Below are positions 1 through 64,000 of a stretch of DNA of 64,000 nt, piece after piece (positions within the stretch are counted from its first letter, which is position 1; each line of letters begins with the position of its first letter). The stretch is from NCBI GenBank assembly GCA_018175075.1, contig GCA_018175075.1_4100.1. One strand, 5' to 3'. The translations under genes were made by a program, and so were the position numbers. Below the pieces are notes generated by a model, which saw nothing but the letters and a program-made list of their open reading frames with translations, did not search any database and was not told the origin of the DNA. The DNA is from a phage.

Positions 1-39
1 ATCAAACGAAATCCACTTTAACAAATGATAGGAAATATT

Positions 40-318
40 ATGTCTTTTTCTAAAGAAGAACGTGACCTTATTAAAAAAGCAATTTGGTTTTATGCTAATG
101 AAGGGAAGTGCGATGAAGAAAAAGCACGTGAACTGTGTAATATTCTTGAGAAGAAACAAGAACTGAAAGTGTATCGTATCCGTGATTTGGATGAAGGGGA
201 TCGTATTGTCCTAGCTGAAACAAAAGAAGAAGCAGAACAAATCTTCACTGATAAAAACGAAAATCCACATTGGATGGAAGAAGTCTGTGATGTTAAAAAA
301 GGTACTTATATCGATTGA
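40..318 (+). CDS. hypothetical protein
   Basis: ORF; ATG 40 has AGGA 6 nt upstream (in-frame ATG 25 also possible). Confidence 0.5.
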   Translation: MSFSKEERDLIKKAIWFYANEGKCDEEKARELCNILEKKQELKVYRIRDLDEGDRIVLAETKEEAEQIFTDKNENPHWMEEVCDVKKGTYID

Positions 319-415
319 CAGTACTGAATAATAGCAGTATTATGTTTTATATAAAAGGGAATGCAGTGAAAGGAAAGACAGCATAATCGTACTCGTCACT
401 GCGTTCCCGCCCTTT
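315..415 (+). promoter_or_regulatory. sigma70-like promoter TTGACA(315-320)/17/TATTAT(338-343) plus leader hairpin 357-408
   Basis: hexamers and spacing read directly; 13-bp inverted repeat GGGAATGCAGTGA/TCACTGCGTTCCC then T-run. Confidence 0.45.
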
Positions 416-437
416 TAAATTAAATGAGGAATTAACT

Positions 438-746
438 ATGTTTCAAACTAACACTCAAGGTTTTGTAATCATCGATTTGAATCAAAACAGCGGTTATTGG
501 ATGAAACCTACTGACGCATGTATGCAGTTTGATTTTTTAGGTTACAGGATTAGTGTAAGTACTGGTGCTTCTGTACTGAGAGGTGGTTGTATCGTTGAAC
601 ATCTGGTAACTGATCCAGAAGGTCGTGAGTATGAAATCGCAGGTTCAGTACAAGATGCCATTATGTTTGTATGTCAGCGTGAAATGAATGGTTCGAATTC
701 AAATGCACTGACTCATGCTCTTTCTCAAGAAGTGGAGGTTCGTTAA
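438..746 (+). CDS. hypothetical protein
   Basis: 102-aa ORF, GAGG RBS. Confidence 0.6.
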   Translation: MFQTNTQGFVIIDLNQNSGYWMKPTDACMQFDFLGYRISVSTGASVLRGGCIVEHLVTDPEGREYEIAGSVQDAIMFVCQREMNGSNSNALTHALSQEVEVR

Positions 747-991
747 TGAAATACATTGTAGCAGTACTCGTCGCATTTCTACTCACTGCATGTGATGCTT
801 CTACCAAAGAACGTACAAGTGATTTTGTTCTACCTGCTGAATTAAAAGAAGCAGGGTGTAAGATTTATCGTATGCAACAAGATGGTGCTGGTGCGACTTT
901 ATACACTGTGTACTGTCCTAATGCAAATACAAGTACTGGATACACTAGCGGTAAAACACGAATCAACACTTCCGTAATTCATGGAGAATAA
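746..991 (+). CDS. putative lipoprotein
   Basis: signal peptide with lipobox LTAC (MKYIVAVLVAFLLTAC); start overlaps upstream stop. Confidence 0.6.
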   Translation: MKYIVAVLVAFLLTACDASTKERTSDFVLPAELKEAGCKIYRMQQDGAGATLYTVYCPNANTSTGYTSGKTRINTSVIHGE

Positions 992-993
992 CA

Positions 994-1362
994 ATGAGCC
1001 TTGATACAACACGTGCAGCAGATTTATTAACTCGTCTGAATGATGAAGAATATCTTGCTGAGATAAAGTACAAGCTTGACAAACTTGTTCGAAGTGCTGA
1101 AGTAATTGAAGTTGAAGGTCACTTACCGATGGATCAATACCATAGGTTCAAGGAAGATATGGTTTATTATCCTAATGAAATTTGGATTGAGTGGCAACAT
1201 TGGACTAACAAAACTCTTCGCATTGAAGGGTATTGTGTGAAGTATGAAAGTTCACCTGGTGATGTTACAAAAACTCTATCAATTTGGTGTACAAAAACAC
1301 ATGAACTCGTTGAGGTGAATTTGAATTATATGAATGGCTTCCGTTGGGGTGATGTTCAATGA
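994..1362 (+). CDS. hypothetical protein
   Basis: 122-aa ORF, GGAG RBS. Confidence 0.6.
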   Translation: MSLDTTRAADLLTRLNDEEYLAEIKYKLDKLVRSAEVIEVEGHLPMDQYHRFKEDMVYYPNEIWIEWQHWTNKTLRIEGYCVKYESSPGDVTKTLSIWCTKTHELVEVNLNYMNGFRWGDVQ

Positions 1363-1634
1363 TTAAAAAACTATTGACAGTTGTCTTTGTATTCTGTACA
1401 ATGTTTCTTACAGCATGTAATGATGACGGCAGGTTTAGTGCAAAAGACTTAGTTCGTCAGGATTGTACATTCACAGGTAAGTCTTTTATTAACGAGTATG
1501 AGGTATGTACACAATCAGGTCGTATCTGTGGTGGTTGGGAAAAACGACAGGAGCGATTGTATGTATATGAATGCCCTGGACATCACAACAAAGTACTAAG
1601 CACACACAAACTTGTTTATGATAAGGTTGAATAA
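1359..1634 (+). CDS. putative lipoprotein
   Basis: signal peptide with lipobox LTAC (..CTMFLTAC); ATGA stop/start overlap. Confidence 0.6.
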   Translation: MIKKLLTVVFVFCTMFLTACNDDGRFSAKDLVRQDCTFTGKSFINEYEVCTQSGRICGGWEKRQERLYVYECPGHHNKVLSTHKLVYDKVE

Positions 1635-1849
1635 TGACTACCAATGAAATGATGCAGGTTATTTGGGATAAAGGTTGTGATATTAAAATCACTAGTACTG
1701 ATGTTCGTGTATTCAAAACTGAATATATGGAGTACTTGGACCTTGATACTTATAATAATATTGTATCAATTGAACACAAAGGTGCAGTACTGGAAACGAT
1801 TGATGTAGTACTCAAGAAAGCTACCGACCTATTAGGAGTGGCAGTGTGA
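1634..1849 (+). CDS. hypothetical protein
   Basis: 71-aa ORF contiguous with neighbours. Confidence 0.5.
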   Translation: MTTNEMMQVIWDKGCDIKITSTDVRVFKTEYMEYLDLDTYNNIVSIEHKGAVLETIDVVLKKATDLLGVAV

Positions 1850-1992
1850 ATAACAAAGAGTGGGAAGATTACCGCAAGAAGTGCCGAGAGTTTGATAAAG
1901 AACTCACAGGTGCAGTGAACGGGGTAATGTGGGTATCTGCAATTATTGCAGTACTTGGTTTGGGTGCTATTATTATTAATAAATTATTGTAA
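1846..1992 (+). CDS. small membrane protein (GTG start)
   Basis: 48-aa ORF below track cutoff; GGAG 7 nt upstream of GTG; hydrophobic C-terminus. Confidence 0.3.
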   Translation: MNNKEWEDYRKKCREFDKELTGAVNGVMWVSAIIAVLGLGAIIINKLL

Positions 1993-2000
1993 GGACTAAT

Positions 2001-2201
2001 ATGTTTACTTTATATCTTGCAGTAGTACTAACTAATGGTGAAATCACTCGCACCGTTGGTGAAGGTGTATATAAAACACCTGATCAGTGTTACTCTGTAA
2101 CTCATTGGCCTCGTGATGCTGGTGATGAATCTCGCACTGAATACAAATGTATGAAGGTTAAAGGTGACTTTGTAAATCTAAAGGTTATTGAGACTAAGTA
2201 A
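2001..2201 (+). CDS. hypothetical protein
   Basis: 66-aa ORF, AGGA RBS. Confidence 0.55.
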   Translation: MFTLYLAVVLTNGEITRTVGEGVYKTPDQCYSVTHWPRDAGDESRTEYKCMKVKGDFVNLKVIETK

Positions 2202-2719
2202 TGGATATTAATGAGTTGTTGAAATTAGTGTTTAATCGTGAACGCCGCGATACAAGACCAATTGAATATCAAGATGTGATACGCATTGAAACTGATTTCT
2301 GTTATGGTAAAACAACTCATGACCTTTTGAATCTCTCTGGAAAACGCTATGCTGATGTTTGTTTTTCAGAGAGAAGTGATGGTTCGGAAATAACGAGTAC
2401 TGATATTGTTTGTTACGCACGCAGTGCTGATAAATCTTATGAAATAGAACTTATATATTCCCCTAGTTCTAAAACAAATCATCACCGCCATATTTTATAT
2501 GATGTTTACACACCACCTGGTATTGCTGAATATTTTGTTATTGATTATAGTACTGAAGAAAATGTGTTTCAACAAAGTTTGATTCATAACTTTGAGGTGA
2601 ATGATCCATTAGTACCAAAGTTGTTCAAACTACTTGACACCATAGATGTTGATTTTGAATTTGTTATGTGCATTAGAACTTCTTTATTCAATGAATTCAT
2701 GGAACTTTTTAATATATGA
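2201..2719 (+). CDS. hypothetical protein
   Basis: 172-aa ORF. Confidence 0.6.
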   Translation: MDINELLKLVFNRERRDTRPIEYQDVIRIETDFCYGKTTHDLLNLSGKRYADVCFSERSDGSEITSTDIVCYARSADKSYEIELIYSPSSKTNHHRHILYDVYTPPGIAEYFVIDYSTEENVFQQSLIHNFEVNDPLVPKLFKLLDTIDVDFEFVMCIRTSLFNEFMELFNI

Positions 2720-2937
2720 ATAGATACTATGTTGTGTATGAACACGTCTCTGAATTTAATAACATACGCGGGTTTTCCAGAGTAGTCACCAAGATGGATG
2801 TATTCATTCGTGCTCTTAGTGAAGTAGATGCACTGTTTAAATTGTTTGATGAAATTACAAAGTATAACACACCTAAAACACACCGCTATGTGGAAACTGT
2901 ACATAGCATTATGCTAACTGAAAGTGATGAGGAATGA
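2716..2937 (+). CDS. hypothetical protein
   Basis: 73-aa ORF overlapping upstream stop. Confidence 0.5.
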   Translation: MNRYYVVYEHVSEFNNIRGFSRVVTKMDVFIRALSEVDALFKLFDEITKYNTPKTHRYVETVHSIMLTESDEE

Positions 2938-2940
2938 TAA

Positions 2941-3159
2941 ATGAATTTATATCTAGTTGAAGGTTTAGTACAAGTCTATAAACCAGAAGGTGAAGGTCAA
3001 CGTTTTTCACACGTAGAAGAATTTAAGTACGTTGTACAGGCTGATGGTCAGTACGATGCGGAAATTCAAGTAGATGAATCATTCCGTAAGAAAAATGAAA
3101 TTGGTAAATTTCAATACCAGAACTTACAATATAAAGTATGGCCTAGTATAAATGACTAA
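2941..3159 (+). CDS. hypothetical protein
   Basis: 72-aa ORF. Confidence 0.5.
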   Translation: MNLYLVEGLVQVYKPEGEGQRFSHVEEFKYVVQADGQYDAEIQVDESFRKKNEIGKFQYQNLQYKVWPSIND

Positions 3160-3367
3160 GATGTGGTGGTGTCATGGTGTATATAACGTGTATGTAAATG
3201 GTAGATATAAAATGTCTAGTACCTATGCAAGACGTGTTAATGCGAACAACCAAGTTGATGCTGCTTGTGAGATCATTGAGTGGTATGCTGAGTTCAATGC
3301 ACCTGACTATATGTACGAAATAGTTACAATAAATGTTGTACAAATCGATACATCTTTGATACAATAA
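3152..3367 (+). CDS. hypothetical protein
   Basis: 71-aa ORF. Confidence 0.45.
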   Translation: MTKMWWCHGVYNVYVNGRYKMSSTYARRVNANNQVDAACEIIEWYAEFNAPDYMYEIVTINVVQIDTSLIQ

Positions 3368-3399
3368 CCACATCAAAAAAATTGCATCTGAGGATACTT

Positions 3400-4062
3400 A
3401 TGTTAGTTAATCTTAATTTCATCACTTCACCTGACTGGGCATTACGTGGAGTTTCTTTAAACTTCAAGGAAACTATGTTTGACTACATTGGTGAGTGTAC
3501 ATTGGTAAATGCAACTTTTGATCCAAATCATCCGTTTTGGGCTGAAATTCATGATCCAAATGTAAACAACAATACATCTGTTATGACTATTGTCCAGACT
3601 AAACATGCAGGTATCCTTGCAGGTTATCGACCTGCACATGCAATTGAACACTTCACTGATTACGATGTCGTGGATGAATACCCAATGATCCATGAAGATG
3701 GAAGTCTATACACATCTGAAGACTTCCGTGCTATCTTTAATAGTACTGATGATATTCTACCAAGTGGACGTCCACGTCCTGAGTCTTATCTTATGCATCC
3801 ATCTTATGGTGTAGCAGATACGCTTGAACAGATTATGAATAAGTACAAGAACCTAATTGAAGGTCCAGAAGAAATTGTCCTGTGCTATCACCCAGTACTG
3901 AAGTCTGAACAACCAAAGGATGGTGGATGGCGTTGGCATAAGAATGGTGATTATATTGGTACTAAACGAAGTAAAGAACGTTTTGAGTACTTGTATGATG
4001 AACCAGATGTTGATGTGGTTTTGTGTTATAATTTTATTAAGGTGAAAAAGAAATGTATCTAG
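3400..4062 (+). CDS. hypothetical protein
   Basis: track ORF begins at TTG 3382; ATG 3400 has GAGGA RBS. Confidence 0.6.
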   Translation: MLVNLNFITSPDWALRGVSLNFKETMFDYIGECTLVNATFDPNHPFWAEIHDPNVNNNTSVMTIVQTKHAGILAGYRPAHAIEHFTDYDVVDEYPMIHEDGSLYTSEDFRAIFNSTDDILPSGRPRPESYLMHPSYGVADTLEQIMNKYKNLIEGPEEIVLCYHPVLKSEQPKDGGWRWHKNGDYIGTKRSKERFEYLYDEPDVDVVLCYNFIKVKKKCI

Positions 4063-4292
4063 TACTAAGTTTTGTTGTTGCACTATTGTTTATGTTTTAT
4101 CCTACACTAGTAGCATTAGCCACTAAACGACCGATTGTAGATATCACTACTGTATTCTTGCTAAACGTGGCATTAGTACTGGTTTCTATTATCATTCCCG
4201 TGAGCTTTACTGTTATTGATATTATTTCGGTATTACTCTTCGTAATCAGTTATCTTATGCTTATTGAAGAAAAACCAGTTGACAACCATTAG
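4053..4292 (+). CDS. small membrane protein
   Basis: 79 aa, two hydrophobic segments. Confidence 0.5.
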   Translation: MYLVLSFVVALLFMFYPTLVALATKRPIVDITTVFLLNVALVLVSIIIPVSFTVIDIISVLLFVISYLMLIEEKPVDNH

Positions 4293-4306
4293 TAGTACTG
4301 TATAAT
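4279..4306 (+). promoter_or_regulatory. sigma70-like promoter TTGACA/16/TATAAT
   Basis: TTGACA 4279-4284, TATAAT 4301-4306. Confidence 0.5.
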
Positions 4307-4352
4307 GGTTCCTGTAGTCTGAAACTTAACACTTAAACTTGAGGTAAAAAAT

Positions 4353-4679
4353 ATGCTATCAGTACTAATTTCAATTCCGTCTTTAATTCTGATTTGGCTT
4401 CTGGTTTACGAATGCTTTATTACTGATGATAATGATAAAAAAGAGTTCTCTGAGTTGTTTATGCTTGATTCACCGATTGTGCGTATTTTCTATACAGTCG
4501 TTGTGGTTTCAGTAATTGTATGGGTTTTGAGTTTTATCTTCCCACTCGGTGCAGTAGTTAAAACTTTGGATTTAGTTGAGAACTTTGTTGCAATTATGTG
4601 GCTAATCAAAGCACTATTTGCAGGAAATGTTAAAATTTGGATTGATATTATCAAATTCAAGTTCACGAATAAGATGTAA
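4353..4679 (+). CDS. membrane protein
   Basis: 108 aa, GAGG RBS, hydrophobic. Confidence 0.6.
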   Translation: MLSVLISIPSLILIWLLVYECFITDDNDKKEFSELFMLDSPIVRIFYTVVVVSVIVWVLSFIFPLGAVVKTLDLVENFVAIMWLIKALFAGNVKIWIDIIKFKFTNKM

Positions 4680-4757
4680 CAGTCAAAATACCTCTATAGT
4701 ATTAAATACTTCTGTACATATATATAGTACAGAAGTATTTCTCGTTAGAGGTTTGTT

Positions 4758-5117
4758 ATGAAAAGTTATATAAAATTAATAGCACTTGTGTGTGCATTAT
4801 TTTCATGTTTTAGTTATGGTGCAGCAGCAGAAACATATTGTCGTAGTACTAAGGGAACGTGGCATGTATTGACTAACGACCCTAGAAATGGTAAAAATAT
4901 AGTTGTTGATGGCGTGATTTATCGTTTTAAAGTAGAAAGTATTATTGGTAATAAAAAAATCTCGACTTATAGAGATGATTCTGGTACATTAGCAAACGTA
5001 ATATTAATTGTAGACCCAAGAACTGGTAATGGTGATATCTATATAGTAATTTACTTGGACTCATCGGTACGCCGTGACCTAGATATAGATAAATTGAACT
5101 TACACTGTGAAATATAG
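4758..5117 (+). CDS. secreted protein (signal peptide)
   Basis: N-terminal signal MKSYIKLIALVCALFSCFSYGAAAE. Confidence 0.6.
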   Translation: MKSYIKLIALVCALFSCFSYGAAAETYCRSTKGTWHVLTNDPRNGKNIVVDGVIYRFKVESIIGNKKISTYRDDSGTLANVILIVDPRTGNGDIYIVIYLDSSVRRDLDIDKLNLHCEI

Positions 5118-5128
5118 GACTTAAAAAA

Positions 5129-5506
5129 ATGGTAAACACTATTTTACTTTTGTTGTTGAATATTCCAATTATTCTGTCTTTTTTAATTTCTATTTTTATG
5201 GCAGGATATTGTTTAGTTGCAGTAATTCATTTTATTTTAACAAACAAATATGTCCTAATTTCTAAGCTTGATTCTATTTTTGCTTGCGATTCAATGGCTT
5301 ATAACTTATGGTTAATTTGTTCTTGCATTATGGGAGTAACTTTCCTTCTGCATGTATTTGATGTCCTTGACCAAAAGTTCGTATACATCAGTACTGGATT
5401 GGCTCTTTATCCTGCTACGTGGTACTTGATTTACGTTGGTGATATATGGTATAGTACTTATAAAGAATATCAGTACAAGAAATCACTTAACGTTGGAGGA
5501 AAATAA
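5129..5506 (+). CDS. membrane protein
   Basis: 125 aa, multiple TM segments. Confidence 0.55.
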   Translation: MVNTILLLLLNIPIILSFLISIFMAGYCLVAVIHFILTNKYVLISKLDSIFACDSMAYNLWLICSCIMGVTFLLHVFDVLDQKFVYISTGLALYPATWYLIYVGDIWYSTYKEYQYKKSLNVGGK

Positions 5507-5508
5507 TC

Positions 5509-5859
5509 ATGAAAATTATTTTATTTTTTGTATGTATGTTAATGTGTGGATTGTCATATGCTGAACCATTGGAAGGTTTAGTTTGTACAGATGGTAATAT
5601 TAAACATATCTATCAAGGTGATAGTGACGATCGAGATATTGTATATATTGATGGACAATCATATACGTTTGTTAAAGAGCATACAGTAGGCGACATTAGC
5701 TTCACTGAGTTTTCTAACGACACAGACCCTAACTTCTTAGCGTTTATTGAAGTAGATGTATATGAAGATAGTAATGGCACACAATATGCTAAATTAGTTA
5801 TGATGCGTCGTGGTGCTAAAGAAACTAGTTTTGGTGGCTTGTGTAAATATAAGGATTGA
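5509..5859 (+). CDS. secreted protein (signal peptide)
   Basis: signal MKIILFFVCMLMCGLSYAEP. Confidence 0.6.
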   Translation: MKIILFFVCMLMCGLSYAEPLEGLVCTDGNIKHIYQGDSDDRDIVYIDGQSYTFVKEHTVGDISFTEFSNDTDPNFLAFIEVDVYEDSNGTQYAKLVMMRRGAKETSFGGLCKYKD

Positions 5860-5863
5860 TATT

Positions 5864-6055
5864 ATGTTGATTTATCAAAGTGATAATATTCGTGTTATGC
5901 AGCATCCCTACTTACAAATCTTTGATGTGCAGCAGTATATGGAAGGTGATGACCCAAGAACCTATGGTCGTAAGTATGATTACTTCACTGTAAAGCAGTG
6001 TAATAATATTAACGAAGTACGACAATTAGTTCAAGAACTTCAAAACAAAGGTTGA
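5864..6055 (+). CDS. hypothetical protein
   Basis: track ORF starts at GTG 5810 inside upstream gene; ATG 5864 has AAGGA RBS. Confidence 0.5.
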   Translation: MLIYQSDNIRVMQHPYLQIFDVQQYMEGDDPRTYGRKYDYFTVKQCNNINEVRQLVQELQNKG

Positions 6056-6076
6056 CTTCGGTCAGCCTTTTTTGTT
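6047..6076 (+). terminator. intrinsic terminator, UUCG tetraloop, with embedded TTGACT
   Basis: GGTTGAC-TTCG-GTCAGCC followed by T6. Confidence 0.7.
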
Positions 6077-6109
6077 ATAATTCTCTTAATAAATTAGAGG
6101 ATTTTAATT

Positions 6110-6550
6110 ATGTATGTATATCGTTTTGAACTTAAATTTAGTTACATTGAACCTAACTTAGATCCTGCACGAACTGTAGGTCCGTTTGCACGGTATTCAA
6201 CCAGATACAGTACTAAAAATGGATTTGACCGTTTGCTCATGACTACACCTTCTCAATTCCAACCTGAACCAACTGAGGATGGGATCTATTCAATCAAAAG
6301 TGGATGGGTATTTGGCTGTCAAAGTTTGAAAGATTTGTTCAGATTCTTCACTATGGACTTAGGTAAATTGCATCGTGCTGGGTTTGCTATATCTGTATAT
6401 GAAGTTCCAGACCACCATGTAGACATTGGTCGTAATCAGGTTCAGTACTATTGCGGTAGTGCTAAATTAGTTCGTATCATGTCAGTTAAGGAAGCAAAGG
6501 ATGAGTTCCGACAAAGTAAAAGAGAAACACATGAGGTAATATATGGATAA
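6110..6550 (+). CDS. hypothetical protein
   Basis: 146-aa ORF, GAGG RBS. Confidence 0.6.
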   Translation: MYVYRFELKFSYIEPNLDPARTVGPFARYSTRYSTKNGFDRLLMTTPSQFQPEPTEDGIYSIKSGWVFGCQSLKDLFRFFTMDLGKLHRAGFAISVYEVPDHHVDIGRNQVQYYCGSAKLVRIMSVKEAKDEFRQSKRETHEVIYG

Positions 6551-6887
6551 AACTCAAATAGAATTAAAGAAATTTGTTTCATTCTATCTTCCTGATGACC
6601 CACGTAATTCACAAAAAGATATTGAATATTATAATATCCTATCTAAACAGTTAATGAGAAAGTTTCAACAGTGTTTAACTATATTCAATACAGATGGAAG
6701 ACGTAGATACCGAATCGTTTCAATGAATGATGAAAACGCAAATTTCTTTGATTACGATGTGGTTTTTAGAGCATATAATGATGATCGTATAAAATTAAAT
6801 TATGATCAAATTATACTTGACCTGAATGTTATATGTGTTATAATCACTCACGTAGCCGAACTTAATGGTTTTAAAGAATGGTATTGA
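6543..6887 (+). CDS. hypothetical protein
   Basis: 114-aa ORF. Confidence 0.55.
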   Translation: MDKTQIELKKFVSFYLPDDPRNSQKDIEYYNILSKQLMRKFQQCLTIFNTDGRRRYRIVSMNDENANFFDYDVVFRAYNDDRIKLNYDQIILDLNVICVIITHVAELNGFKEWY

Positions 6888-6901
6888 ATAGAGGATAACA
6901 T

Positions 6902-7168
6902 ATGAAGCTTAAATTACAATATAATGGATTTACTTTACGTAATGATACTGAATTTATTAATCGTTCTCCTGGTGCTGAACTGTTTTTACGAGAGATGAAC
7001 ATTCCTTTCATCATTACTACAGTGGGCGACCGTGAAGTTCTACAATACGCAGAGCATCCGATCATTGATGTTCCTTGGTACTCTGAGCATATGTACATGG
7101 ATATGGCACGTCGCTACAACTGTAAGTTCGTAGTTGAAGGTGATAAAATTACAGTCGAATTTAAATAA
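6902..7168 (+). CDS. hypothetical protein
   Basis: 88 aa, GAGGA RBS. Confidence 0.6.
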   Translation: MKLKLQYNGFTLRNDTEFINRSPGAELFLREMNIPFIITTVGDREVLQYAEHPIIDVPWYSEHMYMDMARRYNCKFVVEGDKITVEFK

Positions 7169-7179
7169 GGTAAATTAAA

Positions 7180-7473
7180 ATGATCAGTACTTCAGTTAAT
7201 GAAAGCATCGTCGCTGACGTAGAAATGGTTAAAGAATGTGCAGATGAAACTCTTCGTGATATGTACATTAATGATTTAATTACTGAATACGGTAGTCGTG
7301 GTGTACACGAATTTATTCGTTTAAGTGGAGAGTTGATGAAAAATCGAATTCGTATGAAGCTTAACGTACATCCAAAAGCATGGGCATTTACATTAAAATA
7401 CGCAGAAGATATTGTTAATTTGCGTCGAACTGAAGTATATGAACGTTTGCACAATGGTATGTTAGATAAATGA
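7180..7473 (+). CDS. hypothetical protein
   Basis: 97-aa ORF. Confidence 0.55.
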   Translation: MISTSVNESIVADVEMVKECADETLRDMYINDLITEYGSRGVHEFIRLSGELMKNRIRMKLNVHPKAWAFTLKYAEDIVNLRRTEVYERLHNGMLDK

Positions 7474-7483
7474 TTGTAAAATA

Positions 7484-7513
7484 GGAATTCTTAAATGAAT
7501 TCCTTTTTGTTTA
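7484..7513 (+). terminator. intrinsic terminator
   Basis: hairpin AGGAATTC..GAATTCCT followed by TTTTTGTTT. Confidence 0.65.
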
Positions 7514-7525
7514 TAAGGTATAGTA

Positions 7526-7747
7526 ATGAAATATATAGTACTTGTACTGATATTATTCAGTACTGTTGTAAGTGCTAAACAAAAAGAATATGTTAAATGT
7601 ATAAATTATGAAGAGAAATATGTTGAAACATATAAAAAAAGTATAATTAAAAACGTTTCGATTACTAACAGAGCAACAATCATTGTACTTAAAAATGGGT
7701 TAATTATGCTATATAAACCACACGTTAAATGTGAAATTATTAATTGA
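7526..7747 (+). CDS. secreted small protein
   Basis: signal MKYIVLVLILFSTVVSA. Confidence 0.55.
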   Translation: MKYIVLVLILFSTVVSAKQKEYVKCINYEEKYVETYKKSIIKNVSITNRATIIVLKNGLIMLYKPHVKCEIIN

Positions 7748-7754
7748 GGAAATT

Positions 7755-8327
7755 ATGAATCGTAAAGGTCGTTTTAAAGTATCAAAAAAGAACAAAAGTT
7801 CTAGGTTTAAACCTATTGTTTTAACAGTTAAATCTAACAAAGATTTAACTGCACTTAGTAAAAAGATAATTTCATCTAAGATTGAAGTATCATACGTAAA
7901 TTCATTAAAATATATGAATGTCAAACCACTGGACCAACTCATTTCACTTATATTTGAACGTAATGATTTTGAGATATCAGTAGATGATTATAGAGCCTAT
8001 AATGCTGGTTTCATTAATGTTACTTGTAATAAAAAACTAACTGAGTTGGAAAATTTGTCATGTATAATAAATCTAGATAAAGGTGTTGTGAAGTACCATT
8101 TTGTACATTTCACTAATATCAATAATGGAATGGGTGTACAATCCAGACCTATAGTGCCTACGTGTGATGTTACTAAATTAGCAAAGCTCAATGATGAAGA
8201 ATATTTTCAAGAAAGCATTGTAACTGAGCATTTAGATGATATAATAGCTACTTACAAAGAATGCATATGGGTGTTGAATGCTATAAAACCTAAATTGTGT
8301 TTAATGAATATTGTTCGTGATTTATGA
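7755..8327 (+). CDS. hypothetical protein
   Basis: ATG 7755 with GAGGA RBS (in frame with track ORF 7731). Confidence 0.6.
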   Translation: MNRKGRFKVSKKNKSSRFKPIVLTVKSNKDLTALSKKIISSKIEVSYVNSLKYMNVKPLDQLISLIFERNDFEISVDDYRAYNAGFINVTCNKKLTELENLSCIINLDKGVVKYHFVHFTNINNGMGVQSRPIVPTCDVTKLAKLNDEEYFQESIVTEHLDDIIATYKECIWVLNAIKPKLCLMNIVRDL

Positions 8328-8340
8328 ATGGGGAATCGTA

Positions 8341-8784
8341 ATGAGTTGGGTAAATGTTAATAGTATTGAACTTAACGAACAAGATATTTTTGCATTTGTA
8401 AATTTAACTAATAACACAGTACTAAAAGGGCGTTTGTTCAGTGCTAGTGATGGGTACAAATGGATCTCTTTGATGGATGATAGTGGTGTGATTTATAATG
8501 TAATGCAATTACCCCAATGGGTATATAGTAACACTGCTGACGATGTTCTTACCGCAGTTATGCGTGAGTTTGAAAAACTCCCAGGTGGTGATATCAAAAA
8601 CAAAGTTTTTAATGCAGAACGTAAAAATTATACAGCACAGCAATTGGAATCCCTTGCCATTGCTGCTTATCAAGCTGCTATTAAGAAGCCAGAGTGCGTT
8701 ATTCTTAAGTATGTACCAGACTTAAAACTTACGTTGGAAAACATGGATGCATTCATTTTTACATCTGAACTTGATCAGTACTAA
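8341..8784 (+). CDS. hypothetical protein
   Basis: ATG 8341 follows upstream stop; in frame with track ORF 8311. Confidence 0.55.
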   Translation: MSWVNVNSIELNEQDIFAFVNLTNNTVLKGRLFSASDGYKWISLMDDSGVIYNVMQLPQWVYSNTADDVLTAVMREFEKLPGGDIKNKVFNAERKNYTAQQLESLAIAAYQAAIKKPECVILKYVPDLKLTLENMDAFIFTSELDQY

Positions 8785-8899
8785 TTTAACTTTGGGACAA
8801 CCATTCTTATTATGATATAATGTTTTATGTCATTCGATATAAATGACAACGGAACTATAAATATTATAGTAAAATTTATCTCTTATAGGAGTTATAAAA

Positions 8900-9283
8900 A
8901 TGGTTGATAAATGGAATAAGAAAGATCCATCACATGATGTTGATATTTCTGGTCTAGACAATGCACATAAGCACAAGTATCTAGATTCACTAGGTCTTCT
9001 AAAACCAGACCAAAGTCTTGCACATGATCGTCCATCCCGTGAAAAAGCATTTAGCCTAGAATCACTAGGTCATGAGCTTAATCGTGTGTTTGAGGATCAC
9101 CCAATCTATGTACGTGATATTATCGAGAAACTTAAAGTAACTCCTAAAGAGCACTTTAAAGCAACTGTACACTCTGCATTCCGTGCATTACATGAATCTC
9201 TAAAGAAAACTCACAATCTTCGTAAAATTCATGATGAAATCGTGAATGCAATCGAAAGTGAAAAACATAAGTTCAAGAAGTAA
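8900..9283 (+). CDS. hypothetical protein (shares Y.DSLGLL motif with 10627 gene)
   Basis: 127 aa, AGGAG RBS. Confidence 0.6.
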   Translation: MVDKWNKKDPSHDVDISGLDNAHKHKYLDSLGLLKPDQSLAHDRPSREKAFSLESLGHELNRVFEDHPIYVRDIIEKLKVTPKEHFKATVHSAFRALHESLKKTHNLRKIHDEIVNAIESEKHKFKK

Positions 9284-9286
9284 TAA

Positions 9287-9319
9287 AAGGGTTGACTAAG
9301 GTCAGCCCTTTGTTGTATC
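9287..9319 (+). terminator. intrinsic terminator
   Basis: GGGTTGACTAAGGTCAGCCC followed by T-run. Confidence 0.65.
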
Positions 9320-9350
9320 ATAACTTCTCAATATAACTGAGGTATCATAT

Positions 9351-9464
9351 ATGCAAGGTTTGAAATTTGTAGTTGCTGCACTCATCGCTGCTGTTGTAGT
9401 GGGTACAGTATGTTATTCAATTGACACCTATATCAATACACCTAGTGTTGAACAAACCAAATAA
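9351..9464 (+). CDS. small membrane peptide
   Basis: 37-aa ORF below track cutoff; GAGG RBS; one TM segment. Confidence 0.3.
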   Translation: MQGLKFVVAALIAAVVVGTVCYSIDTYINTPSVEQTK

Positions 9465-9472
9465 GGGATATC

Positions 9473-9736
9473 ATGGCTGAAACATTATCACTATATGCGT
9501 TAGTACTGTTATTTGTCGGATTTCTTCCCGCACTCATTACAGCCATTCGTGTTGTTAAACATGAAGCTGCATTGATTGTATGTAGTATTGGGTCGAACAT
9601 TCTATTGTATTTCTTTTTGACAAATACTATTGTACTGTTTGCTTTCTTTATCATGATTCTGTGGGTACTTGTAATTCTCGGATTCTTCATTTGGTCATTG
9701 GTTGATCCTAAGAAAAAATCAGGAGAAGTGAAATGA
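9473..9736 (+). CDS. membrane protein
   Basis: 87 aa, AAGGGA RBS, two or three TM segments. Confidence 0.55.
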   Translation: MAETLSLYALVLLFVGFLPALITAIRVVKHEAALIVCSIGSNILLYFFLTNTIVLFAFFIMILWVLVILGFFIWSLVDPKKKSGEVK

Positions 9737-10029
9737 AATTAATTATAGCAATGATAATGTGTTTGGCTTTCCCTGTACTGGCTACTCCTAATCTGGACTG
9801 CACACTGTTGCGTTCAGATGGTGACACACTTGAAATCAACACATATGAACTCTTTGGTCCAAGTGTAGTGGAGAATGAAACCACCTACAATTTCAAAGCT
9901 ATTGACTTTGAAGGTAATGTTCCAGTACTAACTACAATGACTATTGACAAAACTACTTTACTCGGACGAATCACCACACAACGCGGAGAAAGTAAAACAT
10001 TCACAGCGAAAGCTGACTGTAACTACTAA
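9733..10029 (+). CDS. secreted protein (signal peptide)
   Basis: signal MKLIIAMIMCLAFPVLATP. Confidence 0.55.
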   Translation: MKLIIAMIMCLAFPVLATPNLDCTLLRSDGDTLEINTYELFGPSVVENETTYNFKAIDFEGNVPVLTTMTIDKTTLLGRITTQRGESKTFTAKADCNY

Positions 10030-10049
10030 TGGTATAGTACAGTGAAAAT

Positions 10050-10073
10050 AGGGTTGACTTCGGTCAACCTTTA
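10050..10073 (+). terminator. intrinsic terminator (UUCG loop)
   Basis: GGGTTGAC-TTCG-GTCAACCTTT. Confidence 0.55.
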
Positions 10074-10079
10074 TATATA

Positions 10080-10622
10080 ATGGAAGAAATAAACATGGAA
10101 CGTTGGAAATTAATTCCTGATTATGACTATTCAATTTCTGATCATGGAAGAGTAAGAAACGAACAAACTGGATATATAAGTTGTGGATTTAAAAATAAAG
10201 ATGGGTATGTGAAGGTCGATTTGTATCGCAATTCTGTGAAAAATAGAAAGGCGATTCATCGACTAGTAGCTGAAGCATTTTTACCACCACCCACACAGAA
10301 ACAGTTACAGTGGGCGAGTAGAACAAAGAAAAAAGTTGTTCACATAAACCATAAAGATTGTAATAGAAGTAACAATCACTATTTGAATTTGGAATGGAAC
10401 ACAGCATCTGAAAACGTACTATATTCTTATTCACATGGTAACGCAACAACTAATCGTGGTGCTGCTGTGTTGACATGGGAAATTGTAAGAGAAATAAGAA
10501 AAGATTATAATGATAATTATAATGATGTGATAGAATATGCACGAGAAAATTGTAATAAATACCGTGTATGTAAAAAAACAATACGTCGTATTTTATACAA
10601 TCAAACATGGATAGAGGATTAA
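10080..10622 (+). CDS. HNH homing endonuclease (NUMOD4 + HNH_3 type)
   Basis: N-terminal WKLIPDYDYSISDHGRVRN, AIHRLVAEAF, and HINHKDCNRSNNHYLNLEW HNH motif. Confidence 0.85.
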   Translation: MEEINMERWKLIPDYDYSISDHGRVRNEQTGYISCGFKNKDGYVKVDLYRNSVKNRKAIHRLVAEAFLPPPTQKQLQWASRTKKKVVHINHKDCNRSNNHYLNLEWNTASENVLYSYSHGNATTNRGAAVLTWEIVREIRKDYNDNYNDVIEYARENCNKYRVCKKTIRRILYNQTWIED

Positions 10623-10626
10623 AAAT

Positions 10627-11886
10627 ATGCCACAAGATAATGGGGATATGAAACATCGTAATGGTGGACTAGTACAACACTCGGATAAATGGGCCGACCG
10701 AAATCGTCGCAAAAATAGTTATCAAGCAGGACAAGGTTCACGTGGTTCCAGAAACCAAGGAACGGGACTTGCTGGTAAGGCAAACGCAGAAGCAGGTGAA
10801 GTTAAGAGTACTGAGAACATGACTGAGCTAGAAAAGCTACGTTATGTTAATTCATTGGGACTTCTTAATGCTACACAAAAACAACGTCTAGCTGATATGG
10901 AACGTGAAGAAAAAGAAAAGTCTGCTCCTGCGAAAGAAGAACCAAAACAAGAAGCACCAAAGGCGGTTAACCCTGTCAAAGAACTGTCTGATAAGTTAGG
11001 TAAGATTTTTGCTAATAAACCACAACTTATCCAAGGTATTGTGAAAGAATTGCAATCTGTACCTAAAGAAGAATTAAAAGTCAAAGCACAAGCTGTACTT
11101 GATGCAATGAGTGGAAATACCAGTACTGAACCAACTGAAGTATTCAGTACTATAATGCGTGCACTTGAAGGTACGCAACAAGGTGATGTGCCTGCACAAG
11201 AGGAAGTAAGTCTTGAAAGCGTACTTAAAACATTTGATAGTATTGGTAAAGAAGACCGTGCTAATGCTCAACAAGTTAAGAATGTACTAGCTAAGTTAGA
11301 AAACCGTCTGGAAGGTAAAGACGATAAGATTAAATTAGTATCTGATGCAGTTAACGATGCACTTAAATCTTATGTACAAGGTGAAAAGAGTCGTTTTGTA
11401 ACTGCAATGGATGCTGCATTCAATACTATGAAAAAGTATGAAGCTGATCATGGTGAGAAGGTTACACGAGATGGTTATCTGATGCGTGATGATGAAGAAG
11501 GTGCAGTAGAACAGAATGATGTTCATTCAGACGAAGAAATTGATGACATGGAAGCTGAACTGTCACAAGACCGCCAAATGACTGAAAAATCCCATAACGA
11601 ACTACAGAAATTAATGCAATGGGTTGCAGATGTTGGTGAAAAAGCTGGTGCTGATAAGAAGAGTATAAACCGAAATCTTAGTTGGATTAAAGATAAAGTT
11701 GGTAACAACGCTCGTAAACTACAAAAAGCGTGGACTGATGTAGTGAATGGTGCTGTTGACATTGATGTTGAATCCGGTGAGGCATATGATTATGCATTGA
11801 CTACACTTGATGACTCTTTCCGTGATTACGAAAATGGAAATGTAACTCCTTGGGAAAAGGATATCATGAGCAAATACGGTAAATGA
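10627..11886 (+). CDS. hypothetical acidic, Lys/Glu-rich protein
   Basis: 419-aa ORF; likely helical/coiled; shares SLGLL motif with 8900 gene. Confidence 0.75.
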   Translation: MPQDNGDMKHRNGGLVQHSDKWADRNRRKNSYQAGQGSRGSRNQGTGLAGKANAEAGEVKSTENMTELEKLRYVNSLGLLNATQKQRLADMEREEKEKSAPAKEEPKQEAPKAVNPVKELSDKLGKIFANKPQLIQGIVKELQSVPKEELKVKAQAVLDAMSGNTSTEPTEVFSTIMRALEGTQQGDVPAQEEVSLESVLKTFDSIGKEDRANAQQVKNVLAKLENRLEGKDDKIKLVSDAVNDALKSYVQGEKSRFVTAMDAAFNTMKKYEADHGEKVTRDGYLMRDDEEGAVEQNDVHSDEEIDDMEAELSQDRQMTEKSHNELQKLMQWVADVGEKAGADKKSINRNLSWIKDKVGNNARKLQKAWTDVVNGAVDIDVESGEAYDYALTTLDDSFRDYENGNVTPWEKDIMSKYGK

Positions 11887-11895
11887 TAAAACAAA

Positions 11896-11924
11896 AGGTT
11901 GACTTCGGTCAGCCTTTTTTTTGT
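11896..11924 (+). terminator. intrinsic terminator (UUCG loop)
   Basis: GGTTGAC-TTCG-GTCAGCC followed by T8. Confidence 0.7.
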
Positions 11925-11958
11925 AAATACAAAAGAGGAATTAAGAAGAGGGATTACA

Positions 11959-12210
11959 ATGAAAAAATATATTATATTTGGAATTGTATTATTTTCCAGT
12001 ACTGCTTATGGTGCAGATTATCATTGCTCCGTAGCAAGGCAGGATTTCAGAAATGGGGAGTTCTATACTACCTCATACACAAAAGGAATAATACACGACA
12101 CCGACAGAACTATTGGATTTAATGTGTTTGACAACAAAGATTCATATACTTCAGGTATACTATCTGAGCATAAGACTGATGTAATGGGAATAGAAAAAGA
12201 GTTCCGGTGA
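11959..12210 (+). CDS. secreted protein (signal peptide)
   Basis: ATG 11959 gives MKKYIIFGIVLFSSTAYGADY; track start 11899 lies in the terminator. Confidence 0.55.
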   Translation: MKKYIIFGIVLFSSTAYGADYHCSVARQDFRNGEFYTTSYTKGIIHDTDRTIGFNVFDNKDSYTSGILSEHKTDVMGIEKEFR

Positions 12211-12220
12211 TTCAGTAGTA

Positions 12221-12544
12221 ATGTGCAATGACATTGAAAGTACTAAAACAATTTATTATAATAATGAACGTAACTATCGTTTTCATAATTTAACCACAAA
12301 TAAAAGTTTACTATTTTACAATTGTAAAGAAGTAATACTCCCATCAGACAATAGCTGTACTCCAACTAATCAACCCCCAGCACAATGTAATACTCCCTCT
12401 GAACCTGATAAAAATAAAAAAGACAAAGATAAAGATAAAAAAGAAGACAAAAAACCTTTAAAAGATAAAAAGAAAGATAAAAAACCTAATCCGTTTAAAA
12501 ATAATAAACCAGCACAACCCGATATGACATGTAAAATAAAATAA
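12221..12544 (+). CDS. hypothetical protein with Lys/Asp-rich low-complexity tail
   Basis: 107 aa; KDKDKDKKEDKK repeat. Confidence 0.45.
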   Translation: MCNDIESTKTIYYNNERNYRFHNLTTNKSLLFYNCKEVILPSDNSCTPTNQPPAQCNTPSEPDKNKKDKDKDKKEDKKPLKDKKKDKKPNPFKNNKPAQPDMTCKIK

Positions 12545-12553
12545 GGATATATA

Positions 12554-12973
12554 ATGAAAAAGATTTTTTTAAGTATTATTTTAGTACTTTTTAGTTTTAA
12601 TGTATATGCAGCAGATGCTAAACAGGTTGCAAATACAGTAAAAGATGTTATAGTAGATAATGCTCCTACATTAGAGGAAATTGGGGTAAAAACTTGTGAT
12701 ATAGTAATATATAATTTAGTTAATGATGAACGAGTTATGTTGAATACGTATGAACAAGTAGTCCCATTGGTTGAATCTGGTGATGCTTTTAGCTTTACAT
12801 ATAAAGTTAAATTAACAGGAGGGGTTGAAGTTAATCTTGACATTGATACCGCTTCAGTACTAAAAGATAAACTAGGATATGTGTTCAATCGTATTCGTGA
12901 AGAAGGTCATCTTAAGTATGTTTATGAAAGTAAAATACTAAAACGTGCAATAGTTATAGAAAACTGTAAATGA
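12554..12973 (+). CDS. secreted protein (signal peptide)
   Basis: signal MKKIFLSIILVLFSFNVYAADA; AAGGA RBS. Confidence 0.6.
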   Translation: MKKIFLSIILVLFSFNVYAADAKQVANTVKDVIVDNAPTLEEIGVKTCDIVIYNLVNDERVMLNTYEQVVPLVESGDAFSFTYKVKLTGGVEVNLDIDTASVLKDKLGYVFNRIREEGHLKYVYESKILKRAIVIENCK

Positions 12974-12979
12974 TAATAA

Positions 12980-13007
12980 AAGGGTTGACTTCGGTCAGCC
13001 TTTTTTG
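12980..13007 (+). terminator. intrinsic terminator (UUCG loop)
   Basis: GGGTTGAC-TTCG-GTCAGCC followed by T6. Confidence 0.7.
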
Positions 13008-13042
13008 TTATGATGTTGGTATTAACTACAGAGGATAAAGTA

Positions 13043-13684
13043 ATGACTAAGCAAGACATATTCAAAACTTTAATTGACATTTTGCGTCCATCAAAAACTC
13101 GTTGTGCGATGGAGTTTGATATTCCTTATGCTGAACGCGTAATCTTTCCACAAGTTAAAGCTGCTGGACTTACTTTGCTTGGAATGGGGATGTACTCTGT
13201 AGTAGTTGAACATAAAAACTATCATGGACGTGCATTTAAAGTAACCACTTCACGCTGGGATGGTTTTCGTGCTTATGCAAAGTACTGCATTGAAAACGCA
13301 GGAACCAAGTTTCTTCCAGTGATCTACAGTGCCAACGAACAAGGAAACTTTGGATGGTATGAGATGGACAAGTACTATCCTATAATTAAACAAAAAAATA
13401 ATTATGATGACTTTGTTAGTACTAAAATTGGAGATTTATATTCTTATGCACATGCTGGTCAGTACGCTACTTCAGTGAATGATATGCGTGGAAATTCTGA
13501 AGAGATTGCTATTGCAACGGTCGCTGCTAACATCATGAAAGAGTTTCACGGGCGTTTTGTACCAGACATTCATTCAAGTAATGTGATGATGGATAAAGAT
13601 GGCAATGTATTCATTACTGATCCTCTTTCGTGTGATGTACGTAGAGAAATACCAGTTACTGAAGAAGATCCAGTTTTTTATTGA
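13043..13684 (+). CDS. putative atypical protein-kinase-like protein
   Basis: GMGMYSVV Gly loop, AFK lysine, DIHSSNVMM catalytic-loop-like, ITDP; GAGGA RBS at ATG 13043. Confidence 0.4.
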   Translation: MTKQDIFKTLIDILRPSKTRCAMEFDIPYAERVIFPQVKAAGLTLLGMGMYSVVVEHKNYHGRAFKVTTSRWDGFRAYAKYCIENAGTKFLPVIYSANEQGNFGWYEMDKYYPIIKQKNNYDDFVSTKIGDLYSYAHAGQYATSVNDMRGNSEEIAIATVAANIMKEFHGRFVPDIHSSNVMMDKDGNVFITDPLSCDVRREIPVTEEDPVFY

Positions 13685-13745
13685 CAGAACTGATGTTCTG
13701 GTGTATTCTTAATAAACCATAAAAATTGCGGTAAAGGATAAAATC

Positions 13746-14027
13746 ATGCGTTCATTTGAAAACTTAATAGGTAAGCATCTTTTATCTGAAATTGATGCAG
13801 ACGTTAAAGAATTATCCAAATCAAAAAGTTACATTCATTTGGATGAACTGTTTATTAAGTACGGTGAGATTGGTTTTAAGTCATTATTTGTTTTTACTAT
13901 GAAAGTACATAGTTTAAAGTACTTCGATTTGAGTTCTAAAGATGGTGAACCGAATCTATATTACATGTATTACCTTAAGAACAAAGATGAAGCTAATACA
14001 TTACTCTCTGAATATATATTGGGGTAA
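13746..14027 (+). CDS. hypothetical protein
   Basis: 93-aa ORF. Confidence 0.55.
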   Translation: MRSFENLIGKHLLSEIDADVKELSKSKSYIHLDELFIKYGEIGFKSLFVFTMKVHSLKYFDLSSKDGEPNLYYMYYLKNKDEANTLLSEYILG

Positions 14028-14029
14028 AA

Positions 14030-14368
14030 ATGGAACAATATTTTGAATTAATAAACAAAGTATCATTTTATGTAGTATCTTTGGTTTGGGTGTATTATAT
14101 GTTTTGCTATATTATTGCATTCTTCCGATATACTACTTTATATGAACGTATCTACTATGATGCCCCAATTTCATTCTTGATGTTTTGTGCATGTACGTGG
14201 GGAATATTAGAAGTACTGATATGTGGGTATAGTACTGATGAATTAAATCTGGTATCGGTGTTGACTGGGTTTTCATTTGTTGTTATGATAGCTGCCGTTC
14301 CAGTATGGTTGTTCTTTGGACTAGTTCATCGCATTGATATATGGCGTTCTAATATCCCTGAAAAGTAA
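14030..14368 (+). CDS. small multi-TM membrane protein (paralog family M)
   Basis: hydrophobic; C-terminal RSNIPEK tail. Confidence 0.55.
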   Translation: MEQYFELINKVSFYVVSLVWVYYMFCYIIAFFRYTTLYERIYYDAPISFLMFCACTWGILEVLICGYSTDELNLVSVLTGFSFVVMIAAVPVWLFFGLVHRIDIWRSNIPEK

Positions 14369-14377
14369 GGATTGGAA

Positions 14378-14719
14378 ATGATTTATTACACTAACATGTT
14401 TGCCTATGCTGTTGCTTGCATTTACATTGTTTACTTCTTATTCGGTGGAGTACTGTGCTTCTTTAAGTACAAAACGTTGTTCAACCGAATGTACCCAAAT
14501 CATCCAATTGTAGTTGTACTTTTGATTCTTTCAGTTTCTCAAATAATCGTTGAAACTACAATGGGTATCAGTAGTGTACATTATAGTTTTGGCACTATAG
14601 TAATTATTACTATGCTTATTGCATACATTTTAGTACTTGGATATGGTATCTTTGGTAATATTGGTATGAAAATGTATCATCGAATTAAAACATTACGTGA
14701 TAATCTACCGGAGCGTTGA
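14378..14719 (+). CDS. small multi-TM membrane protein (family M)
   Basis: ATG 14378 with AAGGA RBS (track used TTG 14372); tail RDNLPER. Confidence 0.55.
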   Translation: MIYYTNMFAYAVACIYIVYFLFGGVLCFFKYKTLFNRMYPNHPIVVVLLILSVSQIIVETTMGISSVHYSFGTIVIITMLIAYILVLGYGIFGNIGMKMYHRIKTLRDNLPER

Positions 14720-14720
14720 T

Positions 14721-15065
14721 ATGTATAATTTGAACCTAATCTCATATATTATAACAACACTGTTTACATTCTATGCCTTTGTTGGTATAATCCTACTGTA
14801 CTTTAAATTTTATAAAGTGTTTAACCGTTTCTATCCTTCAATGGAGAATGAGTTTTTCTTTGTGTTGTACGTAGGTTACACATTAATGGCTACATGTTTC
14901 ACTGTAGCCGATGGTGTCATCGGCATTAAAACTGATTCCCCAAATGGTAGTACGCTGGTTGCATTTATTCTTACTGGATTCCTTGCAACTTATATTGCCT
15001 TCATTACAACATGGTCAGTGGTTGAATTTCTCTTGCGACTACGAAAGAATATGCCGAATCGATAG
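14721..15065 (+). CDS. small multi-TM membrane protein (family M)
   Basis: ATG 14721 after upstream stop; tail RKNMPNR. Confidence 0.55.
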   Translation: MYNLNLISYIITTLFTFYAFVGIILLYFKFYKVFNRFYPSMENEFFFVLYVGYTLMATCFTVADGVIGIKTDSPNGSTLVAFILTGFLATYIAFITTWSVVEFLLRLRKNMPNR

Positions 15066-15074
15066 GAGACATAT

Positions 15075-15329
15075 ATGTTTGCGTTGCGTAATAAAAACAC
15101 TAAAGAATTATTATGTATTGATACCGTATGGGATTGTGCGGGATCAACTACAGTTCTTGAAGAAGGAACTGGATATTGCGTGTTTGTTGTTCATGATAGG
15201 AATGAACTCGAATTATTACTTGCTGAGTTCAATGCTGGTGGTAATCCTAACAGTACTGAATACCCTGAGATTATCAATCCAGCACCACCAGGCTCTTATG
15301 AAATTCTACAACTGTGGGAGTTGAAGTAA
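15075..15329 (+). CDS. hypothetical protein
   Basis: 84 aa, AGGAG RBS. Confidence 0.55.
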   Translation: MFALRNKNTKELLCIDTVWDCAGSTTVLEEGTGYCVFVVHDRNELELLLAEFNAGGNPNSTEYPEIINPAPPGSYEILQLWELK

Positions 15330-15709
15330 TGCGTCAAATGCACAAAGTAACCGAGCTAAACAAGCGTCTGGTTAAACAATCAATGTTCGAGGATAAAGAG
15401 TCTTATTATAACTTTAAACGTGCTGTAGAGGCTGCTATCCACATTCAGAAGCTTAAAGAACGTGGTTGTATTATTCTGGAAAATGGGTCGGAAGTTGTAA
15501 CGGATGACTTTAGTGTAGCGTTTGATGTTTCACCTGACGGGACGCTATCAATGCCCCGCTTAGGAACTGGAAACATGACTGTTTGGGTTGGCTTCACTAT
15601 GGGGAATGTACCTGGTACTGTGTACGTAGATGATGCGGAATTGAAAGACAGTTTCAAAAACTTATCTTATCTTGAACCACAATACGCACATGAAATGAAT
15701 TTATTTTGA
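15329..15709 (+). CDS. hypothetical protein
   Basis: ATG 15329 overlapping upstream TAA; GGGAG RBS. Confidence 0.55.
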   Translation: MRQMHKVTELNKRLVKQSMFEDKESYYNFKRAVEAAIHIQKLKERGCIILENGSEVVTDDFSVAFDVSPDGTLSMPRLGTGNMTVWVGFTMGNVPGTVYVDDAELKDSFKNLSYLEPQYAHEMNLF

Positions 15710-15710
15710 G

Positions 15711-15767
15711 TTGACAAACACATTCAGTACTGTATAATGCTTATCAAGGGGATGAACTTCTCATCCC
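15711..15767 (+). promoter_or_regulatory. promoter TTGACA/16/TATAAT plus GGGATGA..TCATCCC stem-loop
   Basis: TTGACA 15711-15716, TATAAT 15733-15738, hairpin 15749-15767. Confidence 0.5.
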
Positions 15768-15785
15768 TACAATCGAGGAACTACC

Positions 15786-16340
15786 ATGATTACTTTTAAG
15801 AAAACTGCTAACCACATCCATGAAATCTACATTAACGGTCACAAAGCTGGCCTTCTTCGTTTACTCGCCCATCATCCTGATGTTACCGTATCTGATAATG
15901 AACCTAAAGATTGGCGTGTATTTTTCTTTGGAAAGTACAGTGATTTTCAAGTATCAAACCTGAAGAACATTCGTTCAGTATGCACGTTAACTGAAATTAA
16001 AGAAAAGTTAGAAAAAGCATTGAAAACTAATCCAGATGGTGTTCTTCCACCTGATAACTTTGTAGAGAAAGGTTATGCATTAGCTCATTTCAAAGATGGT
16101 ACTATTCAATCTATCAGTACTGAATATGAATATCAATGGACTGAGTACTTCACTTATGGATCGCGTAATACATTGATGGCTTCACGTAGTAAATTGGAAG
16201 AAGTACTGACTCGTATGAATGAACGCGAACGTCAATTTTATGACAAACCAGAAATGTGGAGTTCAACTTACATTGACCGTATTGACTATGTTATTATGAC
16301 TCCAATCTTTGACACTGCTTACTATGATTCTTTGAAATAA
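15786..16340 (+). CDS. hypothetical protein
   Basis: 184 aa, GAGGA RBS. Confidence 0.65.
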   Translation: MITFKKTANHIHEIYINGHKAGLLRLLAHHPDVTVSDNEPKDWRVFFFGKYSDFQVSNLKNIRSVCTLTEIKEKLEKALKTNPDGVLPPDNFVEKGYALAHFKDGTIQSISTEYEYQWTEYFTYGSRNTLMASRSKLEEVLTRMNERERQFYDKPEMWSSTYIDRIDYVIMTPIFDTAYYDSLK

Positions 16341-16351
16341 GGATAACTTAT

Positions 16352-16528
16352 ATGAAACTACGTACTCGTAATCGACTGATGGATGCACTGTACCATGAAC
16401 AGCTTTCACTGAATGAAGTGAAGCGACAGTTAATGTACACATATCTGTTACCCGCTCGCATTGCAAAACAACGTGCTAAAGAATTGCTGAAAGAAGCAAT
16501 CGAGTACTGGGAATCTGATTCGTACTAA
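16352..16528 (+). CDS. small hypothetical protein
   Basis: 58-aa ORF below track cutoff; AAGGA RBS. Confidence 0.4.
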   Translation: MKLRTRNRLMDALYHEQLSLNEVKRQLMYTYLLPARIAKQRAKELLKEAIEYWESDSY

Positions 16529-16556
16529 TTGTCACGTTAATTAAGTGAGGCGATAA

Positions 16557-16808
16557 ATGAAAATTTTATTAGTTCTAATACTACTAATTGTTTTACCATT
16601 TACGTTAGTATCCCCTGAACTTGCATGGAATGTGTTTGTGTACTTACTATGTACTATTGTAGTAAATGGTATCTTGTTCTTAGTTCTATTCATAAATGGA
16701 ATAGGACACGGTGGAGGATGGACCAGTACTGCTGATATTGTACATAAAACCACTATGTCTTTATTTGTAGTGTGGAATTTATTCTGGACTTGGTTTGTGT
16801 TCTTCTAA
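16557..16808 (+). CDS. small membrane protein
   Basis: 83 aa, hydrophobic, GAGG RBS. Confidence 0.55.
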   Translation: MKILLVLILLIVLPFTLVSPELAWNVFVYLLCTIVVNGILFLVLFINGIGHGGGWTSTADIVHKTTMSLFVVWNLFWTWFVFF

Positions 16809-16819
16809 TTAAAAAAAAT

Positions 16820-17191
16820 ATGAATATAGATTTGAAAGGTGCAACACGAACTGTCATACTCATTGGGGAATATGCTATCAAGATTCCAACCTTTAAAAGT
16901 TGGAAGCTATTCTTAACAGGGATGATAGCTAACCTCAATGAATGTTCGTGGATGCAGTACTCCAAGCGTAGTAATAGTGGTATCTGCCCTACGTTGTGGT
17001 CATCATGTACTGGACTAGTAACTGTACAGAAACGTTGTAAGCCAGTACAACATAGGGGTTTATTTTGGGTGGAGTTGTGTGCTTTAGCATTGGATTCAGA
17101 GTTAAGTACTGACTTCTTCTATTCAGATGCGAAGCCAGAAAACTTTGGGTATCTGTGTGGTAAGTTGGTTAAACTTGATTATGGAGATTAA
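16820..17191 (+). CDS. minimal protein-kinase-like protein
   Basis: GEYAIK lysine motif, DAKPENFG catalytic loop, KLDYGD DFG-like; ORF ends right after DYG. Confidence 0.5.
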   Translation: MNIDLKGATRTVILIGEYAIKIPTFKSWKLFLTGMIANLNECSWMQYSKRSNSGICPTLWSSCTGLVTVQKRCKPVQHRGLFWVELCALALDSELSTDFFYSDAKPENFGYLCGKLVKLDYGD

Positions 17192-17192
17192 T

Positions 17193-17462
17193 ATGTACGC
17201 ACTGTATAATAAAGAAAAGAAACGATTTGCTAAGGTTGAAATTTCGATTGATACATTTGACATGTTGGAGTACTGTATTGTAACGGACTTATATGCTAAC
17301 TTGTATTACGTTCTTGATGACGTATCAGTACTGCAACGATTGCTTGAGAATTCCAAAAGTCAATGCCAGGACATCCATGATGGTTCATCTTATGAAACAC
17401 CTGAGTGTCCCCACGGGCAACTCGATGGGTATGAGATTGTTAAGTTGGGAATTGTTGAGTAA
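17193..17462 (+). CDS. hypothetical protein
   Basis: ATG 17193 with GGAG RBS, directly after kinase-like gene. Confidence 0.5.
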   Translation: MYALYNKEKKRFAKVEISIDTFDMLEYCIVTDLYANLYYVLDDVSVLQRLLENSKSQCQDIHDGSSYETPECPHGQLDGYEIVKLGIVE

Positions 17463-17468
17463 AAGGTA

Positions 17469-17497
17469 TTGACACCGTACTCATTTAACTGTATTAT
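17469..17497 (+). promoter_or_regulatory. sigma70-like promoter TTGACA/17/TATTAT
   Basis: hexamers read directly. Confidence 0.45.
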
Positions 17498-17527
17498 GTA
17501 TGTACACCAACTAATGAGGAATCGGAA

Positions 17528-17887
17528 ATGGCATCTTTATCTGAAATCACTGAACTGAATCCACTGGTAATTAGTACTGTTCAACGCACCAAGACGTTTT
17601 ACTTCCGTCCTGCTGATGGATGGAAACGTGGAATGAATGGTGACTATCGAGTACTGGAAGATTCGCTCATCGAGCGTATCAACTCTGAACTACAGAAGTA
17701 TGAAGGTGTTAAAGTTGTCCGTTCAACTTCTCGTTATTTTGAGTACTACATTGAGTCTTCAACTGTAAATGAAAACTCATCATTCTCGGTGGATAACACT
17801 GATATTCTTCGCAATGCAGTTGGTTTGCTATGCAACATTGCAGAAGAAATGGGATTAACTATCACCACAATGAGTGAGTTAGAATAG
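17528..17887 (+). CDS. hypothetical protein
   Basis: 119 aa, GAGGA RBS. Confidence 0.6.
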   Translation: MASLSEITELNPLVISTVQRTKTFYFRPADGWKRGMNGDYRVLEDSLIERINSELQKYEGVKVVRSTSRYFEYYIESSTVNENSSFSVDNTDILRNAVGLLCNIAEEMGLTITTMSELE

Positions 17888-17895
17888 AATAAAAA

Positions 17896-17922
17896 AAGGG
17901 TTGACTTAGGTCGGCCCTTTTG
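17896..17922 (+). terminator. intrinsic terminator
   Basis: GGGTTGACTTAGGTCGGCCC followed by T-run. Confidence 0.65.
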
Positions 17923-17957
17923 CTATTATATCTATATCGAAACGAAGGAGACAAACC

Positions 17958-18731
17958 ATGACCCGTCAAGAGAAAGCAATCCAAATCGAAAAAAACTTCA
18001 ATAGCATGATGGCTGCACTGGAATGCCTTCTTGATACACAAGCTAACTCTATCAACTCTCTGATCGTATCAGGTAAAGGTGGTGTTGGTAAAACTTATAA
18101 CGTTGACCAACGGTTGCAGAAAGCTGATGATAACTTTGAAATCGACTACAAGAAAATCAGTGGTAAAGTAACTACTTTGGGTCTGTACGAAGCACTGTAT
18201 CGTTCACGTCATGCCGCATCAGTACTGTTACTTGATGACGTTGATATCTTCTCTGACGAGACTAACATTGATTTGCTTAAAGCTGTGTTGGATACGTCAG
18301 AGAAGCGTGTAGTTTCTTACGCGACTTCTGCTAAGTACCTGGAACAGCAGGGTATCCCTAAGCAGTTTGAATTCCGTGGTAAAGTAATCTTTCTGACTAA
18401 CAAAAACCTGTCACAGATTGCTAAAGGTAAAAGCAGCTTAGCACCACACATCGATGCACTGATCACTCGTAGTATCTTTGTTGACCTGCAACTGTTCACC
18501 AACGAAGAAGTGATGATTCACATTGAGAACATCATGAACAAAACTAACATCCTTGAAAACAATGGTGTTAACAAAAATGGTTGTAAAGCAATCCTGAATT
18601 GGATGCTGAACAACGAAGAACGTTTGCGTAGTCCATCACTGCGTATGCCAGTACTGATCGCTGGTTTGTATAATAAATTCCCATACGATTGGGAATCAAT
18701 GGCAGAGAATATGTTCCTTGAGAAAATTTAA
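17958..18731 (+). CDS. AAA+/P-loop ATPase
   Basis: Walker A GKGGVGKT, Walker B VLLLDDVD, sensor-1-like IFLTNKN; AAGGAG RBS. Confidence 0.65.
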   Translation: MTRQEKAIQIEKNFNSMMAALECLLDTQANSINSLIVSGKGGVGKTYNVDQRLQKADDNFEIDYKKISGKVTTLGLYEALYRSRHAASVLLLDDVDIFSDETNIDLLKAVLDTSEKRVVSYATSAKYLEQQGIPKQFEFRGKVIFLTNKNLSQIAKGKSSLAPHIDALITRSIFVDLQLFTNEEVMIHIENIMNKTNILENNGVNKNGCKAILNWMLNNEERLRSPSLRMPVLIAGLYNKFPYDWESMAENMFLEKI

Positions 18732-18742
18732 TTACATGTATT

Positions 18743-18770
18743 GACAGTACTACACTATGGTAGTACTATA
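18743..18770 (+). promoter_or_regulatory. sigma70-like promoter TTGACA/16/TACTAT
   Basis: hexamers read directly. Confidence 0.4.
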
Positions 18771-18798
18771 ACTTAATATTCACCACCGGAGATACGAT

Positions 18799-19137
18799 AT
18801 GCTTGAGTTTTTTAATTCAGATACAATGATTAGTATTACTTTGATTTATCTGTTTGGTTTTTTCTTTTATCATGCACTGGTTGTAGTACTGTGGTATTTT
18901 AAAAAGAAAATTGTTTTTAAACTGTATCCAGTAAGGAATTCATCACTAGTTCTTTACACACTAGTTCAAGGTTTGTTTGCAATTGTTGGTCTTATGGCAC
19001 ACTTAATTTATTGTGCCAATCCTCACTTGAACTCAATCTCACAATATATTGTATTCTTTGGGTTGTTCATTTGGTTAGTTGTATACTTAATCCATCTCAT
19101 TATTCATGGTAGAGATAAAATTCGCGGAGACTTCTAA
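18799..19137 (+). CDS. small multi-TM membrane protein (family M)
   Basis: 112 aa, hydrophobic, basic tail. Confidence 0.55.
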   Translation: MLEFFNSDTMISITLIYLFGFFFYHALVVVLWYFKKKIVFKLYPVRNSSLVLYTLVQGLFAIVGLMAHLIYCANPHLNSISQYIVFFGLFIWLVVYLIHLIIHGRDKIRGDF

Positions 19138-19484
19138 TGTTTGAAGCTTATCTTGAGTTTTTAAGGAGTAGTTCAGTTGCACATTCACTTGCAGGGATTA
19201 TTCTAACAACTTATGTATCATTTTGGGTAGTTATGTTTCTAGGATGGTATTTTAAACGACAATTCTATAAACGTAATGGTGAAGATTTTATGAATTCTGC
19301 CATTAATCAATCGTTGTTTGCATCAACATTGATTGCATGTATTGTAGCAACACTCACAGGAAAGGTACTACCAGCTTTTTCCGCAGTTTACGGCACACTT
19401 GGGATGATATGTTTAACTTTTATATTGACCATTAAAATTTGTTGTGTTATGATTGAACTTCGAAATAAGATACCGGAGGAATGA
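19137..19484 (+). CDS. small multi-TM membrane protein (family M)
   Basis: tail LRNKIPEE; start overlaps upstream stop. Confidence 0.55.
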   Translation: MFEAYLEFLRSSSVAHSLAGIILTTYVSFWVVMFLGWYFKRQFYKRNGEDFMNSAINQSLFASTLIACIVATLTGKVLPAFSAVYGTLGMICLTFILTIKICCVMIELRNKIPEE

Positions 19485-30037: not shown

Positions 30038-31228
30038 TTACAATTGTCTAGGTGTATCCAGTACATATCTATTTGTACGAGGACCACCATCATCATGCGT
30101 TCCGGTTGAATATATATTTTTCATATCAGCAGTTAGGAAAGTACGATACGAACCGCGATATATTTTAATTTTATCATACATAGAATATGTTATTCCTGAC
30201 GGCAATGGACATGCAGTAAATTTACCAATGGTAACATTAGAACCAACACCTAATGTACCAGCATAACCACTCGCATTTAAACCAGTTGCATATACACCTG
30301 TACTCGTAACTAGTATACTAGATTGTGATGCATATCCAGTATGGATTGAATAATAAGTTCCTGATGGTAATGTAGTACTATTATTCCCTAATACTGCTAG
30401 TGCTGTACTATTCGTAGTGTTATTACCCCATGCCCCATTATTAGCTAATCCACCAACTAGAAACTGACGTGCTCCTGTATTTGGATTCTCCACTAAAGCA
30501 CTGACAGCACCAAATGAACAAACAGTATATTGTAATGTTTTTGTATATGTGGTACTTGGCTTATACAAAGTATATTCATTAAATGGTGTCCATGTGGTAC
30601 TAGTACTTATGCCAGATGTACTACCACCAATATATAAATTATTTTGTGTATCAAAAAACATTGCACAGTAATTTGTTGACTGTATTTGTGCAATATCTAC
30701 ATCTGGTGTTACCGCTTTAACAAATGAACCATCTGATATTTGATAAGTAGTTCCTGTACCATCTGCGAATTGTCTAGCACTATTCCACCCTGTACTCCAT
30801 ATTGTATTATTATCCATTAAGAAAGTAAACCACGTAGTACCTGCATACATCTGTTTAATTGAAGTACTTGAACTTTGTGTGTACAAATTTTCAATATATT
30901 GGTTATAACTTAAAAATGATGTAGTACTAGTTTCTAAACCAATATGACTACCATATCCACAATAAAAATAATTTAAGTCATTATCTTGTACTAACAAAGT
31001 TCCTTGTGTCATCCAGCAATCTTTGACATTTTCTCTAATTAATGTCCACGACCTTACTGCATTATTATTTCCTCTACCAAACTTCCCATAACTATTACTG
31101 CCTCGTGCGTATAGTTGACCGTCGGTATAAAGTACAACAACCTCAGTATCAGTTGGTATTATTTTCTTAATTTGTAGTGGTACAGGCACAATATTCCCAT
31201 AATTCATCATTCTTGCAAAAGGTAACAT
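30038..31228 (-). CDS. RCC1-like beta-propeller repeat protein G8
   Basis: 396 aa, MLPFARMMNYGNIVP. Confidence 0.75.
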   Translation of the reverse strand: MLPFARMMNYGNIVPVPLQIKKIIPTDTEVVVLYTDGQLYARGSNSYGKFGRGNNNAVRSWTLIRENVKDCWMTQGTLLVQDNDLNYFYCGYGSHIGLETSTTSFLSYNQYIENLYTQSSSTSIKQMYAGTTWFTFLMDNNTIWSTGWNSARQFADGTGTTYQISDGSFVKAVTPDVDIAQIQSTNYCAMFFDTQNNLYIGGSTSGISTSTTWTPFNEYTLYKPSTTYTKTLQYTVCSFGAVSALVENPNTGARQFLVGGLANNGAWGNNTTNSTALAVLGNNSTTLPSGTYYSIHTGYASQSSILVTSTGVYATGLNASGYAGTLGVGSNVTIGKFTACPLPSGITYSMYDKIKIYRGSYRTFLTADMKNIYSTGTHDDGGPRTNRYVLDTPRQL

Positions 31229-31299
31229 AATTCCCCTCCTTATTCATTATACTATATTTAATACAAATAAGAAAGCCAGTATCAAGTACTGGCCTATAT
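31229..31299 (-). promoter_or_regulatory. array cassette: terminator hairpin, -10, SD
   Basis: hairpin 31275-31293. Confidence 0.5.
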
Positions 31300-32469
31300 T
31301 TAAACTGGCGAATCTAATATAAATTCTAAACTACTAATGCCACCATATGTGACATCTGTTCCCGTGCTATATACAAAATTACCATCAGTTATATAAGTTC
31401 GGTTATAACTACCTGCCATCTGTGACTTACTATAATCAAACCCATCAGGTACGATTGCTTTGGTATATACTAATGCATTAGTAGATGTACCAATACCTAA
31501 CATACCAGCTTGTGTAGATTGATTGTAGCCGCAACAATATATACCATCTGTTGTAGCAATAACTTGGTTATAATATGAAGTATTGTTAGCAATGCTTACT
31601 ACATCACCAGGTGGCATTAGTGATGCTGTTTGTACCTCAAATGCTCTATAATCTTTGAGAGAACCATCTTTCCCATCTGCTTGTGCACCAAATATTCTTG
31701 AACCACCATTTGCGATGATAGTTTTACCAGTGGGATCAGTGCCTATTGCCATTGCCATTGAAGTACCATTATTCACATAGTACTTTATATTAATTGTATT
31801 ACTTAAGCTGGTAGGAGCACCATAATATATATTATATAACTTACTTCCTGAACTTGTAACTGCATTGACTCTTCCTGTATAAAATAACCATCCTTGGTTT
31901 GTAACATAACCGTGCATTAAATTACTTGCAAACAATTTAACAGGTAATTGATTTGCTGCGGTAGGAACAGTACTTTTGACGAATCTACCAGAAACATGGT
32001 TAATTGTTGTCCCATCACCCAACTGACCATCCGACCCTACTCCAGTACTCCATATTGTTTGGTCTGATAGTAACACACTTGTAGTCTGATAACTAACGGC
32101 TATATCTAATATTGGTAATGTTAATGTATTGAATATAGGCATAGCAGATGTCCATATTGATACTCCTGACCCTTTCATACCAACAGTTGTTGAACTTCCA
32201 CTGTACCATATTTCATTATTGCTTTTCTTAACAACTATCGACGTGGCACCCATCCAAAAATCTTCAACACCAGAAGTACTAAAAGTCCATGTAGTAACAG
32301 TATTTTTGTGACCTAAACCCAAAATACCATATGCATTATCACCACGCACATATAAATCACCACTGTTTGTTAAAACAGCAACATTATAGTTGTTAGCAAG
32401 TATTTTTTTAATATTTGGTTTATCAGGTGCAATATTCCCGTACTTAAACATCCTCGCAAAAGGTAACAT
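31300..32469 (-). CDS. RCC1-like beta-propeller repeat protein G9
   Basis: 389 aa, MLPFARMFKYGNIAPD; motifs GQLGDG, GMLGIG. Confidence 0.75.
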   Translation of the reverse strand: MLPFARMFKYGNIAPDKPNIKKILANNYNVAVLTNSGDLYVRGDNAYGILGLGHKNTVTTWTFSTSGVEDFWMGATSIVVKKSNNEIWYSGSSTTVGMKGSGVSIWTSAMPIFNTLTLPILDIAVSYQTTSVLLSDQTIWSTGVGSDGQLGDGTTINHVSGRFVKSTVPTAANQLPVKLFASNLMHGYVTNQGWLFYTGRVNAVTSSGSKLYNIYYGAPTSLSNTINIKYYVNNGTSMAMAIGTDPTGKTIIANGGSRIFGAQADGKDGSLKDYRAFEVQTASLMPPGDVVSIANNTSYYNQVIATTDGIYCCGYNQSTQAGMLGIGTSTNALVYTKAIVPDGFDYSKSQMAGSYNRTYITDGNFVYSTGTDVTYGGISSLEFILDSPV

Positions 32470-32538
32470 ATTTCCTCCTTATTCATTATACTATATTTAA
32501 TACAAATAAGAATGCCAGTATCAAGTACTGGCATTATG
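32470..32538 (-). promoter_or_regulatory. array cassette: terminator hairpin, -10, SD
   Basis: hairpin 32514-32532. Confidence 0.5.
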
Positions 32539-33648
32539 TTATTTTGGTAAATCAATTTTAGTAAAGACTGCAACATCTGCACTTGCACCTGGAATGGCGT
32601 AATACGATCCAGTACTATATACATTCCCGTCTTTGGTTAATAATGATGTTAATCCGTCACTAAAAGCAACATCACTAATCTCACTAACTTCTACAGGTAA
32701 TTGTAAATTAGCAGCACTATAGATAGCACCCGTTTGAGAATTGTTTAATCCCAAACCACGGTTTCCCCCAATACCTTTCTGATATGCACTAGTTAATATA
32801 ATTTGCGTAGCCGTGCTTGTTGCCTCTGAATTTGTCATAAACAAAGGTGAATTATTAGGTAAAGTACTTACAGGAACTGCTTTGAATGTAGTTGAATCTG
32901 AACTAAGAAAGTTTGGAGTTGTACCACATGTGAAATATGATGTACCATTATAGTAATTGAGTGTATGTCCACCAATAGCTGCATCTATTACACCAGAACT
33001 ACGCAGTCCCCAAATGTTAACTTGTGTTCTGTTCCCTGTGCCATGTAATCCACGGTCATTCCACCCTGAACTATATAACTTATTATCTATGCTAATATAC
33101 ATACTATCATTAGGAGTAGACATAACTTTACGCACATTAGAAGCACATAGTGTTAATGTATATATTGATGAAGAACCAATCCCCAATACACCACGGTATC
33201 CATTAGCCCCAGCACCATAGAGTACTGAACTTGAACTTAGTACAAATATTACACCACTATTGCATACAATATTAGCAATTTGATTCACTGGTATTGTATT
33301 TGTAAACCACTCGGTTCTATCAACTAATGTAGTACTGTAAGAAGTAGTTGTAGAAGATGTGAACCAGTACGTTTGACCTGATGTCCATATCGTATTATCA
33401 TTTTTAATAATAACAAGTGTTCGTCCTCCAGTGAAAAAATTAGAAACATCTGCACTTACTAATATCCATGAAGATACCGTGTTGGTATTACCATTTCCAG
33501 ATTCACCACCTTGATTTCTGCCTATGTAATACAATTCATGTGAATCAGTCAATACGAATTGACCTTGAGTAGAAGCACCAACTTTAATTATATTTTTAGG
33601 ACCAGAGGTAATATTCCCATAATCAAATAGTCTTACAAAAGGTAACAT
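32539..33648 (-). CDS. RCC1-like beta-propeller repeat protein G10
   Basis: MLPFVRLFDYGNI; RBS only, no cassette (co-transcribed with G11). Confidence 0.7.
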   Translation of the reverse strand: MLPFVRLFDYGNITSGPKNIIKVGASTQGQFVLTDSHELYYIGRNQGGESGNGNTNTVSSWILVSADVSNFFTGGRTLVIIKNDNTIWTSGQTYWFTSSTTTSYSTTLVDRTEWFTNTIPVNQIANIVCNSGVIFVLSSSSVLYGAGANGYRGVLGIGSSSIYTLTLCASNVRKVMSTPNDSMYISIDNKLYSSGWNDRGLHGTGNRTQVNIWGLRSSGVIDAAIGGHTLNYYNGTSYFTCGTTPNFLSSDSTTFKAVPVSTLPNNSPLFMTNSEATSTATQIILTSAYQKGIGGNRGLGLNNSQTGAIYSAANLQLPVEVSEISDVAFSDGLTSLLTKDGNVYSTGSYYAIPGASADVAVFTKIDLPK

Positions 33649-33656
33649 ATTCCCTC

Positions 33657-34859
33657 CTATTGTTGCCATAACTGCGTTGGCATTAATGTTAGTGTAGTAA
33701 TACTATAAGTGCCATCAGGCAATCTACCACCATTACCATTCCAGCCACCACATGCATATAATTTATAATCTTTAGTAATTATTATGGTTCTGCTCCAATC
33801 TTTAGATGCCATAAGAACATTGTCATAACCACCACTTATTGCACTAAGATTAAAAATAGCCCAAGTCTTAACTAATGTATTAGTTCCATTACCTTCTTGA
33901 CCATATGAGTTAGGACCACTACTTCTAACATATGGTGCGTATTGTGCCATAGGTGAACCAATTGATGCATTTCCCATATTACTTGGACAAATAAAATTAC
34001 TGTACTTACTTACATCAACCGTGACCGATGTATTCCTAATTGGTGTTAGCTGATTTACTGATGTAGTCGTACCATTACCAGCTTGTCCAGTATTGTTAGA
34101 CCCACTATAATATACAGGCCCACCAGTAGTAAACCACCAAGTAACATTGTATGTAGTACTAATATGTTCTACATTACTAATCACGAATTTGTTCAAATAT
34201 ACAACAGAACTACCACCACATCCACTTTCACCAAAGTTATCCTTACCACAAAACCATGCATCTTTATTTGATTTAATATAGTGCGTTCCTTGTAATGAAC
34301 ATGCCATATCTATAACTTCACCCATATTAGTCATAACTGTTAGTGTAGGGATTGAATTTTGATTACCCGACCCACATTCACCATTAGTATTTTTTCCACA
34401 CGCAATTACTCTACCATCTGTTAATAATATTCTAGTACTTTCACCTATATATACACTCTTGATCATATTAGCCATTACGCCAATTTTATTAAATGAAGCA
34501 GTAACATCAGTCCATGTTCTCAAATAACCACTAACAGGTGTTGCATCTCCATAATCAGAAAATGCACCCACCGACCCAGTGTAGTATATTTTATTATCCA
34601 AATCAACCATCAATGAACCATGAACACCCAGCCAATAGGCTGCACAGTTACGTGCAAGTACAGTAAATGACGGAACTGCTGCTGAATTCCCAAGACCAAA
34701 TTGAGACATGTTATTACTACCATAACCATATAAAGTATTAGTTGGGCTATGTAGATACATACAGTTTGTATAATGTTGTTGTAAAACATCTGAGAACTCT
34801 ATAGGTTCTGGCCCTGGTGCAATATTACCGTACTTAACCATTCTAGCAAAAGGTAACAT
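33657..34859 (-). CDS. RCC1-like beta-propeller repeat protein G11
   Basis: 400 aa, MLPFARMVKYGNIAPGPEP. Confidence 0.75.
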   Translation of the reverse strand: MLPFARMVKYGNIAPGPEPIEFSDVLQQHYTNCMYLHSPTNTLYGYGSNNMSQFGLGNSAAVPSFTVLARNCAAYWLGVHGSLMVDLDNKIYYTGSVGAFSDYGDATPVSGYLRTWTDVTASFNKIGVMANMIKSVYIGESTRILLTDGRVIACGKNTNGECGSGNQNSIPTLTVMTNMGEVIDMACSLQGTHYIKSNKDAWFCGKDNFGESGCGGSSVVYLNKFVISNVEHISTTYNVTWWFTTGGPVYYSGSNNTGQAGNGTTTSVNQLTPIRNTSVTVDVSKYSNFICPSNMGNASIGSPMAQYAPYVRSSGPNSYGQEGNGTNTLVKTWAIFNLSAISGGYDNVLMASKDWSRTIIITKDYKLYACGGWNGNGGRLPDGTYSITTLTLMPTQLWQQ

Positions 34860-34931
34860 ATTTCCCTCCTTTATTCATTATATTATATTTAATCAAAAAT
34901 AAAAGCCAGTACTTGAGTACTGGCATATCAA
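34860..34931 (-). promoter_or_regulatory. array cassette: terminator hairpin, -10, SD
   Basis: hairpin 34905-34924. Confidence 0.5.
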
Positions 34932-36098
34932 TTACGAAAAACGTGGATCATCAAGAACAAACACGGTACTACTTGGACCACCTTGTGTGGTGACAGCACT
35001 AGTACTGTAAAGAAAGTTACCATCTGTCATATAAGTTCTACGATTCGTACAAATAACTCTTACTTTATTCATATCGATATCAGGATTAGGTAATGGACAT
35101 GAAGTATACACTGATACATCAGTACTTGTTCCTATTCCCAGCGTACCTTCATTTGTGGTTGAACCGCTATTCAACCCACTAGCATATATACCACTGCTTG
35201 TAATAACAAAAGTGGCGTAGAATGGAGAACCTTCACCTATATTTAATTTAGTTCCAGGTGGTTGTCTTGCCGCAGCAACCGCACCATATGCTTTCCCACC
35301 AGATGTGGCAAGATTACCAAGAGCACCATACTGTTGTTGTCCACCATTATACACTGTGTTAGTGCCATCACTGTTAGTGTGGATACCAATAGAATTATAG
35401 TTACTGTTGCTATATACTAAAGCGGCATTAGAAGTAACTGTATTTCGTGTATATACTTTATATTGTTGGGTAAAATTACCACTAGTGGACGTACCCTGTA
35501 CAGTTCCAGTGTAGTATATATATCCGTCTGTACCAATGAATGAGTGCATAACACTACCTGCAAAAATTTTTTCTGGAGTAACACCTGACGGTATTGTTGA
35601 TTGTACAAATCTACCCACTACATTTGTTGTTGTATTATTTCCCAATTGACCGGAGTCACCATAACCACTTGACCATATGGTATTGTTCTCAAGAAGAACA
35701 CTAATTGATAATCTTGATAAAGCTATTTCTTTAACATCACTTTCTAATGTATCAAAAAATGAAGTACAATTTGTCCAAGTGTTCACTACGCTAGAACTAA
35801 CACCAATTTGTTTATTATCACCAGAACTATAATAATTCCCATCATATGTTTGTATAAGTATAACAGAACCACCAACCCATACTTTATCAACTGAACCAAA
35901 CGTTCTTGTCCATGTGGTAACTATATCCCCGCTATTATTACCCAATCCAAAGCAACCACTACTATCTACGCCTCGTACATATAAATCTCCTGAAGTCATC
36001 AGAACTGCACAGAATGATTGTGCACCTTTAACATCTTTAATTGGCTCTGGTTCAGGTGCAACATTTCCATAATCAAACATTCTAACAAAAGGTAACAT
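34932..36098 (-). CDS. RCC1-like beta-propeller repeat protein G12 (first gene of array)
   Basis: MLPFVRMFDYGNVAPEPEP; motif GQLGNN. Confidence 0.75.
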   Translation of the reverse strand: MLPFVRMFDYGNVAPEPEPIKDVKGAQSFCAVLMTSGDLYVRGVDSSGCFGLGNNSGDIVTTWTRTFGSVDKVWVGGSVILIQTYDGNYYSSGDNKQIGVSSSVVNTWTNCTSFFDTLESDVKEIALSRLSISVLLENNTIWSSGYGDSGQLGNNTTTNVVGRFVQSTIPSGVTPEKIFAGSVMHSFIGTDGYIYYTGTVQGTSTSGNFTQQYKVYTRNTVTSNAALVYSNSNYNSIGIHTNSDGTNTVYNGGQQQYGALGNLATSGGKAYGAVAAARQPPGTKLNIGEGSPFYATFVITSSGIYASGLNSGSTTNEGTLGIGTSTDVSVYTSCPLPNPDIDMNKVRVICTNRRTYMTDGNFLYSTSAVTTQGGPSSTVFVLDDPRFS

Positions 36099-36200
36099 AT
36101 TTCCTCCTTTATTCATTATATCATATTTACCCCATAAACAAAACCCTTGACAACCTTCCAGTACTGGTGTACTATAGAAGGAATATAAGGAGAACTACAC
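36099..36200. promoter_or_regulatory. divergent promoter region
   Basis: minus side TATAAT + AAAGGAGG for G12; plus side TTGACA 36147-36152 /17/ TACTAT 36170-36175 ahead of family S. Confidence 0.45.
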
Positions 36201-36428
36201 ATGACAAATACTCTTAAGTACTACATTAATACTCTAAATGAACTAGAGTACGCGAAGTTTCTCGCGGATAGTTCGTGGCTAATTGAGCTAAAAAATTATA
36301 ATAGTCCAGGATGCACCCTTATGATGAACAATGCAATTGATACCCTCATTGTGAGTATTTTACACAGCAACATCTGCGGGGATAGAAACAAACAATTATC
36401 AAAAATCTTAGTACTGCTATCTATATGA
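36201..36428 (+). CDS. small protein, tandem family S (S1)
   Basis: 75 aa, AAGGAG RBS. Confidence 0.5.
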   Translation: MTNTLKYYINTLNELEYAKFLADSSWLIELKNYNSPGCTLMMNNAIDTLIVSILHSNICGDRNKQLSKILVLLSI

Positions 36429-36628
36429 ATATCGAACAGTACTACATCGATGCACTACCAACAAAAGGTCTACGTGAAAGCCTACTGCATACACAAACTA
36501 ATTTCAAACACCTCAAACGTAGCCCTAAACTCCTGAACTCGTACAGGAATAATAACATAAGAAATGCTTTACAAGGGGTAGAATGTATGCAATACTATTA
36601 CATCCTTACCCTATTAATCGAGTACTAA
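36425..36628 (+). CDS. small protein, family S (S2)
   Basis: 67 aa; ATGA overlap. Confidence 0.5.
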   Translation: MNIEQYYIDALPTKGLRESLLHTQTNFKHLKRSPKLLNSYRNNNIRNALQGVECMQYYYILTLLIEY

Positions 36629-36629
36629 T

Positions 36630-36839
36630 ATGAATACTGAACATAAAGAATTCTACACCAAATACCTTAGCAACGAAGAACAATTGTTTCTAAGGAGTGT
36701 ATCACCTGTAAGTACCAATACTCAATTCGGTAGAGATTGCTTTAATAATTGTATACGTAGTACTCTAGAAGCAATCGAATGCAATAACAAAAATATTATG
36801 TACTCAGGTTTAATAGGACTAATATATTTCTATGAATAA
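36630..36839 (+). CDS. small protein, family S (S3)
   Basis: 69 aa; clear paralog of S18. Confidence 0.55.
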   Translation: MNTEHKEFYTKYLSNEEQLFLRSVSPVSTNTQFGRDCFNNCIRSTLEAIECNNKNIMYSGLIGLIYFYE

Positions 36840-37026
36840 TCATAAAGATTTCTATTGTAGTAAACTACCCAAACAAGAACAGCTATCATTCTCTTTAGCA
36901 CCACCTATGAGAAAGGATAATCTGTATTATAATTACGATTTCAGGATGGTGACACGTTATGCAATAGAACATCAGTTCCCTGAAACTAAGTACCGCTCTA
37001 TCCTGAACCTCATCTTTAAGTTCTAA
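36832..37026 (+). CDS. small protein, family S (S4)
   Basis: 64 aa; MNNHKDFY. Confidence 0.5.
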   Translation: MNNHKDFYCSKLPKQEQLSFSLAPPMRKDNLYYNYDFRMVTRYAIEHQFPETKYRSILNLIFKF

Positions 37027-37078
37027 AAGGTACACCAGGGACCGAGTACTTTAATATAGTAAGGCTAATTACATTATA

Positions 37079-37264
37079 ATGAATCATATAAGCTACTACT
37101 ACCAACAACTATCCGACAGAGACAAGTACAGTCACAACTCCCATGTGTGGTACTACAAACGCGGCAGTATAAGAGACAAACAACATTACTTCTGTATTTC
37201 TATTAAAGAAGCACTGACAACTAAGTACACGTACCGAGCAGTACTTAAACTTATTGAAATGTAA
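37079..37264 (+). CDS. small protein, family S (S5)
   Basis: 61 aa; C-terminal VLKLIEM. Confidence 0.5.
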   Translation: MNHISYYYQQLSDRDKYSHNSHVWYYKRGSIRDKQHYFCISIKEALTTKYTYRAVLKLIEM

Positions 37265-37274
37265 AGAGAATACT

Positions 37275-37457
37275 ATGAACATTGAATTGTACTTAAGTAA
37301 ATTACAGCCTGGCGATAGATTCATCTACAATAAGTTCGAATTCAACTACAAGAACGGGAGCAACAAATATCGTCGAGGATACCTATATACAAGCACAAGA
37401 GATGCACAAAACGAAAAGTACACATACAGAGAAGTACTTAAACTAATCTCTATTTGA
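37275..37457 (+). CDS. small protein, family S (S6)
   Basis: ATG 37275; C-terminal VLKLISI. Confidence 0.5.
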   Translation: MNIELYLSKLQPGDRFIYNKFEFNYKNGSNKYRRGYLYTSTRDAQNEKYTYREVLKLISI

Positions 37458-37465
37458 GGTAATAT

Positions 37466-37651
37466 ATGAATACATTTGAGTACTATACCAATAAACTATC
37501 TATGCCTGAAAGATCTCATCTCTATGTGTGGAGAAATGCGTATAAAAGCGGCAATAAACTTATACAAAGAAATTCCCTTACAGTGTGTACAAATTTAATT
37601 AAAGCAGAGTACCGCACATATATTGAAGTACTGAAACTAATCTCTATCTAA
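37466..37651 (+). CDS. small protein, family S (S7)
   Basis: 61 aa; VLKLISI. Confidence 0.5.
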   Translation: MNTFEYYTNKLSMPERSHLYVWRNAYKSGNKLIQRNSLTVCTNLIKAEYRTYIEVLKLISI

Positions 37652-37659
37652 GGTACTCT

Positions 37660-37839
37660 ATGCAAGAATTCTATATCTATAAACTTCAGCACAAAGATAG
37701 ATACAACTATAATAAATTCCAAAGGTACTACACAGTCGGGAACAAAAGAGATAAAAAACGATACTTTCTATCATGTACAGTAGAAGCACAAAACGAAAAG
37801 TACACGTACAGAGAAGTACTGAAACTCATCTCTATGTAA
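37660..37839 (+). CDS. small protein, family S (S8)
   Basis: 59-aa ORF below track cutoff; MQEFYIYKL..VLKLISM. Confidence 0.45.
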   Translation: MQEFYIYKLQHKDRYNYNKFQRYYTVGNKRDKKRYFLSCTVEAQNEKYTYREVLKLISM

Positions 37840-37847
37840 GGAATAAT

Positions 37848-38027
37848 ATGCAAGAATACTATATAGAACACATAAGCATTAAAGACCGTTTCATGTACGA
37901 CACCTTCGTGAAGTACTACAACCTGGCAACTAACAGTACTAAAAATATTAATCTCAATAGCTGCATTCATCACGCACTAACAAAAGATAATCCCTTCAGG
38001 GAAATCCTCGCACTAGCATCTGTATAA
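37848..38027 (+). CDS. small protein, family S (S9)
   Basis: ATG 37848 (MQEYYIEHIS); track start upstream overlaps S8. Confidence 0.5.
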   Translation: MQEYYIEHISIKDRFMYDTFVKYYNLATNSTKNINLNSCIHHALTKDNPFREILALASV

Positions 38028-38037
38028 AGGAAACCAA

Positions 38038-38697
38038 ATGAAACTTAATGCACACAGCAAACAATACCTTAAGCACTTTAAGTACCTCAACAGTATTCAA
38101 GCAGAATCTTTTACACCAGCATATACGTATCACCCAAATGTACTAAAGAAACGAAATAAAAAGAAAAAATCCAGAAATGTTCTCGTATCTAAGAACCTCA
38201 AATCGTACTTGAAGAAAAATAATATAGCTCTTGCTTTTATTAATATCTATAATACTGATTTAAAAGTATTGAGTACTAATACCAGCACAAAAGCACTAAA
38301 GAATGCATCTATCTATATACACATGGATAATATCCCGTGCACTATAATTCTATCTTTCGGGAATGTATACTTCTTCGGGAATTGTAATAGCACCCATGAT
38401 ATCAGTACTGCACAATTCCAAATCGGCGATATGTACTGCATGGGTTCAGAAAAAATACACGATAACATGCACTTCTTCCAAAAGCAACGTACTAACGAAA
38501 CTGATACAGTACTGCAATTCCTCAAAGAACTAGAACACAAAGAATTATCCGAGGAAGAAGAATTCATGTACAGTACTGTAATCGATAATCCAGAACTCTA
38601 TAAAAACGCGTACAAACTAACAAAACATGTACAGGAACTTATCAGTACTGATAAGAAATTTCATCACCTCATTACGTATATTTCAAACTATGTATAA
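38038..38697 (+). CDS. hypothetical protein inside family S array
   Basis: 219 aa, AAGGA RBS; Lys-rich N-terminal part. Confidence 0.55.
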   Translation: MKLNAHSKQYLKHFKYLNSIQAESFTPAYTYHPNVLKKRNKKKKSRNVLVSKNLKSYLKKNNIALAFINIYNTDLKVLSTNTSTKALKNASIYIHMDNIPCTIILSFGNVYFFGNCNSTHDISTAQFQIGDMYCMGSEKIHDNMHFFQKQRTNETDTVLQFLKELEHKELSEEEEFMYSTVIDNPELYKNAYKLTKHVQELISTDKKFHHLITYISNYV

Positions 38698-38872
38698 AGA
38701 ATACTACAAAGATAAAATCCCAATGCATCTACAACACCATATACCAAACGTTGCATTGGGTATCAAAGATCACGCAAAGATAATGTTCCAACAATGTACT
38801 AAGTACACGCTCATATACGATGATAATCCATATATGCTGTACTACGTAGTAATGCTAACATTCAGGTACTAA
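38690..38872 (+). CDS. small protein, family S (S11)
   Basis: MYKEYYKDKIPMHLQ; C-terminal LTFRY. Confidence 0.5.
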   Translation: MYKEYYKDKIPMHLQHHIPNVALGIKDHAKIMFQQCTKYTLIYDDNPYMLYYVVMLTFRY

Positions 38873-38873
38873 T

Positions 38874-39053
38874 ATGAATACTTATAAAGAATTCTACCTC
38901 TCGTACCTTAATTCCGATATAGTAACATCCAATACATTCAGTACTAAAATTATCTATAATGAATTAATGAAAGAATGTATTAAAGGTGCTATTAACCCTA
39001 AAGATACGTATGACTTGTACTATGCAGTACTAACCCTTGTTTTCACGAAATAA
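38874..39053 (+). CDS. small protein, family S (S12)
   Basis: 59-aa ORF below track cutoff; MNTYKEFYLSYL. Confidence 0.45.
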   Translation: MNTYKEFYLSYLNSDIVTSNTFSTKIIYNELMKECIKGAINPKDTYDLYYAVLTLVFTK

Positions 39054-39061
39054 CACATAAT

Positions 39062-39253
39062 ATGAATAACCACAAAGAATACTACATAGAGAAACTCCCA
39101 ATGTATCTCCAACACCTTGTACCAACAGAACCATTGGGTATAGAAAAAAACTACGAAAAAGACTACTTCATTCAGTGCACTAAATCCTCGATATATATTG
39201 AAGACTATAATCGAGTACTGTATCACATCCTTTTACTAATATATAGGTACTAA
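39062..39253 (+). CDS. small protein, family S (S13)
   Basis: MNNHKEYYIEKLPMYLQ..LLIYRY. Confidence 0.5.
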   Translation: MNNHKEYYIEKLPMYLQHLVPTEPLGIEKNYEKDYFIQCTKSSIYIEDYNRVLYHILLLIYRY

Positions 39254-39254
39254 T

Positions 39255-39437
39255 ATGCACAAAGAATACTACACACAATTTCTCCCCAGCATTTTTGAAC
39301 ACTACGCCAGATACAAAGTCCCTATGGATAACGATTTGGCAGTACTGGGATTCAATAACTGCATAGAACGAAGTATAGAAAATAGTAGTAGTTATGACCA
39401 GCTATATAACACTATCCTACTTATATTCAGGTACTAA
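39255..39437 (+). CDS. small protein, family S (S14)
   Basis: MHKEYYTQFLP..LLIFRY. Confidence 0.5.
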   Translation: MHKEYYTQFLPSIFEHYARYKVPMDNDLAVLGFNNCIERSIENSSSYDQLYNTILLIFRY

Positions 39438-39438
39438 T

Positions 39439-39627
39439 ATGCATAAAGAATACTACACAAAATATTTCCCAATGTACCTCAGTACTAATCTATTAGATAA
39501 ACCTCGCGGTATCAATGCACAAAACGATAAAGTGTATTTTACTATGTGTACTAAAGCATGTATACTAGATTTTGACAGCTACCATCGAGTACTGTATCAT
39601 ACCCTGTACCTAGCTTTCGTATTCTAA
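39439..39627 (+). CDS. small protein, family S (S15)
   Basis: ATG 39439 (MHKEYYTKYFPMYL) right after S14 stop. Confidence 0.5.
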   Translation: MHKEYYTKYFPMYLSTNLLDKPRGINAQNDKVYFTMCTKACILDFDSYHRVLYHTLYLAFVF

Positions 39628-39636
39628 AAGAACAAT

Positions 39637-39822
39637 ATGCATAAAGAATTCTACTTAAGCCATCTCGATCTAAACTCCCAAATGCTTATACCACTAATCC
39701 CAATAGATATCAAGGATAAGAAAAATACCGAACAATTCATTTACCATACACAGTGTGCGATCACCCCAAATTACATTCCATATGAATTGTACTACATTAT
39801 CGCCCTAATATATAGGTACTAA
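39637..39822 (+). CDS. small protein, family S (S16)
   Basis: MHKEFYLSHL..LIYRY. Confidence 0.5.
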   Translation: MHKEFYLSHLDLNSQMLIPLIPIDIKDKKNTEQFIYHTQCAITPNYIPYELYYIIALIYRY

Positions 39823-39823
39823 T

Positions 39824-40009
39824 ATGCATAGAGAATACTACACACAATTTGTTAAAGGGAACTACAAACATGCCGTACCCAGAACCCCTTTAAATTCTCA
39901 TGACCCAAGTACTATATTCTTGTTTAATGACGCAATACGTACAGTACTCAATACTAAAGATGAAGATGTGCAGTACGTATTCTTACTATTACTTATATAC
40001 AGACACTAA
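39824..40009 (+). CDS. small protein, family S (S17)
   Basis: MHREYYTQFV..LLIYRH. Confidence 0.5.
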   Translation: MHREYYTQFVKGNYKHAVPRTPLNSHDPSTIFLFNDAIRTVLNTKDEDVQYVFLLLLIYRH

Positions 40010-40014
40010 CTAAT

Positions 40015-40224
40015 ATGAATAAAGAACATAAAGAATTCTACTCCAAATACATAAGCCCCTCAGAACAAATGTTTCTAAGAACTACTCCACCTTTAAGTAC
40101 TAATACATTTTTCGGCAGAGTATGCTACAATAATTGTATTCAAATGACTTTAAACGCAAACGAAGATGGTAACAGTACTAACCTGTACTCAGGTATCATA
40201 GGTATACTATTCCTGTATGAATAA
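40015..40224 (+). CDS. small protein, family S (S18)
   Basis: MNKEHKEFYSKY..; paralog of S3. Confidence 0.55.
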   Translation: MNKEHKEFYSKYISPSEQMFLRTTPPLSTNTFFGRVCYNNCIQMTLNANEDGNSTNLYSGIIGILFLYE

Positions 40225-40408
40225 TTACAAAGACTTCTATTTGAATACACTACCTACTGTACTTTCTCTAAGTGCTCAATGTAAAATCCCGCTGGATAAT
40301 GCTTACGCCAGATATAGCTATTCCATAACTGTTAATCGATGTATAGAGAATCATTGCAGTACTAACACTAGTACTATCATATTAATTAATAGAGAATACT
40401 ATGTATAA
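40217..40408 (+). CDS. small protein, family S (S19)
   Basis: MNNYKDFYLNTLP. Confidence 0.5.
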   Translation: MNNYKDFYLNTLPTVLSLSAQCKIPLDNAYARYSYSITVNRCIENHCSTNTSTIILINREYYV

Positions 40409-40592
40409 AAACTTCTATATAAGTAAACTAAAAGAAAATGAACAAGTATGGATTAGATCTATAATTCCACTGGCATTTAATAGATATGCATTTAACAGAT
40501 GTACCGAGATTGCTATAGACCCTTATAATATTAAAGAGAATGTACAGTATAATCAGTACTACTATATCTTAATGCTTATATATAGAAAGTAA
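40401..40592 (+). CDS. small protein, family S (S20)
   Basis: MYKNFYISKL..LMLIYRK. Confidence 0.5.
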   Translation: MYKNFYISKLKENEQVWIRSIIPLAFNRYAFNRCTEIAIDPYNIKENVQYNQYYYILMLIYRK

Positions 40593-41003
40593 TTAAACAC
40601 ATAGAGACAGGGGAAGCTCCTAGTGAACAACCTTTATGTACAGGCGAATTGTTAAAATTCAGCCTGGACAAATGCGATCACTAGGATTCTCCCCAGGCTA
40701 AACCCCGTAATCATAGGTAGTCATAAGTAATCATATATAAACATTTATATGAGCACCGTAGAATCACAGAATGATTATATATGATTCAGTACTGATTAGT
40801 ATAGACAAGATTGCTCAAGAATGCACGGAAATGTGTGTGAATGATTCAGTACTGATATCCCACTAAGTAGGCAGAGGAAGTCTGCCGTACTTTGTAGTTT
40901 CCAAGCTCCTTTTCCATTTTGCAAATTACATCAAATGTAATCAAAAGTAATCACACAATGATTAGTACTGAATTATTACTTTCACCTTAATTACAATTAC
41001 CCT

Positions 41004-41023
41004 TTTACCCTTCGGGGTAAAAT
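41004..41023 (+). other. perfect 8-bp hairpin with UUCG tetraloop in noncoding island
   Basis: TTTTACCC-TTCG-GGGTAAAA. Confidence 0.4.
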
Positions 41024-41230
41024 TCCATTACCCCTTGAGGCTCCAGCAAAAAGTTGGTTAGTACTCCATCCTAAATCTCGATCCTAAAAATTTTGGAGTA
41101 CCTATGAAATAAAAGTTGGATCTTCGAAAGTTGAAATTTACGTTGGGACGTTTATGATTTGTGGGATATAATGATGTTTGTAGTCGGGTAGTTCTCAAGA
41201 ATATCAGTACTGAATGATGAAAGAAAGCTA

Positions 41231-41385
41231 TTGACTTTATGATTCAGTACTGTATAATGTTTTACATAGAGAGATGAGTTGCCGCAAACAATTCATTCAC
41301 TCTACTTCCTGTCGTGAGACAGTACAGAAAGATAGTTCCTCCTATGGGTGGTACATCTTTTAGAACCTCTTTTTTCGTAATATGA
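41231..41385 (+). ncRNA. candidate small transcript: promoter TTGACT/16/TATAAT, no ORF of 60 aa or more, T-run at 41371-41376
   Basis: TTGACT 41231-41236, TATAAT 41253-41258; only a 29-codon ORF downstream. Confidence 0.25.
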
Positions 41386-41441
41386 ACAGTACTGATATTA
41401 ACAGAATGGTGTCAGTACTGATTTTAATTTAATGCATTATG

Positions 41442-41461
41442 CCACCAGCACAAGCTGGTGG
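41442..41461. repeat. inverted Chi-octamer hairpin
   Basis: CCACCAGC-ACAA-GCTGGTGG. Confidence 0.5.
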
Positions 41462-41587
41462 ATTCCCTCTAACAGTATTCAGTACTACATGATGGTCTTC
41501 ATCCTCCTAGGGTAACATAGTGAGGGCTATGATGGCAGTACTGAATACTCCCTTTCAAAAGATAGATCTATGGTATAGTACTGACGG

Positions 41588-41775
41588 ATTTTGGGCGTAG
41601 TTACCCTGGATGGATTTTGGGCGTAGATATGTCTAGCCCTCCAGAAGTCTGGAAGTAAAGATGGCTATCCATCTAGACGGCTAAACGGCTAGATTTCTGG
41701 ATGGCTGGATGGCTAGACGTTTGGACGGCTAAACGGCTAGATGGTTACACGTCTGGAAGTATAGACGGCTAAATC
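41588..41775. repeat. iteron-like direct repeats
   Basis: ATTTTGGGCGTAG x2; GACGGCTAAACGGCTAGAT x2 (41676-41694, 41724-41742); GTCTGGAAGTA x2; reiterated GGCTA/GATGG units. Confidence 0.5.
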
Positions 41776-41994
41776 AAAATTTTATTTTGTTTTTTCCAAT
41801 AGTTCCCCTACCGCGTGGGGATAGTTTCCCCGCAGTATCTGGTGTTAGATTTTTCTGAATCTGGAATCATTATCTTATAAACTGGGGGCAATGTCAACGG
41901 CCTGGACGGATATTTTTAAAAATTTTTTCAGTACTGAATTTTGGGCGTAACTATGCACCCGGTGGGCTGGAGTCTTTCTCGACTTGATGGAACT

Positions 41995-42022
41995 ATTATA
42001 CAGTACTGGAAAAATAAAGCAA
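41995..42022 (-). promoter_or_regulatory. minus-strand promoter TTGCTT/16/TATAAT
   Basis: read as reverse complement. Confidence 0.35.
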
Positions 42023-42209
42023 TACCCTGGATGAAAAAAGTTTTAATTAATTTGCTTGCCATCCTGGGCCGGACTATGGTACTATAATTCAGTACTGAGA
42101 AAGTGCGTTAACCTGCTAGGGTGCGGGAGTGTATCCTTTTTTTATATCTTGAATTTTGGGCGTAATTCCGCACCCTCTGGGGTTTCCGCTTTCTCGCGTC
42201 TATGTAGTA

Positions 42210-42237
42210 ATTATACGCTTTTTCAGGATCAAGTCAA
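42210..42237 (-). promoter_or_regulatory. minus-strand promoter TTGACT/16/TATAAT
   Basis: read as reverse complement. Confidence 0.35.
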
Positions 42238-42390
42238 TACCTAAAAACAAATAATTGAAAATAATTTAACGCGTTTAAACGGCCCGTAACGCCCTGGAAT
42301 GATTAGAATGGTGCAAATGTATAGCTTAGGTGTATTAATGCGTTAGAATGCGTCTGAGGCCGTTTTATGGGGTGTAGTAGTGATTTGGTT

Positions 42391-42480
42391 GATTCAGTAC
42401 TGAATAATAGTACTCCTATATAGAAAGATAGTTCCCCTGGATTGATTCAGTACTGAATAATAGTACTCCTATATAGAAAG
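42391..42480. repeat. tandem direct repeat, 37-bp unit at 53-bp period
   Basis: GATTCAGTACTGAATAATAGTACTCCTATATAGAAAG at 42391-42427 and 42444-42480. Confidence 0.6.
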
Positions 42481-42512
42481 AAAACTATTTTAAAAGTACA
42501 TGTAGAAAGTAC

Positions 42513-42571
42513 TTGCACCGTACTGATAAAAGCGTATAATGTTTTACATCGAGAGCGGGAACACTTCCCGC
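42513..42571 (+). promoter_or_regulatory. A-type promoter/stem-loop cassette
   Basis: TTGCAC/16/TATAAT + GCGGGAA-CAC-TTCCCGC. Confidence 0.55.
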
Positions 42572-42586
42572 TACACTTTAAAAGAG

Positions 42587-42958
42587 ATGAAAACGATGGC
42601 GACTCAAATCAATAAAATCATGCTTAACCTGGTAAACTTCCGCGATGAGATGAAAGGTCTTCCGGCTGAAACTGTAAAAATTCACATTGCAGCTTATCGG
42701 GAACTTATTGCAATGTTGCCGCTTAAGCGTGAACAATACGCCGCTACTTTGATGCTGGATTCAATGATCCATGTAATGATCTCAAATGATTTAACGATGG
42801 TTTATCAGTACATGGGAGAAAATTTCGCGGTGTGTAGTAAGCCAGTACCAGGGATGGCAACTACTGAGGAATTGCACGGTTTAAATTTAAAGCAAGATGC
42901 ATGGGATAATATGCCTCGTTTCCTGGTATGGGCTGACAGTGGCAAAATTTACAAATAA
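42587..42958 (+). CDS. hypothetical protein
   Basis: ATG 42587 after the stem-loop; track start 42539 is the ATG inside the -10 box. Confidence 0.55.
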   Translation: MKTMATQINKIMLNLVNFRDEMKGLPAETVKIHIAAYRELIAMLPLKREQYAATLMLDSMIHVMISNDLTMVYQYMGENFAVCSKPVPGMATTEELHGLNLKQDAWDNMPRFLVWADSGKIYK

Positions 42959-42972
42959 GTTTAATAAAGTAC

Positions 42973-43031
42973 TTGCAAACTATGTTTAATGGCGTATAAT
43001 GTTTTACATCAGGTGGGGAATAGTTCCCCAC
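42973..43031 (+). promoter_or_regulatory. A-type promoter/stem-loop cassette
   Basis: TTGCAA/16/TATAAT + GGGGAA-TAG-TTCCCC. Confidence 0.55.
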
Positions 43032-43051
43032 TATATAAGAGGATTAAAAAA

Positions 43052-43291
43052 ATGGCTAAATCAAAAATGTTCTTAGGTCACAAAAACAAAACTCATTGGA
43101 ATGTAAGCCTGTGGATTAATAACGATGAGGGATTGTATCGGTTGGCCCTGGATTTTATTAACGACAACACTAATCGCAATGATGCGGCCCGTCATATGAT
43201 GTTATTTTTAGAACAGACTGGACAAGATAAAACACCGGACGGATTCAAATATAGCACTACTGCGATCCGTGCGGCGATGGTTGGAATGTAA
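43052..43291 (+). CDS. hypothetical protein (paralog of 45092 gene)
   Basis: AAGAGGA RBS; shared ..GHKNKTHWNVSLWINN..TPDGFKYSTTAIRAAMVGM. Confidence 0.6.
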   Translation: MAKSKMFLGHKNKTHWNVSLWINNDEGLYRLALDFINDNTNRNDAARHMMLFLEQTGQDKTPDGFKYSTTAIRAAMVGM

Positions 43292-43381
43292 TAGAATAGA
43301 ATTTATTTAAAGTACTATCGCAAAAAATGATAGTACTTTATAATAGTGTTTTATTCATACACCAACGATAAGGGCAACAGC

Positions 43382-43645
43382 ATGAATATTAAGTATTTTG
43401 CGACGCGTGAACAAGCTCGGATCGCTGCACGCCAGGACGGGGCAACGTTTAAAGATATGGGCGTACAATCGGAACGTGGTAAACGTTGGGCCATTGTAAA
43501 GCGTAGTACCGCCAGATCATTACAGTACTGGTTAGCGGCCTTAAAAAGTCCCGATAGTGTATCGCGTCGAGTGGTAGAAATAAAGCTCGACCGAAAGGGC
43601 AACCGCGTGACCGTGTACCGTACTAAAAAGATTGCAGTACTATAA
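43382..43645 (+). CDS. hypothetical protein (paralog of 56658 gene)
   Basis: AAGGG RBS; shared KYFATREQARIAAR..DRKGNRVTVY. Confidence 0.55.
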   Translation: MNIKYFATREQARIAARQDGATFKDMGVQSERGKRWAIVKRSTARSLQYWLAALKSPDSVSRRVVEIKLDRKGNRVTVYRTKKIAVL

Positions 43646-43653
43646 AAAAGTAC

Positions 43654-43711
43654 TTGCAAACTCTGTTTAATGGCGTATAATGTTTTACATCGAGAGCGGG
43701 AACACTTCCCG
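43654..43711 (+). promoter_or_regulatory. A-type promoter/stem-loop cassette
   Basis: TTGCAA/16/TATAAT + GCGGGAACACTTCCCGC. Confidence 0.55.
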
Positions 43712-43733
43712 CCTATAACCTGGAGTAATAAAA

Positions 43734-43964
43734 ATGACTAATATGTATATGACTGAAGTTAAAACCGTAAAAGATACTACCACAAATAAAGTTACTTACT
43801 TACAGCGGATCTGTGGTGTATGGCAACGTATCAGCAAATCAAAGTACTATAAATTAACATCATATGCAAACCGTTCTGATTCATTCAGTACTGAAATAAA
43901 AGGTAATAAAGTACACCAATACGGCACTTATTATTATTACAGCCTGGACGCGATTGCAGTATAA
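43734..43964 (+). CDS. hypothetical protein
   Basis: 76 aa, GGAG RBS. Confidence 0.55.
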   Translation: MTNMYMTEVKTVKDTTTNKVTYLQRICGVWQRISKSKYYKLTSYANRSDSFSTEIKGNKVHQYGTYYYYSLDAIAV

Positions 43965-43994
43965 GCAGTTTACAAATCTTTACAATTGCCGGTA

Positions 43995-44023
43995 TTGACT
44001 TATTTTGTCAGTACTGGCATAAT
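43995..44023 (+). promoter_or_regulatory. sigma70-like promoter TTGACT/17/CATAAT with no ORF downstream
   Basis: faces minus promoter 44139-44167 across an inverted-repeat element. Confidence 0.4.
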
Positions 44024-44039
44024 GTATTCATTGGCAGAT

Positions 44040-44135
44040 AAGCCGTAGCCCATAGGGTGCGGGAGTGTATCTATAGAAAAATTAGTTTAGTATAGTTACA
44101 ATTGTGCACCCGGTGGGTTAGCTGTTGTCATGGGG
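44040..44135. repeat. GGGTGC inverted-repeat element
   Basis: CCCATAGGGTGC .. GCACCCGGTGGG arms about 50 nt apart; related copies at ~41950, 42110-42180, 46520, 51365, 53020, 55365, 58625, 60890. Confidence 0.5.
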
Positions 44136-44138
44136 TAT

Positions 44139-44167
44139 ATTATGCCAGTACTGGATAGTGCTGTCAA
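44139..44167 (-). promoter_or_regulatory. minus-strand promoter TTGACA/17/CATAAT
   Basis: read as reverse complement; convergent with 43995 promoter. Confidence 0.4.
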
Positions 44168-44211
44168 TACTTTTTTAATATTCAGTACTGAAAACTATTT
44201 TTAAAAAGTAC

Positions 44212-44357
44212 TTGCAAACTATGTTTAAAGGCGTATAATGTTTTACATCAGGACGGGGAACGAAATAAGTAACTTCCCGTTAAGTAGCCCAGGAGTAAGG
44301 CACACGAAAAACTCCCCTGATAAAATAGTTTGACAATTGTTTTTAAAAGCGTATAAT
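44212..44357 (+). promoter_or_regulatory. tandem promoters flanking a conserved leader (copy 1)
   Basis: TTGCAA 44212/TATAAT 44234; leader hairpin; second TTGACA 44330/TATAAT 44352; homologous block at 55428-55571. Confidence 0.5.
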
Positions 44358-44389
44358 ACTTACATCAACTACTGAATGAGGGTTACAAA

Positions 44390-45001
44390 ATGAAAACTAT
44401 CACTACTACTACTTTCGTTATGGATTTTTCTGAATTGAACGCAGAACAAAAAACGTCAGCTATCGAACTGGTTCGGGAACGTGAAAAAAACTCAAACGAC
44501 AATTATTTTTCTGAAAGTGAAATTGAATACTATAAAGAAACAGTACTACCGGAATATGGCATTAATGACGCTGAAATACAATTCAGTGGCTTTTGGTCCC
44601 AGGGTGACGGTGCATCAATCAGTACTGACCACGTTGACGCAGTGAAGTTTTTACGCAAGGTAAGAGCATTAACTAAGTATCGCTCAATCCGTCACCTGCT
44701 GAATGAAGATGATTTGGCGATGAGTGTAAAGCGTTCGCACTCCCACTACTCGCATGAGAATACTGTAAGCGGGTACATTGAATCGGCTTACACTGATTTA
44801 ACCGCAAAACAAGAAACGTTAGTTAATGAGCTTGAGGAACTACTCACTGAAACTATTCGTGAATTGTCCCGCAAGTTGTACCGTGATTTAGAGAATGCAT
44901 ATGAGGATCAATTCACCACTGAAAACATTACGGCACTGATTGAGGGTAACGAATATCAATTCAATGTTATTGATGGCGTAGTAGAATCAATCGAATATTA
45001 A
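44390..45001 (+). CDS. hypothetical acidic protein
   Basis: 203 aa, GAGGG RBS. Confidence 0.65.
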   Translation: MKTITTTTFVMDFSELNAEQKTSAIELVREREKNSNDNYFSESEIEYYKETVLPEYGINDAEIQFSGFWSQGDGASISTDHVDAVKFLRKVRALTKYRSIRHLLNEDDLAMSVKRSHSHYSHENTVSGYIESAYTDLTAKQETLVNELEELLTETIRELSRKLYRDLENAYEDQFTTENITALIEGNEYQFNVIDGVVESIEY

Positions 45002-45013
45002 TTTAAAAAGTAC

Positions 45014-45073
45014 TTGCAAACTAAGTTTAAAAGCGTATAATACTTTATATCGAGGCGGGGAATGGTTCCCCGC
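45014..45073 (+). promoter_or_regulatory. A-type promoter/stem-loop cassette
   Basis: TTGCAA/16/TATAAT + GCGGGGAA-TGG-TTCCCCGC. Confidence 0.55.
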
Positions 45074-45091
45074 TCAAACGAGGATTTAAAA

Positions 45092-45331
45092 ATGGCTAGT
45101 ACTAAAACTTACAACGGTCACAAAAACAAAACTCATTGGAATGTAAGCCTTTGGATTAATAACGGTGAGTCATTGTATCGGCTTGCTCAAAGTTGCATCG
45201 CACAAAGTAGAACTAAAGATATTGCTGCGGAATGTATGTACCGCAGATTAAAAGCCAACGGTACTACTACAACGCCGGACGGCTTTAAGTATAGCACTAC
45301 TGCGATCCGTGCTGCAATGGTTGGAATGTAA
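45092..45331 (+). CDS. hypothetical protein (paralog of 43052 gene)
   Basis: 79 aa, GAGGA RBS. Confidence 0.6.
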   Translation: MASTKTYNGHKNKTHWNVSLWINNGESLYRLAQSCIAQSRTKDIAAECMYRRLKANGTTTTPDGFKYSTTAIRAAMVGM

Positions 45332-45350
45332 TATTCAGTACTGAGATAAT

Positions 45351-45370
45351 GGCGGGGAATGGTTCCCGCC
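45351..45370 (+). promoter_or_regulatory. isolated cassette-type stem-loop
   Basis: GGCGGGGAA-TGG-TTCCCGCC with no clear -35. Confidence 0.35.
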
Positions 45371-45388
45371 TTTACTGAGGGTTATCTA

Positions 45389-45676
45389 ATGAGTAAAGTA
45401 ATAAAGTACAATGTGTTAAGTAAATCATTGTCTATCAGTGAATGCACCGATGGTTTTTGGATGTACGATGAAACGCGTGGCATGAATTTAGCTATGCGTG
45501 CAAAAACTGCTGAGGCGGCGTATATTCAAGCACTGGAATACTACCAGGAACGTTTAAAGGAAGTAGAAGAAGATTATAAAAGCCTCAAAGCGAAAGTAGA
45601 TCATTTCGTCGGTCAATTCGTGGAAGACAACGACGAGGACGGGCACTACTGCGACCGTTGCGGATCTTACAGTTAA
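45389..45676 (+). CDS. hypothetical protein
   Basis: ATG 45389 with GAGGG RBS; C-terminal CDRC. Confidence 0.5.
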   Translation: MSKVIKYNVLSKSLSISECTDGFWMYDETRGMNLAMRAKTAEAAYIQALEYYQERLKEVEEDYKSLKAKVDHFVGQFVEDNDEDGHYCDRCGSYS

Positions 45677-45693
45677 GTACTAAGGATTATATA

Positions 45694-45906
45694 ATGAGTG
45701 ATTTAATTGAACGTATCAAAGAGCTTGAAGAAAAAGAATTGCAGTTGATCGGGTTACGGAATAAAGTATTCCATGATTTAGGTGGCTTTATTAATGCCTG
45801 GGATAGTGGCGATCCTGATGCGTTACCTGCTAACCGCCAGGCGATGATCAATGATGTGCGTGGTGTCTTTGAGTATGTTTTAAAAGTACTAGACACTAAG
45901 CAATAA
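45694..45906 (+). CDS. hypothetical protein
   Basis: ATG 45694 with AAGGA RBS. Confidence 0.5.
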   Translation: MSDLIERIKELEEKELQLIGLRNKVFHDLGGFINAWDSGDPDALPANRQAMINDVRGVFEYVLKVLDTKQ

Positions 45907-45967
45907 AGGCGTATAATACTTTATATTGGTACTGACAAACATTATAAGCGATTCAGGAGCTTTAATC

Positions 45968-46153
45968 ATGACAACATTATCTGAGGTTATCCGCGTTCAA
46001 GCTGCAAAGGCTGGAATGACTGTTATCAATGTAGGGATCAAGATTGAGATCTCCCCTAACGAGTTGCAAGGGATTCCCGATCCTACTAGCTGGGATCGTG
46101 CTGGGCGAATGATGCGTAATGCTTCATTACTGGACGGTACAAAATTTAATTAA
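45968..46153 (+). CDS. hypothetical protein
   Basis: 61 aa; CAGGAG RBS. Confidence 0.45.
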   Translation: MTTLSEVIRVQAAKAGMTVINVGIKIEISPNELQGIPDPTSWDRAGRMMRNASLLDGTKFN

Positions 46154-46160
46154 AAAGTAC

Positions 46161-46219
46161 TTGCAATTAGTTTTTAGTACTGTATAATGGTTTACATCAA
46201 AGGGAGAAATGGTTCTCCC
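46161..46219 (+). promoter_or_regulatory. A-type promoter/stem-loop cassette
   Basis: TTGCAA/16/TATAAT + GGGAGAAATGGTTCTCCC. Confidence 0.55.
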
Positions 46220-46238
46220 TGGTAATGAGGAAAATAAA

Positions 46239-46460
46239 ATGGCTAATATCACTACTCTTTCCCAACTGGAAGCACTGGTTAAATCTATGCGGGAACATGC
46301 CGACAAAATCGGCGTACAAGATCCAGCCGTTTGCTTCTGCGACGAAATGAATGATGATACACTGGTAATAGCAGAAGTCCAGGACGTTTCTAACTATTCC
46401 TCGCGTTACACTGGCGGCGTAGCAAATAAAGGTGACTTCTGTTTATACCTTACAAAATAA
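46239..46460 (+). CDS. hypothetical protein
   Basis: 73 aa, GAGGA RBS. Confidence 0.55.
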   Translation: MANITTLSQLEALVKSMREHADKIGVQDPAVCFCDEMNDDTLVIAEVQDVSNYSSRYTGGVANKGDFCLYLTK

Positions 46461-46465
46461 CAACG

Positions 46466-46496
46466 CGGGGAGATAATAACTCCCCGTTACTTTTTC
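46466..46496. terminator. intrinsic terminator hairpin, T-rich on both sides
   Basis: CGGGGAGATAATAACTCCCCG then TTACTTTTTC. Confidence 0.55.
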
Positions 46497-46566
46497 AGTA
46501 CTGAATCATTTAATAGACGGATCTCGGCACCCGGTGGGTTAGTGACTGTTTCGTCTTGATGTAGTA

Positions 46567-46595
46567 ATTATGCCAGTACTGGATGCACTTGTCAA
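46567..46595 (-). promoter_or_regulatory. minus-strand promoter TTGACA/17/CATAAT
   Basis: read as reverse complement; would give a ~90-nt antisense RNA ending at hairpin 46466-46486. Confidence 0.35.
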
Positions 46596-46628
46596 CAACT
46601 ATTTTTCAAATACTTTTTATTAAAATAC

Positions 46629-46682
46629 TTGCAATTAGTTTTTAAACGCGTATAATGTTTTGCATAGGGGGAGCGGTTCCCC
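46629..46682 (+). promoter_or_regulatory. A-type promoter/stem-loop cassette
   Basis: TTGCAA/16/TATAAT + GGGGGAGCGGTTCCCC. Confidence 0.5.
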
Positions 46683-46703
46683 TGGTAACTAAGGAATAAT
46701 AAA

Positions 46704-46940
46704 ATGCTTGAACAAATCAAATCAACGTCTGCGAATGTAACGGGAACGGTAGCACACTTTACTAGTGATGAATCGCGGGGCGTTCCCTATTGTGCTGTAC
46801 ATGTAAACACTGAGGGTAACTACTGGTTTACGGTTTACGGATCATATTCATTTGGACGGCCTGGACATCAAAAAATTCTGGATAAAGTACAGCCAACGGG
46901 TAAAAATATCACTGCTGAAATGTTTTATAAAAAATCATAA
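46704..46940 (+). CDS. hypothetical protein
   Basis: 78 aa, AAGGA RBS. Confidence 0.55.
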   Translation: MLEQIKSTSANVTGTVAHFTSDESRGVPYCAVHVNTEGNYWFTVYGSYSFGRPGHQKILDKVQPTGKNITAEMFYKKS

Positions 46941-46945
46941 AGTAC

Positions 46946-47005
46946 TTGATAATAGTTTTTAGTACTGTATAATATTTTACATCGCAAGGGGGGAGCGGTT
47001 CCCCC
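46946..47005 (+). promoter_or_regulatory. A-type promoter/stem-loop cassette
   Basis: TTGATA/16/TATAAT + GGGGGGAGCGGTTCCCCC. Confidence 0.5.
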
Positions 47006-47025
47006 TGGTAACTAAGGATAATCAA

Positions 47026-47325
47026 ATGAAAATTGCAATCATCGCCCTGGCTTTATCTGTTTCCTCTTTCGCTGTTAATGCGTCGTTAGATGTAAGTAGT
47101 GAAAAATTCATTCAGTGCACTGTAGCGATGACCAATGAAAGTACTGGCGAGATTGTTTTAAAGGATTTAGAGATCCAGCCAGAAGCATTTAAAAACGGGC
47201 CGTTCCATGAAGAAGACGAAAAAGGTAGCACGACAATTTATTACGATGCAAGTACTAAACGCGGTTCGGTCACTGTTATGGATACTGAGAAAGTAACGCA
47301 TTCCGGCGTTATTAATTGCCGTTGA
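47026..47325 (+). CDS. secreted protein (signal peptide)
   Basis: MKIAIIALALSVSSFAVNASLD; AAGGA RBS. Confidence 0.6.
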   Translation: MKIAIIALALSVSSFAVNASLDVSSEKFIQCTVAMTNESTGEIVLKDLEIQPEAFKNGPFHEEDEKGSTTIYYDASTKRGSVTVMDTEKVTHSGVINCR

Positions 47326-47346
47326 TAGATACTACGGGGTAACATC

Positions 47347-47577
47347 ATGACTAAGCGAATTGTTTTACTTAACGAAAGCAGTACTACACAACTACTTAAC
47401 GCCGTGCATTATGATATTGAAACGAGCGTTAATCTTATCAGTACTGTAGTACTGTTGGACACTGGAAAGGTCGCCAATGATAAAGCGATTGCAGGTATAT
47501 TAACGGATCTTGAGCCTGGTAGCAGTGCACCAATAACGTTAAATGGTAAAGTGTTTAATATTTTACTCACTGATTAA
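47347..47577 (+). CDS. hypothetical protein
   Basis: 76 aa, GGGG RBS. Confidence 0.5.
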   Translation: MTKRIVLLNESSTTQLLNAVHYDIETSVNLISTVVLLDTGKVANDKAIAGILTDLEPGSSAPITLNGKVFNILLTD

Positions 47578-47583
47578 GTACAT

Positions 47584-47607
47584 AGCCCACCTGGTGGGCT
47601 TTTTTGT
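47584..47607 (+). terminator. intrinsic terminator
   Basis: AGCCCACC-T-GGTGGGCT + T6. Confidence 0.7.
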
Positions 47608-47659
47608 TTTTGTAGTATCGTAGTACTGAGATACTTTGAAAATAGTTTTAAAAAAATAG

Positions 47660-47687
47660 TTGACATTACCGCAAAAAGGCGTAGAAT
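47660..47687 (+). promoter_or_regulatory. sigma70-like promoter TTGACA/16/TAGAAT with ~120-nt leader
   Basis: hexamers read directly. Confidence 0.45.
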
Positions 47688-47810
47688 ATATTACATCAAG
47701 ACGGGGAGCACTAAGTAGACCGCCAGTAAGTCGAACGAAAAACTGGACACGTCGAGAAAACTTTGATACACTAATAAACGTAAACTAAACTTTAATTGAG
47801 GATTTATAAA

Positions 47811-48293
47811 ATGGCTAATGTAAAATCATTCATCAAAGCACTGGTAGCAAATGAAACTAACGTCGCGGCTGAGATCCTGGCTGAACTGGATAACGATACC
47901 ATGAAAGCGGTACGCAATAATTTTAACATCGCTTACAGTACTGCGAAAGAACTACAAGCAAATAAAGCGGCAGAAATTGAAGCGGCAAAGGCGGCCCGTG
48001 AAGCAGAACTACAAGCAACAATTGAAAGTATTCAGGCGGCAGTAGTTGGATTGGATCTGGAAGTAGTTACAGAGATGGCACAAAAAGCCCTGGCGAAAAA
48101 GTACGGTGAAGATAAGCCAGAAGTAAAAGCTAAAAAATGGATTCAAGAACGTGTAGCGGTAGTACTTGATAACGGGGAAGAATATCTGATTCCGGTGCGT
48201 GGTAACTGCATTGCGGTAGTACTGGATGCGATTAACTCCAGTGGTATGACTCGCGAGGAATGGATCGAAGCTCATCGCAAAGTTGAAGCATAA
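47811..48293 (+). CDS. hypothetical Ala/Glu-rich helical protein
   Basis: ATG 47811 with GAGGA RBS; 160 aa. Confidence 0.6.
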   Translation: MANVKSFIKALVANETNVAAEILAELDNDTMKAVRNNFNIAYSTAKELQANKAAEIEAAKAAREAELQATIESIQAAVVGLDLEVVTEMAQKALAKKYGEDKPEVKAKKWIQERVAVVLDNGEEYLIPVRGNCIAVVLDAINSSGMTREEWIEAHRKVEA

Positions 48294-48314
48294 CAATTAA
48301 AGTACTGAATCATT

Positions 48315-48341
48315 AGCCCACTTATACAGTGGGCTTTTTTG
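48315..48341 (+). terminator. intrinsic terminator
   Basis: AGCCCAC-TTATACA-GTGGGCT + T6. Confidence 0.7.
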
Positions 48342-48494
48342 TGTTTATCGTTTACCAGGCCACCAGCACCGCCTAGAAACGATTCTAACGTATTAAACTG
48401 TTTATCTGATGCATTGCCCTAGCTGGTGGCGTTAAAGTCGTTAGAATGCGATTGAGTGCGTTTAAAGTATTTTGCAAAAAGTAATAAAAAGTAC

Positions 48495-48555
48495 TTGCAC
48501 GATTAAGAGATTAGCGTATAATGTTTTACATCGAGAGGGGGAAACGGTTCTCCTT
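48495..48555 (+). promoter_or_regulatory. A-type promoter/stem-loop cassette
   Basis: TTGCAC/16/TATAAT + degenerate GGGGGAAAC..stem. Confidence 0.5.
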
Positions 48556-48577
48556 CCAAATCAAAGGAATCAAAACA

Positions 48578-48805
48578 ATGGCTATTATCATTACTCGCGT
48601 ATCTGGTACTACTGGCAACGAACAAGTAGTTGCAGTCATTACCAACAAGGAAGGTGCGGAATTGCAAAATGCAATGAATACCTGGGCCGTTAATGAGTTC
48701 GGTCAGTGGGCAAGTGTAGCATACATTGAAACCTATCAAGTGCCGTCGATTAGTTTAACTGATTTGGGCGTTGAGCGTATCCTTTGCCTTGATGAATTAA
48801 ATTAA
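48578..48805 (+). CDS. hypothetical protein
   Basis: ATG 48578 after cassette; 75 aa. Confidence 0.55.
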   Translation: MAIIITRVSGTTGNEQVVAVITNKEGAELQNAMNTWAVNEFGQWASVAYIETYQVPSISLTDLGVERILCLDELN

Positions 48806-48813
48806 AAAAGTAC

Positions 48814-48874
48814 TTGCAAAGTAAATCGAATAAAGTATAATACATTACATCAAGGGGAGAAAATGGTTCTCCCC
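48814..48874 (+). promoter_or_regulatory. A-type promoter/stem-loop cassette
   Basis: TTGCAA/16/TATAAT + GGGGAGA..TCTCCCC. Confidence 0.55.
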
Positions 48875-48891
48875 ACTACAAGGAAACTAAA

Positions 48892-49035
48892 ATGAAAACT
48901 TGTCAATGTGGTCAGAAATCTATTACTGGTTTAAAGCGGGGCGTTGCTCTTTGCCAGTACCATTATAATTTACAAGTATGGGGTAAAGAATGGGCCGACC
49001 AGGTGGAAGCAGCAAAGAAAGCAAAAAGTAAGTAA
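48892..49035 (+). CDS. small Cys-containing protein
   Basis: 47-aa ORF below track cutoff; AAGGAAA RBS; CQCG..CQYH. Confidence 0.4.
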   Translation: MKTCQCGQKSITGLKRGVALCQYHYNLQVWGKEWADQVEAAKKAKSK

Positions 49036-49054
49036 AAATATTATCACAGTACTA

Positions 49055-49083
49055 TTGACATAGTTTGATAGTACTGGCATAAT
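49055..49083 (+). promoter_or_regulatory. B-type promoter cassette
   Basis: TTGACA/17/CATAAT inside a ~60-bp block near-identical at 49347, 52182, 60212. Confidence 0.55.
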
Positions 49084-49114
49084 AGATTTTATCAAAACAA
49101 CTGAGGAAAATAAA

Positions 49115-49327
49115 ATGGCTATCATCACTAAAATCAAAGTTAACAAGACTATCGTTAAACTGGCAGAAGTGAAAGAAGGTTATAAAGTATCTTGGTGCGG
49201 TATGTATCGGACGTTCGCAGATATAGATGATGCAATCAATTACTACACTGACACGGTTAAAAACTTTGTTCGTGCTGATGTGGTTATGGCAGTGGCAACA
49301 TATAAAGCAGCGAAAGAAAGTAAGTAA
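49115..49327 (+). CDS. hypothetical protein (paralog of 52246 gene)
   Basis: 70 aa, GAGGA RBS. Confidence 0.55.
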   Translation: MAIITKIKVNKTIVKLAEVKEGYKVSWCGMYRTFADIDDAINYYTDTVKNFVRADVVMAVATYKAAKESK

Positions 49328-49346
49328 AAATATTATCACAGTACTA

Positions 49347-49375
49347 TTGACATAGTTTGATAGTACTGGCATAAT
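49347..49375 (+). promoter_or_regulatory. B-type promoter cassette
   Basis: TTGACA/17/CATAAT. Confidence 0.55.
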
Positions 49376-49416
49376 AGATTTTATCAAGACAACATATTAA
49401 TTTAAGGAATACAAAA

Positions 49417-49740
49417 ATGGCTAAAACTATCATTAACACCGTTTCCCTGGCTGCAATCCGTGCAATCAATGTTGACGGTAAACGTTGGACTGATTCATAT
49501 GGCAATACTTATCATTCTTGTCATGTAAGCGTTGAACTGGATAACGGTTTGAATGATCTGGCGGTTGAATCATTTACTTATGGCTATGAAGATGCATATC
49601 AACAAACGGCGTTATCTCTCTTAAAGGAATCAGTAGACGGGCTTAATACTGATGAAACCTCCCTTACTCGTTTGTGTAATGATTTGTCTATCCCGTTGCA
49701 TTGTACTGTACAGAATGTTAAACGCAAAAAAGATCTTTAA
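49417..49740 (+). CDS. hypothetical protein (paralog of 56239 gene)
   Basis: AAGGAA RBS; shared ..RWTDSxGNTYHSCxVS..VKRKKD. Confidence 0.6.
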   Translation: MAKTIINTVSLAAIRAINVDGKRWTDSYGNTYHSCHVSVELDNGLNDLAVESFTYGYEDAYQQTALSLLKESVDGLNTDETSLTRLCNDLSIPLHCTVQNVKRKKDL

Positions 49741-49820
49741 TTAGCTTTACTTTATGCAGATACTTTGATATAGTGTCTGCATAGGGGAAAGAAATTAAAT
49801 TAACTTAAGAGGATCGTATA

Positions 49821-50090
49821 ATGAAAAATATCAGTACTTTAATCGACGCAGGTACACATGTTCGGCGGTCTATGGTTGCAACCAGTACTACAAAACAAGT
49901 AGCGAGCGGTTATCTTGTATTTGTGCACGATGGTAAACTCCTGGAACGTTCAATCAATTTTGATGTTAAAAACAATTGCCGTTTTATTATCTTTAAGCGT
50001 GAACAATATAAAATCGATTTGCCAGCAAAGCCCATTAGCGGGGCGTACAACGTGCAATCATTGTTTGAGCGTCAACCTTACACCTATTAA
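49821..50090 (+). CDS. hypothetical protein
   Basis: 89 aa, AAGAGGA RBS. Confidence 0.55.
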   Translation: MKNISTLIDAGTHVRRSMVATSTTKQVASGYLVFVHDGKLLERSINFDVKNNCRFIIFKREQYKIDLPAKPISGAYNVQSLFERQPYTY

Positions 50091-50141
50091 TCAAAACATC
50101 GTTAGCGGTCGTTTTAGGCCGCTTATATTGGGGATTATACC

Positions 50142-50414
50142 ATGAACGTTAATCAAGTACTGAATGAGATCGAAAGCATCATTAAACCGATGAAGCGTAC
50201 TGATGCTATGTTAACACCGGAAGAATGCCGCCTTTATGAGCGTTACAGCGTCGAACAAGTCCAGGCAATGGCTATGGCTACCCCAGCCGTTAAACCGCCT
50301 GAGAATGCGTTACAGGACGTTACAGGGGATTATATCATCAATCCAGTACTAGGGAAGATGGCTGCAATCACCGAAGATCAACAAGACTACTTAAGCCAGT
50401 ACTTAAAAGGTTAA
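50142..50414 (+). CDS. hypothetical protein
   Basis: 90 aa. Confidence 0.5.
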   Translation: MNVNQVLNEIESIIKPMKRTDAMLTPEECRLYERYSVEQVQAMAMATPAVKPPENALQDVTGDYIINPVLGKMAAITEDQQDYLSQYLKG

Positions 50415-50419
50415 TTAAT

Positions 50420-50629
50420 ATGCTTACTGTACAGGATAAGATCGACATCTTAAAGGTTAATATGTATGTGATTGATGCAGTACCTGGTAAAGTATTTGCA
50501 TACGATGACACCACTGTAAGCGATTTCTACTATAGCCAGGCCGTGGGGGATCTTTCTGTACAGTCGGTTATTGAAAACGTAGTTAATGCAGCGTATGAGC
50601 ATTTACTTTCAAATAGTACTTGCAATTAG
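50420..50629 (+). CDS. hypothetical protein
   Basis: 69 aa; last codons lie inside the next cassette -35 region. Confidence 0.5.
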   Translation: MLTVQDKIDILKVNMYVIDAVPGKVFAYDDTTVSDFYYSQAVGDLSVQSVIENVVNAAYEHLLSNSTCN

Positions 50630-50679
50630 TTTTTAAACGCGTATAATGTTTTACATGAAGGGGAGAAATGATTCTCCCC
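50620..50679 (+). promoter_or_regulatory. A-type promoter/stem-loop cassette
   Basis: TTGCAA/16/TATAAT + GGGGAGAAATGATTCTCCCC. Confidence 0.55.
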
Positions 50680-50698
50680 ACTAATTAAGGAATATGAA

Positions 50699-50845
50699 AT
50701 GAAAGCATCAAAAAAGAGTACTAACAAGAAAGCACGTTCAACCTTAGATGGGGTATTCCCTTTACGTTTCGTTGATGAAGTGGTTTCCTACCCGCCTGGC
50801 CTTACTCCTGAGATGGTAGAAAGTTTGCGTAAATCTAAAAAATAG
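50699..50845 (+). CDS. small basic protein
   Basis: 48-aa ORF below track cutoff; AAGGAA RBS. Confidence 0.4.
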   Translation: MKASKKSTNKKARSTLDGVFPLRFVDEVVSYPPGLTPEMVESLRKSKK

Positions 50846-50848
50846 TAC

Positions 50849-50908
50849 TTGCAATTAGTTTTTAGTACTGTATAATGTTTTACATGAAGGGGAGAAATGA
50901 TTCTCCCC
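50849..50908 (+). promoter_or_regulatory. A-type promoter/stem-loop cassette
   Basis: TTGCAA/16/TATAAT + GGGGAGAAATGATTCTCCCC. Confidence 0.55.
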
Positions 50909-50926
50909 AATAACAGGAGAAACAAA

Positions 50927-51079
50927 ATGAAACAATACAACGCTCGGTTTGATGTTACTATCGGTAACGGCAAAGGTCAATTCTCTTTCAGTACTCGCCG
51001 CAGTTATACAGAAAACTTCCTGCGTAATTGTGCACTGACCGCCGCACAAATTAAACATTACTTTCAGGCTAAAAAATGA
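50927..51079 (+). CDS. small hypothetical protein
   Basis: 50 aa from ATG 50927 with CAGGAG RBS. Confidence 0.45.
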   Translation: MKQYNARFDVTIGNGKGQFSFSTRRSYTENFLRNCALTAAQIKHYFQAKK

Positions 51080-51165
51080 AATCATTAGCTTATTACAGTT
51101 CGGCCCTGGTCGGTGCATTGATCGCGGCATTGTTAGTAACCTATCTATTCTTTATGGTGATTTAA
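51076..51165 (+). CDS. possible 29-aa membrane peptide
   Basis: ATGA overlap with upstream stop; one TM segment. Confidence 0.25.
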   Translation: MKSLAYYSSALVGALIAALLVTYLFFMVI

Positions 51166-51300
51166 ATGAATCCTAACGGTATAATTTACAGTACTCCTAA
51201 AACGAAAGCAGACAAGGTAAACGCTAAAAAAGCGAAAGTAAAGGAGTACATCAAGCAAGGCATGACGCGAAAGGCCGCAGTACTTAAAGCTAAAAAATAA
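51166..51300 (+). CDS. possible 44-aa Lys-rich peptide
   Basis: starts right after previous stop; ends before the terminator. Confidence 0.25.
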   Translation: MNPNGIIYSTPKTKADKVNAKKAKVKEYIKQGMTRKAAVLKAKK

Positions 51301-51310
51301 ATGAAAAAAG

Positions 51311-51336
51311 TGGTTGACTTCGGTCAGCCATTTTGC
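51311..51336 (+). terminator. intrinsic terminator (UUCG loop)
   Basis: GGTTGAC-TTCG-GTCAGCC + TTTT. Confidence 0.65.
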
Positions 51337-51435
51337 TATTATATATTCATTGAGAGATAGCTCACTAGCCCACAGGGTGCGGAAGTGTATCTATTATATA
51401 AGTATTGAGTACTGAAAACTATTTTTAAAAAGTAC

Positions 51436-51495
51436 TTGCAAACTATCTCAATAGGCGTATAATGTTTTACATCGAAAGGGGAAACGGTTTCCCCT
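51436..51495 (+). promoter_or_regulatory. A-type promoter/stem-loop cassette
   Basis: TTGCAA/16/TATAAT + AGGGGAAAC-G-GTTTCCCCT. Confidence 0.55.
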
Positions 51496-51514
51496 GGTAA
51501 TAAGGAAACAAATC

Positions 51515-51856
51515 ATGACTATTGCAATTGCTCAATCTAACTTTGAAAATGAAATCATCGCTCAGACACTGCGTTTAAGTGATGGTCGGGCCGAAATTAA
51601 TTACGGTTTCAATTCAGGCGGTTGTGAAAAATATCAGTACTTTGTAACGGCTGATGGCGGTGTCCTGGGTATCAATACAGTTATTGTAAACATACAGAAA
51701 ATTAATTTCAATGATCCAGACGATAGCCAGTTTTACATCACAGGCGTAGACGTGAACTATGAGGATGACTCACTAACTGATGATCACACTGGCGAGCGGT
51801 TAGAAAGTGCATACGGTGAAGATGATTATCAGTCCGGTCCAGAAGATTTCGAATAA
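51515..51856 (+). CDS. hypothetical acidic protein
   Basis: 113 aa, AAGGAAA RBS. Confidence 0.6.
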   Translation: MTIAIAQSNFENEIIAQTLRLSDGRAEINYGFNSGGCEKYQYFVTADGGVLGINTVIVNIQKINFNDPDDSQFYITGVDVNYEDDSLTDDHTGERLESAYGEDDYQSGPEDFE

Positions 51857-51869
51857 TATAAAAAATAGT

Positions 51870-51929
51870 TTGACAATAGATTATAGTACTGTATAATAGT
51901 TTACATCAAGGGGAGAAATGATTCTCCCC
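51870..51929 (+). promoter_or_regulatory. C-type promoter/stem-loop cassette
   Basis: TTGACA/16/TATAAT + GGGGAGAAATGATTCTCCCC. Confidence 0.55.
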
Positions 51930-51949
51930 ACTAACAGAGAGAAAACAAA

Positions 51950-52162
51950 ATGGCTAATATCTGCACTGTACTGAAAAATGCAAAACAAGTTTTATTTTCT
52001 GATCACGATCATTTAAACAAGGATATTACTGGCGTTCGGAATATCAAAGATGTAAAAAGTGTTATGGGTATCTATTGCAATATGAAACGTGTTGGAACGT
52101 TCGGCGACAAAGTACTATACCAGGCAGGGGATTACAATTTTACACTGACTATCATTAACTAA
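51950..52162 (+). CDS. hypothetical protein
   Basis: 70 aa. Confidence 0.55.
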   Translation: MANICTVLKNAKQVLFSDHDHLNKDITGVRNIKDVKSVMGIYCNMKRVGTFGDKVLYQAGDYNFTLTIIN

Positions 52163-52181
52163 AAATATTATCACAGTACTA

Positions 52182-52210
52182 TTGACATAGTTTGATAGTA
52201 CTGACATAAT
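52182..52210 (+). promoter_or_regulatory. B-type promoter cassette
   Basis: TTGACA/17/CATAAT. Confidence 0.55.
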
Positions 52211-52245
52211 AACTTTTATCAACTACACTACTAAGGAATTAAAAA

Positions 52246-52425
52246 ATGGCTATCATCGCAAAAACTGAAATCGTTGGTCTGGATTCTATCATCATGACGT
52301 TTGAAGATCAAAAAGGTATGTATGTAGTTTCATATGGTGATTATGTTCGGGAGTATGAAACGGTAGACGAAGCCTTTGAAAGTTATATTCGCCAGGTGAA
52401 TAAAGCATACGACGACTACCGCTAA
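52246..52425 (+). CDS. small protein (paralog of 49115 gene)
   Basis: 59-aa ORF below track cutoff; AAGGAA RBS. Confidence 0.45.
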   Translation: MAIIAKTEIVGLDSIIMTFEDQKGMYVVSYGDYVREYETVDEAFESYIRQVNKAYDDYR

Positions 52426-52443
52426 AATATATTACCAGTACTA

Positions 52444-52471
52444 TTGACAACGTTTGATAGTACTGTATAAT
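52444..52471 (+). promoter_or_regulatory. B-type promoter cassette variant
   Basis: TTGACA/16/TATAAT. Confidence 0.5.
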
Positions 52472-52515
52472 AAGTTTTATAAACAGTAGTTAACTTAACC
52501 TAAGAGAGAAATAAA

Positions 52516-52659
52516 ATGATCGCACTGGATTCATTCATCGACGCAGTACTGGCAAAAACTGGCGAGGATCTGACCGCAGAACAATACGCAATGATCGAGC
52601 AATGCCAGCAAGACGGTAAATCGGTGAAAGATACTGTTAAGATTATCCGCAAGATGTAA
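52516..52659 (+). CDS. small hypothetical protein
   Basis: 47-aa ORF below track cutoff; AAGAGAG RBS. Confidence 0.4.
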   Translation: MIALDSFIDAVLAKTGEDLTAEQYAMIEQCQQDGKSVKDTVKIIRKM

Positions 52660-52666
52660 TATTATA

Positions 52667-52695
52667 GCCCACTGGTTAACGCTGGTGGGCTTTAA
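52667..52695 (+). terminator. terminator-like hairpin containing Chi octamer
   Basis: AGCCCACTGG..CTGGTGGGCT then TTTAATT. Confidence 0.5.
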
Positions 52696-52764
52696 TTCAT
52701 TACCCTATACAATGCCAGTACTAAACCGTTTATCTCGTTAGAATGCATTACAGGACGTTTGACA

Positions 52765-52962
52765 ATGATTAGCATGAAATCAGTACAAAAACAAATAGAA
52801 ACATTATCAAAAATTAAACGTAAACAGTACTCGTTAGAATATACAATCAATGGTAACTATCATCTAATGAAAGAAAATAATTTTATAGTCATTGATGAAT
52901 CATTGCAAATCATTAGTATAGTACTGAAAGCATTAATTAATGATAGAAAAAAATTAAAATAA
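52765..52962 (+). CDS. hypothetical AT-rich small protein
   Basis: ATG 52765 (track used TTG 52759); weak RBS. Confidence 0.35.
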   Translation: MISMKSVQKQIETLSKIKRKQYSLEYTINGNYHLMKENNFIVIDESLQIISIVLKALINDRKKLK

Positions 52963-52966
52963 TCTA

Positions 52967-52995
52967 TTGACAATATCCTCCAGTACTGGCATAAT
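52967..52995 (+). promoter_or_regulatory. sigma70-like promoter TTGACA/17/CATAAT
   Basis: hexamers read directly. Confidence 0.45.
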
Positions 52996-53057
52996 ACTTA
53001 CATCAAGACGAGAACGTCACTAACCCATAGGGTGCACAAATGTAACTATATAACATC

Positions 53058-53130
53058 GATCAATAAATGATCAAAAAAGTACTGGATCAATTTAGCATAA
53101 GGCGTATAATTCTGATCAATTCTTGATCAA
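53058..53130. promoter_or_regulatory. cluster of five co-oriented GATCAA sites around a -10 box
   Basis: GATC at 53058, 53069, 53085, 53114, 53125; TATAAT 53104-53109. Confidence 0.4.
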
Positions 53131-53291
53131 AGGCAATATACGCAGTTGAATTTATATAGACAGTACAAAGGCGTTACTATCCGTGGTAATGCTGGTGGAT
53201 ATGTAGTATCATGTGGTTTGAATAAGATTAGCACTAGTAGTATTATTGTAGCATTACAGTACTATAGTATTTTTATAATGAGGTTAAAATA

Positions 53292-53549
53292 ATGGCAGTA
53301 GGATACGCGAAAGACGGGGCCGAACAAGACGAGATTAACGCAGTGATTCAGGCCGCCGTTAACCACGCTAGAAAGCAAATTAACGCACAAAGAGAATCAC
53401 TAGTACATTGCCTCGACTGCGGCGATAAAATCCCTGAGAATCGACGCCAGGCCGTTATAGGGTGCATGTATTGTATTACTTGCCAGGCGGATCATGATAG
53501 TACTTTTAAAAGAGATCCGCGTAATTGTTGGCATAGATCTATGAGATAA
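53292..53549 (+). CDS. DksA/TraR-family C4 zinc-finger protein
   Basis: CLDCGDKIPENRRQAVIGCMYC matches the TraR-type CxxC-IPE-RR-CxxC finger. Confidence 0.7.
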   Translation: MAVGYAKDGAEQDEINAVIQAAVNHARKQINAQRESLVHCLDCGDKIPENRRQAVIGCMYCITCQADHDSTFKRDPRNCWHRSMR

Positions 53550-53556
53550 AAAGTAA

Positions 53557-53584
53557 TTGACAGTACTGAAAGATAGTGTATAAT
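53557..53584 (+). promoter_or_regulatory. sigma70-like promoter TTGACA/16/TATAAT
   Basis: hexamers read directly. Confidence 0.5.
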
Positions 53585-53613
53585 GTTTTATATCTTAAAT
53601 GAGGATAGAAATC

Positions 53614-53970
53614 ATGGGAATACAACATATCACGCGTACTACTGACAATGGCGAGATCACTGGTTATCAGGTACAGGGCAAAGTAGCACAATTGCAGTAC
53701 TGGTTTGTTAAACGTGGAATCATTGCACCGGATCTTGATTATGACCGTGTTGCTTTCATTGATTCTCTTTATGTTGATCCTGATAGTCGGGGCAATGGTG
53801 AAGGTAACGAATTAATGAATGCCTTTATCGATGCCGCCGATGATTCAGATTGTATCATCTTAGAATGCGATACGGGAGAAGATAACGCCTTTAATCTTAA
53901 AGAATGGTACGAAGGTTTCGGATTCGAGGTATTGATAGATAGTGAATATCCTATCATGATTTTATCATAG
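53614..53970 (+). CDS. putative GNAT-family acetyltransferase
   Basis: IDSLYVDPDSRGNGEGNELMNAF matches the acetyl-CoA-binding R..G.G motif; ATG 53614 with GAGGA RBS. Confidence 0.5.
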   Translation: MGIQHITRTTDNGEITGYQVQGKVAQLQYWFVKRGIIAPDLDYDRVAFIDSLYVDPDSRGNGEGNELMNAFIDAADDSDCIILECDTGEDNAFNLKEWYEGFGFEVLIDSEYPIMILS

Positions 53971-53973
53971 TAC

Positions 53974-54030
53974 TTGCATTTAGTTTTCAGTACTGTTATA
54001 GTACTTACATCAAGGGGAAACATCTTCCCC
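53974..54030 (+). promoter_or_regulatory. A-type promoter/stem-loop cassette
   Basis: TTGCAT/17/TATAGT + GGGGAA-ACATC-TTCCCC. Confidence 0.5.
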
Positions 54031-54048
54031 TACTAAGAGGAAATGAAA

Positions 54049-54237
54049 ATGGAAAACTTATCAAGTATTTTAGTACAAGATGATTTCGGTAATCCTGGAA
54101 GTGCTATCATAGTTCGGGGCAATAAAGCAACGTTTGTTATTGCTGGTGGACCCGTACAGCGTAGCATTAAAAATAATGCTGTTACCATTAATAATGTACG
54201 CTATCGCTTAGATAAAGAATTAATTCATAAACTGTAA
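54049..54237 (+). CDS. hypothetical protein
   Basis: ATG 54049 is 9 nt after GAGG (54043 also possible). Confidence 0.5.
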   Translation: MENLSSILVQDDFGNPGSAIIVRGNKATFVIAGGPVQRSIKNNAVTINNVRYRLDKELIHKL

Positions 54238-54264
54238 TATTAATTTAATAGAGGATAACAATAA

Positions 54265-54588
54265 ATGTACATTCATACTACTATCACAAAGGAAGTCCGT
54301 TGCCAGTTCGAAAGTATTCCGGGCGTATGTTTCATCACTGGTACGTTTTCCCCTGGTGATCGTGATAATCCAGTACTGTTACAATTACGCCATCCATCAT
54401 GGGATAAAGCATTTGATCTACCGTTGAATGAATTCGCAACTACTGCTGAAAAGTACATTAAAAATATTCGCGAGAATGATCGACTATTCATTAATGCTTT
54501 TAGTGATTCCGCGTTAAGCGAGATCCACGGTGTATTGGTTGCAATCATGGAATCAATGGAGAAAACTAAATTCAAACAAGGTGAATAA
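54265..54588 (+). CDS. hypothetical protein
   Basis: 107 aa, GAGGA RBS. Confidence 0.6.
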   Translation: MYIHTTITKEVRCQFESIPGVCFITGTFSPGDRDNPVLLQLRHPSWDKAFDLPLNEFATTAEKYIKNIRENDRLFINAFSDSALSEIHGVLVAIMESMEKTKFKQGE

Positions 54589-54594
54589 AAACTA

Positions 54595-54654
54595 TTGACA
54601 AGATAATCTAGTACTGTATAATAAGTTACATGAAGGGGAGAAATGATTCTCCCC
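54595..54654 (+). promoter_or_regulatory. C-type promoter/stem-loop cassette
   Basis: TTGACA/16/TATAAT + GGGGAGAAATGATTCTCCCC. Confidence 0.55.
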
Positions 54655-54671
54655 ACTGAGAGGAAAGAAAA

Positions 54672-54884
54672 ATGCAAGGTCAACTAATCGTTCGTAAATG
54701 GTCTGATACTAACGCTAAACCGTGGGATGTACAATACATCGGCCCCAATGGTGAATCCAGATATCAACCAGGTGTAACGCATAGTACTGAGCAATTCGCC
54801 GCCGCTCATCGTGAACGTCTGTTACAATCAATGCAGCAAGGTTCCGGTGAAAAATTCATTCAGGATCATTGGCTGAAAGATTAA
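54672..54884 (+). CDS. hypothetical protein
   Basis: 70 aa, GAGAGG RBS. Confidence 0.55.
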   Translation: MQGQLIVRKWSDTNAKPWDVQYIGPNGESRYQPGVTHSTEQFAAAHRERLLQSMQQGSGEKFIQDHWLKD

Positions 54885-54891
54885 AAAGTAC

Positions 54892-54949
54892 TTGCACAGT
54901 ACTGAATAAAGTGTATAATGTTTTATATCGGAAGGGGAATAGTTCCCCT
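54892..54949 (+). promoter_or_regulatory. A-type promoter/stem-loop cassette
   Basis: TTGCAC/16/TATAAT + AGGGGAATAGTTCCCCT. Confidence 0.55.
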
Positions 54950-54970
54950 CCCAACAAAGAGGAAAGTATA

Positions 54971-55144
54971 ATGATCCAAGTAGAATTATCAGTACTGAAA
55001 GATCTGTTTTATCGGTTAGGTACTAATGGCGAGTATCCTAAAAGTGATACCGCAAAACTTTTTGTATCACTCGACTTATGGCAACGCGAACAATTAGTAA
55101 TGTCCTGGCGTAAAGGTAAAGCAGATCGCGAGGTGAAAGCATGA
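54971..55144 (+). CDS. small hypothetical protein
   Basis: 57 aa from ATG 54971 with AAGAGGA RBS. Confidence 0.45.
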   Translation: MIQVELSVLKDLFYRLGTNGEYPKSDTAKLFVSLDLWQREQLVMSWRKGKADREVKA

Positions 55145-55290
55145 AAGAATTCTTATTCGAAGTAGTGTTTCAAGGTGTCGGTAGTAACCAACTGATTCGA
55201 TCAAGTGGTTACAATGTCAACCAGGCATGGAATAACATTAAACAAATGTACCCGAACGCTATCACCTATCGCAACCCGAAAGAAGTTTAA
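55141..55290 (+). CDS. small hypothetical protein
   Basis: 49-aa ORF, ATGA-coupled to upstream gene. Confidence 0.4.
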   Translation: MKEFLFEVVFQGVGSNQLIRSSGYNVNQAWNNIKQMYPNAITYRNPKEV

Positions 55291-55301
55291 AAATAATTGA
55301 A

Positions 55302-55338
55302 AAAGGGATTGACTCCGGTCAGTCCCTTTGCTATTATA
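55302..55338 (+). terminator. intrinsic terminator with embedded promoter hexamers
   Basis: GGGATTGAC-TCCG-GTCAGTCCC + TTTG; TTGACT 55309 / TATTAT 55333. Confidence 0.6.
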
Positions 55339-55427
55339 TACGCATAGAAACAAATCAGCCCACCGGGTGCATAAATGTATCTATTGTTTGCTGGTGGCTA
55401 GTACTGAAAACTATTTTAAAAAAGTAC

Positions 55428-55571
55428 TTGCATTGTACTTAGAATAAAGTATAATGTTTTACATCAGGACGGGGAACGAAACAAGTAACCCCGTTAAGTA
55501 GTCCAGGAGTAAGACATACGAAAAACTCCCCTGATAAAATAGTTTGACAATAGAAAGTAAACGAGTATAAT
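55428..55571 (+). promoter_or_regulatory. tandem promoters flanking a conserved leader (copy 2)
   Basis: TTGCAT 55428/TATAAT 55450; hairpin ACGGGG..CCCCGT; second TTGACA 55544/TATAAT 55566. Confidence 0.5.
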
Positions 55572-55604
55572 ACTCACATCAACCACTGATAAGGAAACAT
55601 AAAA

Positions 55605-55880
55605 ATGCGGATTCTACTGACAGCTAACGAAATCGAACAAGTACTGACTACTAACCTGGAAGACTGGAAACGTGAAGCAGATATCCAGGCGGTTCAACAG
55701 CTTAACGATGAGTTAACGCCGGATGACTTAAGCAAGATTGTAGATCCTCAATTCTACGAAGATATCCACGACACCGCGTTAAGCGTCGAGGATGTACTAG
55801 ATAAGCACTACATTGATATTGATTTGCAGGTTTACGGTCGTAAAAACTTTATCACTATTCACGACATTTACAATAATTAA
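55605..55880 (+). CDS. hypothetical acidic protein
   Basis: 91 aa, AAGGAAA RBS. Confidence 0.6.
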   Translation: MRILLTANEIEQVLTTNLEDWKREADIQAVQQLNDELTPDDLSKIVDPQFYEDIHDTALSVEDVLDKHYIDIDLQVYGRKNFITIHDIYNN

Positions 55881-55883
55881 GTA

Positions 55884-55945
55884 TTGACAAAGTATCTTAG
55901 TACTGTATAATAGTTTACATCGAGTGAGGGGAAACGGTTCCCCTC
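55884..55945 (+). promoter_or_regulatory. C-type promoter/stem-loop cassette
   Basis: TTGACA/16/TATAAT + GAGGGGAAACGGTTCCCCTC. Confidence 0.55.
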
Positions 55946-55968
55946 CTAACAAAGAGAGAGAAATAAAA

Positions 55969-56151
55969 ATGGCTAAGTGCACTATCTGCAAGAAAGAAAT
56001 AGTATTAGTTCCAAGTGCCCGTGAACGTGCCGCTCGGTTCGGTGGCAAAGCGTCAGACTATACAAAAATGTTTACTACCCATGCAGCTTGCCAGGTAGCA
56101 AAACGTTCACAAGAAAGCGTAGAATTAATGCGTAAACTTTCCAAAAAATAA
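55969..56151 (+). CDS. small Cys-containing protein
   Basis: 60 aa from ATG 55969; CTIC..HAAC. Confidence 0.5.
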   Translation: MAKCTICKKEIVLVPSARERAARFGGKASDYTKMFTTHAACQVAKRSQESVELMRKLSKK

Positions 56152-56154
56152 GTA

Positions 56155-56215
56155 TTGACAAAGTATCTTAGTACTGTATAATAGTTTACATCAAGTGAGG
56201 GGAATGGTTCCCCTC
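56155..56215 (+). promoter_or_regulatory. C-type promoter/stem-loop cassette
   Basis: near-identical to 55884 cassette. Confidence 0.55.
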
Positions 56216-56238
56216 CTAACTAAAAGAGAGAAATAAAA

Positions 56239-56562
56239 ATGGCTATGATCCTTGCCCAGAAAGTAGAATTGAAAATTGTAACCTCATTTGACATTAACGT
56301 TAATCGGTGGACTGATTCACACGGCAATACTTACCACTCTTGCTACGTGTCTGCGTTAATTGGCGACCGCTGGGAAGACCTGGGACATGAAACCTTTACA
56401 TACGGTTACGGCACACAAGGCGAATACACGGGCTTGGAGATCATTAAAGAAACCGTTATAGGTTTCAACCCGAAAGAAAAAGTTATTCACCAAATCGAAA
56501 AAGAGATTAACAAAGAAATAACAGTTCGATACAACGATGTAAAACGTAAGAAAGACATGTAA
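56239..56562 (+). CDS. hypothetical protein (paralog of 49417 gene)
   Basis: 107 aa. Confidence 0.6.
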   Translation: MAMILAQKVELKIVTSFDINVNRWTDSHGNTYHSCYVSALIGDRWEDLGHETFTYGYGTQGEYTGLEIIKETVIGFNPKEKVIHQIEKEINKEITVRYNDVKRKKDM

Positions 56563-56584
56563 TAGAATCCATTTAAAGTACTAT

Positions 56585-56613
56585 TTGACATTGCCCAGAT
56601 AGTACTTTATAAT
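56585..56613 (+). promoter_or_regulatory. sigma70-like promoter TTGACA/17/TATAAT
   Basis: hexamers read directly. Confidence 0.5.
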
Positions 56614-56657
56614 AGACTCTAACTTGTAGTACTAACTTAACTAATAGGATGTATACC

Positions 56658-57053
56658 ATGATTACTAAATTCTACGCTACCCGTGAAGCTGCCCGTATTG
56701 TTGCACGCGAGGAAGGAGCAGCATTTAAAGACATGGGCAAAGATGCACCGAAAGGCCAACGCTGGGCCGTACAGTTCAAAGAGATCTCTGATATTGTGAA
56801 TTCACCTGAGCCAGTACTAACAGCAGCAGAACTAAAACGAGCGGATATGCTGGCGGCAATACTTGACGCACAAGATGAGTTTATCGCTGGTTCTGATATC
56901 AAAGTACAGGTAAACCACACCGCATGGACTCACGCGGATCACCTGGCAAACCTTAAGCGTCCAAGTGAACTGATTCGCAACCAGAAAGAGATCCGACATG
57001 ATCGTAAGGGTAATCGTGTAACAGTATACAGTAAACGCCGCCAGGTTATCTAA
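56658..57053 (+). CDS. hypothetical protein (paralog of 43382 gene)
   Basis: ATG 56658 with AGGA RBS (56649 also possible). Confidence 0.55.
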   Translation: MITKFYATREAARIVAREEGAAFKDMGKDAPKGQRWAVQFKEISDIVNSPEPVLTAAELKRADMLAAILDAQDEFIAGSDIKVQVNHTAWTHADHLANLKRPSELIRNQKEIRHDRKGNRVTVYSKRRQVI

Positions 57054-57076
57054 TAACTTGCAGTACTAACAACACG

Positions 57077-57100
57077 GCGGGATCAGTTCCCGCCTTTTTT
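57077..57100 (+). terminator. intrinsic terminator
   Basis: GGCGGGA-TCAG-TTCCCGCC + T6. Confidence 0.7.
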
Positions 57101-57114
57101 ATAGGACAAACAAA

Positions 57115-57369
57115 ATGATTAAGGTTCAACTATATAAAGATAACATCTTACGGGTACACTATAAAGCACCTCAGAGAATCATCACAAAGGCCGTACAGCT
57201 TGCTAATGAGTTTATTAATGGTAACCTATTACCTAGGAAGTTAAGCAACGGGAAACTGCGTGTAATCGACGTGGACACTAACAACAGGATAGTAATCGAG
57301 AACACAGGAAAGATAAACCTTTATGAGCATCAACAATACAATAAGAAAATAAAACTAATATCACGTTGA
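57115..57369 (+). CDS. hypothetical protein
   Basis: 84 aa, AGGA RBS. Confidence 0.55.
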   Translation: MIKVQLYKDNILRVHYKAPQRIITKAVQLANEFINGNLLPRKLSNGKLRVIDVDTNNRIVIENTGKINLYEHQQYNKKIKLISR

Positions 57370-57394
57370 CAGTACTCAAATGTTTTAGTACTAT
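57366..57394 (+). promoter_or_regulatory. sigma70-like promoter TTGACA/17/TACTAT (duplicated at 57643)
   Basis: ~55-bp block repeated before two adjacent genes. Confidence 0.45.
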
Positions 57395-57422
57395 GTACAC
57401 ATACCAACACGGGAGAAACAAA

Positions 57423-57641
57423 ATGAAATTATCTAAAATCGAAAAGAAAACTATTGATGAAGCAGTTAAGCACGGTTATACCTTTCGTAATGATTCACAT
57501 TTTACCAATTTTCAACAAGGGTATCGTACTATTAAAAAACTAATTGACAAAGGTTTATTAGTTGAAGTCAATAACGGTAACGGTATCGAGTATCAACCAA
57601 CACAAGACGCATTTTATTTTAAGAAATATAATATTATCTAA
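57423..57641 (+). CDS. hypothetical protein
   Basis: 72 aa from ATG 57423 with GGGAGA RBS. Confidence 0.55.
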   Translation: MKLSKIEKKTIDEAVKHGYTFRNDSHFTNFQQGYRTIKKLIDKGLLVEVNNGNGIEYQPTQDAFYFKKYNII

Positions 57642-57642
57642 T

Positions 57643-57670
57643 TGACAGTACTCAAATGTTTTAGTACTAT
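57643..57670 (+). promoter_or_regulatory. sigma70-like promoter TTGACA/16/TACTAT
   Basis: duplicate of 57366 block. Confidence 0.45.
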
Positions 57671-57699
57671 ATGTACATACCAACACGGGGAGAAACAAA

Positions 57700-57942
57700 A
57701 TGATTACTTTAGAAAAACGTATCAAAGAAACTACATCGCTGGTGGAACTGTTAACAGTACTGAAATGTAAAACAACACCATTCAGCACGCCGGACTTTAT
57801 TAATATGGTTGATGTTAATGGTCGCTATCGTATCACGGTCGTGAATGGTGCGGCGAAAGTATTCAGTACTAAAAACACTAAGGAAGTGATCCACGCCGTT
57901 AATGTTAAAAAAGTAGTTGCCATTGATAGTAAAGTACTGTAA
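57700..57942 (+). CDS. hypothetical protein
   Basis: 80 aa, GGGGAGA RBS. Confidence 0.55.
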   Translation: MITLEKRIKETTSLVELLTVLKCKTTPFSTPDFINMVDVNGRYRITVVNGAAKVFSTKNTKEVIHAVNVKKVVAIDSKVL

Positions 57943-57973
57943 GATAGTTTCATTAACTCAAGGAGTAAATGCA

Positions 57974-58558
57974 ATGCGTAATTATACTAAATTCATCCGT
58001 ACACTGTCAGAAATGGAAACCAACAAAGAGATCCTTTCAGCTTGTCGGTTAGCTGGCCTGGAGATCATCGGGGCGGGATCTTCCCGTATAGTTTTCGCTT
58101 TAAATGATCGGTTAGTGATTAAGGTCGCGAATTGTGATGCGGGTGTAGAACAAAATGAAACTGAATGTAAGGTATGGAATTTTTTAGACTATGACCGCCC
58201 TCAGTTGAAACAGTACTTTGCAAAGGTGCATATGCATTTATGCGATCCTGATAATATGTTTATCGTTATGGATCGGTTGAGTACTGCAAGCAAAGGCAGT
58301 GTGAAGCACGTTAACGCGTGCAATGAATTAAAGTACAATATTAAACGTAATGCAATCGAACGCCAGCACCGCTTTGCTGATGCACTACAACACGTTGATG
58401 ATACATTATCAACACTAACGATAAGAGATATCAGAAAACAGAATATCGGCCAGGATCGTAATGGACTTATTAAAGTACTTGATTACGGTTTAACCCGCAA
58501 TATCTGGAATCAGTACTATAAAAAGCGTGATGTAGCAGCAAGTAAGGTAACACGATAA
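57974..58558 (+). CDS. Ser/Thr protein-kinase-like protein
   Basis: IGAGSSRIV Gly loop, VIKVA lysine, IRDIRKQNIG catalytic loop, KVLDYG DFG-like; AAGGAG RBS. Confidence 0.6.
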   Translation: MRNYTKFIRTLSEMETNKEILSACRLAGLEIIGAGSSRIVFALNDRLVIKVANCDAGVEQNETECKVWNFLDYDRPQLKQYFAKVHMHLCDPDNMFIVMDRLSTASKGSVKHVNACNELKYNIKRNAIERQHRFADALQHVDDTLSTLTIRDIRKQNIGQDRNGLIKVLDYGLTRNIWNQYYKKRDVAASKVTR

Positions 58559-58570
58559 AAAAGATTAAAA

Positions 58571-58606
58571 AAGGGATTGACTCCGGTCAGTCCCTTTGCT
58601 ATTATA
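58571..58606 (+). terminator. intrinsic terminator with embedded promoter hexamers
   Basis: GGGATTGAC-TCCG-GTCAGTCCC + TTTG, then TATTAT. Confidence 0.6.
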
Positions 58607-58698
58607 TATTCATTGAGAGATAACTCACTGACCCATAGGGTGCATAAGTGTATCTATTATATAAGTATTCAGTACTGGAAACTATTTTTAAAAAGTAC

Positions 58699-58760
58699 TT
58701 GCATTGTACTTAGAATCAAGTATAATGTTTTATATCGAGAGGGGGAAATGGTTCTCCCTG
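58699..58760 (+). promoter_or_regulatory. A-type promoter/stem-loop cassette
   Basis: TTGCAT/16/TATAAT + GGGGGAAATGGTTCTCCC. Confidence 0.55.
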
Positions 58761-58780
58761 GTACATTAAGGAATAAAATC

Positions 58781-59002
58781 ATGACTACAATGACTTGCAT
58801 TCACGCTTCAAACCTGCTTAATGATGCGGCCTTTAATGTTGATTCAGAATATCAATGTTATCGGGATGAAAATAAAAAAGTTTTTGTAGTTGATAATAAT
58901 GGTTTCCATATTGAATTACAATCCGGCTTCACTGGTGTTGATGGTAAATCAGTATGGGGCGTACAGGATGATAAAGGTACATATCATTTTAAACGTAATT
59001 AA
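58781..59002 (+). CDS. hypothetical protein
   Basis: 73 aa from ATG 58781 with AAGGAA RBS; long track ORF upstream is cassette read-through. Confidence 0.55.
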   Translation: MTTMTCIHASNLLNDAAFNVDSEYQCYRDENKKVFVVDNNGFHIELQSGFTGVDGKSVWGVQDDKGTYHFKRN

Positions 59003-59005
59003 GTA

Positions 59006-59064
59006 TTGACAAAGTATATCAGTACTGTATAATAGTTTACATCAAGGGGAGAATAGTTCTCCCC
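59006..59064 (+). promoter_or_regulatory. C-type promoter/stem-loop cassette
   Basis: TTGACA/16/TATAAT + GGGGAGAATAGTTCTCCCC. Confidence 0.55.
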
Positions 59065-59088
59065 ACACCAATAAAAGGAAACAAAATT

Positions 59089-59361
59089 ATGTCCAGCTAC
59101 TCCGCTACTATGATCATTAAAGATATGAACGGTAATCCTACTTCTGCTGGTGGATCATTTGGAAACATTAATTTAGATGGTCGGTTATCCATGCAATCAG
59201 CCATTGATGCAGCTAAAGAAGTTTTTAAGAATGAATGTACTGTAAGCAAGCTGGATTATATGGGATTCGCTATCGAGAAAACTAATCGTTTTGTGAACTA
59301 CAAAAAGCCTATGATGATTGATACTAACCTGAAAGCTAACGAAGTGGAATACTTATTATGA
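59089..59361 (+). CDS. hypothetical protein
   Basis: 90 aa, AAAGGAA RBS. Confidence 0.6.
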   Translation: MSSYSATMIIKDMNGNPTSAGGSFGNINLDGRLSMQSAIDAAKEVFKNECTVSKLDYMGFAIEKTNRFVNYKKPMMIDTNLKANEVEYLL

Positions 59362-59549
59362 CAGTAGAAGAAGTTAAAAAAGTACTGGCAGTACTACGCT
59401 ATCATAATCATTGTAAGGTGAAGAATGATCCTGATTATCTTGATTCATCCCTGGAGGAAGACACCTTAAACGCGATAAGCTATATGCAAACATTAGCAAA
59501 GCGTATGACCGAAAAGAATAGGCCGGACTATATAGGAAATAAAATTTAA
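59358..59549 (+). CDS. hypothetical protein
   Basis: 63 aa, ATGA-coupled. Confidence 0.5.
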   Translation: MTVEEVKKVLAVLRYHNHCKVKNDPDYLDSSLEEDTLNAISYMQTLAKRMTEKNRPDYIGNKI

Positions 59550-59556
59550 AAAGTAC

Positions 59557-59618
59557 TTGCATTGTAGTTAGATTAACGTATAATGTTTTATATCGAGAGG
59601 GGGAAATGGTTTCCCCTC
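59557..59618 (+). promoter_or_regulatory. A-type promoter/stem-loop cassette
   Basis: TTGCAT/16/TATAAT + GAGGGGGAAA-TGG-TTTCCCCTC. Confidence 0.55.
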
Positions 59619-59636
59619 AAGTCCAGGAGATACACC

Positions 59637-59900
59637 ATGAACACTATCGAAATCACTATCAATGCACACGTATACGACAACGTAGTACTGCAAACTACTA
59701 TGACCGCTAATGATACCAGTACTTTGCGGAATACTGTTATTAGTGCCGTATGTGCTGCAATCGGTGATGTCGCCCTGGAAAATGCAAAACACGTAAACGA
59801 TGGTTTCACTATGTGCAAACGTGATAACGCAAAACATATCATCGTGGAAGGTTACGGCGGTGTAGAATTTAATGTTTATATGAAAAAAGTACTTGCATAA
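59637..59900 (+). CDS. hypothetical protein
   Basis: 87 aa from ATG 59637 with CAGGAG RBS. Confidence 0.55.
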   Translation: MNTIEITINAHVYDNVVLQTTMTANDTSTLRNTVISAVCAAIGDVALENAKHVNDGFTMCKRDNAKHIIVEGYGGVEFNVYMKKVLA

Positions 59901-59949
59901 TAACTAAAACAAAGTATAATGTTTTGCATAGGGGGAGATATCCTCCCCC
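59893..59949 (+). promoter_or_regulatory. A-type promoter/stem-loop cassette
   Basis: TTGCAT/16/TATAAT + GGGGGAGATATCCTCCCCC; -35 overlaps upstream stop. Confidence 0.55.
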
Positions 59950-59967
59950 ACTAAAAGGAGTAATAAA

Positions 59968-60192
59968 ATGGCTAACTTTGATGAACTGATGCGGGAAGTA
60001 GCTACCCTGGCAGAAGAGAAGAAATCATTCGATTCTATCTATAACACCGCTCACCGTGATTCAGTACTGGCATGTACTCAGGATCAAAAAGATGAACTAA
60101 TCGCCACCTATCATGAAGCATGGAAGTACTACCGCCAATGGGAGAAAGAAGAAAGCGAGTCTACCATCAACGGCATCAATAATCTAATCTAA
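59968..60192 (+). CDS. hypothetical protein
   Basis: 74 aa, AAGGAG RBS. Confidence 0.6.
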   Translation: MANFDELMREVATLAEEKKSFDSIYNTAHRDSVLACTQDQKDELIATYHEAWKYYRQWEKEESESTINGINNLI

Positions 60193-60211
60193 AAGTTTTA
60201 TTTCAGTACTA

Positions 60212-60240
60212 TTGACATAGCTTGATAGTACTGATGTAAT
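60212..60240 (+). promoter_or_regulatory. B-type promoter cassette
   Basis: TTGACA/17/TGTAAT. Confidence 0.5.
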
Positions 60241-60268
60241 AACTTTACTAACTACAAGGGGAAACATC

Positions 60269-60526
60269 ATGGAACAATTCACACAATATCGGGTAAATCC
60301 TCAAGCTATGGCCTACGTAGAAGACCATAAAACGTTACCAGTACTGCAACCAGTTAAAGGCCATATCTATCGTGGCCTTGCCTGGGATACGGCCCAGGAT
60401 GGATATAAAACCGTCGCAGTGGGGATGTATTGCGGGAATGGTGAATGGTTTGATCCTAACAATCCGATTGCACTTGACAGTACTGAAAAAATGAAATGGG
60501 CCGACTACATCGAAGATATTTCATAA
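60269..60526 (+). CDS. hypothetical protein
   Basis: 85 aa, AAGGGGAA RBS. Confidence 0.6.
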   Translation: MEQFTQYRVNPQAMAYVEDHKTLPVLQPVKGHIYRGLAWDTAQDGYKTVAVGMYCGNGEWFDPNNPIALDSTEKMKWADYIEDIS

Positions 60527-60533
60527 AAACTAT

Positions 60534-60594
60534 TTGACAGTACTAACCAGTAATGTATAATGTTTTACATAGAGCGGGGGAATAGTTCTCCCGC
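60534..60594 (+). promoter_or_regulatory. C-type promoter/stem-loop cassette
   Basis: TTGACA/16/TATAAT + GCGGGGGAATAGTTCTCCCGC. Confidence 0.55.
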
Positions 60595-60616
60595 CAATAG
60601 TTTGGAGTAAAACATT

Positions 60617-60817
60617 ATGTCTATCGCTATCGCCCTGGTTGAAGTACTGAAAGAAGCTAAAGCCAACCTTATCGATGTACAGATTAAGGAATTGCAAAAC
60701 GGCTTAATCGGCTGTACTTGTACCGCTGGCGGTGCGGCAGACTATCGAGAACACGAATCACTCGAATCACTGGTTCGGTATCTTACCATGATCGTTGATG
60801 ATTGGAGAATCATCTAA
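60617..60817 (+). CDS. hypothetical protein
   Basis: 66 aa, GGAG RBS. Confidence 0.55.
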   Translation: MSIAIALVEVLKEAKANLIDVQIKELQNGLIGCTCTAGGAADYREHESLESLVRYLTMIVDDWRII

Positions 60818-60835
60818 CAAAAAAAGAATAAAAAA

Positions 60836-60870
60836 AGGGATTGACTCCGGTCAGTCCCTTTGCTATTATA
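60836..60870 (+). terminator. intrinsic terminator with embedded promoter hexamers
   Basis: GGGATTGAC-TCCG-GTCAGTCCC + TTTG, then TATTAT. Confidence 0.6.
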
Positions 60871-60983
60871 TACGCATAGACAAAAACTAGCCCACAGGGT
60901 GCATAAGTGTATCCAAAATATATAGTTAATAACGGTGAGTAACTATCTGCTGGTGGAGTGAAAACTATTAATAAAAAAAAGTA

Positions 60984-61045
60984 TTGACAAAGTATATCAG
61001 TACTGCAATAATGTATCTCGTAGGGCGGCAATGGTGCGACGGCCC
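60984..61045 (+). promoter_or_regulatory. C-type promoter variant
   Basis: TTGACA/16/CAATAAT + imperfect GGGCGGC..GACGGCCC hairpin. Confidence 0.4.
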
Positions 61046-61065
61046 ACAAAGTTAGGAGATTCAAA

Positions 61066-61398
61066 ATGACTACTTCAATCGCTATCGTTAAAGCTTTCAT
61101 CCGTACTAATGTTTCCTCTGTATTCATCGACGGCCTCGACCGTAACGTAGAATACTCAATCATTATCGCACAAACGGCAAACGGTTCTCGGTACATCCTG
61201 AATGATAGTGAAGCAAATCACTACTACTTCACTAAAGCCACTGGCTTTAAACGCATCGATGCTGATGTAGTATACGCTAAGATGAATAAGCTGGTAGACA
61301 AGATTAACGCGAAAGGTACTATCGATTTACAGTACTGGACCGAAACCGATCCAGAATATGGATCTCACCGCTACCTGAATCCAGGTATTAAAATGTAA
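61066..61398 (+). CDS. hypothetical protein
   Basis: 110 aa, AGGAG RBS. Confidence 0.6.
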   Translation: MTTSIAIVKAFIRTNVSSVFIDGLDRNVEYSIIIAQTANGSRYILNDSEANHYYFTKATGFKRIDADVVYAKMNKLVDKINAKGTIDLQYWTETDPEYGSHRYLNPGIKM

Positions 61399-61405
61399 AA
61401 AGTAC

Positions 61406-61468
61406 TTGCATAGTACTTAGAATCAAGTATAATGTTTTACATAGAGAGGGGGAAATGGTTCTCCCTCC
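61406..61468 (+). promoter_or_regulatory. A-type promoter/stem-loop cassette
   Basis: TTGCAT/16/TATAAT + GGGGGAAATGGTTCTCCC. Confidence 0.55.
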
Positions 61469-61487
61469 TACTTTAAGGAGTATTATC

Positions 61488-61889
61488 ATGACCTTCACTA
61501 TCACTTCTTACGCTGACGTTTTAGTACTGGCCCGGACTTTTGGTAAAGCTGGCCTTGAACACGCTGTAAGTAATGGTCATATGCACCCTGAATATTGCCG
61601 CATCATTGGAAGCTGTAAACGTTGGGCCGTGTCCCGTAACATTGAGATTGAAAACTTCAATGACGGTAACAACGAATATACAGTTGATGCAGTATTCGAA
61701 TCCGTTGATCTCGGCGGTATCTATAACACTAACCTGAATGATGTGCGTATCGTTCGCACGGGGTTCGGTGCTTATGATGTATCTATCCGTGAAGCTATGG
61801 ACAAGGGATACATTAGCAAGGACCAGTTAGCTTACATCATGCAGCAAACTAAGGAACGTAACGAAGCACGTACTATCTTAGGGCTGTAA
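61488..61889 (+). CDS. hypothetical protein
   Basis: 133 aa from ATG 61488 with AAGGAG RBS. Confidence 0.6.
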   Translation: MTFTITSYADVLVLARTFGKAGLEHAVSNGHMHPEYCRIIGSCKRWAVSRNIEIENFNDGNNEYTVDAVFESVDLGGIYNTNLNDVRIVRTGFGAYDVSIREAMDKGYISKDQLAYIMQQTKERNEARTILGL

Positions 61890-61957
61890 GCAATACACAT
61901 CACCAAACATCATAGGCCGCTCTCTAGCGGCCTTAACTATATCAGGAGGGCATACAT

Positions 61958-62167
61958 ATGTTCTATACAGTATACAGCGTTCTAGGCACTATTGCAGGCG
62001 TACATGATAACGTCAATGATGCTATGCGTACAGTACTGCAACAGGTTCCACTAAAGCCTAAGACCATTAAGCAGATGACAGCACGACTAACCAGGGCGAC
62101 CGATGGCGTGGAAGTATGGCAGGACTACGGGGATACACAGATAATCGTTAGCGTAACGAAGGATTAA
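61958..62167 (+). CDS. hypothetical protein
   Basis: 69 aa, CAGGAGGG RBS; preceded by hairpin AGGCCGCTCTCTAGCGGCCT. Confidence 0.55.
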   Translation: MFYTVYSVLGTIAGVHDNVNDAMRTVLQQVPLKPKTIKQMTARLTRATDGVEVWQDYGDTQIIVSVTKD

Positions 62168-62195
62168 TGCGTAAAGGGATCTAGTACTGATTCAG

Positions 62196-62261
62196 AAAAA
62201 AGTCAAGGCGTTTTTAAAATTATGCGTTAAAAAAATGCATAGGTAATCCCTTGACTTTTTT
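62196..62261. repeat. perfect 13-bp inverted repeat with 40-nt spacer (bidirectional terminator-like)
   Basis: AAAAAAGTCAAGG .. CCTTGACTTTTTT. Confidence 0.5.
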
Positions 62262-62416
62262 GAAATAAAAGGGATTGGACTATGGCAAAATGCGTAGGGG
62301 GCTAAAGGGCGGGTAACCTTAGCGACTTCGATAAAGGGGTATTACGAATAAAATGTTATTGACTTTTTATATGAATCGTATAAAATATGATTGATATTAA
62401 TTTTAAGGGAGTCCCT

Positions 62417-62614
62417 ATGCGTATTTTAACTAAAGAACAGCACCACGAAAGACTTATCAATAACATGGCTATGATAATGTATAAGTCCCATGACCGTGGT
62501 ATTGCCTATAAGCGTGAATTAATTATGGCACTATTCATTGGAACTAACTTTCAGGAAAGGTATGTCAACGATTGGATTTGGTATTTAATTGAAGATATAA
62601 CGAGTAAACTATGA
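62417..62614 (+). CDS. small protein, tandem family Q (Q1)
   Basis: ATG 62417 with AAGGGAG RBS; motif IGTNFQERYV. Confidence 0.5.
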   Translation: MRILTKEQHHERLINNMAMIMYKSHDRGIAYKRELIMALFIGTNFQERYVNDWIWYLIEDITSKL

Positions 62615-62811
62615 AAATGCGTATTTTAAATAAAGAAGAATATCAATCACTGTTACGTAAAAACTACGTAAAGATTTACAACACAGACACACATGTAGAA
62701 CGAATGGAGTTATACCTTTTGATTACATTGGGAACAAACTATCAGGGTAGATGGGTGTGGCAATATATGGATACATTGAAAAATAAAATATTGTCCACGA
62801 GGAAACAATGA
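62611..62811 (+). CDS. small protein, family Q (Q2)
   Basis: 66 aa, ATGA-coupled; LGTNYQGRWV. Confidence 0.5.
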   Translation: MKMRILNKEEYQSLLRKNYVKIYNTDTHVERMELYLLITLGTNYQGRWVWQYMDTLKNKILSTRKQ

Positions 62812-63017
62812 AAACTATAACACGAACCCAATCATACGGTCTTATCTTGAAATACATGGACTTAATGGTGGATATCAGCAAAGACCTGCCTAAAACTGAA
62901 ATTGAAGTTGCAAGAGCAGAGATCCGCATGTTGGCTGTACTGAACACAAACCATCAGGAAGAGTATGTTCAAGATTGGATTCGATTTTTAATAGAAGATA
63001 TTAAGAGTAAACTATGA
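62808..63017 (+). CDS. small protein, family Q (Q3)
   Basis: 69 aa, coupled; LNTNHQEEYV. Confidence 0.5.
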   Translation: MKTITRTQSYGLILKYMDLMVDISKDLPKTEIEVARAEIRMLAVLNTNHQEEYVQDWIRFLIEDIKSKL

Positions 63018-63226
63018 TTATATTAACACCTGAAGAATATAAGAAACGTTTTAAATCTGTCCAGGCTGAAATATTACTTATATACCTTTCAAATGCAGAT
63101 CTTAACTTATCAAGGGTAATGGAGAAGGATTTACTTATGGGTGCATTTTTGGATACAGACTTTCAGGAGTATTATGTAGGAGAATACTTTATTGCACTTC
63201 AGAACCACATTAAGAGTAAACTATGA
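63014..63226 (+). CDS. small protein, family Q (Q4)
   Basis: 70 aa, coupled; LDTDFQEYYV. Confidence 0.5.
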   Translation: MIILTPEEYKKRFKSVQAEILLIYLSNADLNLSRVMEKDLLMGAFLDTDFQEYYVGEYFIALQNHIKSKL

Positions 63227-63438
63227 TTATTCTAGAAAAATCATATCAATATACTGAACGCATCGCTGCCAGACAACTTGAAATCCTCATAATATACGAA
63301 GAGACTTCTGATTTAAACTTAGCCGAGGTATTGGAAAATGAAATACTTTTGGGTGCATTCTTGGGAACAGACTATCAGGAGTATTATGAGGAAAAGTATT
63401 TGTCATCTCTTGAGAAATACGTCAGGAGCAAACTATGA
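63223..63438 (+). CDS. small protein, family Q (Q5)
   Basis: 71 aa, coupled; near-paralog of Q4. Confidence 0.5.
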   Translation: MIILEKSYQYTERIAARQLEILIIYEETSDLNLAEVLENEILLGAFLGTDYQEYYEEKYLSSLEKYVRSKL

Positions 63439-63662
63439 AACATTTAAGTAATATAGAGAAGAATAAAATTATCATTGCTGTAATAAACAAATATTTTACA
63501 CTTCCACAAAAAGAATGTTTATCTATAAGGGAACACAGGATAAACACCACCGAGATTCGCATGTTGGCTGTACTGGGGACTAACTTCCAAGAAGGCTATG
63601 TTCATGAGCACATCGTTGCACTCACTAATTACATAATGGACAAATGTAATGAACATCATTAA
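63435..63662 (+). CDS. small protein, family Q (Q6)
   Basis: 75 aa, coupled; LGTNFQEGYV. Confidence 0.5.
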   Translation: MKHLSNIEKNKIIIAVINKYFTLPQKECLSIREHRINTTEIRMLAVLGTNFQEGYVHEHIVALTNYIMDKCNEHH

Positions 63663-63873
63663 TAACTTTGAATACGAGGCCCGTGCTAAGAGTGCCAGAA
63701 AAAAAGAGAACACCATTTACTTCACTATGATGTACTTACAATGGACTGAAATTGAAGAAAAGGTTGCTGAAGTATGGATGTTGGAATTCATGGGGACGCA
63801 GTATCAGAATAGGTTTGCGGGTGAGTATATCAATGTTCTTATGAAACAAATAGAAAGAAAGGAAAAGAACTAA
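63649..63873 (+). CDS. small protein, family Q (Q7)
   Basis: 74 aa; MGTQYQNRF. Confidence 0.5.
   Translation: MNIINNFEYEARAKSARKKENTIYFTMMYLQWTEIEEKVAEVWMLEFMGTQYQNRFAGEYINVLMKQIERKEKN

Positions 63874-64000: not shown

Follow-up and report, generated by a model that had tools for sequence, protein, structure and literature searches.

The window, by which we mean the whole stretch of 64,000 nucleotides analyzed here, derives from an Asteriusvirus jumbo coliphage of the 121Q/SP27/fEgEco12 type, with relatives at up to 97% identity. Since the relatives at ~97% identity are Escherichia coli jumbo phages, the enteric host suggested by a sequence-only reading of this DNA was borne out at the level of the genus, and the phage of the window itself presumably has an enteric host, namely E. 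coli. Direct terminal repeats (DTRs) at the physical genome ends have been reported for the relatives fEgEco12, vB_Ec-M-J and Sharanji (Sharanji: PMC11895373), and the fEgEco12 DTR of 20,993 bp was confirmed experimentally. Position 1 of fEgEco12 corresponds exactly to window position 40866 and its DTR end (20,993) to position 62319, which delimits a DTR equivalent of 21,454 bp on the plus strand (40866..62319). Both boundary sequences are conserved in the window, the DNA of which runs on through the left boundary, and by homology with the relatives the termini of the window's phage would lie at these positions. In fEgEco12, the right DTR copy is identical to the left copy.

The DTR equivalent carries ~55 small rightward genes arranged as separate units, each with its own sigma-70 promoter, and at 62319 the layout shifts from spaced single genes to overlapping genes. 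Its left end is occupied by a leader of ~1.7 kb without a convincing gene (40866..42538), which contains a palindromic pair of Chi octamers, 12 copies of CAGTACTG and a single doubtful 44-aa ORF (41953-42087); the first annotated gene of fEgEco12 begins at 1689. The G+C content of the DTR is slightly elevated (38.6%), and the region has many repeats.

Chi octamers in the terminal repeat

Exact matches to the E. coli Chi octamer, 5'-GCTGGTGG-3', were counted on both strands of the window, yielding 15 copies against 0.66 +/- 0.83 expected from dinucleotide-preserving shuffles, among which the maximum was four and none reached 15. The octamers are therefore far above chance, and the excess is larger than the sequence-only reading had claimed. 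That reading had placed plus-strand copies correctly at 15234, 41454, 48422, 52681, 53191, 55390, 59146 and 60949 and minus-strand copies correctly at 41442 and 48360, and it had left out five: two on the plus strand (54142 and 57738), both in small ORFs within 41442-60956, and three on the minus strand (29285, 29543 and 29798). The latter three all lie in one glycine-rich minus-strand ORF (29227-29964), where they encode Ala-Gly-Gly, and are codon-driven. Eleven copies, nine plus and two minus, fall within 41442-60956, itself inside 40866-62319. The organizing fact is thus that the Chi cluster fills the ~21.5-kb DTR and ends at its borders.

For the DTR, Markov models gave expectations of 0.12-0.48 plus-strand and 0.04-0.11 minus-strand copies (~0.2-0.6 for both strands together in 21.5 kb, compared with 11 observed), an excess of ~20-60 fold per strand with both orientations enriched about equally. 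Models up to order 4 predicted fewer than 0.5 plus-strand copies and order 5 predicted 1.5, against the nine present. Because the sub-word GCTGGTG occurs nine times on the DTR plus strand, every time within Chi, and because all 24 single-mismatch variants together account for only five occurrences in the DTR, the enrichment is specific to the whole octamer. By contrast, the bias in strand carries little weight: with Chi masked, composition predicted that 70-87% of chance Chi octamers would fall on the plus (G-rich, coding) strand, and the observed shares were 9 of 11 in the DTR of the window and, for three genera together, 28 of 34. The 9:2 bias is therefore the compositional expectation and no independent evidence of function or of orientation-specific selection, and its earlier use as an argument for protection "from one end" falls away.

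The leftmost DTR site (41442..41449, minus strand) lies 576 bp from the left boundary and faces the left terminus. Together with the plus-strand site at 41454..41461, the innermost Chi of the right-hand DTR copy, it makes up a palindrome of 20 bp, of which it is the left arm and the plus-strand site the right. Folding of the pair gives a stem of 8 bp without mismatch, closed by a loop of 4 nt (-15.7 kcal/mol, z = -3.75). The 41442 site is kept in six Asteriusvirus genomes and also occurs, with another loop and other flanks, at position 484 of Klebsiella phage fENko-Kae01, where the same palindrome, CCACCAGC-NNNN-GCTGGTGG, lies ~0.5 kb from the left end; this left-end palindrome is absent from Pectobacterium phage CBB. 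The second site facing the left end (48360..48367, minus strand, intergenic) is 7,494 bp from the left boundary and directly preceded by a terminator-like hairpin (48315-48335), and 54 nt away follows an intergenic site that faces the right end (48422..48429, plus strand). Hairpins had been proposed for both pairs; that of 41442/41454 held, and folding of 48360/48422 was not significantly better than that of shuffles (z = -1.4).

The remaining DTR sites are all on the plus strand. The intergenic site at 52681..52688 is the 3' arm of a terminator-like hairpin, AGCCCACTGGTTAACGCTGGTGGGCT (-19.1 kcal/mol, z = -5.2), and its CTGGTTAACGCTGGTGG arrangement also occurs at 19354 in fENko-Kae01. The site at 53191..53198 lies in a spacer or a doubtful 48-aa ORF (annotated g029 in fEgEco12) and is present in fEgEco12 and TH47; ECO103 is without the region. 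Three sites are within ORFs: 54142..54149 inside a 64-aa ORF (54043-54237), 57738..57745 near the 5' end of an 80-aa ORF (57700-57942) and 59146..59153 inside a 90-aa ORF (59089-59361). The intergenic site at 55390..55397 falls within a single copy of a hairpin-promoter module that recurs in the DTR, and is followed closely by an A-rich element and a promoter; this copy reads GTTTGCTGGTGGCT, whereas the paralogous copies at 51307 and 58570 read ATATA--AGTATT, so that Chi does not belong integrally to the intergenic modules. The outermost right-facing site (60949..60956) is intergenic, upstream of a TTGACA promoter and 1,363 bp from the right DTR boundary; in fEgEco12, the distance of the equivalent site from the physical right terminus is 1,361 bp. 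At 60725..60732 (plus strand), a near-Chi, GCTGGCGG, takes the orthologous position of a true Chi in fEgEco12 (19402) and ECO103, so that one Chi site has been gained or lost. The description of six plus-strand sites as all intergenic was correct for 41454, 48422, 52681, 55390 and 60949, with 53191 in the doubtful ORF as the exception. Seven of the 11 DTR sites are non-coding, although non-coding DNA makes up 31% of the DTR (P = 0.026).

Confinement and recurrence among relatives

The relative ECO103 4-12-1 has 28 Chi octamers in its whole genome, and the DTR accounts for 11 of these but for only 6% of the DNA (P = 3e-7). In the other 331 kb there are 7 plus and 10 minus copies, compared with ~4.7 and 4.5 expected. 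At the whole-genome scale, enrichment was thus found for the DTR, whereas outside it the counts are near expectation without strand bias. Likewise, the DTR of fEgEco12 has 12 copies, whereas the 29 kb of similar early genes that follow it have none, and fENko-Kae01 has 14 in its DTR and two in the next 25 kb. In CBB the enrichment is modest, with nine in the DTR against three in neighbouring DNA (P = 0.07), the DTR borders being drawn from read depth only.

The DTRs of fENko-Kae01 and CBB could not be aligned with the window, except at short repeats of promoter type and at two short blocks of the left leader. When the 44 octamers present five times or more in each of the three DTRs are ranked by their minimum observed/expected ratio, Chi comes first, at 19-22 fold. 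Across the genus, all 88 Chi columns are invariant, whereas 7.2% of flanking columns vary (P ~1e-3). As a negative control, the 39-kb DTR of the Pseudomonas relative PA5oct was searched and contains no E. coli Chi. It also has no cluster of the proposed Pseudomonas Chi, GCTGGCGC, so in that phage the motif shows no visible correspondence to the host.

Proposed action on RecBCD at the genome ends

Collectively, a RecBCD-related role at the linear genome ends, as the sequence-only reading had put forward, offers the best explanation for a cluster that fills the phage DTR. We consider it probable that the octamers are functional Chi sites, under selection throughout the DTR and acting on RecBCD at the genome ends. 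Enrichment, restriction to the DTR, conservation, recurrence in other genera and the orientation of the sites relative to the termini are direct observations, from which we infer that RecBCD reaches the ends in vivo and recognizes Chi there, and that protection or recombination is the selected benefit. For RecBCD that enters from the right, and so nears the 3' side of the octamer, the active Chi sites are those on the top strand (PMC12315714; bioRxiv 10.1101/2021.07.08.451572). With respect to the genome ends, the nine plus sites face the right terminus and the two minus sites face the left, and because the repeat would be present at both ends, both would be covered. Only two sites face the left end (576 and 7,494 bp), and the nearest right-facing site is 1,363 bp in.

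In the mechanism we propose, virion DNA would be linear, with an identical ~21-kb copy at each end, and after injection host RecBCD would load at a free end and degrade inward. Coming from the right terminus, it would meet nine correctly oriented top-strand Chi sites, the first at 1.4 kb, and from the left terminus two bottom-strand sites, 0.6 and 7.5 kb in. Chi recognition would then turn RecBCD from destruction to the making of a RecA-coated 3' tail. In a singly infected cell, such a tail would find a homologous partner, the other repeat copy, only within the DTR, so that the genome would be spared and the repeats may recombine into a circle, a concatemer or a recombination-primed replication fork.

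Chi may instead serve only as a shield, blunting the RecBCD nuclease until phage functions take over, with UvsX and gp46/47 performing all recombination; related benefits would be fewer RecBCD end fragments feeding CRISPR spacer acquisition and no need of a protein RecBCD inhibitor that guard-type defences can sense. The relatives indeed carry T4-type recombination proteins of their own, namely UvsX/RecA-like (recombinase A), gp46/47, UvsW and endonuclease VII (CBB, PMC5259590; Sharanji, PMC11895373), and correctly oriented Chi sites lie 0.4-1.5 kb from the termini in Asteriusvirus and fENko-Kae01, and from the right terminus in CBB. PHROGs recognized no RecBCD inhibitor of the Gam, Abc2 or gp5.9 type among 40 DTR ORFs, which also fits shielding, but this absence proves little because nearly all of these proteins are annotated without function. 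However, shielding accounts neither for a limit of the sites exactly at the DTR border, when mere proximity to the ends would do, nor for a need of nine sites over 21 kb. We regard it as unlikely.

It is very doubtful that the octamer is a binding or structural element for a factor other than RecBCD, such as a regulator or part of a promoter or terminator, with its identity to Chi coincidental. In fENko-Kae01, several copies do occupy promoter spacers and abut the -10 box on its upstream side, the 52681 copy and its fENko-Kae01 counterpart at 19354 form a terminator arm, and every site is in the early, strongly transcribed DTR. Nevertheless, the contexts vary (leader palindrome, terminator arm, promoter spacers in fENko-Kae01, ORFs and one module copy), with no fixed placement relative to promoters, terminators or ORFs and with four copies coding. 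The copies share no flanking consensus and are not part of a longer repeat unit. Paralogous promoter modules are without the octamer, as are early genes of like orientation and composition just outside the DTR, and while the exact host Chi is found in phages of three genera with Enterobacterales as hosts, the Pseudomonas relative lacks it.

Repair of broken forks as on the host chromosome, with co-orientation resulting from rightward replication out of an origin in the left leader, appears highly improbable. The cumulative GC skew has a minimum near 40 kb, and the leader is repeat-rich and lacks a convincing gene; however, gene orientation switches at the same place as the skew, composition accounts for the orientation bias, and such a model gives no confinement to the DTR, whereas the other 331 kb shows neither excess nor strand bias. 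That the excess arose without selection, as a by-product of base composition, codon usage or spreading intergenic modules, has almost nothing to recommend it: glycine-rich coding does explain the three minus-strand copies at 29.3-29.8 kb and the DTR is repeat-rich with slightly higher G+C, but this reading fails against the Markov expectations, the rarity of one-mismatch variants, the Chi-free module paralogues, the invariance of sites amid 7% flank divergence and the recurrence of the excess in unalignable DTRs.

The preferred reading, in which Chi acts on RecBCD within the repeats, has precedents in phages with terminal Chi clusters, which have been proposed to drive RecBCD/RecA recombination of the terminal repeats in P1 and to aid growth in LLS (PMC12315714; bioRxiv 10.1101/2021.07.08.451572). 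P1 and its relatives (P7, D6) inject linear DNA with terminal repeats, as is predicted for the present phage, and share with it a Chi count far over expectation, with sites of both orientations concentrated at the repeats and similar frequencies in coding and non-coding DNA. The reasoning put forward is also the same, RecBCD from either end meeting active Chi and recombining the repeats (Subramaniam & Smith, bioRxiv 10.1101/2021.07.08.451572; Zheng et al. 2025, PMC12315714). P1, however, is temperate, of ~95 kb, with a known need for host RecA and RecBCD, and headful packaging gives it a variable redundancy of 5-10 kb, so that its Chi sites cover a wide zone. The phage studied here is a jumbo phage of ~350 kb, virulent, the repeats of which would have a fixed length of 21 kb; the Chi excess ends at the repeat border, and relatives of the phage encode UvsX, gp46/47 and UvsW.

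The lambdoid phages LLS and MD8 likewise have many Chi sites towards the right end, mostly as top-strand 5'-GCTGGTGG-3' (Zheng et al. 2025, PMC12315714), the orientation active for RecBCD from the right end, as here. They differ in being cos-type and temperate, without long repeats, a Rec module or a RecBCD inhibitor, and RecBCD measurably helps LLS growth (PMC12315714), whereas the family of the present phage has recombination genes and its orientation bias needs only composition. On the E. coli chromosome, the identical octamer follows the identical orientation rule relative to entering RecBCD, yet it is evenly distributed, with one copy every ~4.6 kb, is linked to coding sequence and codon usage, and shares the orientation of replication; in the present phage there is one copy every ~2 kb of AT-rich DNA, and the copies lie mainly outside coding sequence and are restricted to 6% of the genome. 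T5 shares a long exact DTR with early host-takeover genes behind strong host-type promoters, but its repeat (first-step-transfer DNA with the pre-early genes) has only two Chi sites in 10.2 kb, both top-strand and none bottom-strand, a count that covers the repeat only.

A literature search found no report of Chi in this phage group or of growth helped by RecBCD/RecA. Since the relatives have recombination genes of their own, they break the lambdoid rule of "no Rec module, many Chi", which speaks against the preferred reading. The Chi-filled DTR, apparently unreported for this group, would represent a further case of the kind proposed for P1 and LLS.

Chi octamers and the direct terminal repeat

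An exact search on both strands for Chi, the octamer signal of host E. coli RecBCD (GCTGGTGG on the top strand, appearing as CCACCAGC when it lies on the opposite strand), yielded 15 matches in the 64-kb window, against a mean of 0.66 and a maximum of 4 in dinucleotide-preserving shuffles, in agreement with the enrichment proposed in the sequence-only reading. Every coordinate in that reading was right, but its list had overlooked the plus-strand copies at 54142 and 57738 and the minus-strand copies at 29285, 29543 and 29798. This minus-strand trio lies entirely within a glycine-rich minus-strand ORF (29227-29964), in which the octamer encodes Ala-Gly-Gly and is therefore codon-driven; the copy at 15234 is also in coding DNA. 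The cluster at 41442-60956 comprises the other 11 copies (nine plus-strand, two minus-strand).

By sequence similarity, the source of the window is assignable to the jumbo coliphages of the genus Asteriusvirus (121Q, PBECO4, SP27, fEgEco12 and others, about 350 kb), with SP27 as the best match across 8 kb of the window (96.9% identity). Several Asteriusvirus records start at the equivalent of window position 40866, and one of these, vB_Ec-M-J, annotates 21,525-bp direct terminal repeats (DTRs, one copy at each end of the linear virion DNA). The DTR of fEgEco12 spans 20,993 bp, as called by PhageTerm and confirmed by restriction digests (PMC13070987), and that of the relative Sharanji spans 20,668 bp (PMC11895373). 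Position 1 of fEgEco12 aligned exactly with window 40866 and the last bases of its repeat with window 62319, so that the DTR equivalent of the window is 40866-62319 (21,454 bp), where homology suggests that the termini of the window's own phage would lie. This interval contains the entire Chi cluster. The window sequence continues straight across the left border, and therefore the source assembly has either a collapsed repeat or a junction with the right-hand copy.

The DTR holds short genes that all run rightward with spacers of about 90 bp between them, and overlapping, operon-style genes without spacers begin at the DTR border, past 62319. Eleven perfect-consensus sigma-70 promoters (TTGACA, 16-17-nt spacer, TATAAT) were located at 44000-62400, all on the plus strand, and the DTR has roughly one promoter per small gene. 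In PA5oct, a Pseudomonas relative, DTR genes are strongly transcribed early in infection (PMC7318152). The DTR is flanked on both sides by runs of tiny ORFs, multigene arrays with products of no known function: directly upstream (36200-40600), some 20 plus-strand ORFs of 60-85 aa follow closely on one another, and a similar run starts at 62387, both runs being without Chi. On the minus strand at 27981-36116, six paralogous ORFs of about 375-400 aa accompany the glycine-rich 245-aa ORF with three Chi; in fEgEco12, the homologues of these genes bear the annotation chromosome condensation regulator or DNA condensation protein.

Within the window DTR, we observed nine plus-strand Chi against 0.12-0.48 expected, and two minus-strand Chi against 0.04-0.11 expected (Markov order 0-4). 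All nine occurrences of GCTGGTG in the DTR and nine of the ten of CTGGTGG fall within Chi, and the 24 one-mismatch variants of Chi occur five times in total; the signal is therefore the complete octamer. The whole 352-kb genome of a relative, ECO103 4-12-1, was assembled for counting. Its 28 Chi include 11 in the DTR equivalent, which makes up 6.0% of the genome (binomial P = 3e-7); 7 plus-strand and 10 minus-strand copies are spread over the other 331 kb, compared with about 4.7 and 4.5 expected under order-3/4 models. Outside the DTR equivalent, this genome is near expectation and displays no strand bias. In fEgEco12, the DTR contains 10 plus-strand and 2 minus-strand Chi, compared with none in the 29 kb beyond it, where the early genes are similarly small and rightward; the right-hand DTR copy is identical to the left.

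Sequence contexts of the octamers

No flanking consensus was shared across the Chi copies. In the window DTR, 7 of the 11 are non-coding, compared with about 31% of the DTR (P = 0.026). The minus/plus pair at 41442/41454 forms a perfect 8-bp stem with a 4-nt loop (z = -3.75), as proposed from the sequence alone, and lies in a roughly 1.7-kb leader without a convincing gene. The second proposed hairpin, formed by the minus/plus pair at 48360/48422 (54 nt apart), folded no better than shuffled sequence and was rejected. On the plus strand, the copy at 52681 makes up the 3' arm of a hairpin resembling a terminator (z = -5.2), those at 54142, 57738 and 59146 lie inside small ORFs, and that at 53191 lies inside a doubtful ORF. 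The plus-strand Chi at 55390 belongs to one copy of a four-copy hairpin-promoter module, which reads GTTTGCTGGTGGCT where its paralogues read ATATA--AGTATT. The module copy near 60949 has its Chi at another position and two of the four copies have none, and Chi was therefore rejected as a part of the module. In the Klebsiella phage fENko-Kae01, four Chi are found in promoter spacers, between the -35 and -10 boxes. Chi thus looks as if it had been written at any position that could change freely, and this speaks for selection acting on the octamer as such.

The four-copy intergenic module (51307-51334, 55302-55329, 58570-58597 and 60834-60861, plus about 150 bp downstream of each) opens with a 12-bp-stem hairpin, AAAGGGATTGACTCCGGTCAGTCCCTTT, containing a TTGACT -35 box, followed by GCTATTATAT and a conserved AGCCCACAGGGTGCATAAGTGTATC segment. 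It could represent a structured promoter or a small RNA; an Rfam search of the DTR, including this module, returned nothing at gathering score. A separate palindrome, CAGTACTG, occurs 66 times in the window against 1.2 expected, with 38 copies in the DTR and the highest density at 40787-42455. Many promoters carry it in the spacer, directly before the -10 box, as in TTGACA...CCAGTACTGGCATAAT; from there its TG could serve as an extended -10 element. Words containing AGTACT are also over-represented in the DTRs of fENko-Kae01 and of CBB, a Pectobacterium phage.

Conservation across genera

fENko-Kae01 belongs to a different genus-level cluster, and alignment of its 19,736-bp DTR with the window is limited to promoter-type repeats and a pair of short conserved left-leader blocks (~40-50 bp each). 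This DTR carries 12 plus-strand and 2 minus-strand Chi, compared with one on each strand in the next 25 kb. An inverted Chi pair, CCACCAGC-NNNN-GCTGGTGG, is shared by fENko-Kae01 (484/496), the window's repeat (576/588) and fEgEco12 (578/590); the loops differ and the flanks have diverged. The loop reads ACAA in the window (41450-41453), the reverse complement TTGT in fEgEco12 (586-589) and 121Q, and TTAA in fENko-Kae01; the double-Chi palindrome may have been flipped as a unit between strains. A scan of IMG/VR for the palindrome CCACCAGCNNNNGCTGGTGG was uninformative as conservation evidence, since just one of 46 contigs was a relative (121Q), the others being unrelated and mostly GC-rich.

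CBB (Mimasvirus; 22,456-bp repeat with predicted borders) has 7 plus-strand and 2 minus-strand Chi in its DTR, a modest excess over the three (2 plus-strand, 1 minus-strand) in the adjoining 22.5 kb. Forty-four octamers have five or more top-strand copies in every one of the three repeats, and of these Chi ranks first by minimum observed/expected ratio (19-22 fold), with AGTACT promoter-associated words reaching about 10 fold at most. Each orthologous Chi in Asteriusvirus is intact in all genomes that have the region, and none of 88 Chi columns is variable, compared with 160 of 2,213 flanking columns (7.2%; P of about 1e-3, a rough value given that the genomes are related). One Chi differs among genomes, being a true Chi in fEgEco12 and ECO103 and GCTGGCGG at window 60725.

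E. coli Chi was absent from 50 kb of PA5oct (MK797984), including its 39-kb DTR (1-39080), which serves as a useful negative control. The proposed Pseudomonas Chi, GCTGGCGC, formed no cluster in PA5oct, with a single copy in the 39-kb DTR, so that tracking of the host by the Chi motif was not seen there. Should these phages make use of host Chi, PA5oct is either an exception or relies on an unrecognised motif. The 10.2-kb terminal repeat of T5 (AY543070) has two top-strand Chi (8127 and 8689), a small number, and zero on the bottom strand; in the right-hand repeat copy, this pair would lie about 1.5-2.1 kb from the right terminus.

Orientation, proposed mechanism and significance

The plus-to-minus ratio of Chi, 9:2 in the window DTR and 28:6 pooled over three genera, departs from 1:1; the sequence-only reading had taken such a bias to indicate protection from one end or recombination hot spots. 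With Chi masked, composition alone predicts 70-87% of chance Chi on the G-rich plus strand, against 82% observed (P = 0.54), and the enrichment factor is similar for the two orientations. The bias was therefore discarded as independent support for a one-ended function. Top-strand Chi acts on RecBCD coming in from the right end (PMC12315714; bioRxiv 10.1101/2021.07.08.451572). With a repeat at both ends, plus-strand Chi face the right terminus and minus-strand Chi face the left. The nine plus-strand sites lie 1.4, 3.2, 4.6, 6.9, 8.2, 9.1, 9.6, 13.9 and 20.9 kb from the right terminus, and the two minus-strand sites 0.58 and 7.5 kb from the left. If each Chi is recognised in 20-40% of RecBCD passes, the range of published estimates, nine sites would stop 87-99% of enzymes and two would stop 36-64%.

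The best-supported reading of the observed enrichment, localisation, conservation and geometry is that the DTR octamers are working Chi sites, which would convert RecBCD on the injected linear ends. We infer that RecBCD would gain access to these ends and recognise Chi there: the enzyme would load on the ends of the injected genome, and Chi would turn degradation into RecA loading. In a singly infected cell, the 3' tail would find a homologous partner only within the DTR, namely the other repeat copy, which would make sense of the confinement of Chi to the DTR. The likely benefit would be that the genome survives and the repeats recombine into a circle, a concatemer or a recombination-primed fork. 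The authors of the fEgEco12 study expect circularisation via the repeats and leave Chi unmentioned (PMC13070987). The same logic of terminal Chi, RecBCD and repeat recombination has been proposed for P1 by Subramaniam & Smith (bioRxiv 10.1101/2021.07.08.451572), and the lambdoid phages LLS and MD8 carry terminal Chi clusters resembling that of the Asteriusvirus DTR (Zheng et al. 2025, PMC12315714).

The relatives encode recombination genes of their own, namely UvsX/RecA-like, gp46/47, UvsW and endonuclease VII (PMC5259590, PMC11895373), so that the Asteriusvirus-type family breaks the 'no Rec module, many Chi' rule; these genes also favour a serious rival, in which Chi only shield the ends from RecBCD, possibly with anti-defence benefits. 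It is conceivable, although we consider it rather doubtful, that the Chi-laden repeat is a passive, protein-free RecBCD countermeasure, whose mimicry of the stop signal at both ends would neutralise the enzyme without inhibiting it. The palindrome would then be a two-way stop: RecBCD would meet it first when coming from the left terminus, and it would be the final site ahead of the right repeat's inner border. The repeat would leave untriggered any defences that sense RecBCD inhibition, starve CRISPR adaptation by withholding end-derived fragments, and hand a RecA-coated end to the other repeat for replication start. If so, terminal-repeat Chi content would be a general, host-specific adaptation of long-DTR Enterobacterales phages. 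PHROGs recognised no RecBCD inhibitor in the 40 DTR ORFs, almost all without known function; hits with a name were limited to a DksA-like zinc finger, an acetyltransferase and a PHROG labelled DNA ligase, which matched weakly. A non-RecBCD role of the octamer, a role in replication-fork repair and a compositional artefact are each contradicted by the facts that Chi is confined to the DTR, occupies varied contexts, recurs in repeats that cannot be aligned and is missing from PA5oct.

The principle of terminal Chi is already known from P1 and LLS; what sets the present case apart is a virulent jumbo phage that has a recombinase of its own, together with an exact border of the DTR and the conservation of the double-Chi palindrome, and our limited literature search found no link of Chi or RecBCD to Asteriusvirus or Rak2-like phages. 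The findings suggest that, in jumbo-phage assemblies with a collapsed terminal repeat, Chi content could help to locate the repeat and point to an enteric host. With its defined ends and sharp border, its 11 sites and the conserved palindrome, the Asteriusvirus DTR is a clean testable system for finding out whether Chi serves to protect the incoming phage DNA, to drive recombination between the repeats, or both. In E. coli, RecBCD is the chief enzyme of double-strand-break repair and also stands in the front line against linear phage DNA; phages are known to answer it with protein inhibitors (Gam, gp5.9, Abc2), with end-capping proteins (T4 gp2) or, in some recombinase-less temperate phages, with many Chi. 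The virulent 350-kb phage family described here, which has recombination genes of its own, appears to take the Chi route, in its terminal repeats only.

Follow-up and report, generated by a model that had tools for sequence, protein, structure and literature searches.

The region between positions 41588 and 41775 of the 64,000-nucleotide phage sequence analyzed here (referred to as the window) raises the question of what a dense set of short direct repeats is doing there. A preliminary description had read these repeats as iteron-like and had proposed an origin of replication or a packaging site, bound by an initiator, terminase or partition protein. All of the repeats listed in that description are present in the sequence; what it had missed is that they are facets of one array. 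This array consists of 18 in-register units of 8 bp (41627 to 41770, unstranded), which follow one another head to tail over 144 bp with a strict 8-bp period, in a single register and without any spacer. From left to right, the units are ATATGTCT, AGCCCTCC, AGAAGTCT, GGAAGTAA, AGATGGCT, ATCCATCT, AGACGGCT, AAACGGCT and AGATTTCT, followed by GGATGGCT, GGATGGCT, AGACGTTT, GGACGGCT, AAACGGCT, AGATGGTT, ACACGTCT, GGAAGTAT and AGACGGCT. About 14 of them are distinct. Tandem Repeats Finder reports periods of 8, 16, 24, 32 and 48 for the array, with repeat-finder spacings of 8, 8, 8 and 16.

The individual repeats fit into this frame. The two copies of the 19-mer GACGGCTAAACGGCTAGAT (41676 to 41694 and 41724 to 41742) are two and a half units that recur 48 bp, i.e., six units, further on, and a search of the window for this 19-mer returned no other copy, even at three mismatches (0 expected). 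The element GTCTGGAAGTA also occurs twice, the second time at 41751 to 41761 as described, while the first copy lies at 41647 to 41657, one nucleotide off the position given earlier. The reported short palindromes exist as interrupted inverted repeats (CCAGA-ag-TCTGG at 41641 to 41652 and GATGG-ctat-CCATC at 41660 to 41673), and the locally higher GC content is confirmed, with 0.486 in the array versus 0.38 to 0.40 in its flanks and 0.36 in the window. The two copies of ATTTTGGGCGTAG on the plus strand (41588 to 41600 and 41614 to 41626, 26 nucleotides from start to start) are the only ones in the window and abut the left edge of the array. Exact copies of TTTTGGGCGTA number four in the 64-kb window, all of them between 41589 and 42164, and a single copy of AATTTTGGGYGTA is also found 5′ of the array in relatives from the genera Mimasvirus and Eneladusvirus. 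The right edge of the array is adjoined by an A/T-rich stretch, AAATCAAAATTTTATTTTGTTTTTT (41771 to 41795, unstranded), which is kept in the Asteriusvirus relatives examined with the exception of EJP2, and this side also contains a conserved element, TTTTCCAATAGTTCCCCTACCGCG (41792 to 41815, unstranded), which reads TTTTCCATTAGYTCCCCTTCCGCG in Mimasvirus and Eneladusvirus.

The window is 93 to 97% identical to Asteriusvirus jumbo coliphages such as PBECO4, 121Q, G17 and fEgEco12, and the phage is itself an Asteriusvirus (PBECO4/121Q-like) jumbo phage, whose closest relatives have E. coli or Salmonella as their hosts. The array sits within a 1.9-kb leader (40593 to 42538) that contains no ORF of at least 60 amino acids on the gene-carrying (plus) strand and is bordered by small plus-strand genes on either side. 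The genes nearest to the array encode small hypothetical proteins (DUF7249 and others); when the ten ORFs flanking the array were scanned with Pfam, only domains of unknown function were found, with no initiator, partition or DNA-binding family among them. The window contains neither Rfam matches nor tRNAs. Several database records of relatives start 135 to 145 nucleotides upstream of window position 41000, and in one of them a direct terminal repeat of 21,525 bp is annotated from nucleotide 1 onward. For fEgEco12, PhageTerm analysis backed by restriction digests has established the ends and a terminal repeat of 20,993 bp (PMC13070987). Mapping the ends of this near-identical phage onto the window places the physical left end, with which the direct terminal repeat begins (AGTAGGCAGAGGAAGTCTGCC..., plus strand), at 40866 to 40897, and the repeat as a whole at 40866 to 62319 (21.4 kb). 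Given this mapping, the array is present in both copies of the terminal repeat and lies 762 to 905 bp inside the left physical end. No motif common to both edges of the repeat (40866 on the left and 62319 on the right) was seen on inspection by eye, and the GC skew changes its sign at about 40.4 to 41.0 kb.

The array resembles a known operator. The met box is the 8-bp tandem operator unit of the methionine repressor MetJ, with AGACGTCT as its optimal sequence (PMC3413123). One MetJ dimer binds per box, and repression needs at least two adjacent boxes (PMC3228920); the corepressor is S-adenosylmethionine (SAM), and the DNA becomes encircled by a wheel of dimers bound to adjacent boxes (PMC2775130). 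According to this literature, MetJ-SAM dimers contact their neighbors, so that adjacent boxes are filled cooperatively and a protein wheel or sheath results. We scored the window with the matrix of Augustus and Spicer from 2011 (PMC3228920), using thresholds of at least 3.145 bits for a box and at least 12.58 bits for a site. Sixteen of the 18 units exceed the box threshold, and the core of 14 contiguous met-box-like units (41659 to 41770, unstranded; 102.8 bits) is the only site in the 64-kb window above the published MetJ site thresholds. Together, the 16 boxes above the threshold reach 120.0 bits, a total that rises to 120.4 bits when all 18 units are counted, while the other seven registers of the array yield −93 to −437 bits and not a single passing box. 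In 200 second-order Markov simulations of the window, the maxima were 3 boxes and 20.9 bits, so that chance falls far short of producing the array. The same script returned 4 boxes and 31.2 bits for the E. coli metJ/B operator and 4 boxes and 24.9 bits for the metF operator, which shows that the phage array is three to four times longer than these two operators at a similar mean score per box (7.5 bits versus 7.8 and 6.2 bits). Among all 8-mers, just 0.018% attain the score of the unit AGACGGCT, and a random 8-bp repeat unit, read in its best register, reaches this score in 0.135% of trials.

The base preferences point in the same direction. Among 146 units from 15 phages, the frequencies (in percent) at positions 1 to 8 are A69/G30, G77/A13, A87/C12, C55/T32, G80, T55/G42, C71 and T90, compared with A76/G16, G67/A19, A87/C10, C69/T26, G69, T87/G10, C67 and T76 in natural met boxes. 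Even the second-choice bases agree, with one systematic departure, namely, a G at position 6 (42% of phage units versus 10% of natural boxes); since this G removes one of the two symmetric half-site matches, single phage boxes may be weak. The likeness to MetJ operators thus extends from the uninterrupted head-to-tail tandem of 8-bp units to the per-box scores and base preferences of the published matrix, to the toleration of flipped units (ATCCNTCT) and to hosts that carry MetJ. The phage array differs from these operators in having 16 to 18 boxes instead of the 4 in each scored operator, in the frequent G at position 6, in being preceded, at about 92 nucleotides, by a promoter without a downstream gene, and in being part of the terminal repeat of a virulent phage. 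Nor is it associated with a methionine or SAM gene promoter, where MetJ operators typically lie no more than about 75 bp from the start codon. Based on the weight matrix and on the phylogenetic distribution described below, we identify the unit as a putative met box and consider the chance that MetJ is its binder to be somewhat better than even.

Copies of the array were found in every Asteriusvirus examined, with 16, 18, 19 or 24 units. The differences among these phages are always whole units and the register is kept, with the exception of one unverified record that shows a 1-nucleotide shift. An array at the same place also exists in Mimasvirus (GAP32, CBB and XbC2) and in Eneladusvirus (pEa_SNUABM_12), where the unit sequences have diverged among the three genera yet are still box-like; for comparison, the nucleotide identity between fEgEco12 and two listed Eneladusvirus phages is about 23 to 24% (PMC13070987). 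Variation of the copy number by whole units among close relatives is what would be expected of a functionless minisatellite that arose by neutral slippage, and monotonous 8-bp microsatellites are common in bacterial genomes: the loose pattern (RRAHGKYT)x5 retrieved more than 120 of them, from many phyla. Such microsatellites, however, contain one to three distinct units instead of about 14 in 18, and slippage does not account for an array that stays at the same place in three genera and retains its register and box pattern despite sequence divergence, so that we regard a neutral origin as very improbable. Given that the loose pattern is matched by microsatellites in so many phyla, periodicity alone is not specific to MetJ, and a host range test based on this pattern is uninformative. 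In IMG/VR, the same pattern retrieved heterogeneous arrays, mostly on contigs of 106 to 133 kb, which is the size of T5-like phages; one of these arrays has 34 boxes and reaches 272 bits.

Similar arrays occur outside the jumbo phages as well, with 9 to 34 boxes. The T7-like coliphage PGT2 has 9 boxes at nucleotides 38 to 109, within a terminal repeat of 260 bp, and T5-like phages of Vibrio, Aeromonas and Providencia carry heterogeneous arrays. One of the latter, the Providencia phage PR1, has its array at 9,615 to 9,691 in a 10,461-bp repeat, a position that corresponds to 8.1% of the genome length. Pseudoalteromonas phage PH1 has an array of roughly 40 units, and the ORFs flanking it gave no informative match. 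In all carriers with known termini, the terminal repeat contains the array, and the distance to one of the repeat edges is less than 1 kb, namely, 762 bp for the window, 709 bp for CBB, 38 bp for PGT2 and 770 bp for PR1. No met-box array was found in the left terminal repeat of T5 itself, showing that the array is not a general feature of the T5 family, and the Pseudomonas jumbo relative PA5oct has neither a met-box run nor a period-8 array in the 45 kb searched, which include its entire 39-kb terminal repeat. Within the Autographiviridae, only PGT2 and phiKT were identified as carriers in these searches.

A synthetic query composed only of canonical met boxes was used in a blastn search of 50,697 phage records. 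This yielded 36 records, from phages of Erwinia, Vibrio, Aeromonas, Providencia, Yersinia, Pseudoalteromonas, Serratia, Pectobacterium, Escherichia and Salmonella and from one phage of Xanthomonas. MetJ is confined to the Enterobacterales, Pasteurellales, Vibrionales, Aeromonadales and Alteromonadales (PMC3228920), and all but one of the 36 records come from hosts in these five orders. The exception is XbC2, whose listed host, Xanthomonas, is a genus outside them; Pseudomonas, the host genus of PA5oct, is outside them as well. Queries derived from the phage arrays gave the same host picture. No similar array was found in 72,556 plasmids or in 5,426 complete E. coli genomes. The arrays of different phage families have a 20-mer, AGACGTTTAGACGGCTAAAT, in common, and they are probably homologous or transferred. 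This common 20-mer means that the host range evidence contains fewer independent events and could partly mirror the range of gene exchange. Still, the presence of the array in unrelated virion and packaging lineages (jumbo myovirus, T5-like and T7-like), together with its absence from T5, argues for a host factor over a phage-specific one.

A phage-encoded protein would be an alternative, be it the small subunit of the terminase, a replication initiator or a ribbon-helix-helix adaptor for centromere binding and partition. Short tandem repeats are known targets of ribbon-helix-helix partition proteins, a property that would suit the array, and so would its pac-like position 762 bp from the mapped end, the flanking A/T-rich stretch and the nearby change of sign in the GC skew. 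In the T5-like phages PR1 and Pontus, moreover, the array adjoins perfect DnaA boxes, and the arrangement of DnaA boxes in T5 has been likened to oriC (Davison, bioRxiv 10.1101/866236). Such a binder would, however, have to explain why the same type of array is found in three lineages with unrelated packaging and replication, why it is missing from T5 and PA5oct, and why PGT2 and phiKT were the only Autographiviridae to have it in our searches. The leader of the window contains no DnaA box, no recognizable DNA-binding, initiator or partition gene adjoins the array, nothing alike is seen on plasmids, and both the length and the pattern of the unit agree with what a known host protein binds. Taken together, we consider a phage-encoded binder unlikely, at roughly one chance in five.

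These observations partly support the preliminary description. The array very probably binds a protein, as proposed on the basis of its repeats, and a packaging landmark is indeed nearby, but the anatomy is not that of iterons, since the unit is 8 bp long and arranged head to tail, whereas iterons are 17 to 22 bp long and would be expected as units of about 20 bp at helical phasing. Although the array is flanked by the A/T-rich stretch at 41771 to 41795, no DnaA box with up to one mismatch was found between 40.6 and 42.5 kb, and the number of such boxes in the window (28) is close to the 26 expected. An initiator or partition protein, as suggested earlier, has no gene adjoining the array according to the Pfam analysis of the ten ORFs, and the array has no plasmid counterpart among the 72,556 sequences searched. 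With iterons and with the centromeres bound by ribbon-helix-helix proteins (ParR/parC and the omega heptads), the array would have in common that short tandem repeats are bound cooperatively, in the latter case by a ribbon-helix-helix dimer, which is the fold of MetJ; it differs from both in lacking cognate initiator or partition genes and in having a unit that fits a host repressor rather than a plasmid protein. The terminase or packaging reading agrees with the distance of 762 bp to the mapped end and conflicts with the absence of lineage specificity, given that T5 and PA5oct lack the array and unrelated lineages carry it. An origin or packaging role may nevertheless be exerted indirectly, through a roadblock formed by a host protein.

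The surroundings of the array contain several transcription signals. A strong leftward σ70-type promoter (TTGACA-17-GATAAT; 41869 to 41897, minus strand), with a predicted start near 41862, faces the array, which begins about 92 nucleotides downstream, and beyond it the genome end. Like other early promoters of this phage, it precedes a hairpin, GGGGAAACTATCCCC (GGGGA...TCCCC), and the minus strand downstream of the promoter contains no ORF and no convincing small ORF. A promoter-like site with leftward orientation lies 95 to 125 nucleotides from the array edge in all three genera, although its sequence differs among them; the scan called only the Asteriusvirus site, and those of Mimasvirus and Eneladusvirus were read by eye. 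On the other side, a strong rightward σ70 promoter (TTGACT-16-TATAAT; 41231 to 41258, plus strand) is predicted, whose transcript meets several hairpins (41387 to 41420 and 41442 to 41461) before the array. As a result, the array sits between convergent promoters.

This arrangement raises the possibility that the array acts as RNA, in a noncoding transcript from the leftward promoter or from a plus-strand promoter marked by AATTTTGGGCGTA, with the 8-nucleotide units or a long imperfect hairpin serving as a protein sponge, as a replication primer or R-loop, or as an antisense regulator. The conserved promoter 92 nucleotides from the array with no ORF downstream would be in line with this, as would the fold energies (z = −4.5 for the plus strand and −3.0 for the minus strand). 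The A/T-rich stretch between promoter and array also resembles origins composed of a promoter and an unwinding element, of which oriF and oriG of T4 are examples. Low fold energies, however, follow automatically from near-palindromic tandem units, and the array has no Rfam match. A strict 8-nucleotide phase makes no obvious sense for an RNA structure, whereas the toleration of flipped units fits a symmetric DNA-binding dimer. In PGT2, furthermore, the array (nucleotides 38 to 109) precedes the first annotated gene, in a place that one would not expect to be transcribed. We therefore regard a function as RNA as improbable, with a chance below one in ten. One specific candidate, an RNA sponge for a CsrA-type protein, was rejected, given that by inspection the array contains only about five GGA motifs, that most units have no GGA and that strict 8-nucleotide phasing is not a feature of CsrA.

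The best explanation overall, to which we give an even chance, is that the array is a super-sized tandem met-box platform for host MetJ-SAM. In an infected E. coli cell, about 16 MetJ dimers would be recruited to the 16 to 18 adjacent boxes and would occupy 144 bp of noncoding DNA; that MetJ-SAM indeed coats the array in the infected cell is a prediction that we hold to be slightly more probable than its opposite. The coated segment might then separate the genome end from the DNA further inward as a roadblock or landmark that depends on SAM, one that would halt transcription from the leftward early promoter at 41897 to 41869 before it reaches or crosses the end or the concatemer junction. This second step is less certain than the recruitment of MetJ, and we propose it only tentatively. 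RecBCD displaces bound proteins, which weakens the version of this idea in which the roadblock protects the end.

The array may not act on its own in this setting. A perfect hairpin, CCACCAGC-acaa-GCTGGTGG (41442 to 41461, unstranded), represents Chi in both orientations and is located 576 bp from the physical end, on the side of the array that faces this end, so that a correctly oriented Chi is found about 170 bp outside the array. The order in PR1 is the same as in the window (end, correctly oriented Chi, opposite Chi, about 170 bp and then the array), and PR1 also agrees in its topology, in that transcription toward the physical end meets the array and then the end. The topology of PGT2 would be alike only if late transcription runs rightward into the right copy of the repeat, as its T7-like layout leads us to infer. 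The array and the correctly oriented Chi 170 bp outside it would form an end-management module. A possible, though doubtful, generalization is a transferable subterminal module that combines the met-box super-array with an oriented Chi and, in some lineages, with DnaA boxes, and that is covered by a MetJ-SAM sheath. Its carriers would be virulent phages that have direct terminal repeats and use MetJ-bearing gammaproteobacteria as hosts, and the module would tie transcription at the end, resection or concatemer processing to a host metabolic repressor and to the SAM level of the cell.

MetJ could also be bound for a different purpose. If the array is a sink, or decoy, replicating genomes with two arrays each would titrate MetJ with thousands of boxes, and the resulting derepression of metE, metF, metK and others would feed phage protein synthesis and SAM-dependent methylation. 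This idea draws on the same evidence for predicted binding as the platform itself, and it would explain why the array is duplicated in the terminal repeat near a genome end and why 16 to 34 boxes are present, far more than a regulatory operator would require. A sink would work at any place in the genome, whereas the arrays consistently lie less than 1 kb from a terminal repeat edge, with a promoter upstream that is aimed at them. T7-like phages shut off host transcription. T5 degrades the host DNA early (A1 annotation; Davison, 10.1101/866236). Derepression of host genes would thus bring little gain if the T5-like and T7-like carriers behave like T5 and T7. Given the constrained position, the host DNA degradation by T5 and the transcription shutoff by T7-like phages, a sink is less attractive to us than a roadblock, and we assign it a low probability, of the order of one in seven.

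Other phages manage their ends with elements that are comparable in part. At the concatemer junction of T7, arrays of short repeats flank the terminal repeat, and a pause site for RNA polymerase is needed for packaging. The region described here would be similar in having reiterated short sequences in a subterminal position and, according to our proposal, an element that stops polymerase before the genome end. It differs in that the T7 unit is about 7 bp long and irregularly spaced, with no sequence similarity to the array, and in that the T7 pause site acts directly on T7 RNA polymerase without a host repressor. The injection-stop region (iss) of T5 is likewise noncoding, repeat-dense and close to the edge of a long direct terminal repeat, and it has also been proposed to act via a host DNA-binding protein (Davison, bioRxiv 10.1101/866236). 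The array of PR1 is even found at the position equivalent to iss, beside two perfect DnaA boxes, and that of Pontus beside three. On the other hand, T5 has no met-box array, the window has no DnaA boxes next to its own, the association with DnaA boxes is limited to PR1 and Pontus, and the array of the window is at the left (outer) edge of the repeat, while iss is at the right (inner) edge.

MetJ is a textbook repressor that, to our knowledge, is known only for short operators at methionine genes. A literature search for MetJ or met boxes in connection with phages, jumbo phages or terminal repeats returned nothing relevant, and the analysis of the T5 injection-stop region by Davison treats DnaA boxes and not MetJ (10.1101/866236). 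As judged by the matrix, the array is a MetJ operator array in a new place and at a new scale, probably with a new purpose, and the similar subterminal arrays in phages of MetJ-bearing hosts suggest that a host repressor is recruited onto DNA ends. If this holds true, a host metabolic regulator and its ligand SAM would be used for something at phage DNA ends, which would amount to a previously unrecognized strategy, in that a host transcription factor would serve phages as a DNA roadblock that is structural in nature and gated by a metabolite. SAM is central to restriction, to BREX and to the SAM-degrading enzymes of phages. The proposal would provide a handle on the role of repeat-dense noncoding ends in T5-like, T7-like and jumbo phages, and it would bear on the long-unexplained T5-type injection-stop region in those relatives that carry an array. 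The arrays would also be ready-made MetJ platforms of very high capacity for synthetic biology. All of this would be directly testable with a gel shift assay and a metJ deletion host. Independently of the array, we observed that the terminal repeat is rich in Chi sites with a biased orientation, and this bias offers another feature of their end management that lends itself to testing.

Chi sites (GCTGGTGG) are strongly overrepresented in the window, with 15 sites observed versus 0.66 expected, and none of 100 shuffles of the sequence contained more than 4. The terminal repeat (40866-62319, 21.4 kb) holds 11 of these 15 sites. All seven sites between 52681 and 60949 are oriented for RecBCD entry via the right end, while the site at 41442, located 576 bp from the left end, has the correct orientation for entry from there. 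The genome ends look armoured with Chi. The site at 41442 (minus strand) is paired with a plus-strand site at 41454, the two forming a perfect hairpin, and a second minus/plus pair is found at 48360/48422. Additionally, a Chi triplet with a spacing of ∼255 nt (29285-29805) lies entirely inside an ORF of 245 amino acids (29227-29964, minus strand). This ORF and another one of 269 amino acids (27163-27972, minus strand) are interspersed in a tandem minus-strand run (23148-36116) that includes ten ORFs of 369 to 411 amino acids and looks like a paralogous gene array.

The order of elements at the left end recurs in Providencia phage PR1 (L175, 1731-2682), an unrelated T5-like phage. There, a repeat edge or genome end at 1731 is followed by a correctly oriented Chi site at 2161, a Chi site of opposite orientation at 2320, the met-box array ∼170 bp further on (2501-2577) and, beyond the array, two perfect DnaA boxes (2660-2682). 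In the Mimasvirus XbC2 (L006), a correctly oriented Chi site at nucleotide 216 likewise precedes the array, which is found at 648.

Exact copies of TTTTGGGCGTA occur only four times in the 64 kb (at 41589, 41615, 41939 and 42154), all within one 600-bp stretch. Two of them adjoin the array, and the other two stand before a CACCC...GGG...CTTTCTCG segment, which is conserved in XbC2 and the Eneladusvirus relative pEa_SNUABM_12. The same region (42056-42145) holds a TTGCCA-18-TACTAT promoter, which has an upstream TG, and no more than ∼50 nt beyond it a terminator consisting of a stem (42118-42137) and a T run. This suggests a very short transcript; both the promoter and this layout are repeated in XbC2. 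A GGGGA...TCCCC hairpin is found within a few tens of nucleotides 3' of early-type promoters, both on the minus strand here (41834-41820) and after the promoters at 15725, 53988, 54897 and 59020, and may represent a 5' stem-loop of early transcripts. In the relatives from Mimasvirus and Eneladusvirus (L172, L005 and L006), the leftward transcript contains a conserved Shine-Dalgarno-like AAGGGGAGCTAATGGAA immediately 5' of the array, which begins a mini-ORF (MEF*, MEK* or, in pEa_SNUABM_12, one of 14 codons). Its counterpart in the window is AGGGGAACTATTGGAA (41803-41797, minus strand), which lacks a clean ATG.

The palindrome CAGTACTG is present in 66 copies in the window versus 1.2 expected, 12 of which fall between 40787 and 42455. 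In many strong promoters it forms the spacer directly 5' of the -10 element (TTGACA-N8-CAGTACTG-TATAAT), and many further copies are intragenic. Among the relatives from Mimasvirus and Eneladusvirus, AGTACT is likewise promoter associated (AAAAAGTACTTGCA). The palindrome might be recognised by a phage regulator or act as a promoter element.

In Vibrio phage Pontus (L004; 1833-1900 and 2140-2560), three DnaA boxes (TGTGGATAA) stand immediately ahead of the met-box array, and about eight repeats resembling GGTGCAAAT(T/C)CGA lie past it. The largest array seen, with 34 met-box-like units (272 bits), is located at 4513-4784 of L157, a viral IMG/VR contig of T5-like size (IMGVR_UViG_3300033696_000004, 119.9 kb). 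Bacterial contigs of Bacteroidota and other phyla (L009-L128) commonly contain 8-bp microsatellites that are perfect or nearly so, for example GAATGGCT x16 and AGATGTTT x24; these have no relation to the phage arrays but can mislead pattern searches.

The first 5 kb of the terminal repeat include a pair of small paralogs (42989-43291 and 45062-45331) that match Pfam DUF7249. The sign of the GC skew flips where the genome end and the boundary of the repeat lie (∼40400-41000), and between 36 and 40.6 kb the skew is negative despite plus-strand ORFs, unlike in other plus-strand regions.

Follow-up and report, generated by a model that had tools for sequence, protein, structure and literature searches.

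Reiterated promoter cassettes, most with a small 5′ hairpin, within the terminal repeat of an Asteriusvirus jumbo coliphage

In a 64,000-nucleotide stretch of phage DNA (the window), we found about 45 strong, near-identical promoter units of the host type within a terminal repeat, most of them with a small hairpin at the predicted start of the message. As a whole, this array is best explained, with somewhat better than even confidence, as a set of early sigma-70 cassettes that carry a 5′-UTR hairpin and serve as portable homology for gene exchange.

The window belongs to an Asteriusvirus jumbo coliphage of the PBECO4/121Q/fEgEco12 group, whose host is E. coli. The entire array falls within a direct terminal repeat, the limits of which are alignment points for the ends of related genomes: position 40866 for position 1 of both fEgEco12 and vB_Ec-M-J, and position 62319 for the final base of fEgEco12. 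The termini of these two phages were determined with PhageTerm, and those of fEgEco12 additionally by restriction digests (PMC13070987).

40866-62319 (+): direct terminal repeat, 21,454 bp, present as a single collapsed copy in the assembly; contains the whole cassette array

The array holds 54 small genes (median 83 aa for the 53 automatically called ORFs), and is best explained as the early-gene region of the phage, coincident with the 21.4-kb repeat. In the distant relative PA5oct, many terminal-repeat genes are highly transcribed early, and the host polymerase is relied upon (PMC7318152). By this analogy, and with timing predicted from promoter consensus, the array promoters would probably fire early in vivo.

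The first-pass annotation had described reiterated promoter cassettes of three types in front of small genes. An independent −35/−10 scan agrees, the promoters being of the sigma-70 type, and recovered each of the 32 cassettes then given as a predicted promoter, namely 20 of type A, 7 of type C and 5 of type B; eleven sites match the promoter consensus at 12/12 positions. With at most 3 mismatches allowed, the core motif TATAATGTTTTACATC has 33 matches in the window, a total that none of the shuffles attained, versus 3.2 expected; 26 of the 33 are + strand matches located between 42.5 and 61.5 kb. The type A cassettes, named here and below by their −10 boxes, are as follows.

42501-42572 (+): A-tract, −35 TTGCAC, 16-bp spacer, −10 TATAAT 42535, hairpin 42554-42572; gene 42596-42958
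42961-43032 (+): −10 42995, hairpin 43012-43032; gene 43052-43291
43642-43712 (+): −10 43676, hairpin 43696-43712; gene 43734-43964
44200-44357 (+): −10 44234, structured leader 44246-44328 (~85 nt), second promoter −10 44352; family D13; gene 44390-45001
45002-45074 (+): −10 45036, hairpin 45054-45074; gene 45092-45331, paralog of 43052
46149-46220 (+): −10 46183, hairpin 46201-46220; gene 46239-46460
46617-46684 (+): −10 46651, hairpin 46665-46684, kept just downstream of a terminator; gene 46704-46940
46934-47006 (+): −10 46968, hairpin 46987-47006; genes 47026-47325, 47347-47577
48483-48556 (+): −10 48517, hairpin 48535-48556 with two G.U pairs; gene 48578-48805
48802-48874 (+): −10 48836, hairpin 48854-48874; gene 48892-49035
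50608-50679 (+): −10 50642, hairpin 50660-50679; gene 50699-50845
50837-50908 (+): −10 50871, hairpin 50889-50908; gene 50927-51079, then small ORFs
51424-51495 (+): −10 51458, hairpin 51477-51495; gene 51515-51856
53962-54031 (+): −10 TATAGT 53997, hairpin 54013-54031; genes 54049-54237, 54265-54588
54880-54949 (+): −10 54914, hairpin 54933-54949; genes 54971-55144, 55141-55290
55416-55571 (+): −10 55450, structured leader 55462-55542 (~85 nt), second promoter −10 55566; family D13; gene 55605-55880
58687-58759 (+): −10 58721, hairpin 58740-58759; gene 58781-59002
59545-59618 (+): −10 59579, hairpin 59597-59618; gene 59637-59900
59881-59949 (+): −10 59915, hairpin 59931-59949; gene 59968-60192
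61394-61467 (+): −10 61428, hairpin 61446-61467; gene 61488-61889; the array's final cassette

All of these sites stand, although two of them, 44234 and 55450, have a structured leader of about 85 nt followed by a second promoter instead of the simple hairpin that had been attributed to type A. Type C cassettes carry a hairpin, and type B cassettes consist of a 77-nt block in five copies, with pairwise identity of up to 99%. Type B cassettes lack the hairpin, as does the Yersinia relative.

51858-51929 (+): type C, TTGACA, 16-bp spacer, TATAAT, −10 51892, hairpin 51910-51929; gene 51950-52162
54583-54654 (+): type C, −10 54617, hairpin 54635-54654; gene 54672-54884
55872-55945 (+): type C, −10 55906, hairpin 55926-55945; gene 55969-56151
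56143-56215 (+): type C, −10 56177, hairpin 56197-56215; gene 56239-56562, paralog of 49417
58994-59064 (+): type C, −10 59028, hairpin 59046-59064; genes 59089-59361, 59358-59549
60522-60594 (+): type C, −10 60556, hairpin 60574-60594; gene 60617-60817
60972-61045 (+): type C-like, TTGACA, 17-bp spacer, AATAAT, −10 61007, irregular hairpin 61023-61045; gene 61066-61398
49025-49101 (+): type B, TTGACA, 17-bp spacer, TGgCATAAT, −10 49078, no hairpin, unstructured 25-nt UTR; family D7; gene 49115-49327
49317-49393 (+): type B, 99% identical to 49025-49101; family D7; gene 49417-49740
52152-52228 (+): type B, −10 52205; family D7; gene 52246-52425
52414-52490 (+): type B-like, TTGACA, 16-bp spacer, TATAAT, −10 52466, no hairpin; family D7; gene 52516-52659
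60182-60258 (+): type B, degenerate −10; family D7; gene 60269-60526

The three-type division holds as far as it goes, but there is a fourth type, here called D, that had not been listed. Beyond the 32 cassettes, the scan yielded about 13 additional strong promoters on the + strand (−10 boxes at 44018, 44352, 45912, 47682, 51337, 52990, 53579, 55332, 55566, 56608, 57389/57665, 58600 and 60864) and three on the − strand. Type D cassettes, small non-coding units, other promoters and terminators are given below.

51294-51400 (+): type D, hairpin over −35 (AAAGTGGTTGACTTCGGTCAGCCATTTT), then T-run, −10 TATTAT 51337, small non-coding unit; family D9
55289-55400 (+): type D, hairpin and terminator over −35, −10 55332, then small non-coding unit; family D9
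58557-58670 (+): type D, hairpin and terminator over −35, −10 58600, then small non-coding unit
60821-60930 (+): type D, hairpin and terminator over −35, −10 60864, then small non-coding unit
43995-44085 (+): promoter TTGACT, 17-bp spacer, TGgCATAAT, −10 44018; small non-coding unit, core GCCCATAGGGTGC...TGTATCTAT
44075-44172 (−): small non-coding unit copy, own promoter −10 44144; convergent with the 44018 unit
46510-46600 (−): small non-coding unit copy, promoter −10 46572
52967-53055 (+): promoter −10 52990, small non-coding unit copy
45351-45370 (+): decayed cassette, same-family hairpin, degenerate promoter TTGGAA, 18-bp spacer, GATAAT; gene 45389-45676
45890-45917 (+): promoter without hairpin, TAGACA, 16-bp spacer, TATAAT; gene 45968-46153
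46465-46487 (+): terminator-like hairpin and T-run, loop with −10-like GATAAT; PeSL-like anatomy
47648-47810 (+): promoter TTGACA, 16-bp spacer, TAGAAT, −10 47682, ~117-nt leader; gene 47811-48293
47584-47600 and 48315-48335: terminators flanking the 47682 promoter and gene 47811-48293
53557-53584 (+): promoter without hairpin, 12/12 consensus; gene 53614-53970 (GNAT acetyltransferase)
56585-56613 (+): promoter without hairpin, 12/12 consensus; gene 56658-57053, paralog of 43382, then terminator 57076-57094
57366-57394 (+): promoter TTGACA, 17-bp spacer, TACTAT, in a 58-nt block, 88% identical pair; family D17; gene 57423-57641
57642-57670 (+): second copy of the 57366 promoter block; family D17; gene 57700-57942

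In a repeat search, the cassettes fall into families of 24 × 57 nt, 14 × 90 nt and 9 × 97 nt. All cassettes are co-oriented, with 162/162 covariance-model matches on the + strand across the window and 8 further loci. Intergenic gaps in the array are typically 76-95 bp, and nearly each of them amounts to one portable expression cassette: upstream stop codon, A-tract, −35 box, 16-17 bp spacer, −10 box and a conserved start region (..TTTACATC), followed by a hairpin in 24-27 cassettes, an unstructured A-rich spacer with the ribosome-binding site, and the ATG. Twenty-four cassettes share a fixed layout (A-tract, −35 box, 16-bp spacer, TATAAT, hairpin, A-rich spacer, ATG), in which a stem of 7-9 bp starts 8-14 nt past the −10 box and the A-rich spacer, containing the ribosome-binding site, measures 17-24 nt. 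Conservation thus extends past the promoter hexamers, to the AAAAAGTAC A-tract, the GTTTTACATC stretch 3′ of the −10 box, the hairpin and the ribosome-binding-site spacer, with a mean column identity of 66% across ~105 nt.

Several observations argue that the hairpin is under selection as RNA of the sense strand. Structure of −9 kcal/mol or below is found within +1..+36 in 28 of 43 promoters, versus 4.3% of control windows from the same region. When the hairpins are aligned, 92% of cells pair, compensatory changes occur in 7 of 8 pairs, and the covariation score is 0.352 versus 0.198 for shuffled alignments (0/500 shuffles reach 0.352; slid controls ≤0.144). The events behind these counts are not independent of one another: the cassettes are paralogous copies, and they were aligned to fit the covariance model. 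G.U outnumbers U.G in the stems by 62 to 2, and the GGGGA/TCCCC hairpin family from a structure-blind scan contains ~30 G.T mismatches and no A.C. Dinucleotide-shuffle z-scores of single UTRs are modest (−1.2 to −4.4). The stem arms are purine on the 5′ side and pyrimidine on the 3′ side, and this strict polarity exceeds what a purely structural role explains.

Host sigma-70 RNA polymerase would read each cassette, and, with the exact start predicted from promoter consensus, the hairpin would lie within the cassette's own 5′ UTR, beginning at about +2 to +8, most often about +6. Our best guess is a cis-acting 5′-UTR element that would provide every small cargo gene, unrelated as these genes are, with a uniform, well-behaved leader. 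Such an element may protect the free 5′ end or reduce its length, and may prevent base pairing between the leader and the ribosome-binding site, which is single-stranded in all folds (11/11 hairpin-bearing UTRs). The lack of a U-run in all A- and C-type hairpins argues against a role as terminator, and a need for the hairpin only in read-through is contradicted by its presence in cassettes directly downstream of terminators (46651, 48517, 51458, 58721 and 61007). E. coli mRNAs are stabilised by 5′-terminal stem-loops, according to work listed in PMC3997798 (Emory 1992; Bouvet & Belasco 1992). A start at the conserved A, 8 nt past the −10 box, would leave 1-7 nt (median 5) unpaired before the hairpin. 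Classical 5′-terminal stabilisers reportedly tolerate fewer, going by the Belasco work. A simple stem-loop orthogonal to the scanning path of RNase E is readily bypassed by that enzyme (PMC9943677). The unpaired nucleotides and this bypass both count against a 5′-stabiliser role.

The nearest known system is that of the PeSLs of T4-type phages (PMC2839356, PMC4122927), as had been proposed. The phage itself is not T4-type: it is an Asteriusvirus jumbo phage, and the array belongs to its direct terminal repeat. The hairpins, too, are differently placed. In the hyperplastic region of RB49, a direct scan located G-rich hairpins at −18..0 or −10..+11 from the first base of the −10 box, that is, inside the promoter and upstream of the transcription start. 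In contrast, the A/C hairpin of the Asteriusvirus cassettes begins 8-14 nt past the −10 box, in the cassette's own predicted transcript, and lacks a terminator T-run. Among the cassette types, only type D has PeSL anatomy, with a hairpin over the −35 box and then a T-run (51337, 55332, 58600 and 60864).

Since about 45 copies with 60-100% identity lie in one orientation, the cassettes constitute portable homology; copies 91-99% identical separate unrelated cargo genes (families D6, D7). Recombination between them could delete, insert, replace or reorder the genes that they flank. Comparing the window with five relatives (26 events, 52 unique breakpoints), we found that cassettes bound gene gain, loss and replacement: 42 of the 52 breakpoints (81%) fall within −45..+75 of a −10 box versus 29% expected (p ~2e-14), 18 of the 26 events have cassettes at both ends, and 12 of 26 share junction homology of 15-103 bp. 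Selection for indels of whole genes would by itself place some of the breakpoints in cassettes, as cassette windows cover 75% of intergenic bases. As examples of exchange at cassettes, the gene between the type B copies 49025-49101 and 49317-49393 is absent in fEgEco12 and WPEC5, the gene between the twin blocks 57366-57394 and 57642-57670 is missing in SP27 and PBECO4, and fEgEco12 has an extra gene inserted at cassette 58994-59064, which is duplicated there. Three of the four proposed paralog pairs hold, namely 43052/45092 (63% identity), 43382/56658 (35%) and 49417/56239 (37%). The fourth, 49115/52246, gives no BLASTP alignment, and its members share only the upstream cassette and first codons (MAII).

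Similar cassettes occur in other lineages. In the related Klebsiella phage Muenster, an Alcyoneusvirus with a terminal repeat of 20,030 bp, the hairpin stems differ in sequence and their position is mostly the same. In the unrelated Vequintavirinae phage A7_1, the same cassettes recur, and homologous cargo with them, at 72-91% nucleotide identity and in non-collinear order. Judged from these sequences, this is best explained if cassette-plus-gene units passed between the jumbo-phage lineage of the window and Vequintavirinae coliphages that are unrelated to it. The cassettes would thus mark sites at which small early genes were gained, lost and swapped between phages.

A megablast search with positions 42400-50400 matched 203 phage records. 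The best matches are Asteriusvirus coliphages with genomes of 347-386 kb (WPEC5, EC.P1, SP27, PBECO4, 121Q, fEgEco12 and vB_Ec-M-J), at 88-97% identity and with patchy coverage of 50-93%, so the first-pass annotation's comparison with T4-type coliphages does not hold as regards the phage itself, which belongs with the Asteriusvirus jumbo phages. In vB_Ec-M-J, the matching part falls within an annotated direct terminal repeat of 21,525 bp, and the repeat of fEgEco12 (20,993 bp) was identified with PhageTerm and confirmed by restriction digest (PMC13070987). The first base of both fEgEco12 and vB_Ec-M-J (AGTAGGCAGAGG...) aligns to position 40866 of the window, and the last base of fEgEco12 to position 62319. 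The promoter array at 42508-61470 therefore lies wholly within a direct terminal repeat (40866-62319), which is collapsed to a single copy in the present assembly. The repeat contains 54 small genes, and the median product length is 83 aa among the 53 automatically called ORFs, in agreement with the small genes initially described behind the cassettes. The gaps between these genes cluster at 76-95 bp, which corresponds to one cassette apiece. For the majority of the scanned proteins no function is known; the exceptions are a DksA/TraR zinc finger, a GNAT acetyltransferase and, weakly, a kinase-like match.

Two further features lie near the ends of the repeat. About 0.8 kb inside its left end, within a gene-free stretch of 1.6 kb, is a tandem array of GGAYGGCT-like units with 8-nt periodicity (41672-41771; TRF periods of 16, 24, 32 and 48; repeat family D11), which could represent iterons bound by proteins that serve in packaging, in replication or as an injection stop. 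Just beyond the right end, at 62387-64000, begins a run of packed, overlapping small paralogous genes (~65-75 aa) without intervening cassettes, an organisation that contrasts sharply with that of the repeat. A search of the whole window detected neither tRNA nor tmRNA genes.

The cassettes, which we name by the position of their -10 box, are more numerous than first listed. The 16-mer TATAATGTTTTACATC occurs 33 times with up to three mismatches, where 3.2 occurrences are expected, and a scan for -35/-10 pairs recovered all 32 cassettes of the first-pass annotation together with ~13 additional promoters on the + strand and 3 on the - strand. This brings the total to ~45 + strand promoters, and at eleven sites in 20 kb the promoter scan matched 12 of 12 consensus positions. 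Cassette repeat families reach up to 24 copies. The first-pass annotation had allowed that the blocks might prove to be conserved no further than the promoter hexamers; an alignment of 24 cassettes instead reveals ~105 conserved nt, consisting of an A-tract (AAAAAGTAC), the -35 box, spacer, -10 box, GTTTTACATC, the hairpin and a ribosome-binding-site spacer. Four designs can be distinguished.

Cassette designs in the terminal repeat
Type A: TTGCAA-like -35 box, 16-bp spacer, TATAAT, hairpin
Type C: TTGACA, 16-bp spacer, TATAAT, hairpin as in type A
Type B: TTGACA, 17-bp spacer, extended -10 box TGgCATAAT, no hairpin, short and unstructured UTR; blocks up to 99% identical
Type D: -35 box embedded in a hairpin (AAAGGGATTGACTCCGGTCAGTCCCTTT), then a T-run and TATTAT; called a terminator by the terminator scan

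Type D was absent from the original list, and the cargo downstream of it is a small non-coding unit (described below), not a gene. Outside the repeat, we also observed promoters resembling the promoter-early stem-loops (PeSLs) of T4-type phages, in which the -35 box is embedded in a hairpin (GGGTTGACTtcGGTCAgCCCTTTT) that is followed by a -10 box, ahead of small + strand genes.

PeSL-like promoters outside the repeat
-10 boxes at 6076, 9316, 10076, 13009 and 17924: + strand

A second observation concerns the genes, named here by their starts. Thirteen of the 54 repeat genes begin with ATGGC(T/G), encoding Met-Ala, and several unrelated ones begin with MAII.

Genes of the repeat with Met-Ala starts
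42596, 43052, 45092, 46239, 47811, 48578, 49115, 49417, 51950, 52246, 55969, 56239 and 59968

The common module thus seems to extend into the first codons of the cargo genes. The paralogy initially proposed stands for three gene pairs (43052/45092, 43382/56658 and 49417/56239), but 49115 and 52246 share no protein similarity, and these common starts probably account for their having been paired.

The geometry of the hairpin-bearing designs is nearly constant. Across 24 type A and C cassettes, the hairpin begins 8-14 nt (median 12) past the -10 box and ends 17-24 nt (median 19) ahead of the ATG, and the stretch between hairpin and ATG is A-rich and contains the ribosome-binding site. The stems are of 7-9 bp and of the form GGGGA(G)AA...TT(C)TCCCC, with predicted energies of -10 to -16 kcal/mol, and they enclose varied loops of 3-5 nt (TAG, CAC, ATGG, ATGA, ACGG, GCGG and ATATC). 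Structures of -9 kcal/mol or lower occur in the interval +1 to +36 of 28 of 43 promoters, as against 4.3% of control windows from the same region. When hairpin-bearing UTRs were folded, the hairpin formed and the ribosome-binding site remained unpaired in 11 of 11 cases. The interpretation that we prefer, by inference, is that the hairpin acts in cis on the mRNA of its own cassette, where it would provide a constant, well-behaved leader with some protection of the 5′ end and an open ribosome-binding site.

The leader hairpin of T7 gene 10 (GGGAGACCACAACGGTTTCCC) is grouped with 5′-terminal stabilising stem-loops, and stem sequences in the array resemble it, for example AGGGGAAACGGTTTCCCCT at 51477. 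Stem-loops of this kind in the 5′ UTRs of ompA and papA stabilise the mRNA (references listed in PMC3997798). What the cassettes share with such stabilisers is that a short and stable hairpin lies close to the 5′ end and is followed by an A/U-rich leader without structure and by a strong ribosome-binding site. However, if transcription starts at the conserved A located 8 nt after the -10 box, 1-7 nt (median 5) are predicted to be unpaired ahead of the hairpin, more than in the classical stabilisers, and this counts against a role of exactly that type, with the proviso that the start position is itself predicted. RNase E has been found to bypass simple, orthogonal stem-loops with ease (PMC9943677), and an argument from the hairpin as an obstacle to scanning therefore counts against the stabiliser idea and not for it. 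The strict polarity of a purine-rich 5′ arm and a pyrimidine-rich 3′ arm also counts against a classical stabiliser, as a purely structural role does not explain it, and this polarity thus keeps alive the alternative of a trans-acting factor.

The alternative closest to the first-pass annotation is that the cassettes are PeSLs in the strict sense. PeSLs are known from RB49/phi1, T4/PST and KVP40/nt-1 (Arbiol et al. 2010, PMC2839356; Comeau et al. 2014, PMC4122927), and their stem-loop is described as a terminator lying between the promoter boxes, over a box, upstream of the -35 box or just before the start, so that it is transcribed only by read-through from upstream; in RB49, the hairpins were shown to terminate transcription (PMC2839356, PMC4122927). 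Applied to the present array, each cassette would be a composite terminator-promoter whose hairpin mainly stops or attenuates read-through from the preceding cassette, or stabilises the upstream mRNA as a 3′-end barrier, and its place in its own transcript would be merely incidental. The G-run/C-run composition is indeed that of the RB49 stem-loops (PMC2839356, PMC4122927), two hairpins of the same family do carry T-runs and form terminator-like sites (46465 and 57076), and four type D units have true PeSL anatomy, with a hairpin over the -35 box and a T-run. Moreover, there are only ~9 terminator-like sites for the 54 genes, so most transcripts must enter the next cassette.

Several results speak against this alternative. 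A T-run follows none of the 24 type A and C hairpins, whose tails are A-rich, which leads us to reject an intrinsic terminator; correspondingly, none of the 22 sites found by a terminator scan of 42400-62350 is a + strand type A or C cassette hairpin. We also scanned the hyperplastic region of RB49, in which PeSLs were defined, and found its G-rich hairpins at -18 to 0 or -10 to +11 from the first base of the -10 box, that is, in or over the promoter, with leaders devoid of hairpins. In contrast to this variable placement, the hairpins of the array are fixed downstream of the -10 box. The type A and C cassettes thus lack one defining feature of PeSLs because their stem-loop is positioned differently, and a stem-loop upstream of the start is found only in the four type D units and at 46465. 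Furthermore, cassettes located immediately downstream of a strong terminator or of a type D unit (46651, 48517, 51458, 58721 and 61007) have kept their hairpins, which would be unexpected if stopping read-through were their only job, and a hairpin located after the promoter cannot shield that promoter from occlusion by read-through polymerase. Overall, we consider the strict PeSL explanation unlikely. The original likening to PeSLs is therefore apt for mobile early-promoter cassettes of that general kind, but not for the anatomy of hairpins that lie 8-14 nt after the -10 box without a T-run.

In Klebsiella phage Muenster (Alcyoneusvirus), whose terminal repeat of 20,030 bp was predicted by PhageTerm, the same array of promoters is found (AAGTAC-TTGACA...CAGTACTG-TATAAT). 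The majority of the Muenster hairpins occupy the equivalent position, with stems that are unrelated in sequence but again have a purine-rich 5′ arm.

Hairpin stems of phage Muenster
GGGGATAC..GTATCCCC
GGAGATTCCAG..CTGGAATCTCC
GGGAATGAA..TTCATTCCC

In Yersinia phage fHe-Yen9-04 (Eneladusvirus), on the other hand, the promoters and type D units are present and the 5′-UTR hairpin is mostly missing. The hairpin is therefore a conserved yet dispensable part of the design.

The hexamer AGTACT, a palindrome, is a separate peculiarity of these sequences. It occurs 292 times in the window (1-64000), where 21.8 copies are expected and none of 100 shuffles exceeded 32, and is spread through coding as well as non-coding DNA. 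In addition, copies adjoin the promoter boxes (AAGTAC|TTGCAA and AGTACTG|TATAAT), and several of the Muenster hairpins have the palindrome at their apex.

A trans-acting factor would be required if the hairpin were an RNA operator, recognised by a phage or host RNA-binding factor (which could be an N/boxB-type antiterminator, could repress translation or could be an endoribonuclease for early shut-off) that switches the whole early set together. A single hairpin type with strict polarity, conserved apical A-U pairs (GAA-loop-UUC) and a fixed place in ~25 transcripts would fit such an operator, as would the presence of GGAG in the stems and the stems beginning GGGGA, GGAGA and GGGAA by which Muenster keeps the polarity despite differing sequences. 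However, the free variation of the loop in sequence and length argues against loop-specific recognition, and the features of lambdoid nut sites, a conserved, purine-rich boxB pentaloop with an adjacent boxA, are not found, given the variable loops of 3-5 nt and the fact that no boxA-like element was noticed when the spacers were read by eye. No candidate binding protein was apparent, and the cargo genes are mostly without known function. We therefore regard an RNA operator as doubtful.

It could also be that the hairpin has no function of its own, the cassettes being young duplicates spread by recombination, with the hairpin hitch-hiking alongside the promoter. Many copies are 85-100% identical, so their apparent conservation is in part recent common descent or gene conversion. 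With a covariance model built from 12 cassettes, we searched the window and eight related loci. All 162 hits are on the + strand, and those in the window are confined to the terminal repeat, save one weak hit at 15733. The alignment obtained with the model replaced RNAalifold on a plain MAFFT alignment, which misaligned hairpins of unequal loop length. Among the 96 distinct sequences of this alignment, pairing is seen in 92% of cells, and 7 of the 8 pairs have undergone compensatory changes. The covariation score is 0.352, compared with 0.198 for shuffled alignments (0 of 500 reach 0.352) and at most 0.144 with slid partners, with the caveats that paralogous copies are being compared and that their alignment was itself fitted to the model. 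Pairing is also kept in 50 of 50 distinct hairpin sequences. These patterns, and the conservation of position and polarity in another genus with unrelated stems, make a lack of function improbable.

The mismatches tolerated in the stems bear on which nucleic acid is folded. The 96-sequence alignment contains 62 G.U pairs in which the G is on the 5′ arm, versus 2 U.G pairs, and when all promoter leaders were scanned without regard to structure, G.T was the commonest mismatch (30, versus 1 A.C and 11 C.A), with the listed A.C and C.A cases coming from leaders that lack the GGGGA/TCCCC hairpin. Such an asymmetry is meaningful only for a folded single strand of + sense, and it is therefore very unlikely that the palindrome works as duplex DNA, namely as the operator of a dimeric repressor that shuts off the early promoters from about +6 to +26: although GGGGAA-N3-4-TTCCCC is an inverted repeat with half-site centres about one helical turn apart, placed where a repressor would block promoter escape, stem mismatches are essentially never A.C, stem substitutions are compensatory, the spacing varies with loops of 3 to 5 nt, and the Muenster stem sequences are entirely different.

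Some other candidates were discarded. Stems of 7-9 bp are too short for an RNase III site; an upstream ORF that uses as its start the ATG present in many of the loops (ATGG and ATGA) would be inconsistent between cassettes in frame and stop codon; and alternative pairing of the 3′ arm with the ribosome-binding site amounts to 4 weak pairs at most. A search of Rfam yielded no family match, the three sub-threshold hits in 40000-63000 being at chance level (E up to 1) and none of them on a cassette.

To find where genes have been gained or lost, we chained blastn alignments of the repeat against fEgEco12, WPEC5, SP27, PBECO4 and 121Q. These contain 33 gene-sized indel or replacement events, of which 26 are unique. 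Breakpoints fall within -45 to +75 of a -10 box in 42 of 52 cases, while such windows make up 29% of the region (binomial p ~2e-14). Part of this enrichment is to be expected in any case under selection for indels of whole genes, given that cassette windows cover 75% of the intergenic bases. Both ends are in cassettes in 18 of the 26 events, and in 12 the flanks overlap by 15-103 bp of shared cassette sequence, which is the residue expected from recombination between direct repeats. For example, the gene at 49115-49327, missing in fEgEco12 and WPEC5, lies between two type B blocks that are 99% identical. Exchange appears to occur by homologous recombination within the 60-100-bp cassettes, and the cassette-bounded gain and loss of genes that had been anticipated is borne out.

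The exchange also reaches beyond the genus. The cassette alone matches RaK2-like phages of Klebsiella, Salmonella, Erwinia, Serratia and Yersinia, as well as three Vequintavirinae-type coliphages of ~145 kb. Phage A7_1 (Vequintavirinae) has two type A cassettes with hairpins identical to the window family, two type B cassettes, and a third, A-like cassette with a stem of its own (10402). They sit among homologs of seven segments of the terminal repeat, at 72-91% nucleotide identity and in changed order. We therefore conclude that units of cassette plus gene have moved between unrelated phage lineages.

The terminal repeat also contains multiple copies of a small non-coding unit, each behind its own predicted strong promoter, which is conserved across three phage genera.

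Copies of the small non-coding unit (coordinates in the window are approximate)
44031-44085, 51350-51400, 53003-53055, 55345-55400, 58613-58670 and 60877-60930: + strand
46510-46559, 44075-44131 and 42150-42202: - strand
Phage Muenster: 2353, 8927, 14036, 17193 and 18753
Phage fHe-Yen9-04: 4511, 5424, 9779 and 12139

The unit consists of a short variable hairpin followed by a conserved CTARCCC-AYA-GGGTGC core and ..TGTATCTAT. There are 12 different helix sequences among 14 copies of the hairpin, with A/G-rich loops of 6-7 nt. RNAalifold recovered just a 3-bp core helix, and a covarying P2 helix was listed by our script. The unit has no Rfam match and is not a tRNA. It is a candidate for a new small-RNA family of jumbo-phage terminal repeats.

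A further structured transcript of ~85 nt (CATCAGGACGGGGAAC...CTCCCCTGAT) is predicted between a type A promoter and a second promoter, and could be either a leader or a separate small RNA.

Copies of the ~85-nt element, and a similar leader
44246-44328 and 55462-55542: 88% identical (repeat family D13)
5228-5314 of phage A7_1: 89-91% identical
47694-47810: similar long leader

Among known systems, PeSLs are the closest. Like the cassettes described here, they are reiterated ~100-bp units that combine an upstream stop codon within AT-rich sequence with a sigma-70 promoter close to the consensus, a stem-loop made of a G-run and a C-run, a ribosome-binding site and the start codon; they are located in a plastic region ahead of small genes whose function is unknown, and they bound indels and replacements among close relatives. 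A further criterion for PeSLs is the presence of excised circular DNAs of cassette plus gene (mini-circles) during infection. However, the present cassettes occur in an Asteriusvirus jumbo phage and not in a T4-type phage (Straboviridae), they fill a direct terminal repeat whereas PeSLs are located in internal hyperplastic regions, and 24-27 of them have the hairpin past the predicted transcription start, in their own 5′ UTR, at a fixed distance and without a U-run.

Other phages also carry genes in long terminal repeats. In T5, the pre-early genes are located there. The terminal repeat of the distant relative PA5oct (39 kb) has 105 genes, many highly transcribed early, and two abundant non-coding RNAs map to it in a phage that relies on the host polymerase (PMC7318152). 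Such repeats resemble ours in being long and direct and in having many small genes of unknown function with host-type promoters, plausibly expressed first. Unlike here, descriptions of PA5oct, T5 and CBB mention neither a reiterated cassette of promoter plus 5′-UTR hairpin nor cassette-bounded shuffling, and for CBB only 18 RpoD-like promoters were reported genome-wide, 3 of them in the repeat (PMC5259590). Arbiol et al. (PMC2839356) drew an analogy between PeSLs and integrons. Integron cassettes are likewise small single-gene modules, mostly promoter-dependent, bounded by a foldable repeated recombination sequence, arranged in long co-oriented arrays and exchanged between replicons, but the present system has no integrase or attC-type site-specific recombination, and each cassette has its own promoter. 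We found no prior description of the cassettes or hairpin in Asteriusvirus, RaK2-like or rV5-like phages in the literature covered, which was incomplete and thus no proof of novelty.

Taken jointly, these results could reflect an integrase-free gene-cassette system in the terminal repeats of Asteriusvirus and Alcyoneusvirus, with a shared RNA handle and a multi-copy small RNA, a reading that we put forward only tentatively. If true, the unit of exchange would be a module of promoter, 5′-UTR hairpin and ribosome-binding site plus one small gene, and genes would be shuffled within the repeat and traded with unrelated phage families of the same host, for example Vequintavirinae. The hairpin would not be a terminator but a handle that co-regulates or protects the whole early gene set, and the small RNA (core CUARCCC-AYA-GGGUGC), conserved across three genera, would be a previously undescribed one.

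Many Asteriusvirus records begin elsewhere than at the physical genome end, and recognition of the array as a terminal repeat helps to put their annotation and orientation right. The cassettes, which are predicted to be strong, are ready-made compact expression modules for E. coli. With ~25 hairpin-bearing and ~15 hairpin-less cassettes in one genome, the phage also offers a natural experiment on the role of a 5′-UTR hairpin. Cassette-mediated modular shuffling, so far described only in T4-type phages, would then also apply to jumbo-phage terminal repeats and to exchange among unrelated families, and would offer a specific mechanism by which small early genes, whose functions are likely in host takeover or anti-defence, are turned over quickly.

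Follow-up and report, generated by a model that had tools for sequence, protein, structure and literature searches.

The sequence analysed here (the window) is a 64-kb stretch of phage DNA. In a nucleotide comparison, its positions 43000–46000 are 97% identical to Escherichia phage SP27 and 87–95% identical to PBECO4, G17, 121Q, and other Asteriusvirus jumbo myophages of 350–385 kb. Position 1 of vB_Ec-M-J, annotated with a direct terminal repeat over its first 21,525 bp, aligns to window position 40866. The terminal repeat of fEgEco12 has been confirmed experimentally, with its end at position 20,993 (PMC13070987), which maps to window position ~62,300. Since the repeat ends of these two phages map there, the segment from 40866 to ~62300 is the direct terminal repeat (~21 kb) of an Asteriusvirus jumbo phage. 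Small plus-strand ORFs lie in this repeat behind numerous σ70-type promoters and terminators. They include a DksA/TraR-type zinc-finger protein, a GNAT acetyltransferase, and a kinase-like ORF (a weak match, below threshold), content that is typical of early host takeover. Being a genome end, the repeat is presumably one of the earliest parts of the DNA to be delivered into the cell. In CBB, host-type promoters and early genes are found in and adjoining the terminal repeat (PMC5259590), and for PA5oct, which is distantly related to the RaK2 group, RNA-seq has revealed early transcription of the terminal repeat (PMC7318152). No tRNA or tmRNA gene was found in the 64-kb window.

At 44.0–44.2 kb, inside the repeat, two σ70 promoters with TG extended −10 elements face each other. 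The plus-strand promoter (TTGACT-17-CATAAT, 43995–44023) scores 10/12 and contains CAGTACTG within its spacer; the minus-strand promoter (TTGACA-17-CATAAT, 44167–44139) scores 11/12. Their −10 hexamers are separated by 115 bp. Both promoters and their spacing are as described in a first-pass annotation of this DNA, which had also noted, correctly, the lack of an ORF between them: only ORFs of 20–24 aa are present, and no conserved one.

The predicted plus transcript carries a 5′ hairpin (UGGC-AGAUAA-GCCG, 44032–44045), identified by hairpin search and by the covariation test described below. It is followed by an invariant 12-mer core, CCCATAGGGTGC (44049–44060), and by a second hairpin that overlaps the core (GGGUGC-GGGAGU-GUAUCU, 44055–44072) and that, being dependent on G–U pairs, is predicted in the sense RNA only. 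An A+T-rich centre (44073–44093), to which no strand is assigned, lies between this copy and its minus-strand counterpart. The latter comprises a second hairpin (GGGUGC-ACAAUU-GUAACU, 44094–44111), the likewise invariant core CCCACCGGGTGC (44106–44117, also written GCACCCGGTGGG), and a short A-rich leader without a hairpin (44118–44138).

The long-range inverted repeat that had been reported between the promoters is present, with 35-nt arms (44046–44080 and 44086–44120) that are 71% complementary and flank a 5-nt centre. An outer inverted repeat (44009–44026 and 44136–44153, 94%) extends over the two promoters. Each strand of the pair is predicted to fold much more stably than shuffled sequences, with z-scores of −5.4 and −4.7. 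The inverted repeat results from the head-to-head arrangement of two copies of a single directional module, and it represents no special structure beyond this. Other readings of the locus were rejected. A hidden small protein is contradicted by the size of the available ORFs (20–24 aa), by annotations of the stretch that are inconsistent between public records, and by frame-breaking indels among its orthologues. The long hairpin of the pair does form, but no U-tract follows it on either strand, which argues against an intrinsic bidirectional terminator. A MITE is disfavoured, as the two arms differ in leader class and inspection by eye showed no target duplication.

A profile built from the conserved block and searched with nhmmer against the full 64 kb recovered 11 copies of the module, 10 full and one truncated, with E-values from 1e-11 to 2e-3; there was no further window match better than E = 3. 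All 11 fall within the terminal repeat, their outermost positions being 41935 and 60923. Every related copy listed in the first-pass annotation was recovered by the profile, and the alignment of the copies extends well beyond the short core, in agreement with its description of a dispersed family.

In addition to the pair at 44 kb, the minus strand carries a copy at 41943–42022 (promoter TTGCTT-16-TATAAT, core 41966–41955, nhmmer match 41935–41968), which is directed at the physical left end of the genome. Another minus-strand copy is located at 42158–42237 (promoter 42237–42210, core 42181–42170, nhmmer match 42150–42181). Opposite to it, at the usual offset of ~68 nt, nhmmer detected the truncated plus-strand copy (42118–42145), in which AGGGTGCGGGAGTGTATCC is followed by a T-run; the two form a second, decayed pair. 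A solo antisense copy occupies 46455–46595 on the minus strand (core 46538–46527, nhmmer match 46506–46542). Its promoter at 46595–46567, also noted previously, scores 11/12, and a bidirectional terminator at 46486–46466 would end its predicted RNA at ~105 nt. The in silico stability of this RNA beyond the terminator is not unusual (z = −0.98).

The sense copies on the plus strand are located at 51314–51392 (core 51369–51380, nhmmer match at 51365), 52967–53047 (core 53024–53035, match at 53020), 55309–55382 (core 55359–55370, match at 55357), 58577–58655 (core 58632–58643, match at 58628), and 60841–60914 (core 60891–60902, match at 60887). The earlier remark that copies often occur just after UUCG terminators holds for those with cores at 51369, 55359, 58632, and 60891, in which the upstream terminator hairpin contains the −35 hexamer. 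These four copies begin in the terminator of the preceding gene, with the stem supplying the −35 hexamer and the U-tract the spacer, and this fusion of terminator and promoter is conserved in RaK2, GAP32, CBB, and Munch. No overlap or adjacency of a terminator with the promoter is seen in either copy of the 44-kb pair, in 53024, or in 46538. The window also contains a separate family of 24 standard promoter/stem-loop cassettes, which lack the 12-mer.

Further copies were found in other phages: the loci of RaK2, GAP32, CBB, and Munch contain 39, and four metagenomic jumbo-phage loci contain 19. In CBB, all copies fall within the annotated 22,456-bp repeat. The analyses below refer either to 49 copies from five annotated genomes (10 from the window and 39 from the 26–40-kb loci of RaK2, GAP32, CBB, and Munch) or to 68 copies, which also include the 19 metagenomic ones. 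A strict 19-base pattern searched in IMG/VR matched jumbo-phage contigs only (RaK2, 121Q, GAP32, CBB, and several uncultured genomes). Among 185,579 bacterial genomes the same pattern gave two matches, both without promoter and leader, which look like chance. A BLAST search with the 44-kb pair located the plus unit in phages of Klebsiella, Cronobacter, Pectobacterium, and Salmonella, where the flanks no longer align.

The module is not annotated in any public record examined and is unmentioned in the papers on CBB, RaK2, phAPEC6, and fEgEco12; three core strings had no occurrence in the literature searched. Rfam gave no match to it at the gathering threshold over the whole window. At E ≤ 10, a search across five copies (region 41800–47000) yielded only eight chance-level matches (15.8–21.4 bits, against gathering thresholds of 38–77). 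The only one of these sub-threshold matches to touch a module is RT-6 (44131–44199), at the minus promoter, and none falls on the core or the hairpins. As far as we have checked, the family is undescribed; it is real, non-random, and conserved. The early takeover programme of 350-kb jumbo phages is almost wholly unannotated, and the module ranks among the best-conserved non-coding features seen in the RaK2/121Q/GAP32/CBB/Munch group.

The module spans ~80 bp and consists of a −35 hexamer (TTGACW), a 17-nt spacer, an extended −10 element (TGnYATWAT), a short leader, U-R-R, the core, six variable bases, and a 3′ part with the sequence G/C-Y-R-U-C-Y-A-U. It is a compact, strong promoter–leader cassette that could be of use in engineering. 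In the core, CCCAYAGGGUGC, 10 of the 12 positions are invariant or nearly so across 68 copies from at least five genera, while leaders and loops diverge. No indels are found from the core to the second hairpin in these 68 copies. A promoter scoring at least 9/12 on the same strand, with its −10 element ending 21–29 nt before the core, is present in 47 of 49 copies, compared with 2.8% of random positions taken from the same DNA. The core, which has no dyad symmetry, follows the direction of the promoter in 49/49 copies and begins roughly 14–22 nt into the predicted transcript.

A leader hairpin of 3–5 bp with a purine-rich loop, ending 3–5 nt before the core, is found in 39 of 49 copies. A short-leader class, to which the minus copy of the 44-kb pair belongs, has no 5′ hairpin. 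A free hairpin search on the leaders returned 23 distinct stems, which scored 9.2 on average, compared with 6.4 ± 0.44 in shuffled sequences. Covariation was assessed on 60 distinct leaders in an ungapped, fixed geometry (a 4-bp stem with a 6-nt loop, 4 nt from the core). This geometry was chosen over a covariance model because MAFFT cannot register leaders of variable length, and it avoids the selection of a best hairpin for each sequence. Within this geometry, which only about half of the copies fit, covariation reached 0.397 against 0.139 ± 0.025 in shuffles, none of 500 of which attained this value, and controls in which the position was slid remained at or below 0.20. Two-sided changes occur at all four pairs, with four to six pair types.

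The second hairpin, GGGUG/YRUCY, forms at a fixed distance, with 91% of cells pairing as opposed to 35–66% when the partner is slid. Its 3′ arm varies only as Y-R-Y-C-Y, the set that preserves pairing through G–U or U–G wobble. Because most of its pairs are G–U, this hairpin is predicted to be possible in the sense RNA only, and not in the antisense strand or in DNA. All of its changes are one-sided and the 5′ arm never varies; transition bias alone could yield the wobble pattern, and the evidence here is weaker than for the 5′ hairpin. Furthermore, RNAalifold prefers a competing mini-hairpin, RCCC-AYA-GGGU, whose outer R–U pair is kept in 66 of 68 copies, and the two hairpins may alternate. 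At the level of sequence, the module is established as a promoter-coupled, strand-specific element that is constrained as RNA and would form the 5′ end of the first transcripts made by the host polymerase.

We aligned the 44-kb pair with its orthologues in eight Asteriusvirus genomes. Both promoters and both cores are invariant in all eight, and the loops of the second hairpins differ. In 121Q, A4, and TH47, the leader hairpin of the plus copy (UGGC/GCCG) is swapped for an unrelated AUUG/CAAU hairpin, and in WPEC3 and EJP2 the short minus leader is replaced by one that is 7 nt longer and contains a GAC/GUC hairpin. In A4, the two free core positions read CG in the plus copy but TA in its minus partner, an uncompensated difference; core positions 5 and 6 also differ between the partners in the window and in 121Q. 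Across genera, the variable core positions are unmatched between the members of 4 of 10 pairs. Because these differences between pair members are uncompensated, selection keeps each single module and not the long hairpin of the pair, and we reject the long-range hairpin as a selected feature.

Sorted by orientation and partner, the 49 copies fall into three genomic contexts. Solo copies without an antisense partner account for 33 of them. In the antisense solo class, a terminator is located 55–85 nt past the core in 6 of 9 copies (five recovered by the stricter script, plus 46538 from the terminator scan), as opposed to 0 of 16 copies in pairs and 1 of 24 sense solos. This terminator is usually the bidirectional one of the converging gene, and no gene or ORF lies ahead of antisense solo copies on their own strand. 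By the usual criteria, these copies would qualify as small-RNA genes, with predicted RNAs of roughly 90–110 nt. In Munch and several metagenomic jumbo phages the whole antisense unit is conserved, including the linker UAGUACUGUACAAAUAAACA and the terminator. The sense solo copies (24/49) are predicted to read on into the next gene, since a terminator is present in only one of the 24. In the window, the next promoter is found 60–90 nt downstream of each sense solo.

The remaining 16 of the 49 copies are arranged in pairs, the minus member of which is always directed away from all genes. The two cores of a pair are offset by exactly 68 nt in the window pair, in 3/3 GAP32 pairs, and in 3/3 CBB pairs, a constant value shared by Asteriusvirus and Mimasvirus; in Munch-like phages the offset is 79–86 nt.

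The analysis demonstrates the anatomy, promoter coupling, strand specificity, covariation, terminator dichotomy, restriction to the repeat, and cross-genus conservation of the module; what follows on its transcription, the ends of its RNA, an action in trans, and its partner is inferred. The reading that we favour, though with somewhat less than even confidence, is that of an abundant, very early RNA module whose function lies in the RNA itself, with the 12-mer presented to a putative partner. A strong host σ70 promoter with an extended −10 element would drive each module, and the host polymerase would make the module RNA in quantity straight after infection. The antisense solo copies would give rise to a free RNA of ~90–110 nt ended at the neighbouring bidirectional terminator, and the sense copies to the 5′ end of early mRNAs, from which processing, or a block at the following promoter 60–90 nt on, might release the module; pairs would produce two overlapping convergent transcripts. 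The invariant 12-mer between two hairpins would serve as the working surface for a conserved partner, possibly a protein of the host or of the phage, or else an RNA of the host. Encoded in multiple copies, the module RNA would function as a decoy or as a regulator.

This reading is favoured because the antisense solos are complete transcription units with nothing but RNA to express, because the copy number is high, and because a single-stranded 12-mer between variable hairpins looks like a recognition surface. A free small RNA is less certain for the sense solos, which make up half of the copies and have no terminator. In a bolder and more doubtful form of the reading, RaK2-like phages would flood the cell in the first minutes with a new small RNA, and the 12-mer would capture a conserved enterobacterial factor. 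Such a factor would be an RNA-binding regulator, a defence sensor, or RNA polymerase, and the module would then be a host-takeover or anti-defence device. With ~10 modules per terminal repeat and two repeats per virion DNA, about twenty gene copies are carried by each infecting genome. If the module is a functional RNA, it offers a handle on the first minutes of infection in phages that depend on the host polymerase.

A precedent is found in PA5oct, whose terminal repeat produces two highly expressed, single-copy RNAs of 236 and 451 nt without ORFs (PMC7318152); the only database similarity reported for them is to the near-identical phage MIJ3 (Lood et al. 2020, PMC7318152). The PA5oct RNAs were found by RNA-seq, whereas the family described here is predicted from sequence. 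By analogy, this precedent makes the small-RNA reading plausible, and it is silent on homology. Searches for a target in the host gave no candidate. The best complementarity of the 12-mer to the rrnH operon (11–12/12 with wobble) is at the level of shuffles, so we reject rRNA targeting or mimicry, and the ~105-nt solo RNA had no match at E ≤ 10 in 5,426 E. coli genomes.

The fixed distance of the core from the predicted transcription start fits cis-acting control of the polymerase equally well. In this rather unlikely but most serious alternative, the module would be a promoter-proximal signal for RNA polymerase that causes pausing or factor loading while the enzyme is located at about +35 to +50. 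The signal, recognised in the nascent RNA or in the non-template strand, would alter the reach of transcripts through the terminator-dense early region. The constant position of the core, ~14–22 nt into the transcript, and the lack of indels between core and hairpin in 68 copies are consistent with such a signal, as is the fact that 24 of 49 copies are terminator-less sense leaders ahead of terminator-punctuated gene arrays. In addition, the mini-hairpin RCCC-AYA-GGGU is followed 10 nt on by U-G-Y-R, with a G at −10, an arrangement that we take to resemble a hairpin-stabilised pause with the G−10/Y−1/G+1 consensus. The DksA/TraR-type polymerase-binding protein is encoded in the same terminal repeat. 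In contrast, the minus members of all pairs, like nine of the solo copies, face away from genes, and 4 of 6 window sense copies fuse a terminator to their own promoter, a stop-and-restart arrangement that would be pointless for terminator-proof polymerases. No antiterminator protein was identified, and the likeness to pause, put, and ops signals is a presumed one.

The HK022 put RNA, lambda nut, and RfaH ops are short conserved elements located just downstream of early promoters. They are read on the nascent RNA or the non-template strand, and hairpins flank or contain the recognised sequence; ops is a 12-nt element, the same length as the module core. The module nevertheless shares no sequence similarity with these elements and has no Rfam match. 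It also differs from them in the copies that face away from genes and in the terminator–promoter fusions, which would restart transcription at sense copies. A structured leader in the transcript of the controlled genes, as in put- and nut-type RNAs, is found for the 24 sense solos and not for the antisense copies.

It is improbable, in our view, that the copies are just promoter/terminator cassettes of the PeSL type, homogenised by recombination or gene conversion, which shuffle early genes and whose transcribed block has no function of its own; if they were mere recombination cassettes, the mosaic structure of the terminal repeat would be explained. The PeSL cassettes of T4-type phages are similarly repeated and intergenic among small early genes of unknown function (PMC2839356, PMC4122927). 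They share with the module strong σ70-like promoters, an A+T-rich upstream part, and a stem-loop terminator that overlaps the promoter, as in some module copies, including many in other genera. The four sense copies of the window with the −35 hexamer in a terminator hairpin resemble PeSLs in this respect (PMC2839356, PMC4122927). The region is rich in promoter/stem-loop repeats, with 24 copies of the standard type, and the exchange of leaders at orthologous sites is a sign of recombination between copies, which PeSLs also display.

Conversion within a genome, however, fails to explain the same 12-mer and the same wobble rule across genera whose flanking DNA can no longer be aligned at the nucleotide level. 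Unlike in PeSLs, conservation extends ~45 nt into the transcript, the invariant 12-mer included. Next to the module comes another promoter, a terminator, or a copy facing the other way, and in no case does a ribosome-binding site with an ATG follow it directly. Copies are also found on the non-coding strand, in many cases, and in convergent pairs. Because it does not end in a ribosome-binding (Shine-Dalgarno) site and a start codon, the module is not a member of the PeSL group, and we file it as a variant akin to these cassettes. The window's separate 24-copy family is closer to PeSLs than the module is.

A DNA operator, in which a protein bound to CCCAYAGGGTGC at about +15 to +45 blocks the early promoters at the switch to middle transcription, is distinctly improbable. 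The 12-mer is invariant, as expected for a protein-binding site, and lies immediately downstream of the promoters; a Fur-box-like site in the centre of some pairs of other genera suggests that proteins may bind there, and no Fur box is present in the centre of the 44-kb pair. However, the absence of dyad symmetry, the tie between core orientation and promoter direction in 49/49 copies, and the RNA-type covariation and G–U-only pairing of the flanking hairpins all argue against an operator, and no candidate binding protein was found.

The least probable reading is that proposed in the first-pass annotation, in which the pair is a dedicated sense/antisense switch or serves as an origin of replication primed from the two promoters. 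Strong convergent promoters 115 bp apart with fully complementary predicted transcripts, an A+T-rich centre, and the recurrence of pairs at a constant offset (68 nt or 79–86 nt, depending on the phage group) speak for it, but the complementarity is not conserved, with variable core positions unmatched in 4/10 pairs and in orthologues, and two thirds of the copies (33/49) are unpaired. As to an origin, DnaA boxes are at chance level overall and absent from the terminal repeat, no iterons or initiator gene adjoin the pair, and at least 10 origins in 21 kb are implausible; given the covariation of the 5′ hairpin and the strand-specific wobble, a constraint on the transcript fits better than a DNA unwinding element.

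Returning to the favoured reading, in which the function lies in the RNA, we compared the core with the seed of the OmrA/OmrB small RNAs (RF00079), CCCAGAGGUAUUGAU. Seven of the first eight nucleotides are shared with the core, and 8/8 with copy 42181. Kinship was checked against E. coli genes and is not retained, since a match of 7–8 nt is too short and could be chance; RF00079 gave no match at E ≤ 10 in the module regions searched. Both have a G/C-rich seed in an RNA that ends in a terminator. The OmrA/OmrB seed is located at the very 5′ end of the RNA, whereas the module core lies ~14–22 nt in, and the two sequences diverge after position 8.

The module is a ~80-bp directional unit of promoter, leader, invariant 12-mer core and second hairpin. 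The triplet directly 5' of the core (positions -2 to 0; for example, 44046-44048) is UAG, UAA or UGA in 37 of the 49 copies, while UGG, AGG and other non-stop triplets are rare. No conserved upstream reading frame accounts for this bias. Some modules, in several genera, also share the conserved motif AAATCTTTACAA at a distance of 9-15 nt 5' of their -35 hexamer. It is found at 43975-43986 in the window and at the equivalent position in the RaK2, GAP32 and CBB copies.

Most module copies are also followed, 8-15 nt downstream, by a CAGTACTG or AGTACT site. The palindrome CAGTACTG occurs 66 times in the whole window, against 1.2 expected, and AGTACT 292 times. These sites (among them 44009, 44146, 44183, 46496 and 46574) are present in promoter spacers and directly 5' of -35 hexamers (AAAAAGTACTTGCAA), and coding regions on both gene strands likewise carry them. 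They may be binding or modification sites, or a motif with a structural role.

In the terminal repeat, at 51306-51342, 55301-55337, 58569-58605 and 60833-60869, a terminator with a UUCG or UCCG loop is fused to the next promoter: the -35 hexamer TTGACT is located inside the terminator stem, and the U-tract of the terminator constitutes the promoter spacer (AAAAAGGGATTGACTCCGGTCAGTCCCTTTGCTATTAT). This fusion is retained in RaK2, GAP32, CBB and Munch. Furthermore, 24 copies of a standard early cassette are distributed between 41224 and 61455 (for example, 44205-44261), in which AAAAAGTACTTGCAA-N16-TATAAT is followed by GTTTTACATC, a G/C-rich 5' stem-loop, a ribosome-binding site and ATG. This arrangement closely resembles the promoter-early stem-loop (PeSL) cassettes of T4-type phages. 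A duplicated 77-nt promoter cassette occupies 49025-49101 and 49317-49393; its copies are 99% identical and 292 bp apart.

In other genera, some convergent module pairs carry at their centre a sequence within 2-3 mismatches of the Fur-box consensus GATAATGATAATCATTATC, and such near-matches also occur in the left part of the repeat, where ORFs are sparse. They are located at 7434, 2343 and 776 in the Munch locus, at 6091 in locus L018, and at 12095, 11261 and 10743 in the RaK2 locus; the window contains no site within 2-3 mismatches of this consensus.

In the record from which the window comes, the direct terminal repeat of ~21 kb occupies an internal position. Alignment places position 1 of vB_Ec-M-J at 40866, and the repeat end of fEgEco12 maps to ~62.3 kb. 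The leftmost ~1.6 kb of the repeat (40866-42500) is devoid of ORFs of at least 70 aa, contains clustered CAGTACTG sites and promoters directed leftward, to the genome end, and includes a tandem array with an 8-bp period at 41643-41770 (GGATGGCT, AGACGGCT, AAACGGCT and so on). The window contains 15 instances of GCTGGTGG, the Chi sequence of E. coli, with 0.66 expected. Eleven of these sites fall within the repeat (41442-60956), nine of them in plus orientation, and the others are found at 15234 and 29285-29805. Two of them, at 41442 (minus) and 41454 (plus), form an opposed pair at a distance of ~580 bp from the left physical end. The enrichment of Chi suggests that the linear genome ends are shielded from RecBCD.

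Among the ORFs of the repeat are one for a DksA/TraR C4 zinc-finger protein (53292-53549) and one for a GNAT acetyltransferase (53599-53970), both with E = 5e-9, and a third (57974-58558) with a weak protein-kinase-like match under the Pfam threshold (E = 2e-3). Seven ORFs arranged in tandem directly beyond the repeat (62387-63873), each encoding ~70 aa, appear to be paralogues with a common ...LGTN(Y/F)Q... motif.
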